This document shows positions 1 through 64,000 of a stretch of 64,000 bases of DNA, in pieces (position 1 is the stretch's first letter; every line of letters starts with the position of its first letter). The translations under genes were made by a program, and so were the position numbers. The notes under the pieces are model-generated. The model was not told where the DNA came from and searched no databases. It saw only the letters and a list, made by a program, of their open reading frames with translations. Origin of the DNA: an uncultured delta proteobacterium (GTDB lineage Bacteria > Myxococcota_A > Polyangia > Haliangiales > Haliangiaceae); contig CAWKDB010000010.1 of the NCBI GenBank assembly GCA_963848295.1, positions 3,200,001-3,264,000 on the forward strand, read 5' to 3'.

Positions 1-463
1 GCTTGATGATCACGTTCGCGGTCTCGGCCGCCATCGCGGCTTCCTTGACGTCCTCGGCGATGAGCTCGGCGAGCTTCGCGTAGATGTGCGGCTGCGCGGC
101 GACGAGCGGCTGCGCGACGCGTTCGTGCACCGGCTTGTCCGCGAGCCCCGCGACTTGGCCGAGCGCCTCGGTGACGATCTTGTCGGCGTCGTTGAGGTTC
201 GCCTGGGTCAACCGCGGCAGCGTGCCTTCGTTCGCGCGATCGAACATCGACCACACGAGCGTCGCGTAGAACACCGCGGCCTCGCCGACCGCGTCCCCGT
301 GCTCGGCGCGCACCGATGCGGCGTGCTGCAACAAGAACGGCTGCTCTTTCTGCAGGCGCTGCGCGAGCTTGTTCATCGCCTTCTTGTCGCCGCGCTTGTC
401 GAGGCGGGTGAACGCGGCGATCGTGTTTTCGACGGCTTCTGCGGTGACGATGGGCGCGGTCAT
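1..463 (-). CDS. Hypothetical helical protein, 3' end runs off the window
   Basis: Read manually: ATG at 463, MTAPIVTAEAVENTIAAFTRLDKRGDKKAMNKLAQRLQKEQPFLLQ..., open to position 1 with GC3-rich codons. Confidence 0.7.
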   Translation of the reverse strand, partial: MTAPIVTAEAVENTIAAFTRLDKRGDKKAMNKLAQRLQKEQPFLLQHAASVRAEHGDAVGEAAVFYATLVWSMFDRANEGTLPRLTQANLNDADKIVTEALGQVAGLADKPVHERVAQPLVAAQPHIYAKLAELIAEDVKEAAMAAETANVIIK

Positions 464-491
464 GCGGCCTGAAGATACCGAAAACTCCGCG

Positions 492-1829
492 CTAAGGCGC
501 GAGCTGATCGAGGCAACCGCCGGCGATCGGACACTTGCGCGGGAACAAGCCGACGTCGACGAGGGCCAGCGTCGCGCCGACGTAGTCCGGCTTGAGGTGC
601 CCCATCACGCGATCGGTGCCGGCCGGGAAATTGACGAGCAGCGACGGCAGCGGCGGCTTGCCCTGTGCCGGCGTCGCGGAGAACACCACCTCGAGATCGA
701 GGTTCGTCGCCGAAGCCTCGCGCTTGAACGTGACGACCAGGCCGGGATGTTGCGCCGGCCTCTGGTCGGCCGGCATGGCAGCGAGCGGGTCGATGACGTT
801 GACCGTGACGCAGCCGGGCTTCGCGCAGCCGGACAGCGTCGTCGATTCCCACCGCGAAATCCGCGCATCGATCGCGGCCGCGGCGGCGGCGGCATCGGCC
901 GGCGGCTTGCGCGCGGCGATGTACACCGTGCGGGTGTTCCAGTTCGCCCACACGTCGAACGGGCGAAAGAAGCTCAGGCCGAGCGCGCCATCGAGGTCTT
1001 CTTCTTCCCACCGCTTGTCGTCGTACGGAATGATCGGGACGTCGTGAACCGAGATGTTACCGACCGTGACCACGCCGACCGCCGCCTCCGACACGATGCG
1101 AGAGCTGCCAGCTTCGTCGACGACACCAAAGGGCTGGGTCTGATGCGGCGCGAGCTGCGCCTTGTCCCACAAGCTCTGGCGGAGCTGACTCGCGACCGCG
1201 CCGAGATCCAGGTGCATCGCGAACGACTTCGCGCCCACCGTCGCCGAGATCAGCTTGCGCCCGAGCGGCACGACGTCGGCGTTCGGGACCTTGCTGTCGA
1301 CGAGGTCGTAGCGCATCGCGGAGAAGCCCTCCGGCGGCTTCCACGTCGAGGTCGTGACGAGGTAGCCCATGCCGGCGTCGCGATCGAAGCCGAACACGAG
1401 CGAGTCGGCGAGCACGTCCTTGCCGATCACGCCGCGCACCTGCCGGCCGTCGATGTCGTAGGTGCCGGGCTTCACGACCATCGCCGAGAGCTTCTCGACA
1501 ACGAGCGTGCCGACGTGAAGACCCTGGACCTCTGCGTAGAACCGCACTTGTTGCGTGTCGCTCTCGTCGAGCCGGTGCGGGCCCTTGCCGATCCGCAGCC
1601 CGATCTCGGTCACGAGATCCTGATCGATGATCGACGTGTTCGCGTCCGGATCGATCGCGAAGACGTACGGCCCTTTGCCACCGATCATCACCGGCGCGAG
1701 CAACACGCCGTTCTCGAGCGGGCCGATCAGCGGAAACGCCCAGCGATCGCCCTGCGAGAACCCGGGCGGCGGACCGACCGAGCAAGCCGCGGCGAAGCAC
1801 GCGAGCGCGAAGACGGCGAGTCGAGCCAT
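492..1829 (-). CDS. Lipoprotein with two retropepsin-like (aspartyl-protease-type) domains, paralog 1
   Basis: Lipobox FAAAC; V-x-I-G-G-K-G-P-Y-x-F-A-I-D, GVIGKD and GALGLSFF motifs of the retropepsin-like fold; catalytic motifs read DPD and DLG; start placed at MARLAV. Confidence 0.75.
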   Translation of the reverse strand: MARLAVFALACFAAACSVGPPPGFSQGDRWAFPLIGPLENGVLLAPVMIGGKGPYVFAIDPDANTSIIDQDLVTEIGLRIGKGPHRLDESDTQQVRFYAEVQGLHVGTLVVEKLSAMVVKPGTYDIDGRQVRGVIGKDVLADSLVFGFDRDAGMGYLVTTSTWKPPEGFSAMRYDLVDSKVPNADVVPLGRKLISATVGAKSFAMHLDLGAVASQLRQSLWDKAQLAPHQTQPFGVVDEAGSSRIVSEAAVGVVTVGNISVHDVPIIPYDDKRWEEEDLDGALGLSFFRPFDVWANWNTRTVYIAARKPPADAAAAAAAIDARISRWESTTLSGCAKPGCVTVNVIDPLAAMPADQRPAQHPGLVVTFKREASATNLDLEVVFSATPAQGKPPLPSLLVNFPAGTDRVMGHLKPDYVGATLALVDVGLFPRKCPIAGGCLDQLAP

Positions 1830-1891
1830 CGCGCCGATGGTAACTCGGTCGGCGTAGGAATCCAGCGCGTGCCGCAGCAGTCTGCGAGCGG

Positions 1892-2023
1892 TCAAGGCAA
1901 CGGCGGCTCTTGTGCGATCACGCAGTGCGCCGGGGCGTCGCAACCGAGCGGAAATGGGCTCGCGTCGATCACCTCGAGCTTTGCACGGGCGTAGCGCGCC
2001 TCGGCCGGCGGCCCAGGGCGCAT
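1892..2023 (-). pseudogene. C-terminal remnant of a fourth retropepsin-like paralog
   Basis: Reads ...ARYARAKLEVIDASPFPLGCDAPAHCVIAQEPPLP*, matching the C-termini of paralogs 2 and 3. Confidence 0.75.
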
Positions 2024-2045
2024 AGGCCATCGCGGCGATGGTGGC

Positions 2046-3326
2046 TCAGGGCCGCGGCGGTTGCTCGGAAATCACGCACGGACCTGGCGACTCGCACGCC
2101 ACCGGAAACGGGCTCGCATCGATCACCTCGAGCGTCGCTCCGGTGTAACCCGTATCGATCGGCGCGCTCAGCCCCGGCGCGCCGCTCGGCAGGTTGACGG
2201 TCAGGGTCGGCAGGCGCTCGCCGCTCGGCGAGGTCGCCGCGATCGTGACCTCGAGCGGCAGCCGGATCGCGATCGGATCGCGCACCACCTGCAGCTCGGG
2301 CGCGTTCGGATCGCCACCTAGCGCGACCCTCGCGCAGCCCGCGTCCGGGCAGCGATCGATCACGGCGCCCCAGCGACCGAGCCGCAGCGTGCGCTCCGCC
2401 GGAGAAGCCTCGCGCGGCGTCAGGTAGAGCTTCTCGTGTTGCCAGTCCGCCACGATCGCGAATGGCCGGAAGAAGTCCAGACCGAGCGTGCCCTCGAGCT
2501 CGCCGTTGTCGAGCCAGCGCTTGTCCTCGAACTTGACGAACCCGACGTGGTCGCGCGCGACGCCCTGCGCATCGACGTGAGGCGCGAGCCCGACCGTGTC
2601 GACATCGCGGTGCGCGCCGACCTGATCGATCATCGTGAAGCTCGCCGGTTGCGGCTCGAGCCCTGCCTCCGCCCAGTGCCCCGGGCGCAGCGAGCTCTGG
2701 GTGCGGCCGAGGTCGACCGCGAGGTCGTAGGTCTTGCCGTTGATCGTCGTCTTGACCAGATCGTTGACGACCGAGACCCGCTCGACACCTTTGTGATAAT
2801 CGAGCTCGCGCGCGCCGGTCGGCGCCTTGAACGCCTCTTGCGTCGACAGCCAGGCGATGCCGCGCTCGCGATCGACGCCGAACACGAGTGAATCCGCGAT
2901 CACGTCGCGCCCGATCACGCCGTAGATCCGGCGGCCGTCGGCGTCGAACATGTTGCGGCCCCACGTCACCGCGTAGAGCAGGCTGATCTCGAGATCGCCG
3001 ATCTTGACGTTCGGTAGCGACCTGCCGAACGTCGGGTGGGTCGTGTCGGTCTGATCCTGGACGCGCGCCGCCGGCTTCAACGGAATGCCGGCGCGCGCGA
3101 ACACTTCACCGTCGACGACGCTGACCCGGGTCTCGGGATCGATCGCGAACAGGTACGGTCCCTTGCCATCGACCCACACCGGCGTGACCAGCTTGCCGTC
3201 GGCGAGCGGATCGACGAGCGGGAACGTCCAGGTAGAGCCCTCCGAAAACCCCGGCGGCGAGCCGATCGCACACGCCCCGAGGAGTCCGACGAAACCGAGA
3301 GCAGCGAACGTTTGGAATCGCGTCAT
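2046..3326 (-). CDS. Retropepsin-like lipoprotein, paralog 2
   Basis: Lipobox LLGAC; PPGFSEGSTWTFPLVDPL; FAIDPET and AVDLGR motifs; GTLGLDFF. Confidence 0.8.
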   Translation of the reverse strand: MTRFQTFAALGFVGLLGACAIGSPPGFSEGSTWTFPLVDPLADGKLVTPVWVDGKGPYLFAIDPETRVSVVDGEVFARAGIPLKPAARVQDQTDTTHPTFGRSLPNVKIGDLEISLLYAVTWGRNMFDADGRRIYGVIGRDVIADSLVFGVDRERGIAWLSTQEAFKAPTGARELDYHKGVERVSVVNDLVKTTINGKTYDLAVDLGRTQSSLRPGHWAEAGLEPQPASFTMIDQVGAHRDVDTVGLAPHVDAQGVARDHVGFVKFEDKRWLDNGELEGTLGLDFFRPFAIVADWQHEKLYLTPREASPAERTLRLGRWGAVIDRCPDAGCARVALGGDPNAPELQVVRDPIAIRLPLEVTIAATSPSGERLPTLTVNLPSGAPGLSAPIDTGYTGATLEVIDASPFPVACESPGPCVISEQPPRP

Positions 3327-3448
3327 GGACCAACCCTAGCGACGCGCGCGGTGCTGCCTTATTAAACGGACGTTAGCCGCGCTGGCATCACACTTCGCAA
3401 CGTCAGCGGGCCGAGAGCTGCTCGCCGCAACGGGTGTCGCAGTGCCAG

Positions 3449-4741
3449 TTACTGCCGTAGATCAGAGGCGATCACGCAGTGTGCCGGCGAATCACACTCG
3501 CGCGGAAACGGGCTCTCGTCGATCACGGCGAGTGTTGCTCCGGTGTAACGCGGGTCGAGCGGCGTCGCGAGATCGGCGACGCCGGCAGGCAAGCTGATCG
3601 TCAGCGTCGGCAGCTTGTCGCCGTTCGGCGCGGTCGCCGCGACGACGAGCTCGAGCGGCGCCTGACCCGCGGACGGATCGCGCGTGACTTGCAGTTGCGG
3701 CGCGGCGTCGCCGGTGACTTGCACGGCGACGCAGCCGGTCGCGCTGCACGGCAGCAGCGCGCCCCACCGGGTCATGCGGATCTGCTTGGCCTCGGCGGAG
3801 TCGACGCGCGGCTTCAGGTAGATCTTCTCGTGATCCCAATCGGCGATGAATGCGAACGGCTGGAAGAAGTCCAAACCGAGCGTCCCTTCGAGCTCGCCGT
3901 CGTCCAACCCTCGCCGGTCCTCGTACGACACGAAGCCGAGGTGGTCGCGCTCGATGCCTTGGACCTCGACGTGTCTCGCAATGCCGACATGATCGGTCTC
4001 CCGTGGGGAGCCGAGCTCGTCGACGACGACACCGCGTTTCGCGATCGGGACGAGCGACGCCTCCGCCCAGTGATTCGGACGGAGCTCGCTGTCGACCCGA
4101 CCGAAGTCGAACGCGAGCTGATACGTTTTGGCGTCGACCTTCGTCGAGACCAACTCGTGTACGACCTCGACGCTCGCGGGGTGGCCTCCGAAGCCGATCT
4201 GCATCGGGCCTTTGTGATACTCGAGGACTCGCGCGTCGGTCGGTGCGGTGAAGGCTTGCTGGGTCTTGAGCCAAGCGATGCCGCGATCGCGGTCGACCCC
4301 GAACACGAGCGAGTCGGCGATCACCTCGCGGCCGAGCACACCGTAGATCCGGCGACCATCGGCGTCGAACAAGTGATTGTTCCAGGTGAGCGCGTTGACG
4401 AGCGAGATGCTCGAGTTGCCGATCCGTACGTTGGGCAACGTCATGGCCCACGTCGGATGCGAGTGATCCGACTGGTCGACGAGGCGCGACTGCTGCGGCT
4501 GGGGAGTGATGCCGAGCTGATGGAACACTTCGCTGTCGACGATCGTGACGCGCGTGTCCAGATCGATCGCGAACAGGAACGGGCCCTTGCCGTCGATCAT
4601 CACCGGCGTGACGAGTCGGCCATCGGCGAGCGGATCGACGAGCGGGAACGTCCACGCCGAGCCTTCCGAGAATCCCGGCGGCGCACCGATCGAGCACCCG
4701 CCGTACAGGACCACTAACGCGACCGCACGCCTCACCAACAC
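3449..4741 (-). CDS. Retropepsin-like lipoprotein, paralog 3
   Basis: Lipobox-like YGGC; clearly similar to paralog 2 along its length; FAIDLDT and AFDFGR. Confidence 0.8.
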   Translation of the reverse strand: MLVRRAVALVVLYGGCSIGAPPGFSEGSAWTFPLVDPLADGRLVTPVMIDGKGPFLFAIDLDTRVTIVDSEVFHQLGITPQPQQSRLVDQSDHSHPTWAMTLPNVRIGNSSISLVNALTWNNHLFDADGRRIYGVLGREVIADSLVFGVDRDRGIAWLKTQQAFTAPTDARVLEYHKGPMQIGFGGHPASVEVVHELVSTKVDAKTYQLAFDFGRVDSELRPNHWAEASLVPIAKRGVVVDELGSPRETDHVGIARHVEVQGIERDHLGFVSYEDRRGLDDGELEGTLGLDFFQPFAFIADWDHEKIYLKPRVDSAEAKQIRMTRWGALLPCSATGCVAVQVTGDAAPQLQVTRDPSAGQAPLELVVAATAPNGDKLPTLTISLPAGVADLATPLDPRYTGATLAVIDESPFPRECDSPAHCVIASDLRQ

Positions 4742-4814
4742 GGCTCCACGCTAACGCACCCCGTGCGCGCCCTTCATTAAGGCCTCGTTAGCGCGCGAGA
4801 CGGGTCCGGCGAAG

Positions 4815-7710
<2,896 letters not shown>

Positions 7711-7866
7711 CGCGATTTACCTCTGCGGAGTCGCCGATCGGCGAGTGGCGCGGACCTTACCAGCCTGTCGCGGCGAACCCAAGCGCTTGCTAGCCCTGCC
7801 TCTTGCAGGTTGGTTGTGGTGCAGCGGTCGAGTGATCACGGCTACTTGCTGCGGTACCGTCCGGCC

Positions 7867-8739
7867 GTGCACCGCTCGACTTGGTTGATGGCAATCGCTT
7901 TAGCGTTGGTCGGCTGTCCGGCGCATATGGCGGCGCCGACACCAATGCCGCCTTCAGGTAGCCGGAACCCGGGCGGCGCGAGGGCCGGGCTCGAGGTCGG
8001 TCCGCCACTCGTGACGCCGGGCGAGCGGATGAGCTATCGCCTGCAGCTCCAAGGCGTCGTGCTCGCGACGTACGAGCTCTCGGTGGGTGACTTCGCCGAG
8101 GTCGACGGAAAAAAGGCGATCGTCGTGCAGAGTCACGCGAAGGCGGTCGGGCTCGTCCAGATCGTCGCGAAGATCGATGACTACTTCACGTCGTGGATCG
8201 ACGTCACGACCGGCCGGCCATTGCGTTGGGTCACCGACGAATTCGGCACGAGGAGCTCGGACAAGGAGCGCACCGACGTTCGCTTCACGCAGCGCACTGG
8301 CGACATGTTGCCGGTCGAGTTCCACCTCAACGACGACAAGCCCATGCCCGAGCCGCAGACGCTGAGCATGCCCGACGTGTGGGACTACAACTCGTTCCTG
8401 ATCGCGCTGCGCCGCTGGGAGGGCCCGCCCGGGACCAAGATCACCGCCGAAGTCTTCCGCAGTCGTTACCTGTGGCACGTCGAGATGACGGTGCACGGCA
8501 AAGACCAGCTCCACACCGACCTCGGCGACTTCCCGGCACTGCGGCTCGACGGTCACGTCTACAAGCTCGGTCGCGACGACGCGCGGTTCCCCGATTCCGA
8601 CGAGCGCAACTTCTCGCTGTGGATCAGCGACGACGACGGCCGCGTACCGTTGCTCGTCACCGCGCGCACCGACTACGGCGACATCAAGCTCGAGATCACC
8701 GACTACCAACCCGGGACCGGACAGCGGCTCGGCAACTAA
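7867..8739 (+). CDS. DUF3108-like lipoprotein
   Basis: Lipobox LVGC; PGERMSYRL N-terminal strand and LWISDDDGRVPL...GDIKLEI C-terminal motif. Confidence 0.7.
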   Translation: MHRSTWLMAIALALVGCPAHMAAPTPMPPSGSRNPGGARAGLEVGPPLVTPGERMSYRLQLQGVVLATYELSVGDFAEVDGKKAIVVQSHAKAVGLVQIVAKIDDYFTSWIDVTTGRPLRWVTDEFGTRSSDKERTDVRFTQRTGDMLPVEFHLNDDKPMPEPQTLSMPDVWDYNSFLIALRRWEGPPGTKITAEVFRSRYLWHVEMTVHGKDQLHTDLGDFPALRLDGHVYKLGRDDARFPDSDERNFSLWISDDDGRVPLLVTARTDYGDIKLEITDYQPGTGQRLGN

Positions 8740-8752
8740 CTGGTTGAGGTCG

Positions 8753-9787
8753 TCAGTTGCCGACGGTCGCCCACGCGTCGTCGCCGGTCAACCATTGGGT
8801 GACCCATGCGTCGAGCGTGATGCCACCGGACGGTTGCGCGAGCGTCGCGAGCTGACCGAGCATCGTGTGATTCGTACCGGCGAGCTCGAACGCGTGGGTG
8901 CGCGCGTGATCGAAGTGGCCCGCGATCAGCGCGCTCTGCGCCTCGTCGATCGGCCCGGTGTAGCCGAAGTACGCCGTGATCGTCGCATCGTCGTCCCAGG
9001 TCAATAAGCCGACGCGGCTGTCCGGCTCTGCAGCGACGATGGTGTCGAACGCGGCGGTGAGGTCGCTCGCACAATCGGCGCACCCGGTCGGAAACGCGAG
9101 GTTCCACGCCGACTGCCATGACCCGTAGTTGGCATAGACCGGGATGAACGGCGACGAGTCTTCGAGCAGCGAGAGCTTCGCGGTCGGCCAGGCGTCGGCG
9201 AAGCGCAAGAAGTTCAGCGTCGCGCCGTAGCCGCCCGCGCTCGAGCCCGACACCCAGACGTTCGCGGCGTCGGGGAACGTCGCGTGGAGCGCGTCGACGA
9301 ACAGCTGCGTGTTCGTGCCGCCGGTGTGATGGATCGGCATCTGTCCCGCCACCATGTAGTCCTTCACGTTCGTCCCGGCGTGAAGGTCAGCGGTGCAATA
9401 CGGCACGAACACGAGGTTCGCGTTCGCGAGCGCCGCGTTCCATGAACGGTCGATCTCGAGCACCGCGACGTCGGTTGCGAGGTTCGCCGGGCCGTACGTC
9501 GTCGTCGTGTTGATCGCGGTCTTCAACACGAAGCAGGTGTTCGCGTCCCAGCACGCGCCGCCGCCCTGGAAGTACACGAACAGATCGTTGCCGGACGCCG
9601 CGCGGTTGATGCCAAACCCAGCGGGCGTGCCGTTCGCACAGGTCGAACCCGGGATCTCGACCCACACCCACTGGTTCGGTGTCGTGTCGATCACTCCGCT
9701 GTCGCTCGGCGCACCAGCGTCGGGGCCAGGCCCGCCGTTTGCCGGAGCATGACAAGCTGCAAGCAGCGCGAACGACAACAATCGCAT
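8753..9787 (-). CDS. Pectin-acetylesterase-family alpha/beta hydrolase lipoprotein
   Basis: Lipobox LLAAC; CANGT, YFQGGGACWD, VPYCTADLHAG, GSSAGG nucleophile elbow. Confidence 0.85.
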   Translation of the reverse strand: MRLLSFALLAACHAPANGGPGPDAGAPSDSGVIDTTPNQWVWVEIPGSTCANGTPAGFGINRAASGNDLFVYFQGGGACWDANTCFVLKTAINTTTTYGPANLATDVAVLEIDRSWNAALANANLVFVPYCTADLHAGTNVKDYMVAGQMPIHHTGGTNTQLFVDALHATFPDAANVWVSGSSAGGYGATLNFLRFADAWPTAKLSLLEDSSPFIPVYANYGSWQSAWNLAFPTGCADCASDLTAAFDTIVAAEPDSRVGLLTWDDDATITAYFGYTGPIDEAQSALIAGHFDHARTHAFELAGTNHTMLGQLATLAQPSGGITLDAWVTQWLTGDDAWATVGN

Positions 9788-9823
9788 TGCGCAATTGTAG
9801 TCCGATCTGGCTATCCTCTCCGC

Positions 9824-10423
9824 ATGAGGATCACGACCGCGCTCGTGGCGCTCACCGGATCGGCGTGTACGACGCCGTCGCACGGCCAGGTGATCTCCTC
9901 CGACCTCGCCGGCGGCAGCGGGATGATCGTGATCACGCAGAGCAGCGCCATGCTGCCGCCGTCGGGCTTCCTCTGGGGCGGCGAGTCCCCGGCGATCGGA
10001 CCGGCGGAGGCCGACTTTTATTTCGGCAACGACGAGGTCGATCCGAGCAGCGGCGCGCAGCTCGGCACGTACGCGACGATCGACTGCTATCCACTCGACT
10101 GGACCGCGCTGAGCGCGGGCGGGCCGACTCCGATCGCGTCGCTCGGTTGTCAGCTCGACGTCTCCGTGCTCGGCGGCGACAGCACGGCGACCGACTACGC
10201 CGACGTCGTGACCGCCGGCGCGATCACGGCGACGTCGAGCCTCGACAGCAACGGCAACGGCACCGTGACGCTGCAATTCGACGTCGCGACCCCGGTCGCC
10301 GCTACCGAGGCAGGGACGCAATCGATCATCGATCTGACGGTCGCGCTCGACGGCCTGCGCGGCACCGCGATGTTCGGTGACGTCTCGAGCTCGACCGATC
10401 ACTGCGAGCTGTGCTCGATCTAG
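9824..10423 (+). CDS. Hypothetical lipoprotein
   Basis: Signal MRITTALVALTGSAC; coding-like codon usage. Confidence 0.6.
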   Translation: MRITTALVALTGSACTTPSHGQVISSDLAGGSGMIVITQSSAMLPPSGFLWGGESPAIGPAEADFYFGNDEVDPSSGAQLGTYATIDCYPLDWTALSAGGPTPIASLGCQLDVSVLGGDSTATDYADVVTAGAITATSSLDSNGNGTVTLQFDVATPVAATEAGTQSIIDLTVALDGLRGTAMFGDVSSSTDHCELCSI

Positions 10424-10461
10424 CGAGCGCGTCCGACTAGCGAGCGCGTCCGAAACGACAA

Positions 10462-10487
10462 AGGGACCGACGTTCCCGTCGATCCCT
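10462..10487 (-). terminator. Probable intrinsic terminator of the DsbA-like gene
   Basis: Stem agggaccgacg/cgtcgatccct with a 4-nt loop, followed on the minus strand by ttgtcgttt. Confidence 0.55.
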
Positions 10488-10507
10488 GGGTGCGTTGGCG
10501 AAGCGCT

Positions 10508-11476
10508 TCAGTTCGGCTTCGGGTCCATCTTCGAGCGGAACTGGTGCTCGCCCTTGCCCATGATTTCCTTCTCGTAGTAGTCGGCGCTCGCCACGCCCGA
10601 GGCGTCTACGAGCTTGAGCTTCTCGTCGATCAACTGCCGGAACTGCGACTCCGGCAGTGCGCCACCGACGTGGGTGCCGTTGACATAGAGCGTCGGCGTC
10701 GAGTTGACCTTGAACTTCGCGAGCTCGGCCATGTCGGCGTCGATGACCTTCTTGCACTCGTCCGACTTCATGTCGGCCTTGAACTTGTCCATGTTGAAGC
10801 CCAGGCCGGCCGCGATCGCGAGCACGTTGTCTTCGCCGAGCTTCGTCGGGTCGCGCTTGGCGGCGTACTCGTCGAAGCCCTTGACCCAGAACTCGTTCTT
10901 GAACGCCGAGTACTTGCCTTGCTTTGCGGCCGCGCAGCTCGCGAGGTGCACGGTGGTCGCGACCTGCGGGTGGACGACCATGTTCTTGAACACGATCCGG
11001 ACCTTGCCGTTATACGACTTCACGAGCGACTCGAGCGTGTCGCTGACCTTGCGGCAATACGGGCACGCGAAGTCGAACGCTTCGACGATCGTGACCGGGG
11101 CGTTGGCCGGGCCTTCGGTCTGGCCAGCCTTGATGTCGTCCGCGACGTCGACCGCGAAGATCGCGTCCGGCGCGGGCTCGTCGCGTTCCTGCTGCTCTTG
11201 CTGCTGCTTCTGCTGGTTGTAGACCTTCTCGAGGAAGTCGAGCGCCTCCGCATACTTCTTGTTCGTGGCTTCGAGCTTGGCGACGCGCTCCTCGAGCGTA
11301 CCGGTCGGCGCTTCCGCCATCTGCTGCGTCGGCGACGCGGCCGCCGGGCCAGCGCCAGCGGACGGCGTCGGGACATTCATCCCCTTCGCGGTTGAGAGCT
11401 TGCTGTCGGCGTTTTCGCAACCGGCGAGCAGTGCGGCAGCACACAAGATCGAAACGAACGGCTTCATGGCGCGCAT
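10508..11476 (-). CDS. DsbA/thioredoxin-fold lipoprotein
   Basis: Lipobox LLAGC; GPANAPVTIVEAFDFACPYC; cis-Pro loop VNSTPTLYVNG. Confidence 0.88.
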   Translation of the reverse strand: MRAMKPFVSILCAAALLAGCENADSKLSTAKGMNVPTPSAGAGPAAASPTQQMAEAPTGTLEERVAKLEATNKKYAEALDFLEKVYNQQKQQQEQQERDEPAPDAIFAVDVADDIKAGQTEGPANAPVTIVEAFDFACPYCRKVSDTLESLVKSYNGKVRIVFKNMVVHPQVATTVHLASCAAAKQGKYSAFKNEFWVKGFDEYAAKRDPTKLGEDNVLAIAAGLGFNMDKFKADMKSDECKKVIDADMAELAKFKVNSTPTLYVNGTHVGGALPESQFRQLIDEKLKLVDASGVASADYYEKEIMGKGEHQFRSKMDPKPN

Positions 11477-11533
11477 ATTGCCTCCCTAAACCGAGGGTGA
11501 CAAGGGGGAATTCCCCGTGGCAACCTCGCTCGG

Positions 11534-12760
11534 GTGAGGCGATTCGCGGTCCTAGCGGCGGTCGCCGCGTGCGGAGGTAGCGGCGCGCTGCCGGACAGCG
11601 CGGTCGTCGACGTCCTGCCCGACGCGTTCGTCTGTCAGTCGATCGGCGCGCTCCCCGCGTTTCAACGGCTCGGCGGCAACCCGTCGATGGTCGCCGGCGA
11701 GCACATCTTCACCGACCTCCAGGTCGACACCTCGATCGCGGACCCGAGCTTGTCGTGGAGCGACGCGGCTCAGGTGTTCGACCTCTACTACGCGACGCGC
11801 CACGCGACGACGTACGCAGACGCCGGGGTCCAGGAGATCCGCCACGCTCAGAGCGCCGACCTGTCCGGGTTCTCGCTCGACGACGAGCCCTCGCTGGTCG
11901 CGAATCCCGATCCGGACGCCTGGGACAACATCAACACCGAAACGCCGACCGTCGTCTTCAACCCGACCGCGCCGCCGGCCCAGCGCTACCTGATGATGTA
12001 CTCGGGAGCCAACGGCCCCTTCGCCTACGAGAGCGGGTTTCCGAACTACGCGATCGGCGCCGCGTTCTCCGAGGACGGCAAGCACTTCGCTCGGATCACG
12101 GCCGATCAATCGCCGCACGGCCAGGCCGGCTTGGTGCTCACCGGCCAGGACGCCTATCCAACCGCGATCGGGGCGATCGTCGCCGACCCCGAGCTCGCCC
12201 TCGTCGATGGCACCTATCACCTATTCTTCTCGAGCTACGCGTGCGGCGGCGCGGGCTGTCTGCCAACCGCGTACGGCATCGGCCACGCGACCTCGACGGA
12301 TGGCATCCACTGGACGGTCGCCGAGGCTCCGGTCGCGAGCTTGCTGTTCGATCCGAGCGACCCGGTCTCGGGTGGCGCCCAGCCCTCCGTCATCTACGAC
12401 CCCGTCCACTGCCTGTGGGAGATGTGGATCAGCGATTCGCCGACCGATACCGCGGCCCAGCCGGTGCAATTCAACAACATGGCCGGGCCGTGGCACGCGA
12501 CCTCGACCGACGGCGTGACCTGGACTCCGGACTACGCGGGGATGACTCGCGACCTGATCTGGAGCTCGATCGCACCCGGCGAGGATCGCGGGCTACTCAC
12601 CGGCCCGGACGTCGCGATCGACGGCGACGCGCGCTACATGGCCTACGTCGGGTTCAGCGATCAGGACGTGCCGGCGGATTTCTACCTGCCCGACATGTCG
12701 CCGGCCGGCTTCGAGCCCGCGGTGATGACACTCGACATCGCGACCCGCGGCGCGTTCTAG
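11534..12760 (+). CDS. Five-bladed beta-propeller glycosidase-like lipoprotein (GH32/43/130-type fold)
   Basis: Lipobox VAAC; repeated ADP/ETP/AQP blade starts and ATSTDGIHW / ATSTDGVTW motifs. Confidence 0.65.
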   Translation: MRRFAVLAAVAACGGSGALPDSAVVDVLPDAFVCQSIGALPAFQRLGGNPSMVAGEHIFTDLQVDTSIADPSLSWSDAAQVFDLYYATRHATTYADAGVQEIRHAQSADLSGFSLDDEPSLVANPDPDAWDNINTETPTVVFNPTAPPAQRYLMMYSGANGPFAYESGFPNYAIGAAFSEDGKHFARITADQSPHGQAGLVLTGQDAYPTAIGAIVADPELALVDGTYHLFFSSYACGGAGCLPTAYGIGHATSTDGIHWTVAEAPVASLLFDPSDPVSGGAQPSVIYDPVHCLWEMWISDSPTDTAAQPVQFNNMAGPWHATSTDGVTWTPDYAGMTRDLIWSSIAPGEDRGLLTGPDVAIDGDARYMAYVGFSDQDVPADFYLPDMSPAGFEPAVMTLDIATRGAF

Positions 12761-13698
12761 CGATTGTCGCTCTCGGTGCCGCGCCGGCGTAGGTCCGACG
12801 GATCGACGTTGCGCGCGATCAGCGACTCCTCGAAGCGCAACGCCCCGCCGCGCCGCCACGTCTGATACTCGGATTCGCTGACCGGGATGACTTGCGCGAC
12901 GGTCAGCGCCGGCGGGCCCTCCTCGAGCGGCAGCGTGAAGTCCCACGCGCGGGGCGAGCAGATGTAGACGTGAGGCAGGCGCAGCGAGACTTCGGGAATC
13001 GCGAGCGCGCCGATCACATCGCGCACCATCGTCCCGGGCTCGGGGAAGAACCCGGTGTCGCCGAGATGGAACGCGAGGTTCGCGAGGATCTGGCAGCACG
13101 CGTCGCTGTCGAGCGTCGACGCCATCACGAGCTCCACTCGCGGCCGCTCGCGATCCGGCCACTCGTGATTCGCTAACCCGACGGTGACGAACGTCCACTG
13201 GCCGAACCTCGGCTTGTTCGACACGCGGCCGACTTCGATCGAGCGGGCTTCCGCGTTCGCGTGGCGATAGGTCCGCGCCGAAAACGGTCCGAGCACCGCG
13301 CGCAGCAGCTCGCCGGCGCGGGTCGACAGCTGCAAGAACGGCGCGAGCTGCACGACCCCGCGCGCCATCACGATCCAGGTCGGCTGGAGCGCGAGCGTGC
13401 GGCGGAGATAATTCTGCGCGACGACTTTGTTGCCGACGTCCGCATGTGCGAGCGCGCCGCCCCACAGCGCGGTCGCGCTCTCCGGCTTCAAGCCGATCGC
13501 GCGATCGAACGCGCGCGCCGCATCGTGCGCTTTGCCCAAGCATAACAACGAGTGTCCGAGCCCCTTCCAGCCCAGCGCGTGCTGCGGAAACACCACGACC
13601 GCGCGCTCGAACTTCGCCGCAGCATCGACGTACTTCTCGACGCGAAACAGCTCGTTGCCCTCCGCGACCAGTGCGTCAGCCGCAGCCTGACTCATCAT
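12757..13698 (-). CDS. TPR-repeat protein with a C-terminal suppressor-of-fused (SUFU)-like domain
   Basis: N-terminal TPR helices (GNELFR...YVDAAAKFERA; LGKAHDAARAFDRAIGLKP); C-terminal TFVTVGLA, RVELVM, QVIPVSESEY motifs. Confidence 0.7.
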   Translation of the reverse strand: MMSQAAADALVAEGNELFRVEKYVDAAAKFERAVVVFPQHALGWKGLGHSLLCLGKAHDAARAFDRAIGLKPESATALWGGALAHADVGNKVVAQNYLRRTLALQPTWIVMARGVVQLAPFLQLSTRAGELLRAVLGPFSARTYRHANAEARSIEVGRVSNKPRFGQWTFVTVGLANHEWPDRERPRVELVMASTLDSDACCQILANLAFHLGDTGFFPEPGTMVRDVIGALAIPEVSLRLPHVYICSPRAWDFTLPLEEGPPALTVAQVIPVSESEYQTWRRGGALRFEESLIARNVDPSDLRRRGTESDNR

Positions 13699-13755
13699 CC
13701 TTCGAGTATCACGCCACGGGCGCCGAGGCGACCGCGTCTGCTATGCTCGGCCTCG

Positions 13756-14268
13756 ATGACCGCTGGAGTTGGAGCCGACATCGAAGCGCTGTGTGCGAAG
13801 TGCGGAGATGTCTGGCACGTCGTCGTGGCCAAAGAACGCGACAAGATCGCGAAGGTCCAGTGCAAGCAATGCGGCGGCTATCACCGCTACAAGTCGGTCG
13901 CCGGTGCTTCGGCCGAGCAGAAGCATCCGCCGCGGTTCGGCGAGAAGCCCGAGAAGCCGGCGAAGGCCGCCAAGTCGACGGCGAAGGGGCCGGTCGAGCG
14001 GTTCGAGAAGCCGTCGGTCGCCGCCGATCTGTCGAAGCCCGTACGTACGTATCGCGCGAGCGAGAAGTTCGAGGCCGGCGAGCGCATCGATCATCCGACG
14101 TTCGGCCAAGGCGTGGTCGAGCTCTACGACGCCGGCAAGATCACGGTGTTCTTCAGCACCGGCCGGCGCGTGCTCGTCGCCGCGAAGGGCACCGAGAACG
14201 CGTTGTCGCGACCCAAGCCGTTCGACTACTCGAACGCCGCCGGCGGCAAGCGCGTCACCGAGAGCTGA
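13756..14268 (+). CDS. Zn-ribbon protein with a C-terminal SH3/tudor-like domain
   Basis: CAKC..H..CKQC..H; Lys/Pro-rich linker; FEAGERIDHPTFGQGVV. Confidence 0.7.
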   Translation: MTAGVGADIEALCAKCGDVWHVVVAKERDKIAKVQCKQCGGYHRYKSVAGASAEQKHPPRFGEKPEKPAKAAKSTAKGPVERFEKPSVAADLSKPVRTYRASEKFEAGERIDHPTFGQGVVELYDAGKITVFFSTGRRVLVAAKGTENALSRPKPFDYSNAAGGKRVTES

Positions 14269-14274
14269 GCTCGG

Positions 14275-14985
14275 TCAGTAGTCCTGCGGAATGCACACGG
14301 CTTCGGTCGTGCCGGTCGTGATCACGAAGTCGTTCTCGCAGTACGAGCCGGGGTTGCACGTCATCGCGACCGATCGGCCGCCGACGCAGCCGGACAGCGC
14401 CGTAAAGTTGTCGTCGCACGTCGCCTGATCGCTACCGGGACACGTGCCCGCATCGGTGCAGTACCCGGTGCCGGCGTCACTCGTCGCGCAGCCGCTCGAG
14501 CACGGGATGCGATCGACCACGTAGCCGTCGAAGCACGTCGCGACGGTGCCGTTGTCGCAGATCGGACCGATCGCCGCGACGCAGATCGGATTCGGTGCGG
14601 TCTCGGTGCTGCAGAACACCTTCGGATACGAACCCGAGGTGTCGGCGATGCAGGCGCCGGTGCAGTCGCGCTCCAGGCTATAGCCTGCTCCGCACGTCAG
14701 CTCGGTGTTCGCGTCGAAGCAGATCTCGTCCTCGATGCCCGCGCAACGGGGATCGGCAACCCCCGACGTCGAGCATACCGCGTCGCGCAGGCCCTGGTAC
14801 GTGACGTCGATACACGTCGCATCGCCGCAGTCCGTGCCTTTGTCGTTGAAGTCCCGGATGTTCGAAAAGTCATCCGGAGGACCGCACGAGTAGATCGTGT
14901 TGCCGTTGCACGTGGCTTCGTTGTCCTTGCAGCGATCGCCACAGCTGGGCGCGAACACGAGGCCGAGGACGAGCAAGAACCGCAT
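14275..14985 (-). CDS. Cysteine-rich lipoprotein
   Basis: Signal MRFLLVLGLVFAPSC; many C-x(4-6)-C modules. Confidence 0.7.
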   Translation of the reverse strand: MRFLLVLGLVFAPSCGDRCKDNEATCNGNTIYSCGPPDDFSNIRDFNDKGTDCGDATCIDVTYQGLRDAVCSTSGVADPRCAGIEDEICFDANTELTCGAGYSLERDCTGACIADTSGSYPKVFCSTETAPNPICVAAIGPICDNGTVATCFDGYVVDRIPCSSGCATSDAGTGYCTDAGTCPGSDQATCDDNFTALSGCVGGRSVAMTCNPGSYCENDFVITTGTTEAVCIPQDY

Positions 14986-15068
14986 CGCGTCGAGAGAATC
15001 GACCACGGCGGGCGGTCGCGCGAGGTCACATCGAGGCAACAGCTGGCGATTGCGGTAGGGTCCGCGCA

Positions 15069-15704
15069 ATGGCTCGCCTCGGCTTGCTCGGACCTGGCAT
15101 CGTCGTCGTCGGCGCCGGCGTCGCCGCGTTGGGCATCTGGTACTGGCACCACGCCCAGCCCGTGGTGGGTGCGAAGATCGACACGATTCGGGTCGATCCA
15201 CGTAGCGAGTTCGTCGTCTACGCCGAGGCGGGCGGCGGCGATCGCGACTTCGTCGAGCTCCACGTCGGTGGCGAGCTGAGATGGCAGGCGCTGGTGCCGC
15301 ACTACGAGGGGCGCGTCGGCGCGCCGGGCATCGCATGGAGTCAGGACGTCGCGACGGTGCGCGTGAACCGCGACGGGCGCGAAGAGTTGTTCGTGCTCTC
15401 GGTCAAAGATGCGACGAAGGTCGGCGGCATGCGACTCGCGGTCGAGCACGAGCCGATTCCGCTGCAGACCGAGGCGAATTCTACGATGGTCACGCTCAGC
15501 GATCACTTCCGGACCTACGAGCTCGTCGCGGGGGGCGATTGGCATCAGCTTGTCGCGGTCGACCTCACTAACGGAACCGGCTTATGGAAGCTCGAATTAG
15601 GCAAGTCCGCGATCACTGGTGCACGGCTAGCCGGTAACTCGTTGATCATCGACCAGGGCGATAAACGAACCATCGTCAACACCGCGAACGGCAGCGTGCA
15701 GTAG
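15069..15704 (+). CDS. Membrane-anchored hypothetical protein with PQQ-like beta-propeller motifs
   Basis: N-terminal TM helix; LVAVDLTNGTGLWKLEL motif. Confidence 0.6.
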   Translation: MARLGLLGPGIVVVGAGVAALGIWYWHHAQPVVGAKIDTIRVDPRSEFVVYAEAGGGDRDFVELHVGGELRWQALVPHYEGRVGAPGIAWSQDVATVRVNRDGREELFVLSVKDATKVGGMRLAVEHEPIPLQTEANSTMVTLSDHFRTYELVAGGDWHQLVAVDLTNGTGLWKLELGKSAITGARLAGNSLIIDQGDKRTIVNTANGSVQ

Positions 15705-15764
15705 CGCGTTCAGTGATGCGGCCGTGACGGAGTTGTCACGCAGGCGGTATAGTTTCGATCGGTT

Positions 15765-18020
15765 ATGGCACTCGAGCGTTCGACCATACCGCCCGAGGTT
15801 TCGGGCGTGCATCGGCTCGAGCTCGTTCCCGAGGCCGAGCTCCGGCCGTCGTTGCGCGCGATCGAGCAGCCGGGCCGAACGCCGGCCGCGCCCGGCATCG
15901 GCGAGATCGCACCGACCGATCTCGGCGCGCCCGAGCTGTACCTCAACCGCGAGCTGACCTACCTCAACTTCTGTTGGCGCGTGCTGACCGAGGCCGACGA
16001 CGTCGGCGTGCCGCTGCTCGAGCGCATGAAGTTCATCGCGATCGTCAGCTCGAACATCGACGAGTTCTTCCAGAAGCGGATCGGTGGTCTCAAGCAGCAA
16101 GTCGGCGCCCAGGTCCACACGACGACGCCCGACGGGCGCACCCCGCAGCAGCAGATCGCCGATTGCATCGACGTCATCAACGCGCTCGAGCGCCGCAAGA
16201 TCCAGATCCTCGATCGCGTGACCGCCGAGCTCAAGGCGATCGGCGTGTGGCTCGCGCCGTACAAAGAGCTCGATGCGACGCAGCAAGCGTGGGTGCGCGA
16301 GCATTACCTGCGCAACATCTTTCCGCTCGTCACGCCACAGGCGATGGATCCGGCGCACCCGTTTCCGTTCGTATCGAACCTCTCGCTCAACCTGCTCGTG
16401 TCGCTGCGCTACGAGAACGACTCGGAGTCGCTGCTCGCGCGCGTCAAGGTGCCGGTCGGCGGCGGGGTGTCGCGGTTCGTGCGGCTCGGCTCGTCGCGCA
16501 CGTTCGTCGATCTCGCCGACGTGATGGCGAACAACCTGGATCTGCTGTTCCCCGGGATGGAGATCGAGGCGTGCTCGATGTTCCGGGTGACGCGCAACGC
16601 GATCACCGAACGCGATGAAGAAGAAGCCGACGACTTGCTCGAGATGATCGAGATCGAGCTGCGCAATCGCAAGTTCGCCCCGGTCGTGCGGTTGCAGGTC
16701 GATCGCACGATGACGCACCTGCTCCGCGGCCGGATCGCCGCCGAGCTTGGACTCGACACCGAGCTCGACGTGTTCGAAGCCGACGGCATGCTCGGGCAAC
16801 GCGACGTCATGGAGGTCGCGACGCTCGACATGCCGGAGCTGCGCGATCCGCCGCACGCACCGGCGCAGCCGGTCGATTTCCTGAGCGAGGGCAACGTATT
16901 TCACGCCATCCGCGACGCGAAGCACCTGCTCGTGCATCACCCGTACGAATCGTTTCAGGAGTCGGTCGAGCGGTTCCTGCGCGAGGCGTCGGACGATCCC
17001 AAGGTTCGCGCGATCAAGATGACGCTGTACCGCACGTCTAAGGACTCCGAGGTGATCAAGCACCTCGTGCGCGCGGCGCGCAACGGCAAGCAGGTCGCGG
17101 TCGTGCTCGAGCTCAAGGCGCGGTTCGACGAAGAAGCGAACATCAAGTGGGCGACGCGCATGGAACGCGCCGGCATCCACGTCACGTACGGCGTCGTCGG
17201 GTTGAAGACGCACACGAAGATCACGCTCGTCGTACGCAACGACTTCGACGGCCTGCGCCGCTACGCGCACGTCTCGACCGGCAACTATCACGCGGGCACC
17301 GCGCGGCTCTACACCGACCTCGCGCTGTTCACGTGTGACGACGCGATCGGCCGCGACCTGACCGAGCTGTTCAATTATCTGACGACTGGCTACAAGCCGC
17401 GTCGCAAGTACCAGAAGCTGCTCGTCGCCCCGAAGCAGTTGAAGGCGGCGCTGCTCGAAAAGATCGAGCGAGAGATCGCGGTGCAATCGTCGGGCGAGCG
17501 CGGTCACATCCAGTGGAAGATCAACGCGCTCGAGGACGTCGACATCGTGCGCGCGCTGTATCGCGCGTCGCAGCGCGGCGTGACGATCGATCTCGTCGTG
17601 CGCGATACGTGTCGGCTGCGACCGGGACTCGAGGGCGTCTCGAGCACGATCAAGGTGGTCAGCGTGGTCGGCCGATTCCTCGAGCACGGCCGGATCTTCT
17701 ATTTCCATAACGGAGGTCGACCCGAGTACTACATCGGCTCGGCCGATGCGATGCAGCGCAACCTCGAGAAGCGAGTCGAGGTGTTGTGTCCGATCGAAGA
17801 CCCGCGGCTGCAGGGCGAGCTGCGCCACATCCTCGACATCGAGCTCTCCGATCAGCGCGGTGCGTGGGACATGCTGCCCGACGGTAGCTACTTGCATCGC
17901 ACCGGCCTCAACGCGAAGCACAGCCAGCAGCAGCTGATCGAGCGCACCGAGCGCCGGCTCAAAGAGGCGACCCGTTTGCGCCGCCGCAAGGTGCAAGCGA
18001 TCGCGCGCCGACGGCGCTAG
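15765..18020 (+). CDS. ppk1: Polyphosphate kinase 1
   Basis: NRELTYLNF, SNIDEFF, HPFPFVSNLS, HHPYESF, IKMTLYRT, ELKARFDEEAN, STGNYH, GRFLEHGR. Confidence 0.97.
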   Translation: MALERSTIPPEVSGVHRLELVPEAELRPSLRAIEQPGRTPAAPGIGEIAPTDLGAPELYLNRELTYLNFCWRVLTEADDVGVPLLERMKFIAIVSSNIDEFFQKRIGGLKQQVGAQVHTTTPDGRTPQQQIADCIDVINALERRKIQILDRVTAELKAIGVWLAPYKELDATQQAWVREHYLRNIFPLVTPQAMDPAHPFPFVSNLSLNLLVSLRYENDSESLLARVKVPVGGGVSRFVRLGSSRTFVDLADVMANNLDLLFPGMEIEACSMFRVTRNAITERDEEEADDLLEMIEIELRNRKFAPVVRLQVDRTMTHLLRGRIAAELGLDTELDVFEADGMLGQRDVMEVATLDMPELRDPPHAPAQPVDFLSEGNVFHAIRDAKHLLVHHPYESFQESVERFLREASDDPKVRAIKMTLYRTSKDSEVIKHLVRAARNGKQVAVVLELKARFDEEANIKWATRMERAGIHVTYGVVGLKTHTKITLVVRNDFDGLRRYAHVSTGNYHAGTARLYTDLALFTCDDAIGRDLTELFNYLTTGYKPRRKYQKLLVAPKQLKAALLEKIEREIAVQSSGERGHIQWKINALEDVDIVRALYRASQRGVTIDLVVRDTCRLRPGLEGVSSTIKVVSVVGRFLEHGRIFYFHNGGRPEYYIGSADAMQRNLEKRVEVLCPIEDPRLQGELRHILDIELSDQRGAWDMLPDGSYLHRTGLNAKHSQQQLIERTERRLKEATRLRRRKVQAIARRRR

Positions 18021-18037
18021 GTGGGTGCCGCTCCTAG

Positions 18038-18532
18038 CATCGGCTGCTGCCCGATCGCGAGACGCGCACCGTGTTCCTCGGCTCGATCGAGACGTGGACG
18101 AACGTGTGCGTGCTCGTCGTGCAGTCGCTGCTCGCCGCGCCGCTGCTGCGCCGCCTCGGGCCGGGCATCGTGTTGTGCGCGCTGCCGATCGCCCAGCTCG
18201 TCGGGATGAAGTTCGATCACACCGCCGACGAGCGGCTACCGGCGGGAAAGCCGATCGATCTCGATCTCAAGGCCGTCCCGCTGCGCGATGCGCTCCGGCT
18301 GATCACCGCCGGCAAGAACATCACGCTCGTGATGCCCGAGACGATCCAAGGCAGCGTGACGATCACCGGCAAAGCCATGCCGTGGCAGGACGCGCTGTCC
18401 GCGGTGCTCGAGGCGAAGGGCCTGTGGTACCGGTTCCGGCCCGAGGGCGCGATCTTGCGCATCGCGCCGCGCCACGAGCTCGACCGGGAAGACGAAGACA
18501 CGCTCGAACGAACGCGCCACCACTCGCATTAG
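18038..18532 (+). pseudogene. Chimeric fragment: piece of an NTT/TLC-like MFS transporter fused in frame to a secretin/PilQ-type STN domain
   Basis: PDRETRTVFLGSIETWTNVCVLVVQ...LLRRLGPG...LP, then GKPIDLDLKAVPLRDALRLI...GSVTI...PWQDALSAVL...ILRIAP. Confidence 0.55.
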
Positions 18533-18547
18533 CGACGTACCAGCTAG

Positions 18548-18573
18548 CTGGGGACGGAGTAACTTTTGACACC
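18548..18573 (+). repeat. Solo, diverged copy of the GGGGACG...TTGWCA repeat family
   Basis: ctggggacggagtaacttttgacacc vs ctggggacggtgttcactttgacaac at 45047. Confidence 0.55.
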
Positions 18574-18598
18574 TTCCTAAGCCGGCTATGCTGCGGCG

Positions 18599-19276
18599 AT
18601 GGCCAGCGCTGTCGTCTTGCTCTCGGGTGGGCTCGACTCCACCACCGTGCTCGCGATCGCGCGCTCGCAGGGCTTCGACTGCTACGCGCTGACCGTCCGT
18701 TACGGCCAGCTCCACGCCGTCGAGCTCGACGCGGCCCGTCGCGTCGCCGCGCTGGCCGGGGTGCGCGACCACCGCGTGGTCGACGTCGACCTGTCGCCGC
18801 TCGCGGCATCGGCGCTGACCCGCAAGGACGTCGCGATCCCCAAGGACCGCACGCTCGCCGACATCGGCGCGCCCGGCGACGTCCCGGCGACCTACGTCCC
18901 GGCCCGCAACACCGTGTTGCTCGCACTCGCGCTCGCCTGGGCCGAATCGCTCGGCGCGCGGGATCTGTTTCTCGGCGTCAACGTGCTCGACGCGAGCGGC
19001 TATCCCGACTGCCGGCCGGAGTTCATCGCCGCGTTCGAGGCGCTCGCGCAAGTCGCGACGCGCGCCGGCGGGTTCCAGATCCATGCGCCGCTGATCACAC
19101 TGACCAAGGCTGCGATCATCCGGCTCGGCCTCGGCCTCGGGGTCGACTACGCGCTGACTCACTCGTGTTACGACCCCGCGCCCGACGGCGCCGCGTGCGG
19201 CCGGTGCGATGCGTGCGCGCTTCGCCGCAAGGGTTTCGCGGAGGCCGGGGTCGCCGACCCGACCCGCTACGCGTAG
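18599..19276 (+). CDS. queC: 7-cyano-7-deazaguanine synthase
   Basis: [32 protein letters not shown]...CGRCDAC. Confidence 0.96.
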
Positions 19277-19288
19277 TATCTAGCCGGC

Positions 19289-20389
19289 ATGAAGCTCGGC
19301 ACGCTGCTGCTCCGCAACGCCGCGATCGGGCTCGCTCAGCTCGAGGCCGCGTTGCGCAACCAGGTGCTGTACGGCGGCCGGCTCGGCACGAACCTGGTCG
19401 AGCTCGGCTTCATCGATCTCGAGACCCTGTCGACGTACCTCGCGGAGCTGTCCGGATTCCCGGTGGCGACGCCGGGGTTACTCGACGGCGCCGACGCGGA
19501 TTTAATCTCCGCGGTCGGCGGCGAAGAGGCGCACCGGCTCCGCGTGATCCCGCTCGGCCATCTCGCAGACGGCGCGGAGTCGGTCGCGGTGGCGTTCGTC
19601 GATCCGACCGATCGCGATGCGATCGCGGCGCTCGAGACTCGCCTCGGCGTGAAGATCACGGCGTACGTCGTGCCCGAGTTGCGCGCGCTGTACTACCTCG
19701 AGAAACATTTCGGCCTGCCGCGGCGCGCTCGGTTCATTCGCACCGCGTCGACCAGCGCCGATGCGGGCCCGGCCGACGAGCGCCGGCGCTCGCAACCGGC
19801 CGGTGGCATCGCGATGCCTCCGGCGTTCACGCTCGAGCCGCGTCGGCGTCGCGCATCACAGGCGCCGCCGGTCCGCGCCGTGCCGATCGGTCTGTCGTAC
19901 GGCGCCGCATGCGAGCGGATCGACACCGCGACGAGTCGCGAGCAGATCGCCGAGGCGTTCGTCGATTACGCCCAAGGCCGCTGCGATGCGCTCGTCGTCT
20001 TGCTCGTTCGCGATGGCAATGCAGTCGGCTGGCGCGGCTACGTCGCTCCGCCGGCCTCGCCGAAAACGCCGTTCGAAGAGCTCTCGCTCCCGCTCGGCGG
20101 CGCCTCGTCCTTGCAGTCCGCCCACGATGCCGGTCAGGCATATATCGGGCCGCCGCCATCGCCCGCGCGCCCGGTCGAGAACACGTTGTGGACCGCGCTC
20201 GGCGCCGAGCCCGCGCCGGTCGAAGTGCTGGTCGTACCGGTGATGGTGAAGCAACGCGCGGTGAATCTGATCTACGTGCACACGCTTGGCGGTCCGCCGC
20301 CAAGCGCGCTGGTCAACGAGCTCAGCGATCTCGCGAGCCGAGCCCAGACCAGCTACCTGCGCTTGATCCGGCAGACCCGCGCGTCGTGA
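19289..20389 (+). CDS. MshEN/GSPII-E N-terminal domain protein (putative c-di-GMP receptor)
   Basis: KLGTLLL...QLEAALRNQ...GRLGTNLVELGFI, then VIPL and VAVAFVDPTD; no ATPase domain. Confidence 0.8.
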   Translation: MKLGTLLLRNAAIGLAQLEAALRNQVLYGGRLGTNLVELGFIDLETLSTYLAELSGFPVATPGLLDGADADLISAVGGEEAHRLRVIPLGHLADGAESVAVAFVDPTDRDAIAALETRLGVKITAYVVPELRALYYLEKHFGLPRRARFIRTASTSADAGPADERRRSQPAGGIAMPPAFTLEPRRRRASQAPPVRAVPIGLSYGAACERIDTATSREQIAEAFVDYAQGRCDALVVLLVRDGNAVGWRGYVAPPASPKTPFEELSLPLGGASSLQSAHDAGQAYIGPPPSPARPVENTLWTALGAEPAPVEVLVVPVMVKQRAVNLIYVHTLGGPPPSALVNELSDLASRAQTSYLRLIRQTRAS

Positions 20390-20433
20390 ACGTAGCGGTT
20401 GCGCCGAGGCGGTCGGTGTGTAGGATGCGCGCC

Positions 20434-21225
20434 ATGTCGGAGCCGAAAGTGTACGACCAAGCGCCGGGCAACGTGCTTCAGAACATGTATCTCAAGCACC
20501 GCTTGAGGAAGTGGGCGGCGAAGGGGATGCGCTTCATCGAGATGGGTGCGGGCAACGGCCACATCTCGAGCATCCTGCTCGAAGCCGGGCTGCACGGTAT
20601 CGGGTACGACCTCAGCGAGAAGGCGTGCGCGAACAACGCCGCGCGCAACGAGCTCTACATCGCCCGGCAACAGTATGCGGTCCGCAACGCGGACTTCCTC
20701 GAGTACGACGGCGACAAGGTCGACATCATCATCTCATCGCACGTGATGGAGCACCTGCCCGAGGACGACGTCGAGAGGTTCCTCGCGAAGTGCTCGTCGG
20801 TGCTCGAAGAAGGCGGCCGGATCATCTCGATCGTGCCCTCGGGCGGGAAGTACTGGGGCATCGAGGACGAGACCTCAGGGCACTACCGGCGCTACGAGTA
20901 CGGCGATTTTCAGTCGTTCTCGGAGCGCTTCAAGTTTCAGAACACGCATCTGTCCGGCCTGACATACCCGTTGTCGAACGTGCTGTTTGGCCTGTCGAAC
21001 TCGTTGGTGCGCAGGCACGACGGCTGGAAGATGCAGCTCAGCATGCGCGAGCGGACGGTCCAGTCGTCGTCGGGCGTGAAGCAGATCAAGTTCAAGACGG
21101 TGTTCCCGCACTACTTCAAGTACCTGATCAACGAAGCGACGATGTACCCGTTCTTCCTGATGCAGCTGATGTCGGCCAAGAGCCCCAACTGCATGGTTAT
21201 CTACTCGGAGCTTTCGAAGGCGTGA
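20434..21225 (+). CDS. Class I SAM-dependent methyltransferase
   Basis: IEMGAGNG motif I, GYDLS, SHVMEHL, DETSGHYRRY. Confidence 0.85.
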   Translation: MSEPKVYDQAPGNVLQNMYLKHRLRKWAAKGMRFIEMGAGNGHISSILLEAGLHGIGYDLSEKACANNAARNELYIARQQYAVRNADFLEYDGDKVDIIISSHVMEHLPEDDVERFLAKCSSVLEEGGRIISIVPSGGKYWGIEDETSGHYRRYEYGDFQSFSERFKFQNTHLSGLTYPLSNVLFGLSNSLVRRHDGWKMQLSMRERTVQSSSGVKQIKFKTVFPHYFKYLINEATMYPFFLMQLMSAKSPNCMVIYSELSKA

Positions 21226-21569
21226 CATGGCCGCTCCCGCTCTTTCAGATTGCTTGGAGTGCCAACGCGTGTGACGCAGGTCGGGTTGTCCTACATCGGC
21301 GCCGATCCCGATTTTCGACCCCACGTCAAGCCCTGCGCCGATGGTCGATGTTTCTTCTAATCATATGAAATTACTAGGAAACTTTGACTTGTGCGATCAT
21401 CGGGACAGGAACTTGACTGCGCCGCGCAACGAGGCAATCTGCGGCTCGTGGCACAACGTCTGTCCCTCCCCGCCCAGAAGATCGGTCCCGGTACGATCGC
21501 TGCGGCACTCGCGGCTCTCTCGATGGCTCTGATCGCCCATCTGATGTAAATCGTCGCGGCCAAGCCGCA

Positions 21570-21992
21570 TCAGGCGTTTTCGGTCCAGTACCGGACCCAG
21601 TCACCGTGCTCGATCAGCGTCCCTAGCTTGATCGCTCCCGGATCCGAGAGTGTGTAGATCCAAGTCCACACGAGCTCGCCGGTGTCGAGCGTCACCTGCC
21701 GGATCACTCGCGCGAAGTCTTGGCCTTCATAGGCATCGACCAGCCCGAACGTCGCCGCGAGCTCGGTGAGCCACAGCACTTCGCCGACGACGTTGCCGCT
21801 GCCATCGCCCTCGCTGAACCCCGGATAGCCGAGCGGGAACGCGTAGATCGATCCGGTGGTGTGAGCGGGCGCGGTGCGCGCGATCTGATTCGCAACGAGC
21901 GAGCGCGCGGTCTGGCCTTTGCGCATCGTGCCGTAGACGAACAGGCGATCGAGGACCTCGTGCGAGCCGGTCGTTCGCTCGACCTCGAACAT
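21570..21992 (-). CDS. Gamma-glutamylcyclotransferase (AIG2/YtfP-like)
   Basis: LFVYGTMRKG, YPG, VVGEV, DAYEG, GDW. Confidence 0.85.
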   Translation of the reverse strand: MFEVERTTGSHEVLDRLFVYGTMRKGQTARSLVANQIARTAPAHTTGSIYAFPLGYPGFSEGDGSGNVVGEVLWLTELAATFGLVDAYEGQDFARVIRQVTLDTGELVWTWIYTLSDPGAIKLGTLIEHGDWVRYWTENA

Positions 21993-22025
21993 TCCAGTCG
22001 CGCGGCGACGAGTCTCCGGCACGCC

Positions 22026-23000
22026 CTATTGTTGCGCACCGGCGGTAAGCGCCGCCACCTGATCTAGCGACGGTAACAACATTGCCGCTCCGGCGCCTTC
22101 GCCGTGGCCGAGCCCGGCATCGAGCATGGGCACGAGCCCGAGGTGCGCGAGCGCGGCCGGGAGCGTGAAGCTGCCGCGGTGCGCCGCGACCAGGTAGCCT
22201 CGTACGGCGGGCGCGAGCTCCGCGGCGACGAGTGCGGCGGCACCGGTCGCGTAGCCGTCGAGGATGATCGGGATATCGAACGAGGCCGCGGCGAGGATCA
22301 GGCCGGCGAGCACGCCGAGGTCGGATCCGCCCCAAGCCGCGAGGCGCGGTACACCGGGCTCACAGGGCGCGGTGACGGCGCGGGCCGCGATCGCATCGGC
22401 TCCCGAGTCGCCGAGCCCGGTCGGCGCGCGCCCGGTGGCTGCGGCGAGCAGGGCGGCCGCTGCGAGCTCCGAGCCCAGGCCGAGTGCACCGAGCGCGAAC
22501 GCCGCGACGCGCTCGGCTTCGACCAACGACACCGCGAGCGCGATGCCGGCTTCGATCGCGGCGATCGCGGCGGCTTCGCCGAGCGCCGGGCCGCGTGTGA
22601 CATCGGCGCTCGGTGCGAGTCCGAGCCGCACGGTCGCAGCCGGCATCGCGTCGGGCTCGCGCACTCCCGCATCGACCACGACGATCGGCGCCGCGGCAGC
22701 GCGGGCGAGCTGAGCGAGCGCGGCCGAGCCATCGCAGATCGCGCGCGCGGCGATGGCGGTCGGGTGGGCAGGACCCAGCGCGATGCCGGGATCGCCACAG
22801 CCGTGGTCACCGGCGACCACGACGATCATGCGCGGAGTCGCGCGCACCGCGGGCGTGTGCTGCGCGCCCGCGATCGCGCCGGCGAGCCGTTGTAGCAAGT
22901 CGCTGCCGGCGGCTGCAGCTTTCGCACGCGCGGCATCGCGACACGCCGCCGACGCCGGGCCGATTGTCGCGACGACTTGCGCGATGACGTCGCGGCTCAC
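22026..23000 (-). CDS. cobT: Nicotinate-nucleotide:dimethylbenzimidazole phosphoribosyltransferase-like
   Basis: VVAGDHG, VVDAGV, IILDGY, AHRGS, LGHGEGAGA; GTG start overlaps the permease stop (GTGA). Confidence 0.8.
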   Translation of the reverse strand: MSRDVIAQVVATIGPASAACRDAARAKAAAAGSDLLQRLAGAIAGAQHTPAVRATPRMIVVVAGDHGCGDPGIALGPAHPTAIAARAICDGSAALAQLARAAAAPIVVVDAGVREPDAMPAATVRLGLAPSADVTRGPALGEAAAIAAIEAGIALAVSLVEAERVAAFALGALGLGSELAAAALLAAATGRAPTGLGDSGADAIAARAVTAPCEPGVPRLAAWGGSDLGVLAGLILAAASFDIPIILDGYATGAAALVAAELAPAVRGYLVAAHRGSFTLPAALAHLGLVPMLDAGLGHGEGAGAAMLLPSLDQVAALTAGAQQ

Positions 23001-24036
23001 GTCCTCCCCCACATCGCGGCGTCGCGCTTGTGGCGCATCATGATCGCGAAGAAGAACGGCACGCCGAGCACCGCGGTCACCGCGCCGGTCGGCAATCGCG
23101 CCCACGCGAGCAGGCAGCGGGTGAGCGTGTCGCACACGGTCAAGACGAGCGCGCCGCCGAGCATCGACGCCGGCAACAGCGCGCGGTGATCCGGCCCGAT
23201 GATCGAGCGCAACACGTGCGGCACGACGAGCCCGATGAACCCGATCGGGCCGCCGATCGCGATCGCGCCACCGACGAGCAGCGACGCGATCAGGAACACG
23301 ACGATCTGCGTGCGCGCGACCGCGACGCCGAGCGACGCCGCGACTTCTTCGCCGGCGGCGAGCGCGTTGAGCTCCGGCCCGTACAGGACGAGTGCGACCA
23401 TCCCGATCGCGATCGGCGCCGCCATGTACTTCGCGGTGTCGAAGTTCGCCGGATCGAGGCCGCCCATCGTCCAGCCGAGCATGTGGGTGACGTCGGAGAA
23501 GTCGCTCGTGTACTGGACCAACACCGATGCCGACGAGCAGAACATCGAGATCGCGACGCCCGCGAGGATCAACGTCGCCGGCGGCAGCTGGCGGCCGATG
23601 CGCGCGAGATAGGCGATCGCGATGAGCGTGACGAGTGCGCCGACGAGCGCGGCGCCGCTGACTCCGAGCGAACCGAAAGCTTGCTCCGCGCCGAGTCGGA
23701 TCGCGAGCACCGCGGCGAGCGAGCTGCCGGACGAGATGCCGAGCGTGAACGGCTCGGCGAGCGGGTTGCGCAACAGCGCCTGCAGCGCGCAGCCGGCACC
23801 GCCGAGCGCGGCGCCGACGAGCAGCGACTCGGCGATCTGCTCGACCCGCAGCACGAAGATCGCGTGGTCCGGCGCGGCGCCGCACGGACCGCACCAAAGC
23901 CGAGCCATGCGAACGAATGGCCGAAAAACGGCGCGAGCCCGGCGACGATCGCGCACGCGAGTGCACACAGGCCGAGCGTCGTGACGAACCGCGTCCCGGT
24001 CAGGCGTTTGCCGCCGGCCGAAACGAAGCCGCTCAC
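22997..24036 (-). CDS. BtuC/FecCD-family ABC permease, one frameshift near 23880
   Basis: LQALLRNPLAEPFTLGISSG, AASLGV, IGFIGLVVPH, GVPFF; N-terminus lies in the frame of ORF 23569..24816. Confidence 0.88.
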
Positions 24037-24800
24037 AACGGCACCGCGAACTTGCCGCCGGACGGCAAGTCTCCGACGTGAAACGCCAGACCGAAAGCCG
24101 CGGCGGTCGCCGAGGATGCGATCACGTCGGCGGGCGCTCCGCGCGACGCGATCCGACCGTCGGCGACGAGCCACAGCGTGCGGCCAAAGCGCAGCGCCAG
24201 ATCGAGATCGTGCGCGACGACCACCGCGCCGCCGCCGCCATCGCAGTGTGCGCGAACGACATCGAACACCCCGCGAGCGTGCGCGGGGTCGAGCCCGGCG
24301 GTCGGCTCGTCGAGCAGCAAGCACTTCGCGCCCTGACACAGCGCTTGCGCGAGGATCACGCGGCGCGCTTCGCCGCCGGACAGCTCGTCGAAGCGGCGCC
24401 CGGCGAGCTCGGCGACATCGCACGCGGTCATCGCGGCGCGCCCGGCGGCGACATCGTCGTCGGTCGCCAAGCCGAGACCGCGTTGCCGCGCGTAGCGGCC
24501 GAGCAACACGACATCCTCGACGACGAACGGAAACGCGAGGTCGTAGCGCTGTGGCAGGTACGCGAGCTCGCGCGCGATCGCACGCCGGTTGCTCGACGCC
24601 GGATCGAGCCCGGCGATCCGCACGGTGCCGGCGGTCGGAGCGATCAAGCCGGCGAGCGCGCGCAACAGCGTGGTCTTGCCCGCGCCGTTCGGACCGACGA
24701 TGACGACGAGCTCGCCGCCGTTGATCTGCGCGTTCACGCCGTGGACGACGCGACGGCCGCCGAGCGCGACGTCGACATCGGTGAGCTGCACGAGCGACAT
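24033..24800 (-). CDS. BtuD/FecE-like ABC ATPase
   Basis: GPNGAGKT, LSGGE, LLLDEPTAGLD, HDL. Confidence 0.92.
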   Translation of the reverse strand: MSLVQLTDVDVALGGRRVVHGVNAQINGGELVVIVGPNGAGKTTLLRALAGLIAPTAGTVRIAGLDPASSNRRAIARELAYLPQRYDLAFPFVVEDVVLLGRYARQRGLGLATDDDVAAGRAAMTACDVAELAGRRFDELSGGEARRVILAQALCQGAKCLLLDEPTAGLDPAHARGVFDVVRAHCDGGGGAVVVAHDLDLALRFGRTLWLVADGRIASRGAPADVIASSATAAAFGLAFHVGDLPSGGKFAVPL

Positions 24801-24988
24801 ACAGCGTGTGTATCACTCACAGCGCGTCGGAGTCGCGGCGCACGACGAACGGCGGTGGCTTTGACTATTTGGACGAATGCGACGGATCTTCGAGGAGGAT
24901 CGCCGGCGAATCGCAGATGAAAAAGAACCCATCGATCATCTTTGGGGGTGACGGCGGAGGGACGGTGCCATCGCCGCGCTCGAGAGGT

Positions 24989-25834
24989 CTACTCGATCGC
25001 CTTGGCCAGCGCTGCGAGTGCGGGGGCGATCCGCGGCGATGGCGCCATCAGATACGGCTCGGTGAGCGCGACGACATGGCCGCTTGCGACCGCCGGCACG
25101 GCGACGTCGTGCCACGGCGCGATGCCGTCCTTCGCGGCGTAAGACAGATCGAGGATGACGTCGGGGTTCGCGGCGAGCACTTCTTCGATCGAGATCTTCG
25201 GATAACGCACTCCCGAGGTCGCGAGGACGTTGTCGCCCCCGACCACCGCGAGCAGCTCGTCGATCCAGCTGCCCGGTCCCGCCGCGACCATGCCGCCCAA
25301 GCCGCCGGATTCGCGATCGATGATCGCGAGCACTCTCGGGTGGTGCGCCGGTCGGTGCGCGGTCGCGTTCGCGATCGCGCCGTGGATCTCGGCGATCACG
25401 GCGTCGGCTTGGCGGTCGCGATGCAAGGTCGCGCCGACCGTACGGAGCGCGGCCTCGACATCGCCGAGCGCGTGAAACGCGCACTGCACCGTCGCGATTC
25501 CCGCTCCGTGCAGCGCCTTCTCGGCGTCGCCATGAATATCATCCACGATGACCAGCGTCGGATGGAGCGCGACGATCGACTCGAGGTTCGGCGCGGTGAA
25601 GCTGCCGACCTTCGGCAGCTGCTTGACCTCGGGCGGAAACACCGAATAATCGTCGACGCCGACCAGCATCCCCGCGGCACCGAGCGCCGCGACGACCTCG
25701 GTACCTGACGGCATGAGCGTCACGATCCGCGCGGCTTGGCCGGCGGGCGGTGGCGGCGGCGCGGGCGGCGAACCGCAGCCGACCGCGTGCCACGTCGCGA
25801 TCGCGATCACGCCGAGCACCAGAGACCGCCGCAT
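24989..25834 (-). CDS. BtuF-like helical-backbone substrate-binding lipoprotein
   Basis: RIVTLMPSGTE, LVGVDDYSVFP, PNLESIVALHP, GSWIDELL...GGDN, PSPR. Confidence 0.88.
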   Translation of the reverse strand: MRRSLVLGVIAIATWHAVGCGSPPAPPPPPAGQAARIVTLMPSGTEVVAALGAAGMLVGVDDYSVFPPEVKQLPKVGSFTAPNLESIVALHPTLVIVDDIHGDAEKALHGAGIATVQCAFHALGDVEAALRTVGATLHRDRQADAVIAEIHGAIANATAHRPAHHPRVLAIIDRESGGLGGMVAAGPGSWIDELLAVVGGDNVLATSGVRYPKISIEEVLAANPDVILDLSYAAKDGIAPWHDVAVPAVASGHVVALTEPYLMAPSPRIAPALAALAKAIE

Positions 25835-25875
25835 GTGCTCGTCCGTACCACACCGCGCGCTGGTATCGTGGATCC

Positions 25876-27486
25876 GTGAGCGACGCCGAGCTGATCGGAA
25901 CCGTCCTCGACGGTCGCTATCGCGTGATCTCGCCGATCGCGGAGGGCGCGATGGGTAGCGTCTATCGCGGCGAGCGCGTCAACCTCGGGCGCGAGGTCGC
26001 GATCAAGGTGATGCGCGGCGCGTTGCCGGGCGAGCTATCGAGTCGCGAGCGGTTCGCGCGCGAGGCGCAGGTGATGGCGAAGCTCGACCATCCGCACTGC
26101 GTCGCGGTGATCGATTTCGGCGTGCACGATGACAAGCCGTATGTCGTGATGGATCTCGTCCGCGGGACGAGCCTCATCGATCTGCTCGCGGGTAAGCGCT
26201 TCGAGCCGCGGCGCGCGGCCGAGATCATGCGGCAGATGCTGTCCGGGTTGGCGCACGCGCACGAGCTCGGCATCATCCATCGCGACATCAAGCCGGCGAA
26301 CGTCATGGTCGCGACCCAGACCGCGCTCGGCGAGCAGATCAAGTTGCTCGACTTCGGGCTCGCGCGCTTCGTCGAGCAGAGCACGAAGCTCACGACCGGC
26401 ATCGTCGTCGGTACGCCGAACTACATGGCGCCGGAGCAGTGCCGCGGTCAGGACATCGACACCCGCGCCGACCTCTACGCCTGCGGCGTCGTGCTGTTCG
26501 AGATGCTGACCGGCGACAAGCCGTTCGCGGCCGACGATCCGGTCGGGGTCGTGCGCATGCACCTGCATCAGCCCGCGCCGACCTTGGCGTCGGTCGTGCC
26601 CGGACCCGAGCTGGCGGCGTTCGAGCCGATCGTCGCGCGCGCGCTCGCGAAGGCGCCGGCGGATCGCTATGCGTCGGCCGAGGACATGGCCGCGGCGATC
26701 GGCGCGGTCATCGACACGCTGCCCTCGGTCATGCCAGCGACCGCGTCGGCGCCGGTGCGCGCATCGGAAGCGGAGGTCGCCACCGCATCCGGGTGGGAGG
26801 TGCCCCGCGGTTATACGCCGCCGAGCGATGGCGCGCCGGCGGCCGAGCTCGTCGTGCCGGTGACGCGGCCTTCGGTGCAACCGCGCTCGGGGGTCCCGCC
26901 GACGCGGCCGATGGCGACGGCGCGACCGCTGCCGATGAAGCCACTGCTGATCGGCGGCGGTGTCGTCGCGGTGGTGATCGTCATCGCGTTCGCCGCTCGC
27001 TCGGGCTCGTCGTCGCAGGTCGGCGCGCCCGCCGACGCGGCGGTCGTCGTCACGAAGCCGCCGATCGATGCCGCCGTCATCGATCCAGTCGCCGGCGCGC
27101 TCGCGCGAGCGAACGAGCTGTTCGCACAGGGCCACCTCGAGCACGCGCTCGAGATCGTGAACGCAGCGCGCTTGCTCGCGCCCCAGAACGCGGAGCTCGC
27201 ATATCTCGACGGGCGGATCTATTTCGCGAAGCTGTGGTGGACCGACGGCATTCGCTGCCTGCGCGACGCGGTTCGTCTCGAGCCGGCCTATCGCAGCGAT
27301 CCCGAGCTGATCAAGACGGTCTTGCGCGGGTTCTTGATCACGCCGCGCACCGAGTCGAACCTCGCGGCGTTTCTCGTCGAGCTCGGTCCCGATGCGAGGC
27401 CGCTGGTCGAGGACGCGGCGCAGAATCACCCGAATCGCGCGTTGCGAGATCGCGCGGCGGCGCTGCTCAAGCGCTTTCGCGACTGA
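25876..27486 (+). CDS. Membrane Ser/Thr protein kinase with a C-terminal TPR-like region
   Basis: GAMGSVY, VAIK, HRDIKPAN, DFG, GTPNYMAPE; TM helix after a Pro-rich linker. Confidence 0.93.
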   Translation: MSDAELIGTVLDGRYRVISPIAEGAMGSVYRGERVNLGREVAIKVMRGALPGELSSRERFAREAQVMAKLDHPHCVAVIDFGVHDDKPYVVMDLVRGTSLIDLLAGKRFEPRRAAEIMRQMLSGLAHAHELGIIHRDIKPANVMVATQTALGEQIKLLDFGLARFVEQSTKLTTGIVVGTPNYMAPEQCRGQDIDTRADLYACGVVLFEMLTGDKPFAADDPVGVVRMHLHQPAPTLASVVPGPELAAFEPIVARALAKAPADRYASAEDMAAAIGAVIDTLPSVMPATASAPVRASEAEVATASGWEVPRGYTPPSDGAPAAELVVPVTRPSVQPRSGVPPTRPMATARPLPMKPLLIGGGVVAVVIVIAFAARSGSSSQVGAPADAAVVVTKPPIDAAVIDPVAGALARANELFAQGHLEHALEIVNAARLLAPQNAELAYLDGRIYFAKLWWTDGIRCLRDAVRLEPAYRSDPELIKTVLRGFLITPRTESNLAAFLVELGPDARPLVEDAAQNHPNRALRDRAAALLKRFRD

Positions 27487-27540
27487 TCGTCGACGCATCC
27501 TCCTCGCAGCCAACTCGCGCGTGGTCTCGGCATGGTTTCG

Positions 27541-27619
27541 ATCCTCGACGGAGCGCGTCATCGTGCATCGAAATCCTCGTCGGACCGCGTCATCGCGCGT
27601 CGGAATCCTCGTCGGAGCG
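27541..27619. repeat. Degenerate 32-bp tandem repeat (about 2.5 units)
   Basis: atcctcgWcggaScg starts at 27541, 27573 and 27605. Confidence 0.7.
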
Positions 27620-27791
27620 GGCCTGTTTCTGATCGCCTGATGATCTGGAGATCATGCAGCCACTCCCGCGCCACGGCGGCGTCACACTCCGTGAAAAAAA
27701 CCTCTGTTCCACCGCAATCCGGACCCCGTCGCAAATTTTTTTCGACCCGAGATCTCTCCGTAACTCGGCGCGTCAATTCACCGGTTTCGAG

Positions 27792-27901
27792 ACCTCCACA
27801 GGCTTATCCACACGGTTATCCAAATAATTAGGATCCCATGGAAAAACGCGATGGCTTCACCCGCAATCCACCCTCAATTCACAGCTAGTCCACGTGGATA
27901 T
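27792..27901 (+). promoter_or_regulatory. DnaA-box cluster
   Basis: Perfect TTATCCACA at 27804, TTATCCAAA at 27816, degenerate boxes at 27792, 27853, 27864, 27875, 27886 and a reverse box at 27893. Confidence 0.65.
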
Positions 27902-27914
27902 CTCACTCGTGACC

Positions 27915-27961
27915 ACACTAGCTGTAGGATACGCTCCCGAACCACCCACCAAATCTAGTGC
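27915..27961 (+). promoter_or_regulatory. Tandem NrdR boxes
   Basis: acactagctgtaggat (27915) and ccaccaaatctagtgc (27946) resemble acaCwAtATaTwGtgt; starts are 31 bp apart; upstream of nrdJ. Confidence 0.8.
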
Positions 27962-27969
27962 ACTTTTTC

Positions 27970-27998
27970 TTGCCCACTCCTAACGGGGTAAGTAGAAA
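27970..27998 (+). promoter_or_regulatory. Candidate sigma70-type promoter for nrdJ
   Basis: TTGCCC-N17-TAGAAA directly downstream of NrdR box 2. Confidence 0.4.
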
Positions 27999-28338
27999 GG
28001 AACTCCGCCGCGCTTGTCCTTCGCGGAACAGCTCTGAAGCCCGCAAGCCGTCACCTGAATTAGCGAGAAGCCGGTCCACAAAACATCGCCCTGCGTGGGC
28101 CGCTCCACGCCGCGTAACGCGAAAAGTCACAGGGCTCTGATAGAGCCGTCACCCACGCAAGAATCCAGACCGAAGACAAGAGTCGCGCACACCGGGATCG
28201 CCGCCCGGGACTGAACATTCGCTAGTGGTTTCGGGCAGTAGCCGAAGCTGCCGCTGGGGCTCCTATGCCCGAACGCCGCCACCGTCAGATCCACCCGTCA
28301 TCATTTTCTACCAGCCGCCAGGTTCTACAGGAGGGGTC

Positions 28339-31263
<2,925 letters not shown>

Positions 31264-31305
31264 CTACGGCGTTCCGAGCGCGTCGGCACGGCCGATGCAC
31301 CGACG

Positions 31306-31491
31306 ATGGTCATGGCTGCACCAAAAATCGCAACGACGGTGCTCGTGGTCTACGTGCTGGCGATGGTGGCCGTCGTGATCGGCCTGGATGTTCTGTTCTT
31401 CAGGAACCGAATCTGGCCGCGGCTGATGGTGAACGTCGGGGTCGTCCTGGTGTTCGGGGCGTTCTATCTGAGGTTCCTGAAGCGTCCTTGA
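31306..31491 (+). CDS. Small two-TM membrane protein
   Basis: Two hydrophobic helices and a basic C-terminus. Confidence 0.6.
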   Translation: MVMAAPKIATTVLVVYVLAMVAVVIGLDVLFFRNRIWPRLMVNVGVVLVFGAFYLRFLKRP

Positions 31492-31537
31492 GCAGAGCCG
31501 CCGCAATGCGGCGAGCCAAGCAGGCTAGAATGACGAG

Positions 31538-32512
31538 GTGGATGTCCGCCGCGGAGCCGCCGTCGCGTGTGCGCTCGTAGCGGCGTGCTCGACGCCGAGC
31601 GAGTCGGTGCAGACCCAGGCGGTGATGCAGTGTCCGACCGATACGGTCGAAGGTGTCGATGTCTATTCGGGCGACGGCGCGATCGATTGGGCGAAGGTCG
31701 CCGGCTCGGGACGGAAGTTCGCGTTCATCAAGGCGACGCAGGGCAACTACAACACGCAATCGACGTTCGAGACGAACTGGAACGACTCGCTGTCGAACGG
31801 TCTGTATCGCAGCCCGTATCACTTCTTCGACGGCACGATCGACGGCGTCACCCAGGCGAATTGGTTTCTCGACGAGCTGACCTCGGTAGGTGGCCTGCAA
31901 CAGGGCGATCTCGCGCCGATGCTCGACATCGAGTGTCCGACCTCGTCGAGTGAGAGCGGCTCGTCTCCCGATTGCGAGTACACCGGCGACTCGGGCTGGG
32001 TCGCGAGCGCGACGCTGCAGAGCCGGATCTTCGACTGGCTCGATACGGTACAAGCCGCGACCGGTCGCAAGCCGATCATCTACAGCTACGTGTCGTGGTT
32101 CGCGAGCGTTGGCGTGACCGATTCGATGCTCGCGACGTATCCACTCTACATCGCGAGCTACAACCCGTGTCCGACGATCCCGGCGCCGTGGACCGAGACG
32201 GTGTTCTGGCAGTACTCGGCGAGCGGCACGGTTCCCGGGATCACGCCGAGCGCGGATCTCGACCGGTTCATGGGCACGGCAGACCAGCTCGCCGGGATGA
32301 CCGGGCAGATCGACGCCGGGATCGACGCCGCCGAGGCCGATGCCGCGGACGCCGGTTCTGCCATGGAGACCGGGGGCAAAGGCGGGTGCGGGTGCGGTGC
32401 CGGGGTCGGAGCCGGCGGGCCGATCACCACGATGCTCGGCGCCGCCCTCGTCGCCAGCTTGGTTCGCCGTCGCAAGCTATCGACTCGCAAGGCAAAGATC
32501 CGGCTCCGATAA
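31538..32512 (+). CDS. GH25 muramidase lipoprotein with a MYXO-CTERM-like tail
   Basis: GVDV, FAFIKATQG, YHFF, LDIE, FWQYS, DLDRF; GGCGC + TM + RRRK tail. Confidence 0.88.
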   Translation: MDVRRGAAVACALVAACSTPSESVQTQAVMQCPTDTVEGVDVYSGDGAIDWAKVAGSGRKFAFIKATQGNYNTQSTFETNWNDSLSNGLYRSPYHFFDGTIDGVTQANWFLDELTSVGGLQQGDLAPMLDIECPTSSSESGSSPDCEYTGDSGWVASATLQSRIFDWLDTVQAATGRKPIIYSYVSWFASVGVTDSMLATYPLYIASYNPCPTIPAPWTETVFWQYSASGTVPGITPSADLDRFMGTADQLAGMTGQIDAGIDAAEADAADAGSAMETGGKGGCGCGAGVGAGGPITTMLGAALVASLVRRRKLSTRKAKIRLR

Positions 32513-32545
32513 GCGGTCACTCGCGTTATAAACTGGACGCTTGCG

Positions 32546-33871
32546 ATGACCGACCAGCTCATTGACGACCGGTTCGAGGTCCTGTCGCTCGCCGCACGCG
32601 GCGCGATGGGCTCGGTCTACCGCGCGCGCGATCGGAGCACCGGTCGCGAGGTCGCGGTCAAGGTCAGCCAGCTCGGCGGCGAAGTAGATCGCGCGCGGTT
32701 CACCCGAGAGGCCAACTTGCTCGCGCTGCTCGAGCACGATGCGGTAGTGCGCTACATCGCGCACGGCATGACGACCGATGGTGCGCAGTATCTCGCGCAG
32801 GAGTGGGTCGAAGGCATCTCGCTGCGCGTCCAGCTGCGGTCGTTCGGGGTGTCCGCGGCCGAGGCGATCGCGATCGGGCTCGGTCTCTCCGATGCGCTGT
32901 CGGCGGCGCACGCGTTGGCGATCGTGCACCGCGATGTCAAGCCGGAGAACGTGATCCTCGCCGGCGGCAAAGCGCATGCGGTCAAGCTCGTCGACTTCGG
33001 CATCGCGCGGATGACCGATGCGGCGATGCGGCTGACCCGTACCGGCACGGTGATCGGCACGCCGTCGTACATGAGCCCGGAGCAAGCGCGCGGCGCGCAG
33101 ATCGTCGGGCCACCGAGCGACGTGTGGGCGACCGGCTGCGTGTTGTACGAGCTGCTCGCGGGTCATCAGGCGTTCTCGGGCCGGTCGCCGATGGCGGTCC
33201 GCGCGCGCGTCTTGCTCGATACGCCGGCGCCGCTCGCGATCGCGTGCCCGGAGGCGCCGATGCAGATCATCGACCTCGTCGAACGCATGCTCGCGCGCAC
33301 CGCCGCGGGGCGCCCCACGATCGCCGAGGTTCGCGAAGTGCTCGCGGCGGCGAAGGTCGGCGACGGTCCGCGCCGTCTCGTCGCCGAGCCGGCCTCGCCC
33401 GATTGGCCACGCGAGACCGTCGAGCTGTCACCCGCGGGTGCGCTCGGTTGCTTCGTGTTCTTTACGTCGACCGAGACCGACCTCCCGAGTGAGGCACGCG
33501 CCGCGATCGTCGACGAGATCGCGCAGCGTCACCAGCTCGACCCCCATCCGTTCGAAGACGGATCGGTGCTGTTCGCGCCGCGTGACGCCGGCAAGCCCGC
33601 GGCGCTCGCTGCCGCGCGTGCGGCGCTCGATCTCTATCGAGCACTACCCGGTTCGGCGATCACGATCGTGGCGCACCGCGCGGGCGGACCGGTCGCCGCG
33701 ACCTTCGAGCGCGGTGCGCAATCGCTCGACCGCCTGACGATGGCCGTCCTGTTCGGCGAGGGCGTCGTTCACGGCATCCGCCTCGATCCCGACATCGCCG
33801 AGCTGATCAGCGACGAGCACGTCATCGAGATGCAGGACGGTGCCCCGATGCTGATCGCCAAACGCGAATGA
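32546..33871 (+). CDS. Cytoplasmic Ser/Thr kinase with a degenerate cyclase-like C-terminal domain
   Basis: GAMGSVY, VAVK, HRDVKPEN, DFG, GTPSYMSPE; C-terminal domain call is tentative. Confidence 0.9.
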   Translation: MTDQLIDDRFEVLSLAARGAMGSVYRARDRSTGREVAVKVSQLGGEVDRARFTREANLLALLEHDAVVRYIAHGMTTDGAQYLAQEWVEGISLRVQLRSFGVSAAEAIAIGLGLSDALSAAHALAIVHRDVKPENVILAGGKAHAVKLVDFGIARMTDAAMRLTRTGTVIGTPSYMSPEQARGAQIVGPPSDVWATGCVLYELLAGHQAFSGRSPMAVRARVLLDTPAPLAIACPEAPMQIIDLVERMLARTAAGRPTIAEVREVLAAAKVGDGPRRLVAEPASPDWPRETVELSPAGALGCFVFFTSTETDLPSEARAAIVDEIAQRHQLDPHPFEDGSVLFAPRDAGKPAALAAARAALDLYRALPGSAITIVAHRAGGPVAATFERGAQSLDRLTMAVLFGEGVVHGIRLDPDIAELISDEHVIEMQDGAPMLIAKRE

Positions 33872-33977
33872 CTGGGGACGCTGTCTCTATTGTCAACTTG
33901 CGCGGATCCGTGAATCCGCCACGTGGCTGATATTACTTAGGTTGCGCTGGGGACGCTGTCTCTATTGTCACTTTGCG
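33872..33977 (+). repeat. Repeat doublet A (subtype I): 31-bp direct repeats with a 44-bp spacer
   Basis: ctggggacgctgtctctattgtcaacttgcg (33872) and ctggggacgctgtctctattgtcactttgcg (33947). Confidence 0.9.
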
Positions 33978-34009
33978 GTCGTCGCCGTCCGGATCAGCGA
34001 CCGTCCGGA

Positions 34010-35905
34010 TCAGCGATCGGTAACGACGACCAGCGGCTCGCCGTAGAGCTCGGTCCATAGCGCGGTGGCGGCGCGGCGGAGGTCGGCATCGCTGGTCTTC
34101 GCGATCACCATCGAGGCGACCGCGAGTCGATCGCGATCGATCTCGCCGTCGTGGATCATCGGACCGGGGAGGGTCGCGCCGAGCTGCTTCGCGAGTCCGG
34201 ACAGCACGACAACCGCAACATATGACTCGGGCGAGCCCCAGCCCGGCTTCGCGAACGCATGCCCGGCGAGGTCCCAGACGACGAGCTGCGGGGTGACCGG
34301 ATCGTTCGCGATCTGAGACAGCCATGCGTTGAGCTCGGCGCGCGCGTGCCGGACCAGCCCGCGCGGGTTGCCGTCGCCGTCGTTGACATCGCCGGTCTCG
34401 GCCTCGAGTGCCGCGGGGTAGCGCAGCGGCGTCTTGCGATCGCCATCGACCCCGTGCTCGGCCTCGTGCCGGCGCACGGTCGCGGCGACGAGCTCGTTGC
34501 AGCGCGATGCGATGCGCGGTGCCTCGAGCTTCGCGAGCTCTTCTTCGATCGCGGTGACACGCTCGCTCTGATAGTGCGGCACGAGCCCCGACAGCTGGCT
34601 GACCATGTTCTCCGGCAAGAACAGATCGTCGGTGTCGACGATCTGCAACCTGCGTCGCGCCAGCGCGTCGCGCCACTGATCGACGATGTCGGTGCGCTCT
34701 CGCAGCAACGCGCCGATCTGAACGGTGACGTCGGCGTCGGCGCCGAGCGCAGCGCGGAGCTCGGTCCGCACGGCCGCGCCCGCGGCCAGTTGCAGCGCTT
34801 GAGTCTCGGCGCTGCCCGTCCAGCCTTGCTCGAGCAGCGGGAACGGCGCGTCCGGCGCGACGACCGGAATCACTTGGGTGGCGACGTGGTGATCGATCTG
34901 TTCGTAGAGCAAGACCGGATCGGCGAGCTCGGATGACTGCATCCCGAGCATCGTGTGCTCGATGTTGAGGTGATCGATCCGGCGCGCGGTCACGACTCGG
35001 CGCGGCAAGCCTGCGGCGATCACGAACGCGACCTGCTCGATCCGATAGACGAACAGCGCGGCCTGTGGATTCTCGCCCCCGTAGACGTCGCCCTCGATCA
35101 GGTAGCCGAGGCCGGCGCCGGCGAGCTCGTCCGACATCCGTCGAGCCGTTGCGATCAGCGTCGCGCCGTGCGCCTGCGCCTGAGCCTCCGTCGGGTGCGC
35201 CGGCCACTGATCGAGTTGGTCGAGCAGCGTGGTCCATGCGGTCGCGAGCGCGGGGCCGTGGGCGCGCAACTCGGGCGCGGCGCGCAGCTCGGTGATGAGC
35301 CGGTGGTGCTCGTTCGCAGAGTCGTCGGCATCTTGGTGATCGACCGCGATGACCAGTCGTGGCAAGGGCTCGGCGAGCAGATGCTCGATCGCGGCGTCGC
35401 GCAGCGGCACGCCGCCGGTCTTGAACGCGCCGACCGAAGGTGGTGGCGCGGGCGCGACATACGTCTTCGCCGCGGGTCCGGGTCGCGTGAAGATGTAAAC
35501 GGCGAAGGCAGCGCACAGCCCGAGCCCGGCGAGCCCGCTCGCGATCGTGGCGATCGGTAGGCGCGACCCAGGTGGCCGTTGTTCGCGGTGATAGGCCGCG
35601 AGTACCGACGACGGATCGCCGGGCGCCACCGCGGGCTCGCCGAGCACGGCGAGCGCGGCGATGCGCTGGACGTGGCGCGCGGCATCGGCGGGATCCCTGG
35701 GCAACGCGTGCCGGTCGACCTCGGAGACCACGAGCGCGGCGTCGATCAACGCGCTCGCGAGCCGGCGGCGGGCGACTCCGCGCAGCACCGGATCGATCCG
35801 GCCGATCGCGGCGCGCGCGACATCCTCGTCTCCGGCGGCAATCCCGGCGGCGAGCGCGGCCAGCACGTGGCGACGGACCATCGCATCTGGTGTCACACGC
35901 CGCAT
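34010..35905 (-). CDS. Membrane-anchored hypothetical protein with HExxH (gluzincin-like metallopeptidase motif)
   Basis: TM segment LAGLGLCAAFAVYIF; RHEAEH followed about 40 aa later by AELNA. Confidence 0.65.
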   Translation of the reverse strand: MRRVTPDAMVRRHVLAALAAGIAAGDEDVARAAIGRIDPVLRGVARRRLASALIDAALVVSEVDRHALPRDPADAARHVQRIAALAVLGEPAVAPGDPSSVLAAYHREQRPPGSRLPIATIASGLAGLGLCAAFAVYIFTRPGPAAKTYVAPAPPPSVGAFKTGGVPLRDAAIEHLLAEPLPRLVIAVDHQDADDSANEHHRLITELRAAPELRAHGPALATAWTTLLDQLDQWPAHPTEAQAQAHGATLIATARRMSDELAGAGLGYLIEGDVYGGENPQAALFVYRIEQVAFVIAAGLPRRVVTARRIDHLNIEHTMLGMQSSELADPVLLYEQIDHHVATQVIPVVAPDAPFPLLEQGWTGSAETQALQLAAGAAVRTELRAALGADADVTVQIGALLRERTDIVDQWRDALARRRLQIVDTDDLFLPENMVSQLSGLVPHYQSERVTAIEEELAKLEAPRIASRCNELVAATVRRHEAEHGVDGDRKTPLRYPAALEAETGDVNDGDGNPRGLVRHARAELNAWLSQIANDPVTPQLVVWDLAGHAFAKPGWGSPESYVAVVVLSGLAKQLGATLPGPMIHDGEIDRDRLAVASMVIAKTSDADLRRAATALWTELYGEPLVVVTDR

Positions 35906-35938
35906 GGGGAGCTGCAAGCGCCGGCGTCACGCCCCTCC

Positions 35939-36030
35939 GGTTGACAGAGTGAACACCGTCCCCAGCTAAGCGACGGAGATATCTGGGGTCCACGCGGTGT
36001 GCTGGTTGACAAGGTGAACACCGTCCCCGG
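35939..36030 (-). repeat. Repeat doublet B (subtype II), inverted relative to A; period 65 bp
   Basis: ggttgacagagtgaacaccgtccccag (35939) and ggttgacaaggtgaacaccgtccccgg (36004). Confidence 0.9.
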
Positions 36031-36082
36031 CGAAAAGTTGCCCCGACACCGCGAAGTGGACTAGCCATTTGATGGGAGACCC

Positions 36083-37006
36083 ATGGACGCAGCCCACGCC
36101 ATCATCGAGCCCGAGCTGTCCGGTCCGGCCGCCCTGCTGCGTGGAACTGCCCGCGGGCTGGAGCTCGTGGTCAATGGCCGCGCCTCGGCCGAAGCGATCG
36201 CGGTCGCACTGACCACCCGCCTCGAGGAGGCGCCCGCGTTCTTCCGCGGCAACGACGTCAAGATCTGCGTCGAAGATGGCCCGCTGGCGCCCGGCTGTCT
36301 CGCCCGGCTCGACGAGCTCGCGACGAAGTTCGCGCTGCGGATCACCGAGGTGGTCGCGACCGCGGTGCCCAAGCCGAACCTGGCGGCCGGCTCGGCGCCG
36401 ACCGAGTCGGAGTTCGGCGACGAAGAGCGCACGAACACCGCGATCGCGGTTATCGGTGCCGACGCGCAACCGACCGAGCTGTCGGCCAGCAATCTCATCC
36501 CCGAATCGACGACGGACATGGAGACATTCACCGCGCTCGCCGCGCTCGCCAACGCGGAGCGCGACCCCGGCTTTGGCTTCGAAGAGCCGACCCAGACCGC
36601 GGTCCCGCTCGCGCTCGCCGCGACGCCCGAGACCGAGCTCAACACCGCGTCGGGCGGCACGCGGCTCGTCGTCGGGCCCGTGCGCTCGGGCGTGATCCTC
36701 GATCACACCGGGCACGTCGTCGTGTTCGGCGACGTCAACCCGGGCGCGGAAGTGCGCGCGACCGGCAACATCATGGTGCTCGGTCGTCTGCGCGGTACCG
36801 CGCACGCCGCGATCGGCCAGGACGTCGGGTTCATCCTCGCGCTCCGGCTCGAGCCGCAACAGCTGCGGATCGGCCGGATGGTCGCGCGCGCCGCGGACAG
36901 CGATACGCCCGCCACGCAGACTGAAATCGCATACGCCAACGGCGACGGCATCGTCGTCGAGCAATACCTCGGCAAGCTCCCGCGCAACCTCGCCACCAGC
37001 CTCTAG
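36083..37006 (+). CDS. minC: Septum site-determining protein MinC (long acidic linker)
   Basis: APAFFRG N-domain; GPVRSG, VVFGDVNPGAEVRATGNIMVLGRLRGTAHA, LEPQQLRIG. Confidence 0.92.
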   Translation: MDAAHAIIEPELSGPAALLRGTARGLELVVNGRASAEAIAVALTTRLEEAPAFFRGNDVKICVEDGPLAPGCLARLDELATKFALRITEVVATAVPKPNLAAGSAPTESEFGDEERTNTAIAVIGADAQPTELSASNLIPESTTDMETFTALAALANAERDPGFGFEEPTQTAVPLALAATPETELNTASGGTRLVVGPVRSGVILDHTGHVVVFGDVNPGAEVRATGNIMVLGRLRGTAHAAIGQDVGFILALRLEPQQLRIGRMVARAADSDTPATQTEIAYANGDGIVVEQYLGKLPRNLATSL

Positions 37007-37018
37007 GAGTTACACATC

Positions 37019-37814
37019 ATGGGTCGAGCCATCGTCATCACGTCGGGCAAAGGAGGGGTCGGAAAGACGACCACTACCGCGAACCTCGGTACCGCGCTCG
37101 CGCAGCTCGGGCACAGCGTCGTGTTGATCGACGCCGACATCGGGCTGCGCAACCTCGACGTCGTGATGGGCCTCGAGAACCGCATCGTCTATCACGTCGT
37201 CGATGCGATCCAAGGCAAGTGCACGGTGCAGAAGGCGCTGATCAAAGATCGCAGGCTCGACAACCTGTGGCTGCTCCCCGCGTCGCAGACCGACGACAAG
37301 GACGCGGTGACGCCCGAGGATATGCGCAGCCTGGTGTTCGAGCTCAAGACCTCGTACGACTTCGTGCTGATCGATTGCCCGGCCGGCATCGAGCAAGGGC
37401 TTCAAGAACGCGATCGCCGGCGCCGACGAAGCGGTCGTGGTCGCGACCCCCGAGGTCTCGTCGATTCGCGATGCCGATCGCGTGGTCGGCTTGCTCGCCG
37501 CCGCCGACGTTCCCGCGCGGCTCGTCGTCAACCGGATCTCGGCGCACCTGGTCAAGCGCGGCGATATGCTGTCGCAAGCCGACGTCATCGAGATCCTCGC
37601 GCTCGAGATGCTCGGTGCGATCCCGCTCGACGACGAGGTGATCGCGACGACGAACAAGGGCGTGCCGGCGGTGCTCGAAGGCAAGTCGCTCGCGGCGAAG
37701 GAATTCATTCGCATCGCGAAGGCGCTCGCCGGGCACGAGGTCGAGGACAAGGCACCGGTTGGGTTCTTCACTCGTATCGGCCGCGCGCTCGGCCTGTCGG
37801 CGACCCCGGCGTGA
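37019..37814 (+). CDS. minD: Septum site-determining ATPase MinD, frameshift near 37398
   Basis: SGKGGVGKTT, DIGLRNLD, DCPAGIEQG; continues FKNAIAG...TPEVSSIRDADR...GFFTRIGRALG in another frame (extra G in caagggc). Confidence 0.92.
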
Positions 37815-37825
37815 GGACGTTTTTG

Positions 37826-38074
37826 ATGTGGCTCAAGAGTATTTTCGGCGCACGTCCCAGCAGCGAGGTCGCGAAGGGTCGCCTGCACCTCGTGCTCGCG
37901 CATGATCGTACCGGGCTCGACGGCGGGCGGTTGCAAGAGATGCGCAACGAGATCGCCGCGGTGATCGCGCGCTACGTGCCGATCGACGCGTCCGCGGTCG
38001 AGATCCAGATCGAGACCCGCAATCGCGCGACTCAGCTCACCGTGACGAGCGCGGTCCAACCCCGCAACGCCTGA
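37826..38074 (+). CDS. minE: Cell-division topological specificity factor MinE
   Basis: SSEVAKGRLHLVLAHDR...MRNEIAAVIARYV. Confidence 0.92.
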   Translation: MWLKSIFGARPSSEVAKGRLHLVLAHDRTGLDGGRLQEMRNEIAAVIARYVPIDASAVEIQIETRNRATQLTVTSAVQPRNA

Positions 38075-38082
38075 TCTGGGCG

Positions 38083-38129
38083 CGGCTCCGCCGTCACGGT
38101 CCTCGCCACGTCCAGGACCGTCGGAGCCG
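38083..38129. terminator. Stem-loop between convergent minE and RCC1 genes
   Basis: cggctccg...acggtcct / aggaccgt-cggagccg. Confidence 0.45.
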
Positions 38130-38145
38130 GATCGTCATGTCCTGG

Positions 38146-40113
38146 TCACTGCGGATCCGGATCGGCGACGCGCACCGCGGCGCTCGCTGGAACGTCATCG
38201 CGGATGTTCTCGAAGAAGTGGCCCCAACACGCGGCATGGCCGTTGCGGAGCCGCGCGCACGCTCGTTCGCCAGAGGCGCGGAGCTCGACGACGTCTCTGA
38301 GCTTCAACCGCACCGGCGTGGCGTGATCGCGCCCGCTCCCATCGCCGAGCGCGCCGGCGGTGTTTGCCCCCCAGCACCACGCCTCCCCGGTTTGCGTCCG
38401 AGCGCACGCAAACGCATCACCCGCGGTGAGCTCGACGACACGCGCCAGGCCGCGGACCGCGACAGGCGTCGCGCGCGCGGTGTGAGTGCCATCACCGAGC
38501 TGGCCGACCGCGTTCGCGCCCCAGCATGCGACCGTTGCATCCGCGAGCAGCGCACACGCGAAATCCTGACCAGCGACGACCGCGGTCGCGGGAGTGAGCG
38601 TGCGCACCGGAACGACCGCGAGGCTGCCGGCCTTCGTCGTCGTCGCCGCCGGATCGAGGCAGGCGACGCCGCCTTGCAAGTCGACGAAGCAGCGGGAGCT
38701 GATCGCGCGTGCCTTCCCGGCGACGCTGTACGCGGTCGTCGAGCGCATGTCGACGCCGTAGACACATCGCACGGCACCGGTGCCGAGCAAGACGCACGGA
38801 TCAGCGAGCGCGACGGCGCCGGCGACGTCGAGCAATCCCGCGACGCGCGCGGGCTTATCGAGCCGCTCGAATTGGCAGTTGTCCGGGCTGTCCCACCGGC
38901 ACGGTTCCCAGCTGACCGTGCCCCAACACGCCACCGCACCGCCACCGTCGACCGCGCAGGCGAACTCACGGCCCGAGACGATGTGGCTGGCCGGCGCGAG
39001 CGGCGCGATGTGCCGTGGCGCCTCGCCGGGCGCGGCCCAGCACGCGACGCTGCGATCGGCGCGGCGTGCGCACGTCTCGTCGTGCTCGACCGCGAGCTCG
39101 ACCGCGTCGCCGAGCCCGCGCGCTTCGATCGGCGTCGGCTGGGCACCATTCGGATCGTGCCGCCCGAGTGCGCCGTAGCTGTCGCCCCAGCATACGACCT
39201 CGCCGTTCGCACGCGCGCTGCACGACGTGCCTTGCGCCAAGGCTAGCGCGCCGACCCCACGGAGCTCGGGCGCTGGGCGGAACGGCTGCCACGAGTAGAG
39301 TCTGGTACCACCGCAGCTCGCGTCGCCGTTCGCGCGCGCGAAGCACAACGTCGAAATGCTGACCTCGAGATCGACGGCGCCGGCCACGCCGGCAACAGGA
39401 AACACTTCGAGGGTCGGTACGCCGGCCGAAAGCTCGAAGCCGATCACCGAGCCGTCGGGTAGGATCGCGTAGGCAGTTTCCGATGCCGCTGCGATCTGCT
39501 TGGCGCCTCGCGCAGCGACGAGCTCGAGCGGCGCGAGCTCCGGCTGGCTCGTCCGGAACATCATGCATGGGACGCGGCCGTCTTCGCCGATCGTGCAGAT
39601 GAAGTCGTCCCCCGCGACGATCCGCCGGGCGCGCTCGAGGCCTGCGATCGGTCGCGGGTCGTGGCCGCTGTCGCGCGTGGTTCGCCAGCACCACACGGTG
39701 CCGTTGCTACGTCGGACACACGCCTCGGACGCCGTGAGCGCGAGCTCGGCCGCGTCGGTGATCCCGGTGATGGCGTGCGGCGCCTGGTCGGCCGGATCGC
39801 CCGAGCCCCAGCACCATACGCGATGAGTGGCGACGATCGCGCAACTCGTCGTATCGCTCGCCCCGATCGCGACCGCGTCGGTGACCCCGGGGACGATGAT
39901 CGGGATAGGATGCGCTGTGAGAGTCGGATCGCCGACCTCGCCGGCCAGGTTCCGGCCCCAGCACATCACGCTGCGATCACCGCGGATCGCGCACATGTGA
40001 TCGTTACCGCTGACGAGCACATCGCGCCGCCACACGGTATGGGGCAGCCGTGTCGCCGGATCGGCGGCGGCGTACGAGCTCCACGCGATCGCGAGCGCGA
40101 TGACGAGCCGCAC
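38146..40113 (-). CDS. Secreted RCC1-repeat beta-propeller protein
   Basis: Repeated C-A-x-x-x-x-G-x-V-x-C-W-G and N-x-x-G-x-L-G-D-G motifs; signal peptide. Confidence 0.88.
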   Translation of the reverse strand: MRLVIALAIAWSSYAAADPATRLPHTVWRRDVLVSGNDHMCAIRGDRSVMCWGRNLAGEVGDPTLTAHPIPIIVPGVTDAVAIGASDTTSCAIVATHRVWCWGSGDPADQAPHAITGITDAAELALTASEACVRRSNGTVWCWRTTRDSGHDPRPIAGLERARRIVAGDDFICTIGEDGRVPCMMFRTSQPELAPLELVAARGAKQIAAASETAYAILPDGSVIGFELSAGVPTLEVFPVAGVAGAVDLEVSISTLCFARANGDASCGGTRLYSWQPFRPAPELRGVGALALAQGTSCSARANGEVVCWGDSYGALGRHDPNGAQPTPIEARGLGDAVELAVEHDETCARRADRSVACWAAPGEAPRHIAPLAPASHIVSGREFACAVDGGGAVACWGTVSWEPCRWDSPDNCQFERLDKPARVAGLLDVAGAVALADPCVLLGTGAVRCVYGVDMRSTTAYSVAGKARAISSRCFVDLQGGVACLDPAATTTKAGSLAVVPVRTLTPATAVVAGQDFACALLADATVACWGANAVGQLGDGTHTARATPVAVRGLARVVELTAGDAFACARTQTGEAWCWGANTAGALGDGSGRDHATPVRLKLRDVVELRASGERACARLRNGHAACWGHFFENIRDDVPASAAVRVADPDPQ

Positions 40114-40139
40114 TGAACGACTGTGGATCGACCGTGACG

Positions 40140-41051
40140 TCACCGCCAACGGCCGCCGATCCAGACGTAGCCACCGGCGCGCACTTGCCAGCTACCGCCC
40201 ATCCAGATCGCGTTAGGCGCGGGAGGTGCGCCCGGTCGCTCGACGCGCGGTGCGGGCATCGCGATCGCCTCGTCGCGCCAGAACCCGGTGCTCCAGGCCC
40301 AATCGTTGCCGGTCCATGTCCAGTAACCCGGCACCCAAGCGGCCCGTGCATTCGGCGCCGGCGGTTGTTGCTCGGCGAGCGGCGCTGGCGGCGGCGGGTG
40401 ATCCGGTGATGTCGGCACGTACGCCTCGCCCTTGTCGGGTTTGCGGTCGCGCTGCTCTCTCGCGTATTGCGCTTTGGTCTTCGCCGATGTCAGCTCGCGG
40501 ACCAGGAACACGACGCGTCGATAATCGTTCGGCGCATCCGACCACAGGCGCACGCGGATCCGGACCGAGCCGGGCTCGTCGGGACGCATCAGCATCGTTT
40601 CACCGACCACATCCTGCGCCTGCAGGCCGAGGTGCTCGCACAGCTTGTCGGTCCACGAGTCCTCACCGCCGGTCCACCGCTGCTCGATCAGCTGCGGTGC
40701 GGTGGTCGCCGAGGTGCCGGGCGCTGCGCCGGTAGCCGAGCGCGCACCGCCCGAACCGGTCGCGGTCGTGGTGCTAGGTCCGCCGCCGACGCAGCTCGCG
40801 TTGTCCGCGCCGTCTCCGAACGTACGGCCCGGCAACTTCAGGGCGCCGATCTGGATGTCGGCGTGACCGGCGATGCGATGCGGCGTACACGCGACGATCT
40901 CGACGCCATCACCGGCGCTCGCACCATCGCTGTCCCAGCTCAGCTCGAACGGCCCTTGGCTACAGCCGATCGGCGAGACGAACGCGCGCGTATGACGGTT
41001 GACGTCCGAGCCGCAGGCCGCGACGAGCGCGAGCGCGAGCGCGAGCCTCAT
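40140..41051 (-). CDS. Lipoprotein with C-terminal YXWGXW repeats
   Basis: Lipobox LVAAC; WVPGYWTW, WSTGFW, WMGGSW, WIGGRW. Confidence 0.8.
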   Translation of the reverse strand: MRLALALALVAACGSDVNRHTRAFVSPIGCSQGPFELSWDSDGASAGDGVEIVACTPHRIAGHADIQIGALKLPGRTFGDGADNASCVGGGPSTTTATGSGGARSATGAAPGTSATTAPQLIEQRWTGGEDSWTDKLCEHLGLQAQDVVGETMLMRPDEPGSVRIRVRLWSDAPNDYRRVVFLVRELTSAKTKAQYAREQRDRKPDKGEAYVPTSPDHPPPPAPLAEQQPPAPNARAAWVPGYWTWTGNDWAWSTGFWRDEAIAMPAPRVERPGAPPAPNAIWMGGSWQVRAGGYVWIGGRWR

Positions 41052-41093
41052 GCCGATCCGGACGGCGCTCGTCCGGCTCAGTCGCACGCCGGG

Positions 41094-42038
41094 CTACAGC
41101 TTGTAGCGATTCACCGTGCCGGCGATCGAGTTGGACCAGTAGAGATAGCCGTCCGCGATGACCAACCCGGTCTCGATCGGCTGGCCGGCGACGAGCACCG
41201 CCGGCGTGCCGCCGGTCTTGGCCATCGTCATGATCGCGTTCGTGCCGAAGTCGTACCAGTAGACGTTGGTCGCATCGACCGCGATGTCCTTCGCGAGGCT
41301 CTGACCCGACGCGAGCATCACCGGTGCGGTGTTGCCGTTCTTCGGCACCGAGTAGACCGTGCCGTCCATGTTGTCGGTCCAGTACACGGTCGTGTCGTCG
41401 AGCGCGATGCCCCACGGCTTGTGCAGCCCGGACACGAGCGGCGTCGCTCCGGGCGTGTCGAGCGCCGCCCACGAGATCGTGCCGCCCGGTTGATCGGTGT
41501 AGTAGACGTTCGTGGCGTCGATCGCGAGCGCGAACGGGCCGTCGCCCATCGCGAGCGTCAGCGCGGCACCGGGCGCGGTCGGCAAGCTCGTCACCGTGCC
41601 GGCGCCGGGATCGGTGATGTAGACGTTGTTCGAGTCGGACACGATGTTCCATGGCAAGAACGAGTTGGCGAGCTTCTGCTTGTCACCGCCGGCGATCGGC
41701 ACATACATCACCGTGCTGTCGCCGGAGTTCGTCCAGTACACGTTGCCGCCGACCGCGGTGACTCCGTACGGTGACGACAACCCGGTCGCGAGCGGCGTCG
41801 CGGCACCGCCGTCGCGCGGCGCCTTGCTCACGGTGTGGGCGTCGAGATCGAGGAAGTAGACATTGGTCGCATCGACCGCGAGATCGGCAGGGTGCATGAG
41901 CCCGGTCACGATCGCGACCGCTCCCGGGGGTGCATCCGGCGCCACATAGGAATCGACGGTTGGCGCGTCGGGCGTGTCCTGCGTGGTGTGCGTCGAACAG
42001 GCGGCGAGCAAGAGCGCGACGACTCCAGTGCGAATCAT
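41094..42038 (-). CDS. Beta-propeller lipoprotein (YWT-type repeats)
   Basis: Lipobox LLAAC; repeated AVDATNVYW / VYWT blades. Confidence 0.82.
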   Translation of the reverse strand: MIRTGVVALLLAACSTHTTQDTPDAPTVDSYVAPDAPPGAVAIVTGLMHPADLAVDATNVYFLDLDAHTVSKAPRDGGAATPLATGLSSPYGVTAVGGNVYWTNSGDSTVMYVPIAGGDKQKLANSFLPWNIVSDSNNVYITDPGAGTVTSLPTAPGAALTLAMGDGPFALAIDATNVYYTDQPGGTISWAALDTPGATPLVSGLHKPWGIALDDTTVYWTDNMDGTVYSVPKNGNTAPVMLASGQSLAKDIAVDATNVYWYDFGTNAIMTMAKTGGTPAVLVAGQPIETGLVIADGYLYWSNSIAGTVNRYKL

Positions 42039-42166
42039 GGCGCGCAAGATAGCAACAGACATACCAGCGCGGGTCAGAAATCGCCGGCCGTGCCGAGGGC
42101 GGCTACCTCAACAAACTGAGCTTCACCGGCGAGCGGACCTCTGTTTACTACCGGCTCCCGAGCCCG

Positions 42167-42629
42167 CTACGGGGAGACCGGAAAGCGCGTTACGAGATCG
42201 CCGATCGCCGCGTCGGCGGCGGTCAAGGCCGGGGTGTCGCCCCGATTGCCGACCGACATGAAGATGCGATCGATCGCCGGCGCGATCCACACGTCGGCGA
42301 CGTTCAACGTGTTCGAGCCGACGTGAGCGAGCGTGAGGCCGCCCGCCCACGACCGCGAGGTCACGATCCAGCCGTCCTCGAGCGTCGCGAGGGTGGGATC
42401 GCCGAGCTTGCGCACCCCGGTCACGCCTTCGCCGAGGATCGCGTGATCGTCAGCGGACGAGCGCGGCAAGCGCGGGCATGCCGTACTGCGCGGCGATCGG
42501 CGCGAGATCAGCCGACAAGTCGACGCCGCTCGCATCGGCAGCGACGTCCGGTGCGGGCGCGCTGTCACTGACCGCATGCGCGCCGTTGCCGCATGCGGCG
42601 ACCGCGAGCAACCAAGAAGTGTGCTTCAC
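42167..42629 (-). pseudogene. Beta-lactamase-family serine hydrolase lipoprotein with a frameshift and a large internal deletion
   Basis: Lipobox VAAC; GMPALAAL / GVTGVRKLG N-terminal motifs joined directly to GW...HVGSNT...VWIAP C-terminal motifs; no SxxK. Confidence 0.7.
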
Positions 42630-42638
42630 AGCTCGACC

Positions 42639-43742
42639 TCACTTCGCCGTGATCGATACCGGCCAATAGCGAAAGCCGCCCGCGCCGTTCGCGCCGAGCT
42701 CTGATTCGACGTATACGAACGACGTCGCGCCCGACGTCGCGTTCGCGGGTACGCCGACCTCGAGCGTGGTCGCGCTGTCGTTGTTGAGCGTACGCTCGGC
42801 TAAAGAGACCGACGCGGTAAACCCCGGGTAGCCCGGATATGCCGTTGCCAGCAGCTGCCAGTCGCTCATCGGCGCGGTCGACCAACCGCGGATGTCGAGC
42901 GAGATGGTGGATCCGGCTGCCACGGTCGCGGTCGAAGGCGTCGCCGATGCGTCGAAGAAGGTACCGGCTGCAGCTGGTGCGCAGGGATCGCCGCCGGCCG
43001 CCGCTTGAGCGTTCGACCACACGGTCGGAACCACGTAGCCACCTTCCTCGTGCGGTAGATCGCACAGATCGGCGACCTCACCTTGCCACGCGCCGCTCAC
43101 GAACTGAAACGCCGGTGCGGTTAGCGGATCGGGATCGGTCGCCGCTTCGATCAGCTCGTGGCCCGCGCCGAGCTCGATGTTGGCGATCGACTCGGCCGAG
43201 CACGATGGAATCACCGCATAGCGAAACCCATTTGCGCTGGAGTGATAGGCCTGGCTGTTCATGTTGTCGAACCCGGAGCACGGGATAGCGAGATCGACGG
43301 TGGTCTGCGGCGGATAATAGATCATGAACAACGACTCGGGATTCGCCGAGAGCGTCGCATCGCCGAGCTTGCTCGTGATGAATGCTTGGATGTCGGCATC
43401 TGTCACTTCGACCGGCGCGTTGTCCGTCAGATCAACGGCGACGTGGCTGCCACCGAGCACGGCGTACTGCGTCCCCACGGTCGACCACCACTGCGACTGG
43501 ACGACCCAATCAGAGAACGCGTCGAGCGTAGGCCGATGCGGATCGTCGGCGAAACTCAGCGTGATGAGCTGCACGTGATCGAGGATCGCACCCCCGTTGT
43601 TCGGCATCTGCGGGATCGGTTCGTGAGGACCCGGCTGAAATCCGTTCGGTGCATCCGAGCTCTCGAATGCATCCGGCGCCGCCGCGGAGTGGCTTGCACA
43701 GCCGGCGAATACGACATACGCAAATACGCGGCGCATTGTCAT
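42639..43742 (-). CDS. Hypothetical lipoprotein with HELIEAATDP (HExxE) and GEVADLC motifs
   Basis: Lipobox FAGC; metal-binding-like motif; beta-rich C-terminus. Confidence 0.7.
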   Translation of the reverse strand: MTMRRVFAYVVFAGCASHSAAAPDAFESSDAPNGFQPGPHEPIPQMPNNGGAILDHVQLITLSFADDPHRPTLDAFSDWVVQSQWWSTVGTQYAVLGGSHVAVDLTDNAPVEVTDADIQAFITSKLGDATLSANPESLFMIYYPPQTTVDLAIPCSGFDNMNSQAYHSSANGFRYAVIPSCSAESIANIELGAGHELIEAATDPDPLTAPAFQFVSGAWQGEVADLCDLPHEEGGYVVPTVWSNAQAAAGGDPCAPAAAGTFFDASATPSTATVAAGSTISLDIRGWSTAPMSDWQLLATAYPGYPGFTASVSLAERTLNNDSATTLEVGVPANATSGATSFVYVESELGANGAGGFRYWPVSITAK

Positions 43743-43821
43743 TTCTGTACCACCCGCAATCGCGATCCCCGTCGACTCCTCTTGTAACAACCCCGCGCGC
43801 TCGCAACGTCGTTAAGGACCC

Positions 43822-44385
43822 TTACTGGACTTGTTTCCATCGGTAGCAGCTCGTTAGGTGATCGTTAACGAGGCCGCACGCCTGCATGTGCGCGTACATG
43901 ATCGTCGAGCCGGCGAACTTGAAGCCGCGGCGCTTGAGCTCGGCAGCGAGCGCGTCCGAGGCGTCGGAGCGCGGGGGCAGCTGCTTGGTCTCGGTCCAGT
44001 TGTTGACCACGGGTTTGCCGCCGACGAACGACCAGATGAACTTGTCGAACGAGCCGTACTCCTTTTGGATCGCGAGAAACAACTTCGCGTTGGACACCGC
44101 GGCGCTGACTTTTAGCCGATTGCGCACGATGCCCGGATCGTGCAGCACCTTGGCGATCTGTTTCGGCGTGAATCGCGCGACCTTCACCGGATCGAACCCG
44201 GCAAAGTTCTTGCGATAGCCCTCGCGCTTGTTGAGGATCGTCGACCACGACAACCCGGCTTGCGCCCCCTCGAGGATCAAGAACTCGAAGTGGCGGCGGT
44301 CGTCGTGCACCGGCACACCCCATTCATCGTCGTGGTACGCCCACATCGCTTCGCTCGTCGCCCAGGCACAACGCGTCTTCGCCAC
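43822..44385 (-). CDS. tag: DNA-3-methyladenine glycosylase I
   Basis: RCAW, YHDDEWG, LEGAQAGLSW, IVRNRLK, MQACGLVNDH...C. Confidence 0.95.
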   Translation of the reverse strand: MAKTRCAWATSEAMWAYHDDEWGVPVHDDRRHFEFLILEGAQAGLSWSTILNKREGYRKNFAGFDPVKVARFTPKQIAKVLHDPGIVRNRLKVSAAVSNAKLFLAIQKEYGSFDKFIWSFVGGKPVVNNWTETKQLPPRSDASDALAAELKRRGFKFAGSTIMYAHMQACGLVNDHLTSCYRWKQVQ

Positions 44386-44406
44386 GGCGCGACTCTAGCA
44401 GCTGGT

Positions 44407-44940
44407 TCAGCGTCCGCTCACGCTGCTAGCTGCACGACGCTCGCGCTCGCGCTCGCGGGGGTCCCAGATCCTCGCTTCTTTCACCTTCACCGTGCAGGTC
44501 GCACGCAGCGGCACGCCTGAAGAGCTGAACATCGTGTACTTCGTCGAGACCGACTCGATGACGCAGCGGAATGGTTTCATTCCTTGAATGCCCCACGCGA
44601 CCACGCACAGCGGCGGCGCGCGCAGCACCTCGTCGCTCGAGGTCGGATCGGTCGGCGTCGCGAGCGACTCGAGCGCCTCGATCATTGGCTCGATCGACGT
44701 GTTGTGCTCGTAGGTGTCGAACAGCAGCGCGAGTGTCATCGTCCGCGGCTCCGCGCCGGTGTATTCCAGCGCGAGCGGCCCGGTGCCCTGGCCTTTCGTG
44801 CCGACGCCGCCATGCGTCGTCCACTTCACCGGCTTGTCCCGCTGGAGGTCCGCCGGGTTGTACTGCGCCTCGATGGACAGAGCGCCGTCGACCGCGCCGA
44901 TCATCAACCGCTCCTGCGCATGCCCAAAAGGAATTGCCAT
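44407..44940 (-). CDS. Contractile-injection-system tube/tube-initiator domain protein
   Basis: AQYNP, LEYTG, LLFDTYE, PPLCVVAWG, VIESVSTKYTMF...GVPLRATCTVKVKE. Confidence 0.8.
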   Translation of the reverse strand: MAIPFGHAQERLMIGAVDGALSIEAQYNPADLQRDKPVKWTTHGGVGTKGQGTGPLALEYTGAEPRTMTLALLFDTYEHNTSIEPMIEALESLATPTDPTSSDEVLRAPPLCVVAWGIQGMKPFRCVIESVSTKYTMFSSSGVPLRATCTVKVKEARIWDPRERERERRAASSVSGR

Positions 44941-44983
44941 GCGCCACGTATCGGCACATGGCCCGCCCCGGTTGCGCAGAAAC

Positions 44984-45072
44984 GGGGACGGTGTTCACTT
45001 TGACAACCGCGACTCAGAGAGGGAACTAACGAAAACAGGCGCTTAACTGGGGACGGTGTTCACTTTGACAAC
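44984..45072 (+). repeat. Repeat doublet C (subtype II); period 65 bp
   Basis: ggggacggtgttcactttgacaac identical at 44984 and 45049. Confidence 0.92.
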
Positions 45073-46442
45073 TGCGCACGCCGGCGCCGCCGTCGGCCGA
45101 CGACGAGCAGCGCCGCCATCGAGACGAGCGCGAGCGCATCGGGATCGCCACCTGCCTCGCAGCCGTGGTGATGCGCGGGCGGCTGGTCAGAGCCCGAGCC
45201 ATCGGGGTCGTCGAGCCGGGTGAGGCGAACCGCGTCGAACACGAGCTGTGCCATCTCCGCGCTCGGCTCACCGGTGTTGTCACCGAGATGGATCCATTGC
45301 TCGCCGCCGGCCGCGAAGTCGAACGTGCCGAGGGACTGCCAGCCGTCGACTGCGCTCTGATCGAGCACGACGTCTTGATCCGCGGCCGCGCCCGAGTGCA
45401 CGACGTACTTCGCTTGATGGGACGTCGCGTACGCCTGCGCGGTGTACACGTCGACTTGGTATGTGCCATCGCCGGTAAAATAGAGGTTCCACTGCGCGAA
45501 GTTCGCCTCGGTCGCCGCGTCGGTCGCGTGGGTCCAGATCAAGTCGCCTTGTTCACCCGCATCGGTGACGTGGCGCAGGTATGCCGGCGGGCCACCCGCC
45601 ACGAAGCACGCATCGCCGTCGTCGATCTCGAAGCTGTCGCCGATCTCGCCGCACGGTGGGCAATCCATCGGGCAGGAATCGCTGTCCTCGCTGCCGCTGC
45701 ACGTGCCGTCGCCGCACGTGCCGGCCATCGTGAACGTCATGAGATCCGCGAGCGTTCCGTCGAACACGTCGAGGTCGTGATCCGCGGTGCCGGCGACCCC
45801 ATCGACCGTGCCGGTATCGGTGTCTTGCCAGAACAGCCATTGCGTCCACGGATCGGGGATGTCCGGGCACGCCGCCGACGTGTACTGCGCGATCCACAGC
45901 GGCGAGGTTGTCACGTCGTAACCGCCGGTCAGCGTCGGCCACGAATACAGACCCGCATAGACGATCGGCGGCCGACCGATCGCAGCGGCGATGTGATCGA
46001 TCCACAGCTGGACCTGAGCGTCGACTTGCGCGGTGGTCAGCCCACCCGAGACTTCGAGATCGAGCACCGGCGGCAAGTCCCCGGGCTGTGGCGGGCCCAT
46101 CGCGGTGAGCAACAAGTCGGCTTGCGCGACCGCGTCCTCGGCCGGACGAAAGTATTGATAAGCGCCGCGGATGACGCCGGCGGCGCGCGCGGCGGGCCAG
46201 TACGTCGCGAACATCGGATCGGGATACTGCGTGCCGTCGCTGACTCGAATGAACGCGAAGTCGATCCCGGCGGCGTTCGCGGTGTCCCAATCGATCGCCG
46301 ATTCGTACGACGACACGTCCATCCCCGCGACGGTCGGGCCCGAGGCGCAAACAGTCGCGGCGGCGCTCGTCGCGGATTCGGGCTCGGGCTGTGCGCACGC
46401 AGCGACGGCGAGGAGTACGAGCGTGTAACACCGACGCAACAC
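45060..46442 (-). CDS. GH25 muramidase lipoprotein with an extra beta-sandwich domain and a MYXO-CTERM-like tail
   Basis: GMDVSSY, FAFIRVSDG, GAYQYF, VLDLE, FWQ, DLDVF; C-terminal GWQSLGTFDF...DAVRL; GC + TM + Arg tail; stop codon lies inside repeat C2. Confidence 0.88.
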   Translation of the reverse strand: MLRRCYTLVLLAVAACAQPEPESATSAAATVCASGPTVAGMDVSSYESAIDWDTANAAGIDFAFIRVSDGTQYPDPMFATYWPAARAAGVIRGAYQYFRPAEDAVAQADLLLTAMGPPQPGDLPPVLDLEVSGGLTTAQVDAQVQLWIDHIAAAIGRPPIVYAGLYSWPTLTGGYDVTTSPLWIAQYTSAACPDIPDPWTQWLFWQDTDTGTVDGVAGTADHDLDVFDGTLADLMTFTMAGTCGDGTCSGSEDSDSCPMDCPPCGEIGDSFEIDDGDACFVAGGPPAYLRHVTDAGEQGDLIWTHATDAATEANFAQWNLYFTGDGTYQVDVYTAQAYATSHQAKYVVHSGAAADQDVVLDQSAVDGWQSLGTFDFAAGGEQWIHLGDNTGEPSAEMAQLVFDAVRLTRLDDPDGSGSDQPPAHHHGCEAGGDPDALALVSMAALLVVGRRRRRRAQLSK

Positions 46443-46560
46443 GGCGCGCACGATACGCCGAGCCGTCTGAATCTGCATCAAGAAAATGGTCGGACCTTTA
46501 CGTGATCGATTTCACGCAACCACACGGTGACTTGGGCCGATAGGGCCCGCGGAGGTCACC

Positions 46561-46785
46561 ATGTACATCGTCCTTGTTCTCGCCATCGCTTGTTGGGGAG
46601 GTTTCACATCGGCCGCGATTGCCCACAGCCGCAAGCACGCTCAGCTCTACTGGTTCGTGCTCGGGTTTGGCTTCCCGCTCCCCGCGGTCCTGTTCGCGTA
46701 CAGCTGGATCCCGCGCCTGCCGCCGATCCAATTGGCCTGGGCGCCGATCGACTTCACGCAACCGAGCCAGGCCTTCGGCCGATAG
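46561..46785 (+). CDS. Small membrane protein, tandem paralog 1
   Basis: GGAGG RBS; two hydrophobic segments; AAIAHSRK...WFVLG. Confidence 0.7.
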   Translation: MYIVLVLAIACWGGFTSAAIAHSRKHAQLYWFVLGFGFPLPAVLFAYSWIPRLPPIQLAWAPIDFTQPSQAFGR

Positions 46786-46802
46786 ACAACGCGGAGGTCA
46801 TC

Positions 46803-47033
46803 ATGCTCGTCGTTCTCATCTTTGTCGTTTTTCTGGGAGCCTGCTTGTCGGCCGTGATCGCTGGCGGGAAGAACCGCAGTGGGATCGGTTGGTTCTTCAT
46901 CGGCATGCTGTTCCCGCTGCTCGGCGTGATCCTCGCGATCGTGTTGCCGCCGAACCCGCCGGCAGAAGTCGCTTCGCATTTGACCGACGCTTGGGGGCAG
47001 CCGCTCAACTGGTGGAACATCGACGCGAAGTAG
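46803..47033 (+). CDS. Small membrane protein, tandem paralog 2
   Basis: GGAGG RBS; AVIAGGKNRSGIGWFFIG...P. Confidence 0.75.
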   Translation: MLVVLIFVVFLGACLSAVIAGGKNRSGIGWFFIGMLFPLLGVILAIVLPPNPPAEVASHLTDAWGQPLNWWNIDAK

Positions 47034-47382
47034 TCGACCGTCCAATAGCTCGGGCACATGTGCGCTCGTGCCCGGTTCGCGTATGCGACTTCGGATGAGT
47101 CTTCATGCCGGCGATCGACGGCGCATCACTCGCACCATGACGACTCATCAAGGCCATGAACCTCGCATTCGCGAGCGTGCTCGTCATCGCGGTCGCCAGC
47201 TGCGGACATCGCGAGCGCGCGCCGGCGCCCGGTAGCGGCAGCGCGACGCCCGCCGCATCCGTCGTCGAGGATCCGACGACGCCGAGCCCACCTACCGTCA
47301 ACATCGCATCGACTCTGGCAGTCGACGCCGGCTTCGACGCGTTGCCGGGTCCAGCCACGGTCATCATCGCGCCCACCGCTAG

Positions 47383-49019
47383 CCCGGATCATTCGCGAAG
47401 GGAGCGCGCCGCGAGGAGCGCATCGCCGGAATTTCGGTGCCGGTACGCAGGTTTCGCTGTTTGTGAAGACAAACGAATTTGCCCACGCACCGACGACACC
47501 GTGTATTCCACCGATCGAGCTTCAGTTCCAGCGCCGCCGCGCGATTCTGAGCGCTGACGCCGAACAGGTGTCCTCCGATGGCGGCGTCGTGCTGCTGCGC
47601 AAGCTCGACGAGCGGTTGGAGCTGACGACGCGTCTGACAGCGTTACTCGGCGATCGGCGCGACTCAGCTCGAGTTCGGCATTCGCGCCTCGAGCAAGTCC
47701 GGCAGCGCGTCTATCAGATCTGCCTCGGCTACGAGGACTGCAACGATGCGGACTGGTTGCGCCACGATCCGGCACTTCGCCTGGCGTGCGACGCCGAAGA
47801 TCACGCGATGTCATCGCAGCCGACGCTGTCGCGGTTCGAAAACGCGATCACCGGTCGCGAGCTCAATCGGCTGACTCGCGCCTACGAGCAGGTCTACGTC
47901 GACGAACTCGTATCGACGACCGACCTGATCGTTCTGGACATCGACTCCACCGATGACCAGACCCACGGCAACCAGGAGCTCATGTGTTTCCACGGCTTCT
48001 ACGACCAGCACATGCTTCACCCGCTGCTCGTGTTCGACGCCCTGAGTGGGCAGCTGATCACCGCCTTGCTCCGGCCCGGGCGTGCGCACGCCGCCAAGGG
48101 TGCGATCACGATCCTCACGCGGCTGATTCGAGCCATTCGCCGACGGTGCCCCCACGCAAGCATCCTGGTGCGCGGTGACTCCGCGTTTGCGATGCCCAAG
48201 CTCCTCGATCGCCTCGAGCAGCTTGACGCCGAGCTCGGCGACGTCGAGTACGTGATCGGTGTCGCGAAGAATTCGCGGCTGCTGGAGTTTGCCAAGCCGC
48301 TGCGGTCCTCCGTCGAGGAGGAATTCCTCGACGGCAAGCGATTCGTTCGCCGCTTCACTTGGCTGTCGTACGCCTCGAAGTCCTGGCCCGCCGAGCGTCA
48401 CGTGATCTGCAAGGTCGAGCACAGCGAGCGCGGCGAGAATCCGCGATTCGTGGTGACCACGCTCGACGAGTTCTCCCCAGGTCTCATCTATGACGTCGCC
48501 TACTGCGCACGCGGGCAGTCGGAGAACTTCATCAAGGACCTCAAGAACGCGCTCCACGCCGATCGTCTGTCGTGTCACCGCTTCGTCGCCAACGCCTTCC
48601 GTCTCTTGCTGCACGCCATCGCCTACCGCTTGATGCATGCGTTGCGTGCCACCGTCGCGCGCGTCGCCCCTGCCACCGAGTATGTCTCCACCGATCGCGT
48701 TCGGCTCGCAACCGCCCAGATGGACACTCTTCGCTTGCGGCTACTCAAGGTCGCGGCTCACGTCACGGCATCCGTCCGCCGCGTCCTCGTCCGCCTGCCG
48801 CGAGCCTTCCCGCTCGCCCACATCTTCTTCGCCGTGGCGCGCGACCTCGGCGTCACGTAGTCGGCGATTCTTTGACAACCAGTGCGCCGCCTCCCGGATC
48901 GCCGACCGTTGCGGCGTGGCGCCGCGGCAACGATGCGAGCTCGCGACGTACCCTGACCGTGCGCGAGGCGGCTCCGCCGCCAAGCGCCGGTCAGCTGGAG
49001 CCATCACGAATGATCCGGG
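47383..49019 (+). mobile_element. IS1380-family insertion sequence (1637 bp)
   Basis: IRL cccggatcattcgcgaagg / IRR reverse complement cccggatcattcgtgatgg; CTAG duplicated at 47379-47382 and 49020-49023. Confidence 0.93.
47463..48860 (+). CDS. IS1380-family DDE transposase
   Basis: SSDGG, GYEDCNDA, SQPTLSRFEN, LDIDST, VRGDS, YCARGQSENFIKDLK. Confidence 0.95.
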   Translation: MKTNEFAHAPTTPCIPPIELQFQRRRAILSADAEQVSSDGGVVLLRKLDERLELTTRLTALLGDRRDSARVRHSRLEQVRQRVYQICLGYEDCNDADWLRHDPALRLACDAEDHAMSSQPTLSRFENAITGRELNRLTRAYEQVYVDELVSTTDLIVLDIDSTDDQTHGNQELMCFHGFYDQHMLHPLLVFDALSGQLITALLRPGRAHAAKGAITILTRLIRAIRRRCPHASILVRGDSAFAMPKLLDRLEQLDAELGDVEYVIGVAKNSRLLEFAKPLRSSVEEEFLDGKRFVRRFTWLSYASKSWPAERHVICKVEHSERGENPRFVVTTLDEFSPGLIYDVAYCARGQSENFIKDLKNALHADRLSCHRFVANAFRLLLHAIAYRLMHALRATVARVAPATEYVSTDRVRLATAQMDTLRLRLLKVAAHVTASVRRVLVRLPRAFPLAHIFFAVARDLGVT

Positions 49020-49144
49020 CTAGGTCGGTCGACGCCGCCCTCGACGGTGGACCTGCGGCTGGAGCCGTCAACGGCACCACGAACGGCACGCCGACGCCCG
49101 ACGCGTTCTAGCGCCGGAACGGGTCGGTCGGTGCGTCACGCCGG

Positions 49145-50488
49145 CTACGCCTTAGCCGCGGCGCGCTTCTTCGACGCCGGCTTCGCGCCGGATTTCTCGG
49201 CCTGCGTCGCCGCCTGCACCGGCCAAAATCCGACGACGAGCGCCGGGATCAGGGGCCACAGCAGCTCGGCCATCAGCGGCTGCTTGAACACGCCGATCAG
49301 CATGAGCAGGCCTTGCAGGACGAGCATCGCGACCCGGCCTCGCGCGTACAGCCGGCGCTTCTCGGGGCCCAGCACGAGGAGCAAGAAGTCGAACGGGAAG
49401 AACAGCAGGATGCTCTCGTTGATGTGGACGTATGGCAGCGGGCTGATCACCGCGAGGAACAACAAGATGCTGCCGAGCAACACGTACGGGATCACCGCGA
49501 CCGCCAGCGCCGTGCGCTGGAACCGACCGAATCGGCGCGACAGCACGACCGGAGCGGTGATCACCAGCGCGAACAACGCGAACAACACGCGACCGCTGTT
49601 CTCGGGAGTCCACGGCAGGCCGCGCTCGATGCACCCGGCCTCGGTGCTGTTGACACACTCGCGCCGCGTGTAGAACGCGCGCGGTTGGATGTGCCACTTC
49701 TTCGCGACCGCCTCGCGCAGGTATTGCGGCAGGAACATGCGCTCGTAGTACGTCGGCACGCGGTCGGTGCTGCGGCCCATCGCGATGTCGGTGATGAGCA
49801 GCGGAATGCGCATGCCGTAGAAGCCTTCGCGCGCCAGGTCGCGAAACGTCTTGCCGTCGGTCGGCTCGGTCATCCGCGACAGCTCGCCATGGGTGACGTC
49901 ATCGAGGATGTTGCGGACGCGCGTCGTGCAGTTGTCCTCGAAGTGATCGTAGGCGTAGTACTTGTTCTCTTCTTTGATGTCGAACTTGAGCTTGTCGACG
50001 ACCTTCCACGCCTGCTCGTCGCTGAGGTTGGTCAGCGGCTGGATCCAGATCGTTCGATCGGCGTTCTTGTAGACCCACAGCAGCTCCTCCGGCGACATCT
50101 CGGCGACCCAGAAGCTGTGCGTGCCGCGGAAGAATCCGGCGGCCATCGCCAGCGGATGCTCGAAGCTCGCGACGCCGTAGTTGTAGCAATCCTGGCGGTG
50201 GTCGGTGTACTCGACGCACAGCGCGATGTGGCCGTGGCGCTCCCAGATCTTCGAGCCGACTCCCATCGTGACCAGAATGATCTTGGGTCCGGGTCCCCGC
50301 GGCGTCTCGGACGGCGGTGCGCCGGAGCCCGAGCCCGAGCCCGAATCTGATCCGGAACCGGCACCGGCACCGGCCGCGGCAGCGGAACCCGACCCCGATC
50401 CCGCCGTCGCCGCGCGTACTGCGCAGACCGCCGTCACCACCGCAAAGAGCACCGCAGCACTGCGCGCGAACATCGACGTCCGCAGCAT
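49145..50488 (-). CDS. DUF4105/Lnb-like membrane protein
   Basis: GHIAL, YNYG, YAYDHFEDNCTTRVR, FLPQYL; four C-terminal TM helices. Confidence 0.8.
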   Translation of the reverse strand: MLRTSMFARSAAVLFAVVTAVCAVRAATAGSGSGSAAAAGAGAGSGSDSGSGSGSGAPPSETPRGPGPKIILVTMGVGSKIWERHGHIALCVEYTDHRQDCYNYGVASFEHPLAMAAGFFRGTHSFWVAEMSPEELLWVYKNADRTIWIQPLTNLSDEQAWKVVDKLKFDIKEENKYYAYDHFEDNCTTRVRNILDDVTHGELSRMTEPTDGKTFRDLAREGFYGMRIPLLITDIAMGRSTDRVPTYYERMFLPQYLREAVAKKWHIQPRAFYTRRECVNSTEAGCIERGLPWTPENSGRVLFALFALVITAPVVLSRRFGRFQRTALAVAVIPYVLLGSILLFLAVISPLPYVHINESILLFFPFDFLLLVLGPEKRRLYARGRVAMLVLQGLLMLIGVFKQPLMAELLWPLIPALVVGFWPVQAATQAEKSGAKPASKKRAAAKA

Positions 50489-50503
50489 GCCACGCCTGCC
50501 GGG

Positions 50504-51352
50504 TCAGTGCGGGTCGTGTTGCCGCTTCGCGGCGTAGATATCGGCGACGACCGCGTAGTGGTCGGACGGCCACACGCCGTTCGTTCGCCGGTCGAGCGCG
50601 ATCCGCGTCGCGATCGGCTCGCCGCGCAGGTAGCGGTCGGGCCCGCGCGAATAAACGTAGTCGATCCGGCGCGACGGCTCGTGCGAGCGCAGGGCGTAGA
50701 GGTTGTCCCGCGAGTAGGTGTGGCCGAGGCCGAGCTCGGTCGCGAGCCAGCAATCGGCGAAGTACACCGAGATCCCGTCGATCGTCGTTTGGCCGCGTAA
50801 GAACCGCATCTCGTCGGACTCGGGGTCGGCGTTGAAGTCGCCGAGCAACACCGACGGCATGTCCTCGATCGGCGCGAGCTCCTCGACGTGATCGACGAGC
50901 GCGCGGACCTGGGCGCGGCGCGCGGTCGCGAGATGGAGCTGATGCGTCAGGTGCGTCGCGAACACCGGCAGTGCGCCGTGCGTGGTCTCGACCCGAGCGA
51001 ACGCCACGCTGCGCGTATCGAGGCCGGGCGGCGCGGGCAACGGCAGGTTCGCGCAGTCGCGCAACGGGTGCGGCGACAACAGGGCGTTGCCGAACGTCAA
51101 CCCGCCGCCCACCTGCCACGCCGGTGCGTGGTGCACGTTCCAGCCGGTGCCGGCTGCGATCTCGTGCGCCTGACTCGGCATGCCGGTGAAGCCCAAGACC
51201 TCCTGCAGCGCGATCACGTCGGCATCGAGTGCCATCAAGCCCTCGCGGATCAGCGGAAGCCGCTCGGACCACGGCCCTTGGCGGTTCCAGATATTGAACG
51301 TGCAGATGCGCCAGACGTCACTACGTGCCGGAGTTGGGGTCGCGGGAGTCAC
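50504..51352 (-). CDS. Endonuclease/exonuclease/phosphatase family protein
   Basis: TFNIW, LQEV, THL, GDFNA, RIDYV, PSDHYAV. Confidence 0.92.
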   Translation of the reverse strand: MTPATPTPARSDVWRICTFNIWNRQGPWSERLPLIREGLMALDADVIALQEVLGFTGMPSQAHEIAAGTGWNVHHAPAWQVGGGLTFGNALLSPHPLRDCANLPLPAPPGLDTRSVAFARVETTHGALPVFATHLTHQLHLATARRAQVRALVDHVEELAPIEDMPSVLLGDFNADPESDEMRFLRGQTTIDGISVYFADCWLATELGLGHTYSRDNLYALRSHEPSRRIDYVYSRGPDRYLRGEPIATRIALDRRTNGVWPSDHYAVVADIYAAKRQHDPH

Positions 51353-51375
51353 TGCTACTACGATAGACTGTCGAG

Positions 51376-52197
51376 ATGGCGCCGGTCACGCTTGCCGTGG
51401 TTCCGTCCGCCACGCCGGGGGATAGTCGAGTCGCGCTCGATGCGGTTTGCGACGCGCTCGGCGCGATCCTCGGCTCGCCGGTCGTCGCCGCGACGCCGCA
51501 CTCGTACCTGGAGCTCGCCGATGCGATGCAGCGCGACCGCATCCAGTACGCGTGGATGTCGCCGGCGTTGATGGTGCTGACCGAAGAGCGGATCCGGTTG
51601 CGCCCGTTGCTCTCGGCCGTACGCGGCGATCGCACGGATTATTGCTCGGCGCTGTTCGTCGCGGCGGAGCGCTCGCTGCACGAGGTCGTGGACCTGCGCG
51701 GTATGCGAGTGGCTTGGGTCGACCAGGCTTCGGCCTCGGGTTACCTCTACCCGCGGATCGCGCTCGCGGCGCGCGGCCTCGATCCGGACGCGTTCTTCGG
51801 CGAGGAGCTGTTCCTGCGCTCGCACGCCGAGGTCGTGCGTGCGGTGCTCGATGGTCGCGCCGACGTCGGTGCGACCTACGCAGAGCGTCCGGTACCCGGG
51901 CAGCCGATCCGCCGCGCGGGCTTTCTCGACGTCGCCCCCGAGCGCGCGATCCGCGTGCTCGAGTGGACGCGGCCGATCCCGAACGACGTCATCGTCGGCC
52001 ATGGCCTGCTGTCGTTCTCCGAGCACCACGCGTTCGGCGATGCGATGCTCGAGCTGTCGGCGCGCGCGCCCGGCCGCAAGCTGCTGTTCAACGCGTTCCA
52101 CGCGGAGCACTTCGTCACGACGCCGCGCAACGCGCTGCGCCCCCTGTTCGAGCTCGTCCGGTCGGCGCGAGCGAACGGCCTGCTCCGCCAGCTCTGA
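51376..52197 (+). CDS. PhnD-like substrate-binding-fold protein without an evident signal peptide
   Basis: SYLEL, WVDQASASGYLYPR, SHAEVVRAVLDGRADVGATY, PIPND. Confidence 0.82.
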   Translation: MAPVTLAVVPSATPGDSRVALDAVCDALGAILGSPVVAATPHSYLELADAMQRDRIQYAWMSPALMVLTEERIRLRPLLSAVRGDRTDYCSALFVAAERSLHEVVDLRGMRVAWVDQASASGYLYPRIALAARGLDPDAFFGEELFLRSHAEVVRAVLDGRADVGATYAERPVPGQPIRRAGFLDVAPERAIRVLEWTRPIPNDVIVGHGLLSFSEHHAFGDAMLELSARAPGRKLLFNAFHAEHFVTTPRNALRPLFELVRSARANGLLRQL

Positions 52198-52272
52198 ACC
52201 GACTGGATCCCCGCGCCGTTGCCGTGCTGTAATGACCGCCTTCACGTGAGGCGGACGACCAAGGCGCCCCCG

Positions 52273-53043
52273 ATGAGCGCCATCCGGCGGGTGATCGAGG
52301 CGCGCGAGGTGTCGATCGTCTATCAGCCCGTTGTCGATCTGACGACGCGAAAGATCTTCGCGTACGAGGCGCTCGCCCGGTCGAAGTCAGAGGACTTCAA
52401 GGGCCCGCTCGAGCTGTTCGACGCCGCGGTCGCCGAGGGTTGCACCGGCGAGCTCGGGCGCCTGCTGCGCCAGATGTCACTCGAGGGCTGTCCGAGCCAC
52501 ACGCTGTTCATCAACATCCATCCCGCCGAGCTCAACGAGAAGTGGGTCGTCCAGCCCGACGATCCGATCTTCCAGCACTCCGAGGACATCTACCTCGAGA
52601 TCACCGAAGGCGTGCCGCTGTCGCACTTTCGGTTGTGCCAGAGCATGCTCGCGGAGGTTCGCGGTCGCGGCGTTCACCTCGTGGTCGATGACCTCGGTGC
52701 CGGTTACTCGAATCTCAAATACATCGCCGATCTCCATCCGCGCGTCGTCAAGCTCGACCGCGAGCTGGTCGCCGGGCTCGATCGCGGCACGCGGCTGTTC
52801 AAGCTCGTCGCGGCGATCGTGCGGCTGTGCACCGAGCTCGATGCCCGCGTCGTGGCCGAAGGCATCGAGACGGTCGAGGAGCTCGCAGCGGTCGTGGAGG
52901 CCGGCGCGCGCTACGGCCAGGGCTACCTGTTGGCCCGTCCGGCGTTCCCGCCACCGCCCATTTCGTGGCCTCGCGGGGCCACTCGGCGCATGGAAAAGAT
53001 CTCGATCCCGCCCCCGAAGAAGCCCCGAGAGCTATCCAAATAG
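52273..53043 (+). CDS. Stand-alone EAL-domain c-di-GMP phosphodiesterase
   Basis: YQP, YEALAR, FIN, LEITE, DDLGAGYS, KLDR, AEGIE, QGY. Confidence 0.92.
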   Translation: MSAIRRVIEAREVSIVYQPVVDLTTRKIFAYEALARSKSEDFKGPLELFDAAVAEGCTGELGRLLRQMSLEGCPSHTLFINIHPAELNEKWVVQPDDPIFQHSEDIYLEITEGVPLSHFRLCQSMLAEVRGRGVHLVVDDLGAGYSNLKYIADLHPRVVKLDRELVAGLDRGTRLFKLVAAIVRLCTELDARVVAEGIETVEELAAVVEAGARYGQGYLLARPAFPPPPISWPRGATRRMEKISIPPPKKPRELSK

Positions 53044-53121
53044 CTGTAGTTATTACGAAAGTCTGTTCGCCGCACGTGGATCTTGCGCGATGTCAGACCG
53101 CCGGGGCAGGGTATCCGTCCC

Positions 53122-53352
53122 ATGCAGACCAACGACAACATCGGACACACCGGTTCCGAGCCAGGCCACGGCGTCGCGCGCTATCAAGAGCTCCAGGCGA
53201 AGGTCGCCGCGATGGCGGGCGATTTCGAGAAGTTCTACAAGGACGGCAACAAGGCCGCCGGCACCCGCGTGCGCGTTGCGATGCAGGAGCTCAAGACGTT
53301 CGCGCAGCTCGTCCGCACCGAAGTGCAGTCGATCAAGAATACCAAAGAGTAA
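53122..53352 (+). CDS. Histone H1-like Hc1-family small protein
   Basis: DFEKFYKDGNKAAGTRVRVAMQELK...R.EVQ. Confidence 0.82.
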   Translation: MQTNDNIGHTGSEPGHGVARYQELQAKVAAMAGDFEKFYKDGNKAAGTRVRVAMQELKTFAQLVRTEVQSIKNTKE

Positions 53353-54061
53353 CGACGCCGATGTAGAGGCCCTCGATCGCTCCGGCGATCAGGCCGGCCT
53401 CTGCACCGACCATGTAACCTCCGAGCGTTGGCGTGCTGCGACTCAGCGTCGCCACGAGCGGTGGAGCGATCAGCGCGGCTAGCGATAGCGGAGGGATCGC
53501 TCCGCCCACCACGATGAGCGCTCGCAGCCGCTTGCGCGGTGGCTTGCCGCGCGCGGCGCGTTCGCGACGAGCGAGCGGGACCGCGAGCAGCATCGACAAC
53601 GCGGCACAACCGGCGACGAGCAGCGGCGTCGAGACCGGCGGGCCGTGATATCCTGCGAACACGCCGACGCCGATCGCGCCGGGCAAGATGCTCGCGAGGC
53701 TGGCCATGATCGTGGCCGCCACGATCGGGTTGAAGGCGATGCGAAGCGGAGCCGCGATCCGCCCGATCCGCGTGAACGCCATCACCGCGAGCTCGATCAG
53801 CATCGCCATGAACGCGCCGCAGCCCAACCCATAGAACACCGCGATGGTTCCGATCTCGAACCACGGCAGCGCGAGCTCCCGCCACCGTGCGTAGTACAGC
53901 GTGAACGCGGTCGCGGTCGGCAACACGCCTGCGATCGCGCCGCTCGTCAGCGAGGCGCCGATGCGACGCGCGATCTTGCGCGGAGCCTGCGCTGCGGTCG
54001 GCTCGATCACGAGCTCGCCCGCGAAGATGTTCTCCGAGCTCGAGTCGCCGGCGCCGGGCAT
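53333..54061 (-). CDS. Multi-pass membrane protein
   Basis: Several hydrophobic helices; short convergent overlap with the Hc1 gene. Confidence 0.6.
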   Translation of the reverse strand: MPGAGDSSSENIFAGELVIEPTAAQAPRKIARRIGASLTSGAIAGVLPTATAFTLYYARWRELALPWFEIGTIAVFYGLGCGAFMAMLIELAVMAFTRIGRIAAPLRIAFNPIVAATIMASLASILPGAIGVGVFAGYHGPPVSTPLLVAGCAALSMLLAVPLARRERAARGKPPRKRLRALIVVGGAIPPLSLAALIAPPLVATLSRSTPTLGGYMVGAEAGLIAGAIEGLYIGVVTLWYS

Positions 54062-54066
54062 GCCGA

Positions 54067-54972
54067 CTACTTCGGCGCGATCTTCTCGCGCGGATACAGC
54101 ACGATCTCGATGCGCCGATTCTTCGCCTTCACTCTGCTGACCGGCCGGTACTGGCCGAACGCGACCGCGGCGAGCCGCGTCGGATCGATCTTCACCTCGT
54201 CTTGCAGGTAGTGCACGACGGTCAGTGCGCGCGCCGCCGACAGCTCCCAGTTCGTGACGAACGGGATCACGGCGTCATTGCTGTCCGGCTTGGCAGGCGC
54301 CGCGGGCTTCACCGCGATCGGCTTGGCGCCCTTCACCGGTTTCGCCTTCGGCTTCGCGGTCCTCGCGGCGACGGCGGGTTTCGGCGGCCGCGGCACGATC
54401 GGCTGATCGTCGGTGTGGCCCTGGACCCAGATCTGCTTGTCGTTGATCTCCTTGAGCGCGGCCCCGACCTTCGACAGCACGTCCTTGCCCTGCTGGGTCA
54501 GCTCCGCTTCGCCGACCGGGAACAAGATCTGATCGACGAGCTCGACCTTGACCGCGCCGTCGGCGGTCGTCACTTCACCGGCCTTGCCGACGATCGCGGA
54601 CAGCTTGTCCTGCAGGTCCTTCGCTTCGTCCGCTTTCGACTTGAGCTCGGTCTCTTCCTTGCGCAACGAATCGGCCGACGCCTTCTGCGCGGCGAGATCG
54701 GTCTTGCTCTGCGTGAGATCTTTTTCGAGCGACGCGACCTTCGCGGTCAGCGTCGGATCGGGCGTGGTGTCCGGTGAGCCGTGGATCAGCCACGCGAGCA
54801 CGGCGGCGATCACCGCAGTGGCCGCGAACGCCGCGATCAACTTGATCGACGGTGCCTTCGGGCGCAGATCGGGCGTCTTGTCATCACCACCTCCAGTGTT
54901 GCGATGCATCGTCGGATAGCCACCGGGCTTGACGACGATGCCGCTCGGATCAACGCGCGCCATGGTCGACAT
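54067..54972 (-). CDS. MotB/OmpA-family peptidoglycan-binding membrane protein
   Basis: TM + coiled coil; ILFPVG, VQGHTDD, NWELSAARA, AFGQYRP, NRRIEI. Confidence 0.9.
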   Translation of the reverse strand: MSTMARVDPSGIVVKPGGYPTMHRNTGGGDDKTPDLRPKAPSIKLIAAFAATAVIAAVLAWLIHGSPDTTPDPTLTAKVASLEKDLTQSKTDLAAQKASADSLRKEETELKSKADEAKDLQDKLSAIVGKAGEVTTADGAVKVELVDQILFPVGEAELTQQGKDVLSKVGAALKEINDKQIWVQGHTDDQPIVPRPPKPAVAARTAKPKAKPVKGAKPIAVKPAAPAKPDSNDAVIPFVTNWELSAARALTVVHYLQDEVKIDPTRLAAVAFGQYRPVSRVKAKNRRIEIVLYPREKIAPK

Positions 54973-55113
54973 AGTAACGCGACTCCCGCGCCACGGATCG
55001 GTGAACTGCGACAACGAGCGACAGCGACCGCGACACGGAGCGACACACGCGACACCTGCGACGAATGAAAAAATTTTGTACACCGCGACGGCGAGCCGGG
55101 TATCTCTGGATCC

Positions 55114-55419
55114 ATGCGAGTCACACCAGCTGTCTTGTTCGTCGCGCTCATCAGCTCCGCATGCGGTTCGGCGCAACCGCACGGTGCCTTCGGCAATGCC
55201 AACGTCGCGGCGGTGCGCGACGAGATCAAGTCGACGATCGGGCGCGAACGCGCGATCGTCTCGATGGGCAAGGTCTCCGCCGATCACGCCGTCGTCTACA
55301 CCGCGCCGCGCGCCGGCGAACCGGTCGCCAACGAAGAGACCTGGGTGCGCGACAGCCACGGCTGGAAGCTCGACCATTCGACTGCGATCGGGAGTGCACC
55401 CGCGGCAACGGGTGGATGA
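55114..55419 (+). CDS. Small lipoprotein
   Basis: Signal MRVTPAVLFVALISSAC. Confidence 0.6.
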   Translation: MRVTPAVLFVALISSACGSAQPHGAFGNANVAAVRDEIKSTIGRERAIVSMGKVSADHAVVYTAPRAGEPVANEETWVRDSHGWKLDHSTAIGSAPAATGG

Positions 55420-55448
55420 AGCGCCACGAGCGCGCTACATTCCCACCC

Positions 55449-55937
55449 ATGAAAAAGCTCGCACTCCTCGGCGCGGTCGCGATTCTCGGTGTGGGCGGTT
55501 GGCGGCTGACGCATCACTCGTCGGCGGAACCGGCGAAGGACAGCAAGCTCGCGTTCGATCGGCTGTGGATCGATCATCTGCCGACGAGCGAGCGCGACAC
55601 GATCAACGTCTACGTCGCGCTGACCGAGCAACCGGTCGGCGTGTTCCAGGCGGCGTCGATGTGGCGCGGCGAATACGAGATGTTCCACTACGAGGCGAAC
55701 GGCGACGAGGTCCGCGCGGTGTTCCCGCAGACCGGCGATCGCGAGCGCTTCCAGATCCGCGCGAGAGAGTGCGAAAAGGACGGTTTCACGTATTGCCTCG
55801 AGCTGCGCGGCGCGAAGCACGGCGTCAAGCGCTACTACTCGATGGATGGCTGGGAGGTCGGCGGCGGCGACGCGGACGCGGCCGAGGCGCAGATCGCGGC
55901 GAAGCTGCACGCGCTTGCCGCTCGCAGCGGCGAGTAG
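55449..55937 (+). CDS. Secreted or membrane-anchored hypothetical protein
   Basis: MKKLALLGAVAILGVGGW leader; coding-like codon usage. Confidence 0.7.
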   Translation: MKKLALLGAVAILGVGGWRLTHHSSAEPAKDSKLAFDRLWIDHLPTSERDTINVYVALTEQPVGVFQAASMWRGEYEMFHYEANGDEVRAVFPQTGDRERFQIRARECEKDGFTYCLELRGAKHGVKRYYSMDGWEVGGGDADAAEAQIAAKLHALAARSGE

Positions 55938-55942
55938 CGCGA

Positions 55943-56689
55943 TTACATCCCGACGATTTCGGTCGTCGTCAACGCCGGCACGCGGACGGTGACGTCGTGC
56001 GCCGGGATCGTCAAGCCAGTCGCGGTCGCAGTCACGCTCACGGAGCCGGGGGGGACGTTCATGATGTACGCGACGCCGTCGGTGTCGGTGGCCGTGGCCG
56101 TCATGCTCGGAAACCCGCCGGAGTTGTATTTCACGGTGTACGACGGTGTCGACGTCACGGTGGCGCCGACGACGGTCGCGCCGGTCGTGCCGTTGACGAC
56201 CTCGACCGCGATCGTGCCGTCGCCGTCGGTCTGGGACACCCGCGCGAGCGTATAGAGCAAGCCGTACGTTCCCGACGTGACCATCAAGACGTTCGCCATC
56301 GGCGTGTCCATCGTCAGCGGCGCGGGCGGGTACAGGTAGGTGTCGACGTAGCCGGTGATCGTGCCCTTGACGTAGCCGTCGACCGATCCGTTCTCGGTCG
56401 GCACCATGAGCGTGTACGTGCCGTCGGCCGCCGATGTCGTCATCACGGTCGGGGTGGTCGCGGTCTCGTGATATGCGCCGATCGTGACGTTCGCGAGCGC
56501 CTTGGTGCCGGTCGCGCCCTCCGACTCCGCCGTGCCGGTGATCGTGATCGGTGGGCCGGGGGCCGCATCGATCGCCTCGGCGTCGATACCGCCGCCACCG
56601 CCGCCGCCGCCGGGTCCGTCGATCGTGGCGCTACCACCACCGCCGCAGGCCACGAGACTCGCGAGCGCGAAAGATAAGTAGATTCGCAT
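55943..56689 (-). CDS. Lipoprotein with carboxypeptidase-regulatory-like beta-sandwich domains
   Basis: Lipobox LVAC; TSAADGTYTL, TDTDGVAYIMNVPPG. Confidence 0.72.
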   Translation of the reverse strand: MRIYLSFALASLVACGGGGSATIDGPGGGGGGGGIDAEAIDAAPGPPITITGTAESEGATGTKALANVTIGAYHETATTPTVMTTSAADGTYTLMVPTENGSVDGYVKGTITGYVDTYLYPPAPLTMDTPMANVLMVTSGTYGLLYTLARVSQTDGDGTIAVEVVNGTTGATVVGATVTSTPSYTVKYNSGGFPSMTATATDTDGVAYIMNVPPGSVSVTATATGLTIPAHDVTVRVPALTTTEIVGM

Positions 56690-56709
56690 CCGGCGATCGT
56701 ACAGGAATC

Positions 56710-57345
56710 TCAGCGCGCGCCGAATTCTTGATCGAACGTGGTGCGGATCGCACGCCCCGCGTCATCGAGCGCGGGCTCGTAGCGAAACCGCCAGACCCCG
56801 CCACACGCGTCGTGTGGGTCGATCGGGCCGCGGATGACGTGAGCCCCGACCACGAAACCTTGTTCGTCGACGGTGATCCGCGCCACGAACAGCGCGCCGT
56901 CGTCGACATCGGCGAGCCGAGTCGGGTAGATCAGCCGCGCTGGGCGAGCGCGCGACGCGGGCAGAGCAGCGGGCACCTCCGGCAGTGTCGGTCGGGGTGC
57001 GATACCGCCGAAGCCGTCGCCGCCGTCGCCGCCGTGCCCCGTTCCGCCACGGCCGTCGCCGCCGATCTCGCCTTCGTTGGGCGCACCCGGCGTGACGGTG
57101 ACGTCGGACATCGCGAGCGGGCGAGTCAGCGCGGCGCTCGCGCGGGGATGTGCGCCCCTCGGCGCGCCGGCACTCCCGCGGTGGCCAGGTGACGTTGCCG
57201 GTGGATCGATCATCGCGATCTCGATCGGAGGCGGATCGCCGACCGCACGCGGCGGCGATGACTGCGCCGCGAGCGGCGAGCTCGCCGCGAGTCGCCACGC
57301 GATGCCACCGACGATCACCGCGTGGATCGCGATCGACGTGGTCAC
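56710..57345 (-). CDS. TonB-like protein
   Basis: SIAIH TM motif; Pro/Gly linker; YP...ITVDEQGFV...WRFRYEPALDDAG. Confidence 0.65.
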   Translation of the reverse strand: MTTSIAIHAVIVGGIAWRLAASSPLAAQSSPPRAVGDPPPIEIAMIDPPATSPGHRGSAGAPRGAHPRASAALTRPLAMSDVTVTPGAPNEGEIGGDGRGGTGHGGDGGDGFGGIAPRPTLPEVPAALPASRARPARLIYPTRLADVDDGALFVARITVDEQGFVVGAHVIRGPIDPHDACGGVWRFRYEPALDDAGRAIRTTFDQEFGAR

Positions 57346-57479
57346 GCTGGCTCGACCGGCGGTCACCGGTCGATCATGACGCGAACCGCGCGGCCGGTGG
57401 CTCACCGCCGATCTCCCGCTGCGAGGCCGTCGTCGCAGGCGCGGCAGCCGGGTACGCTCGATCCGTGAACCATCCGAAG

Positions 57480-57677
57480 ATGACGTCGAGCGGCCGGCGC
57501 TGGGCGTTCTTGATCGGGCTGTGCGCAGCGCTGGCGATCCCGAAGCGGGTCGCGATCTCGGATCCGCAATCGCGGTGCGAGAGCTACTACGTCGAGCCGT
57601 GGGGGTTCTATCTCGTCGAATCGGCGTTGCACCGCGACCTCGGCGTCGCGTACTCGTCGGGGACCGACTGCCGGTGA
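57480..57677 (+). CDS. Small hypothetical protein
   Basis: Hydrophobic N-terminus; stop overlaps the mug start (GTGA). Confidence 0.5.
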   Translation: MTSSGRRWAFLIGLCAALAIPKRVAISDPQSRCESYYVEPWGFYLVESALHRDLGVAYSSGTDCR

Positions 57678-58201
57678 CGCAGCGGTTCGTCGGCACGCCG
57701 GAGATCCTGATCGATCGGCCGCGGATCCTGTTCGTCGGCATCAACCCCGGGATGACGTCGGGGCGAGTCGGTCACAACTTCGCGGGACCGGGCAACACGT
57801 TCTGGCGGCTGCTCCACGCCGCGCGGATCACGCCCGAGCTGATCGCGGCGGCCGACGATGCGCGGCTCGCCGACTTCGGCTGCGGGCTCGTCAACCTGTG
57901 CCGGCGCACGACGCGGACCGCGAGCGAATTGAAGCGGCGCGAGCTCGAGCGCGGACGCGACCGTCTCGCCGGCATCGTCGCCGAGCGACAACCGGCGTTG
58001 CTCGCGCTCGTCGGGGTGACGCTCGCGCCGATCGTGCTCGGCCGCGATATCGAGCCCGGGCCCGGAGCCAAGCGCCGGCGATTCGCGGGGGCGCGCGTGT
58101 TCGTCGTGCCGAATCCGAGTGGGCTGAACGCCTCGTTCCCGACGTTCGACGCGAAGCTCGTGTGGTTCGAGAAGTTGGCACGGGCAAGCCGGCCGCGCTG
58201 A
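57674..58201 (+). CDS. mug: G/U mismatch-specific uracil-DNA glycosylase
   Basis: LFVGINPG, HNFAGPGNTFW, PNPSGLN. Confidence 0.88.
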   Translation: MTQRFVGTPEILIDRPRILFVGINPGMTSGRVGHNFAGPGNTFWRLLHAARITPELIAAADDARLADFGCGLVNLCRRTTRTASELKRRELERGRDRLAGIVAERQPALLALVGVTLAPIVLGRDIEPGPGAKRRRFAGARVFVVPNPSGLNASFPTFDAKLVWFEKLARASRPR

Positions 58202-58213
58202 CGGACCCAGCAG

Positions 58214-59557
58214 CTACGCTCGCGAGGAGCGTGCGCTGAGCTCGACCACGACGATCTCCGTCCGCGGCTTGTCGATCAACAGCGTGGCGCCGTCAGCACC
58301 GACGCGGCGCGAGTCGGCGCCTTCGACGTGGACGTCGCAGCCCGCGCTCGCCCACCGCGCTGGGATCACGATCTCGGTCGGAGCGTCACCGACCGCGCGG
58401 TACGTCAGCCGCCACGCCTCGCGGCCGCTGTCCCACCGGATCGGTTCGCCGGCGATCGCACGCGGGTACGGACGGATCAGGGCATTCGTCCACGGGCGAT
58501 CGCCACCGCCGGGCGTGACGATCGAGGCCGCCTCGTCGTTCCAGTCGAGCTCGGTGGGGTTGTAGTGCCATACCGTCCAGCTCGCGAACGCGCGATCGAA
58601 CAGGCGAACCTCATCCTCCATCATGCGTTGTCCACCACGCGTGCCGTTGAGGACGCCGAACTCGCCGATGAACAGCGGCATGTGGAGGCGACGTGCAGAG
58701 CGCTCGATACGCCCGAGGCTCGCCGGAAACAGCGACAGCGCGGGCACGTAGCGTCCCACGAGAATCGCCGAGGCATCGTAGATATGCGGCGCGAACACCA
58801 GGTTGCGAGCCGGCACCCGCGGCAACCTTACGGGCGCCCCGAACGCTGCCATCGGCGACGGCTCGATGAACAGCAGACGCGTCGGATCGAGCTCGTCTCG
58901 CGCGTGCACGCACGCCTCGTAGTACGCGGGCAGCAAACGCCGCTCGAGCGCGCCGCCGAGCAGCGAGCCGATGCTGCCCATCGGTTCGTTGAACACGTCG
59001 TAGCCGATCACCGCTGGAACCTCTGCCATCACCTGCATCACGCGGCGCACGCACGTCACCAGCGAAGCTCGCAGGCCATCGGCGTCGCGCCAGAACCGCT
59101 CGAAGGCGCGTTGCACGGTGGGCCGCGTCAGGTAACGAAAGAACCAGGAACGACCAGGCGCGGCCGGTTCTTGGGGTGGCACGGTCCAGCTCGGCGCGCC
59201 GTCGCCGCCGAGCTCGCGCGAGAACAGATCCTGATGGAAGTCGACGATGACGTTCAGGCCGCGCTCGCCGGCCGCGATCGCGAGCGCCCTCAACTTTGCG
59301 AGGTATGCCTCGTCGTAGACGCCGCGCTCTGGCTCGAGCCCCTCCCACATCACGAGCAGGCGCACCGCGTTCCATCCCCACGCGGCGAGCGGATCGAACC
59401 AGGCGGGATCTTCGAACGGCAAGAACGGAGGATGCTTGCTGCGACCCGAGACGTTCGCCCCGCGGAAGATGCGGGCGCGCCCGAGCTGGTCGCGGATCCA
59501 ACGGCCATCGCAGTGAAGGCGTAGCTGCTGGACCATGCGGCGACGAACGTACTCCAT
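58214..59557 (-). CDS. GH5 endoglycoceramidase-like glycoside hydrolase
   Basis: RGANV, DFHQD, GDGAPSW, FNEP acid/base, APHIY, IGEFG nucleophile, RPYPRAIAG. Confidence 0.88.
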   Translation of the reverse strand: MEYVRRRMVQQLRLHCDGRWIRDQLGRARIFRGANVSGRSKHPPFLPFEDPAWFDPLAAWGWNAVRLLVMWEGLEPERGVYDEAYLAKLRALAIAAGERGLNVIVDFHQDLFSRELGGDGAPSWTVPPQEPAAPGRSWFFRYLTRPTVQRAFERFWRDADGLRASLVTCVRRVMQVMAEVPAVIGYDVFNEPMGSIGSLLGGALERRLLPAYYEACVHARDELDPTRLLFIEPSPMAAFGAPVRLPRVPARNLVFAPHIYDASAILVGRYVPALSLFPASLGRIERSARRLHMPLFIGEFGVLNGTRGGQRMMEDEVRLFDRAFASWTVWHYNPTELDWNDEAASIVTPGGGDRPWTNALIRPYPRAIAGEPIRWDSGREAWRLTYRAVGDAPTEIVIPARWASAGCDVHVEGADSRRVGADGATLLIDKPRTEIVVVELSARSSRA

Positions 59558-59616
59558 GTCGAGCGCGTCGATTCAACTCGAGGCGCGTTGTCATAGCGCT
59601 GCGCTATCGTCCCGTC

Positions 59617-59865
59617 ATGGTCGACACGCAATCGATCGCGGCGGTTCCTCTTCACGTCGGCGACTACGTCGCGTTCGCGCGCGATGTCCTCGCCGAGCTC
59701 GCACGGCCCACACCCGGCGCGCCGCCGACCTGGCGCTGCGTCACCGCCGGGACTCGCGCCCGCGTGATCGGCTGGCGCGATGCGCGCCCGGTGCTCGACG
59801 TCCAAGGCAGCGAGCGCCGGCTCGTCGTGTTCGCGCAACCGGCCAGCATCGCGCGCCTGAGCTAA
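59617..59865 (+). CDS. Small hypothetical protein (SH3-like beta pattern)
   Basis: ATG start; LHVGDYV...VTAGTRARVIG. Confidence 0.5.
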   Translation: MVDTQSIAAVPLHVGDYVAFARDVLAELARPTPGAPPTWRCVTAGTRARVIGWRDARPVLDVQGSERRLVVFAQPASIARLS

Positions 59866-59932
59866 GCGTAAGCCTTACATCGGCCTTACATCGCGCGCGC
59901 AACCGATGGTGCGGTCGCGCGTCTGATCGCCG

Positions 59933-60898
59933 ATGGGAAGCCAACGGCTCGCCGCGTCTGTCGCGTGTATCGCGTGTATCGCGTGGGTCGGGCTCGCCGG
60001 TGCGCTCGCGTTCGCCGAACCGAGCCACCAGCTCGCGAGCGTGTTGATCGAGGATATGCCGCACGTCACGCAGCGACCGGACTTCTGCGGCGAAGCGTGC
60101 GTCGAGATGGCGGCTCGGCGGCTCGGCAAGACCTACGACCAGAACGACGTATTCGCGGCGACCGACCTCGACCCGGCGCTCGGCCGTGGCGCGTACACCC
60201 CCGAGCTCGTCCACGCGGTCGAGAAGCTCGGCTTCAAGCCGGGCCACGTCTACACCCTCGTCGACGAGCGCGCACCGCGCGCCGGCATCGAACGCGAGCT
60301 CGCCGCGCTGCACGCCGATCTCGTGCGCGGCGTGCCGAGTATCGTGTGCATGCACTACGACGACCAGCCGCACACGACCGAGCACTTCCGGCTCGTCGTC
60401 GGCTACGACGCGGATCGCGACGAGATCGTCTATCAAGAACCTGCGGTCGAAGACGGCGGTTACCGCCGGATGACCCGGGCGATGTTCGAACAGCTGTGGC
60501 AACTGCCGTCGTCCACCGCAGGCAAGCGCGTGCTCGTGCGCATCCCGCTCGTCCCTGGCACCTTAGCGACCCCGGCGCACACGACCGCGGCCGCCGATAG
60601 CGTCCAGCACGTGATGGAGCTGCGAGACCAGCTCGACCGCGCGAAGCTAGGCCGCCTCGCGATTCGCGTCGTCGATCCGTTCATCGTCATCGGCGATCGC
60701 CAGGCCGTGGCGCACGCGACCAAAGCGACCCTCCAGCGCTGGGCCACCTCGGGTGACGTCTTCCTGTTTCGCGATGCGAAGGAGACCGCGCACGCGCGTG
60801 CCGCGCTCGGAGACATCGGCGTGACGCTGTCTCTTTTGTCAACTTGCGGTTCGGGCATCCCCATCCAACCGGCCGTAGCTCTTGGAGAAAAATGGTGA
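59933..60898 (+). CDS. Secreted C39-like cysteine peptidase; C-terminus reads through repeat doublet D
   Basis: PHVTQRPDFCGEAC, TEHFRLVVGYD, YQEP; last ~25 codons are repeat/spacer sequence. Confidence 0.78.
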   Translation: MGSQRLAASVACIACIAWVGLAGALAFAEPSHQLASVLIEDMPHVTQRPDFCGEACVEMAARRLGKTYDQNDVFAATDLDPALGRGAYTPELVHAVEKLGFKPGHVYTLVDERAPRAGIERELAALHADLVRGVPSIVCMHYDDQPHTTEHFRLVVGYDADRDEIVYQEPAVEDGGYRRMTRAMFEQLWQLPSSTAGKRVLVRIPLVPGTLATPAHTTAAADSVQHVMELRDQLDRAKLGRLAIRVVDPFIVIGDRQAVAHATKATLQRWATSGDVFLFRDAKETAHARAALGDIGVTLSLLSTCGSGIPIQPAVALGEKW

Positions 60899-60922
60899 CG
60901 CTGTCTCTTTTGTCAACTTGCG
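60821..60922 (+). repeat. Repeat doublet D (subtype I); period 74 bp
   Basis: gtgacgctgtctcttttgtcaacttgcg identical at 60821 and 60895. Confidence 0.92.
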
Positions 60923-60961
60923 TGACCGCAGCGGCCGGCGGTCAACGTCAGCTCTAGTAAG

Positions 60962-62032
60962 TCAGTACGAGATCGTGACGGTGCCAGCGCCGGCTTGCGA
61001 GCCCTGCGTCATCATCACGCCGGTCGCGTTCGGCGACGCATAGCTGCTGCCGCCCGCGCCGCCGGTCCACGAGCCGCCGCCGCCGCCGAAATAGCCGCCG
61101 CCCGCGCCCCCGCCGCCGGTGCCCGGACCCGCAGTGCCTCCGGCGCCGGTCGCGCCCGGCGCGCCGGAGCTGTAACCCGCGTACGAGCCGCCCACCCCGC
61201 CCGCGGTCTGCGTGCCGCCGCTCGCGAGCACCGCGTTGCCGCACAGCGCCGACTGGCCGCCGGTCAGGCTGCCGCCGGCGCCGCCGTTGTAGGCCACGTC
61301 CCCGCATTCGGCCGCGCCACCGCCGCCCCCGGCGACGAACACGCGATCGGTCAGCGCGGTGCCGTGGAGCCGAATGTCCGACGCGCCACCGCCGCCGCCG
61401 CCCGACTGAGGAGCGAGCGCCGCGCCGATCGCGCCGCCGTTGAAGCCCGCAGTGCCGCCCGCACCGTTCGTCGCGGCGCCGCCAGCACCACCGACGGTGA
61501 CGGTCAGAACGTCGGTCGAGCTGATCGGGAGCGCGGCTTGGACCCGCCCGCCGAGCCCGCCGACGCCGCCAGGATTCGCGTAGAACGCGGTGCCACCCGC
61601 GGCCCCGCTGACATCGACCATGATCATCGTGACGCACGACGGCGCGGTGAACGTCTGCGGTGCGCCGGTGAAGCTGAACGTCATCGACCCGGTCGGGCAC
61701 GAGAACGCGGCGGTGATCTCGAGTGGACCGGTGACCGTGACGGTGCAGTCGTCGGTGCCGGAGCACGCGCCGGTCCAGCCGCCGAAAGTGGTGTTGTCCC
61801 CTGCCGCCGACAGCGTGACGTCACTCCCGATCGGAAACTCCGCTGCACAGCTCGTCCCGCAGTCGATCCCGGCGGGCGCCGAGGTCACGCTGCCGACGCC
61901 GGTGACCGTCACGCTCACCAGCGCGACTTGGCCGCCGCCGTCCGGTCCAGCGCCGGCGCCCGACGTCTCGTTGATGTTGAACAGCTGGGCGCAGCCGGTA
62001 CAGGCCAGCGCCACGAGCAGGGCGGAGCGCAC
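60962..62032 (-). CDS. Lipoprotein with an InlB-B-like repeat and a glycine-rich domain
   Basis: GSVTSAPAGIDCGTSC...FGGWTGAC; GGGGGGASDIR, VAGGGGG, GGGYFGGGGG. Confidence 0.8.
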   Translation of the reverse strand: MRSALLVALACTGCAQLFNINETSGAGAGPDGGGQVALVSVTVTGVGSVTSAPAGIDCGTSCAAEFPIGSDVTLSAAGDNTTFGGWTGACSGTDDCTVTVTGPLEITAAFSCPTGSMTFSFTGAPQTFTAPSCVTMIMVDVSGAAGGTAFYANPGGVGGLGGRVQAALPISSTDVLTVTVGGAGGAATNGAGGTAGFNGGAIGAALAPQSGGGGGGASDIRLHGTALTDRVFVAGGGGGAAECGDVAYNGGAGGSLTGGQSALCGNAVLASGGTQTAGGVGGSYAGYSSGAPGATGAGGTAGPGTGGGGAGGGYFGGGGGSWTGGAGGSSYASPNATGVMMTQGSQAGAGTVTISY

Positions 62033-62071
62033 CCACCAAGGGTAACAGGTGCCCCCGCGGTTTCGTACGTT

Positions 62072-62902
62072 CTACTGGGGGCGCGGCGCGTTCGCCCAGG
62101 TCCTGACGACCGAGTCTTCGCCGCACCGGTGCGTGAACCCGGTACCGAAGCCCTTTGCATCGTCGCCGCGGCCGTCCATGACGAGCAGCCGGCTGAGCTC
62201 GCGAGCGCGATCGAGGTCACAGCTCACCGCCGTCTCGAACGCGAGCGTGGCGATGCGATCGAGATCATCTCGCAGCGCCGCGTCGAGCTCTTTGCGCAGC
62301 TGCGCTTTGCGATCCGGCTTGTGGACCGGGACGATCGCGAACAGCCACATCATGATCGCCATCGCAAACGCGGAGATCGCGATTCCGATGCCGATGCGTT
62401 GCCGGCGGCGCGGATGTAGCGGCGCGTGGACGAGGCCGTCGGTGCGCGCCGCGATCGCGGCCCAGTCGGCGCCCGGAACCGCGAGCTTGAGCTCGGCGAC
62501 CGCGCGGCGTGCGTCGTCGAGCGCCTGCTCGTCGATGTTGGCGTCGCCGGCCTTCGTGACGGCGCGGCGGGCGTGCGGCCGAAACTCGTCGTAGGCGGCG
62601 GTGTTGGCGCCGCGGCGCGCGAGCACTTTGCGCGCGCGATCGAAGTGGCGCCAAGCCTCGGGATAAGCGTCGTGCGCGTCGGCGATCGCACGCCAGTGCA
62701 CGGTCGACGGACGCGGCTTGCCCGCGGCCGGCAGCGCGACCAGAGGGCGGCGCGATTCCATCGCTTCGACTATCGGGTCGGCGGGCGAGCTCGACTTCGC
62801 CACCGCGGCGCGCTCGCAATCTGCGCTCAGCGCCTCGCCGATCAAGATCGCGCCCACCGCACGGTCGTGCTCGTCGGCGGCGGCGACGGTGTCCCGATAC
62901 AT
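62072..62902 (-). CDS. Hypothetical single-TM membrane protein
   Basis: TM IGIGIAISAFAMAIMMWLFAIV. Confidence 0.65.
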   Translation of the reverse strand: MYRDTVAAADEHDRAVGAILIGEALSADCERAAVAKSSSPADPIVEAMESRRPLVALPAAGKPRPSTVHWRAIADAHDAYPEAWRHFDRARKVLARRGANTAAYDEFRPHARRAVTKAGDANIDEQALDDARRAVAELKLAVPGADWAAIAARTDGLVHAPLHPRRRQRIGIGIAISAFAMAIMMWLFAIVPVHKPDRKAQLRKELDAALRDDLDRIATLAFETAVSCDLDRARELSRLLVMDGRGDDAKGFGTGFTHRCGEDSVVRTWANAPRPQ

Positions 62903-62984
62903 CTTTCAAGTGCTTCGGATCGGAGGCCCCCTGGCAAGCCCGGAATTACCGGCCGGATTCGCGCGTCATTTCGGCGGTGACGTC

Positions 62985-63278
62985 GTGTTCGAGCCAACCA
63001 CTTTCGAGCTCGCACTGTGGTGCAAATTACTACGCGACCGGGGCAAGACCGGCGCTCAGATCGCCCGCGCGCTGACCAAGAGCGAGGGCTACATCAACAA
63101 TCTGATCAGGGTGATCGAGCGGTCGTCGATCGCGGTGCTCGGCCGGTGGCGGGCCGAACAGCTGACCGCGGCGGCGCCGCCGGTGTGCGCGACCGACTGG
63201 CTGATGCAGGTCTGCCTGTTGCCGCACGATCGCCAGGACGACGAGCTCGCGCGCCGCCTCGCGGCCGCCGGTTTGTAA
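62985..63278 (+). CDS. Small ParB/KorB-type HTH protein
   Basis: FELALWCKLLRDRGKTGAQIARALTKSEGYINNLIRV; start uncertain. Confidence 0.55.
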   Translation: MFEPTTFELALWCKLLRDRGKTGAQIARALTKSEGYINNLIRVIERSSIAVLGRWRAEQLTAAAPPVCATDWLMQVCLLPHDRQDDELARRLAAAGL

Positions 63279-63350
63279 GGTTTGCGTATGGCGGTACGCG
63301 CTTCGTAGACCGATCCGCGCCGGCGGGCGTTACCCCGATCCGGAGGAATC

Positions 63351-64000
63351 ATGCGCATCGTTACCCGTCTATTCGTTGCTCATCTCGCGCTGGCCCTCGG
63401 GCCGGCGGTCGCGCTCGCTGGTGACGGCAGCCCGCCGCAAGCCAAGACCCCGCCGGCGGCGAATGCCGCGCTGACCGATCACACGAAGATGCTCGACCCG
63501 ATCCAGGTCGACAGCTTGACGGTCACGCCGATCGAAGCGACCACCGACACCGCCGGCAAGGATCAGAACCTGACGGTGCTCGACGAGGCGATGGGCAAGA
63601 AGCTCGTGACCATTCGCGAGAAGCCCGACAAAGAGGTCAACGCGCTCGTGTTGACCAACAAGTCCGACCAGGCGCTGTTCCTGATGAGCGGCGAGGTCAT
63701 CATCGGCGGCGAGCAAGATCGGATCATCGGCCGCAACACGATCATCCCGCCGAAGACGACCCAGGACGTGCCGGTGTTCTGCGTGGAGCACGGCCGGTGG
63801 AGCGGCAACAGCAAGGAGTTCACGACCGCGAAGGCGCTCGCCCACGGCCGGTTGCGCGGCAAGGCGAGCTACGCCAGCCAGCAGGCGGTGTGGGACGAGG
63901 TCGCGACCAAGAACGAAGCGCGCAAGACCGAGACCGCGACCGGCACGTATCGCAAGGTCGCGCTCGAACAGTCGGACGGCTCGCTCGCATCCATGCAGAA
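63351..64000 (+). CDS. Secreted ARPP-1/DUF6569-like protein, runs off the window
   Basis: Read manually: GGAGG RBS, MRIVTRLFVAHLALAL..., LDEAM, VNALVLTN, GEVIIGGEQDR, VPVFCVEHGRW. Confidence 0.75.
   Translation, partial: MRIVTRLFVAHLALALGPAVALAGDGSPPQAKTPPAANAALTDHTKMLDPIQVDSLTVTPIEATTDTAGKDQNLTVLDEAMGKKLVTIREKPDKEVNALVLTNKSDQALFLMSGEVIIGGEQDRIIGRNTIIPPKTTQDVPVFCVEHGRWSGNSKEFTTAKALAHGRLRGKASYASQQAVWDEVATKNEARKTETATGTYRKVALEQSDGSLASMQ

Follow-up and report, generated by a model that had tools for sequence, protein, structure and literature searches.

The direct-repeat doublets in the window, by which we mean the whole 64-kb stretch of DNA that was analysed, are very probably stray copies of TIRtron ends, one two-part end per doublet. 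A TIRtron is a gene for an HUH/Y1 transposase lying between two inverted ends, and here each end comprises two direct repeats of 26-30 nt set at a fixed period. Two resident transposases are likely to have spread these ends, and they may overwrite old repeat copies in place. The full account, TIRtron ends that were likely spread and likely rewritten in place by resident transposases, is regarded as probable. The TIRtron class is known; the two-part direct-repeat ends and the apparent in-place rewriting appear to be new.

Repeat doublets in the window

The first-pass annotation had reported four direct doublets, and all were found (33872/33947, 36030/35965, 44982/45047 and 60818/60892), with the periods it had given (75, 65, 65 and 74). 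Its positions were right as to place, but the minus-strand doublet had been given by left-hand coordinates; scored in the 30-nt units used here it is 36030/35965. The first subtype I doublet (plus strand, period 75) starts, as had been noted, immediately after the TGA of a kinase gene (32546-33871). It consists of an outer unit (33872..33901), a 45-nt linker with weak position-wise conservation and no phage match (33902..33946) and an inner unit (33947..33976), and the orthologous site in the sister genome (G117) also carries a type I doublet. The minus-strand subtype II doublet (outer unit 36001..36030, 35-nt linker 35966..36000, inner unit 35936..35965, period 65) lies in the intergenic region from which minC (start at 36083) and the gene at 34010-35881 diverge; a subtype I doublet occupies this site in G117.

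The second subtype II doublet is on the plus strand (outer unit 44982..45011, inner unit 45047..45076, period 65), and its 35-nt linker (45012..45046) had no phage match. Its inner unit gives the minus-strand GH25 gene its stop codon (TGA, 45060-45062), in agreement with the earlier reading. The doublet is missing at the G117 site, where the 5' tag alone is left. The other subtype I doublet (plus strand, outer unit 60818..60847, 44-nt linker 60848..60891, inner unit 60892..60921, period 74) was said to overwrite a C-terminus, and this was confirmed: ORF 59933-60898 stays open across repeat one and the linker, which is in frame with the new C-terminus, and stops inside the second repeat (60896-60898). 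The G117 orthologue of this ORF ends 23 nt deeper in host sequence, ahead of its own doublet. A fifth site, a solitary subtype III repeat on the plus strand (18548..18577), had been overlooked. Subtype III had 24 matches genome-wide, and no cognate transposase for it was found in the 85%-complete assembly (G000).

Two cognate transposase genes and their class

The doublets had been taken for a non-autonomous unit linked to RAYT-type enzymes. The kind of enzyme was correct, since a search for HUH genes flanked by the motif gave two, both outside the window and each framed by its own subtype; the unit was not, as a direct pair is one end only. TnII (C10:1101402-1102322, 307 aa) lies between inverted subtype II doublets with a period of 65, and TnI (C10:2680393-2679446, 316 aa) between inverted subtype I doublets with a period of 73/74. 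The two proteins are 54% identical and have different cognate ends and periods. A Pfam PF01797 search of the genome had returned nine Y1 genes, and the motif was absent from the 1.5 kb around all of them; it missed TnI and TnII because both score below the cut-off. The HUH and Y---NP motifs are intact in TnII/TnI (NHIH/SHIH, YIHNNP), and H59, H61, Y117, N121 and P122 are invariant in all 15 aligned homologues. The NCBIfam model REP_Tyr_transpos matched with an E-value of 5e-11, below its cut-off. With a predicted model, the best Foldseek structure matches were TnpA-REP (4ER8, E 8e-6) and IS200-family TnpA; a PDB sequence search with a profile gave nothing significant. TnI and TnII are syntenic with the same loci in G117 and are under purifying selection (dN/dS 0.14 and 0.21 versus G117).

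Weak but concordant signals predict that both proteins carry a DnaA-like C-terminal HTH. The C-domain was modelled as helical (pLDDT about 77-94), and the TnII model resembled the DnaA DNA-binding domain 3PVP (Foldseek, TM 0.72 by target, E 0.03). On TnI the Pfam profiles for Bac_DnaA_C (E 0.001) and for HTH_23 (E 0.12) matched, both below the cut-offs, and no HTH profile matched TnII.

By its motifs, fold, HTH and flanks the element is very probably a member of the TIRtron/TIRYT class, TnpA-Y1 subclass 2.1, the second-largest Y1 HUH group, found in 14.9% of species (Quentin et al. 2018, PMC6006769). The first-pass annotation had favoured an undescribed system; the class is a described one, because the whole element is bounded by inverted ends, of which a direct pair makes up just one. 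As in the TIRtrons of Di Nocera, De Gregorio and Rocco (2013, PMC3733652), a tyrosine transposase is framed by inverted repeats that are not REPs and whose tag resembles GGGG(A/T)C, the repeats are dispersed as singles, dimers and groups, and one genome holds several element-specific systems. The TIRYT feature of non-hairpin inverted repeats was found around both genes and, with tagged ends, at 51 of 52 homologue loci. Here, in contrast, an end consists of two direct repeats with an element-specific period, although the 'dimers' of PMC3733652 may include direct pairs, and about 250 copies are present versus the 'moderately abundant' TIRs of that paper. The tag GG(G/T)GACG(C/G) agrees with the published GGGGWSAS at seven of eight positions, having G where the latter has A; homologues at 33-46% identity show the exact published form (e.g. 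L029, L039, L049, L253 and L264). The tag is typical of the class and not defining, because PMC3733652 gives it for some TIRs, not all.

With subclass 2.1 the proteins share Y---NP, HuH, W-S-S/T-S after the tyrosine, a Bac_DnaA_C/HTH_23-like C-terminal HTH and the lack of hairpin REPs nearby, but they are longer (307-316 aa versus a median of 238; PMC6006769). That paper does not settle if the flanking sequences are read by the HTH. In the present set the sequences of repeat and HTH vary together: in 47 loci, repeat distance followed HTH distance (partial Mantel r 0.25, p 0.001) more closely than that of the HUH core (r 0.08, p 0.15), a test confounded by kinship, since one clade holds seven of nine TG(T/A)CA-type ends. 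Doublets stand at both ends in 29 of the 52 homologue loci and at one end in seven, with element-specific periods mostly of 54-75 (mode 61). Dispersed families elsewhere match the period of their own gene (59 and 54 in G011, 66 in G066, 59 in G119). The two sister enzymes, together with about 50 enzyme-end pairs in relatives, amount to a testable specificity code, which bears on how subclass 2.1/TIRYT recognises DNA without hairpins. Only PMC3733652 and PMC6006769 were found on this class in a search that left subscription journals mostly outside; in their available text we found neither two-part direct-repeat ends with an element-specific period nor in-place rewriting of repeats, and the search gave no TIRYT biochemistry.

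REPIN-RAYT systems (Bertels and Rainey 2011, PMC3116915; Nunvar et al. 2013, PMC3686654; Bertels et al. 2017, PMC5581495; Corneloup et al. 2021, PMC8266576), to judge from the portions of these papers available, resemble the present one in several ways: the HUH gene is single-copy, passes on vertically and is under purifying selection, its cognate repeats number in the hundreds and lie outside genes, and after a duplication of the gene the cognate repeats diverge. REPs are GTAG-tagged hairpins and REPINs inverted doublets, whereas the repeats here are hairpin-free and their common unit is direct. Assignment to REP/REPIN (RAYT groups 2 and 3) was rejected, as there is no GTAG- or CGTC-tagged stem-loop and the inverted doublet is not the main unit (23 of 126 clusters hold an inverted pair). 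The IS200/IS605 TnpA proteins (IS608, ISDra2) are alike in catalytic fold; in contrast to them, there are no subterminal hairpins here, the transposase gene is not multicopy and an HTH domain is added. Phosphotyrosine single-strand chemistry of the IS200/IS605 TnpA type would be shared by the present enzymes.

Distribution of the repeats in the genome and its sister

A PWM search of the whole genome found 249 motif matches in 126 clusters at a threshold of at least 14 bits; the reversed genome, searched with the same PWM, had none at 12 bits or more. Pure direct doublets were the commonest dispersed form (70 of the 126 clusters). Among 99 adjacent same-strand pairs (at most 110 bp apart, one contig C7 duplicate left out) the period was 73-75 in 55 and 64-66 in 26; thus the motif occurs in doublets with subtype periods, as the earlier reading implied, and is not mostly solitary with random spacing. 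Its exact pattern is lineage-specific (6 of 41 genomes). The repeats had no Rfam match and no hairpins beyond those of shuffles (folding z-scores -0.7 to +1.2 in six of six sequences). Linkers are diverse (mean pairwise identity about 0.5), but they are not the free spacers they had seemed: position-specific conservation amounted to 13.0 and 14.7 bits versus shuffle maxima of 2.3 and 4.3. Captured host DNA as their source was rejected, since among the matches listed the genome held only other linkers or chance 16-19-mers. Helical phasing is not supported, because the AT-patch period in linkers is 12-13.5 nt and the family periods are not multiples of 10.5.

Repeat copies cluster at gene ends, with stops favoured over starts, and the 300 kb on either side of dnaA hold 41 of the 126 clusters (9.7 expected). 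Strand bias was borderline (47 leading versus 29 lagging, p 0.05). Neighbouring clusters within 3.5 kb mostly point inwards (15 of 25 pairs; with the two TIRtrons left out, 13 of 23, p 0.001). In three of eight convergent type I pairs within 3.6 kb the linkers were 0.69-0.78 identical, and among type I pairs overall an identity of 0.7 was reached in only 6 of 1485. Four ++-- units were found in this genome and many in G011, which has 180 repeat matches in all. As to classical MITE features, there are these four units, no consistent duplication at 14 sites, and a cognate enzyme that is HUH, not DDE.

Sites have been gained or lost between the sister genomes: of the 44 G117 clusters that were mapped, 13 have an empty counterpart in G000 (clean case, L091), so that the orthologous empty sites looked for do exist. 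The 14 aligned filled/empty or changed sites gave no consistent insertion boundary or target duplication, and their junctions disagree. Single look-alikes of excision scars were seen (L116, L150, L094 and C10:3400484), but this reading was rejected, as bare tags after stop codons were not enriched genome-wide (13 versus 10.6 for permuted 7-mers). The reads of two low-depth soil sequencing runs, one possibly from the same strain, contained no joint at repeats.

At shared sites the repeats themselves have changed. Of 28 orthologous repeats, 23 differ in a diagnostic base, which is G in G117 and T in G000 every time, against a background difference of 23% at fourfold sites; in doublets whose orthologous linker ranked in the top 3 of 56 the figure was 15 of 18, all from one genome pair and with the two repeats of a doublet not independent. 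The subtype was switched at 3 of 31 shared sites, and at L085 both repeats had changed while the flanks were alignable up to the tag.

Proposed spread and rewriting of the ends

On balance we lean, by a small step, towards the following mechanism as a whole, which we infer from these comparisons. The predicted DnaA-domain-IV-like HTH would recognise each repeat, as duplex DNA, by its variable 3' half, doing the work done by the hairpin in IS200/RAYT enzymes, and two repeats at a set spacing would load two protomers, or one dimer, per end. The HUH core would nick one strand near the shared GG(G/T)GACG tag via a phosphotyrosine and join it to another strand. A naive target would give a new solo end, at times with an inverted copy 1-1.6 kb off, and copies would persist chiefly next to a stop codon or where they provide one. 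If the target is an existing end, its repeat body would be replaced with linker and flanks kept, and the family would therefore be homogenised. In the orthoswitch model of the REPIN-RAYT papers, as far as the available text sets it out, new variants spread while old ones stay and decay; here shared-site copies appear converted to the new variant. Rewriting, if true, would explain directly how dispersed repeats in bacteria evolve in concert, by a route other than spread and decay, and would be a compact means of writing DNA at specific sites. A wider proposal, which we put forward tentatively, is a hairpin-independent HUH recombinase whose HTH would read direct repeats paired at a fixed spacing in duplex DNA and which would copy single ends round the chromosome, overwrite repeats in place and build inverted ends round neighbouring genes by local copying. 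Any shift in the specificity of the enzyme would then be passed on to the resident sites, of which there are about a hundred or more.

The strongest competitor accepts the TIRtron ends and dispenses with in-place rewriting, invoking hot-spot re-insertion, RecA-type gene conversion or selection for binding of a domesticated HTH protein; we give it a smaller but real chance. Some orthologous linkers are as unlike as random ones (ranks 34 and 36 of 56), which fits wholesale replacement; the TnI orthologues of the two genomes are unlike in the recognition-helix region, and the clustering at gene ends and near dnaA could mean a host role under selection. On the other hand, in the five doublets with a first-ranked linker (of 56) 9 of 10 repeats still differ. 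Degenerate repeat positions differ in 14 and 13 of 28 orthologous repeats (one G117 doublet counted twice) and are thus randomised, which argues against selection on a drifting site, since such selection does not predict randomisation. Repeats of 26-30 nt are also short for RecA-type conversion.

An unlikely alternative to TIRtron ends rewritten in place is a gene-capture system in which host or accessory genes lying between inverted doublets would be moved along with them as composite cassettes. The excess of inward-pointing pairs would suit it, as would L131, where G000 has one doublet and about 0.9 kb that G117 lacks, and L136, a similar gene-between-ends difference. Cargo shuffling was nevertheless not supported: only 3 of 61 synteny breakpoints (40 large G117 contigs, a low-power test) carry a repeat, which shows no enrichment. 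Moreover, several bracketed genes look core (we take them, from sequence motifs, to be ksgA-, trmB- and selB-like), and none was shown at a new location.

Sites for a host transcription or replication factor, e.g. DnaA-like boxes near the origin, are very improbable: the excess near dnaA would fit, but the motif is lineage-specific and polymorphic between the sister genomes, copies favour stops over starts, and each repeat variant fits its own transposase. Least credible of all are single-spacer CRISPR-like mini-arrays giving guide or regulatory small RNAs, an earlier suggestion prompted by the repeat-spacer-repeat appearance, constant period and diverse linkers; the linkers are constrained by position, both of the two tested were without phage match and their listed genome matches were other linkers or chance ones, cas1 was not found in the 85%-complete genome, Rfam gave no match, and the doublets frame transposase genes, subtype by subtype.

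Repeat doublets in the window and across the genome

All four doublets claimed by the first-pass annotation were found in the window, with periods of 75, 65, 65 and 74, together with a fifth repeat, solitary and of a third subtype (18548-18577). A PWM was built from the core motif of that annotation and the whole 7.78-Mb source genome (GCA_963848295.1, G000) was scanned, as the annotation had proposed. The scan gave 249 matches forming 126 clusters; the reversed genome gave none. The matches (subtype I, 156; II, 69; III, 24) are mostly arranged in doublets with fixed periods. Of the clusters, 70 are pure direct doublets and 6 are direct triplets, while 23 include an inverted pair and 27 consist of one repeat. 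The period was 73-75 in 55/99 and 64-66 in 26/99 adjacent same-strand repeat pairs. A near-identical doublet present twice, on the 5-kb contig C7 (5265-5339) and at C10:3595322-3595396, is likely an assembly duplicate or strain variant, and the duplicate was left out of the pair counts. The clusters were concentrated near dnaA, 41 of the 126 lying within 300 kb of it in G000 (C10:2645000-3245000), against 9.7 expected.

Folding of single repeats and doublets was no better than that of shuffles for any of six sequences. The linkers are diverse (mean identity ~0.5) and carry a position-specific signal far above shuffles; they are therefore linkers under constraint rather than CRISPR spacers, and the mini-array reading is not supported. 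A TTGACA hexamer oriented towards the framed gene is present in many subtype II repeats (for example at the 5' end of TnII, L022:851, and at window 45047-45076), and subtype I repeats have one facing outwards; judged from sequence, these hexamers could be -35 elements or serve autoregulation.

Two transposase genes framed by the repeats

The doublet system is a real feature and belongs to a named class, TIRYT/TIRtron, in which a tyrosine transposase gene is framed by inverted non-REP repeats. Reading the sequence between inward-pointing clusters located two genes of the RAYT/HUH kind that had been suggested as worth seeking, each framed by doublets of its own subtype: TnII (C10:1101402-1102322, 307 aa) by subtype II doublets with period 65 at both ends, and TnI (C10:2680393-2679446, 316 aa) by subtype I doublets with periods 74 and 73. 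The two proteins are 54% identical, have no other homologues in the assembly, and both contain HUH and YIHNNP motifs, which are invariant across 15 homologues. The predicted structure (pLDDT 82) had TnpA-REP 4ER8 as its best match, followed by TnpA of ISDra2/IS608; the DnaA DNA-binding domain matched more weakly. The nearest homologue records are labelled as Kofleriaceae/Haliangiales myxobacteria. As sister paralogues, TnI and TnII diverged before G000 separated from its sister genome G117. Subtype III (18548-18577 and 23 other hits) has no cognate transposase in the assembly; likely explanations are an orphan family or a gene in an unassembled part of the genome. At one of its sites G117 has subtype II instead.

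A Pfam search of G000 gave nine other Y1/HUH genes (L001-L009, at C10 3806926, 3657655, 1439500, 4550601, 261800, 3445968 and 3040575, and C2 330154 and 1374309), none near the motif, which was absent from their flanks. They form a different group with Y---NW instead of Y---NP and a basic N-terminus; seven resemble close paralogues and at least two are seemingly truncated.

Both the TnI and the TnII locus share their anatomy with TIRYT/TIRtron (PMC3733652) and with TnpA-Y1 subclass 2.1 (PMC6006769), so the 'undescribed system' of the first-pass annotation falls within a named class. Two-part direct-repeat ends, the dominance of solo ends and in-place change appear new relative to the published class, as they were not found in those parts of the literature on TIRYT/TIRtron and direct-repeat ends that were consulted; the first two may already figure in PMC3733652.

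Gain, loss and apparent rewriting relative to the sister genome

G117 (~89% nucleotide identity to G000, 182 pattern hits) carries TnI and TnII at the same loci, with dN/dS of 0.14 and 0.21, and the genes were therefore inherited vertically, as RAYTs are. Sixty G117 clusters were examined, comprising those among the first 100 hits (of 182) and an additional set of loci. Both flanks could be mapped for 44, of which 31 were shared and 13 empty in G000, thus providing the empty orthologous sites that the annotation had proposed to look for. The window doublet at 44982 is absent from G117. No insertion boundaries were definable in this comparison at ~89% identity. In G000, 46/102 single-orientation clusters start -4 to +6 nt from a stop codon, as placed by our own codon-model gene calls, which reads as harmless insertions that survived; targeting is also possible. 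G117 lacks a ~3 kb segment with RCC1-repeat and WXXGXW genes (window 38070-41095), and one repeat marks the junction there (L059). The contractile-injection-system tube-like gene adjoining doublet 44982 (44407-44940, minus strand; PF19266, E 6e-22) is shorter in G117.

At shared sites the repeats were apparently rewritten in place, judging from one genome pair. The diagnostic base of subtype I is T in G000 (129/156) and G in G117 (74/75 among the hits listed), and the TnI ends carry their own genome's variant in each. This base differs, always in one direction, at 23/28 repeats of 14 orthologous doublets, the two repeats of a doublet not being independent; the background difference at fourfold sites is 23% over the whole genome, compared with ~45% for the transposase genes. 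Counting only those repeats whose orthologous linker is among the three highest-ranked of 56, the base differs at 15/18. The subtype changed at 3 of the 31 shared sites. At L085 a change between II and III affected both members of an inverted pair, with flanks aligning up to the shared GG(G/T)GACG tag. Re-insertion, host conversion or selection are possible sources of such concerted differences. Apparent rewriting of shared-site copies differs from the orthoswitch model, in which, according to the part of PMC3686654 consulted, old copies stay and decay; REPORTH, in the part consulted, mentions conversion only as a possible use.

Relatives, recognition and proposed local copying

Transposase homologues were found in 60/138 genomes of the family, counting one unpublished genome that contributes to this tally alone. 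At 52 loci examined after removal of 4 duplicates, tagged inverted ends were present at 51, with at least two direct repeats at both ends in 29 and at one end in 7. Each element has its own period, usually shared by its two ends; most periods lie in the range 54-75, and the mode is 61. Dispersed copies hold their own gene's period in the relatives G011, G066 and G119. Some of the 52 loci have the textbook GGGGWSAS tag, which more distant homologues also have, often with single ends; of 79 loci in that second set, which partly overlaps the 52, 60 were examined.

In a comparison of 47 loci, the sequence of the repeats follows that of the C-terminal HTH more closely than that of the catalytic core. 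In TnII, G000 and G117 have an identical predicted HTH stretch and the repeat consensus is unchanged, whereas in TnI this stretch is altered and the repeat changed. Both associations are suggestive and confounded by kinship.

Neighbouring clusters were oriented inwards in 15/25 pairs, more than by chance. Linkers were unusually similar in 3/8 convergent type I pairs, which implies copying of an end in inverted orientation, 1-1.6 kb away; at one such pair (L131) 0.9 kb has been gained or lost. Repeats lay at only 3 of the 61 synteny breakpoints present across 762 kb of G117, and shuffling of genes by these ends is thus not supported. At C10:1804093-1804995 a putative nucleotidyltransferase gene, named from its motifs, and a small upstream gene lie between inward-pointing repeats; the G117 counterpart has only ~150 bp between repeats. 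Three tandem paralogous genes, ~1.4-1.5 kb apart and 60-80% alike in DNA, occupy window 492-4714 (minus strand).
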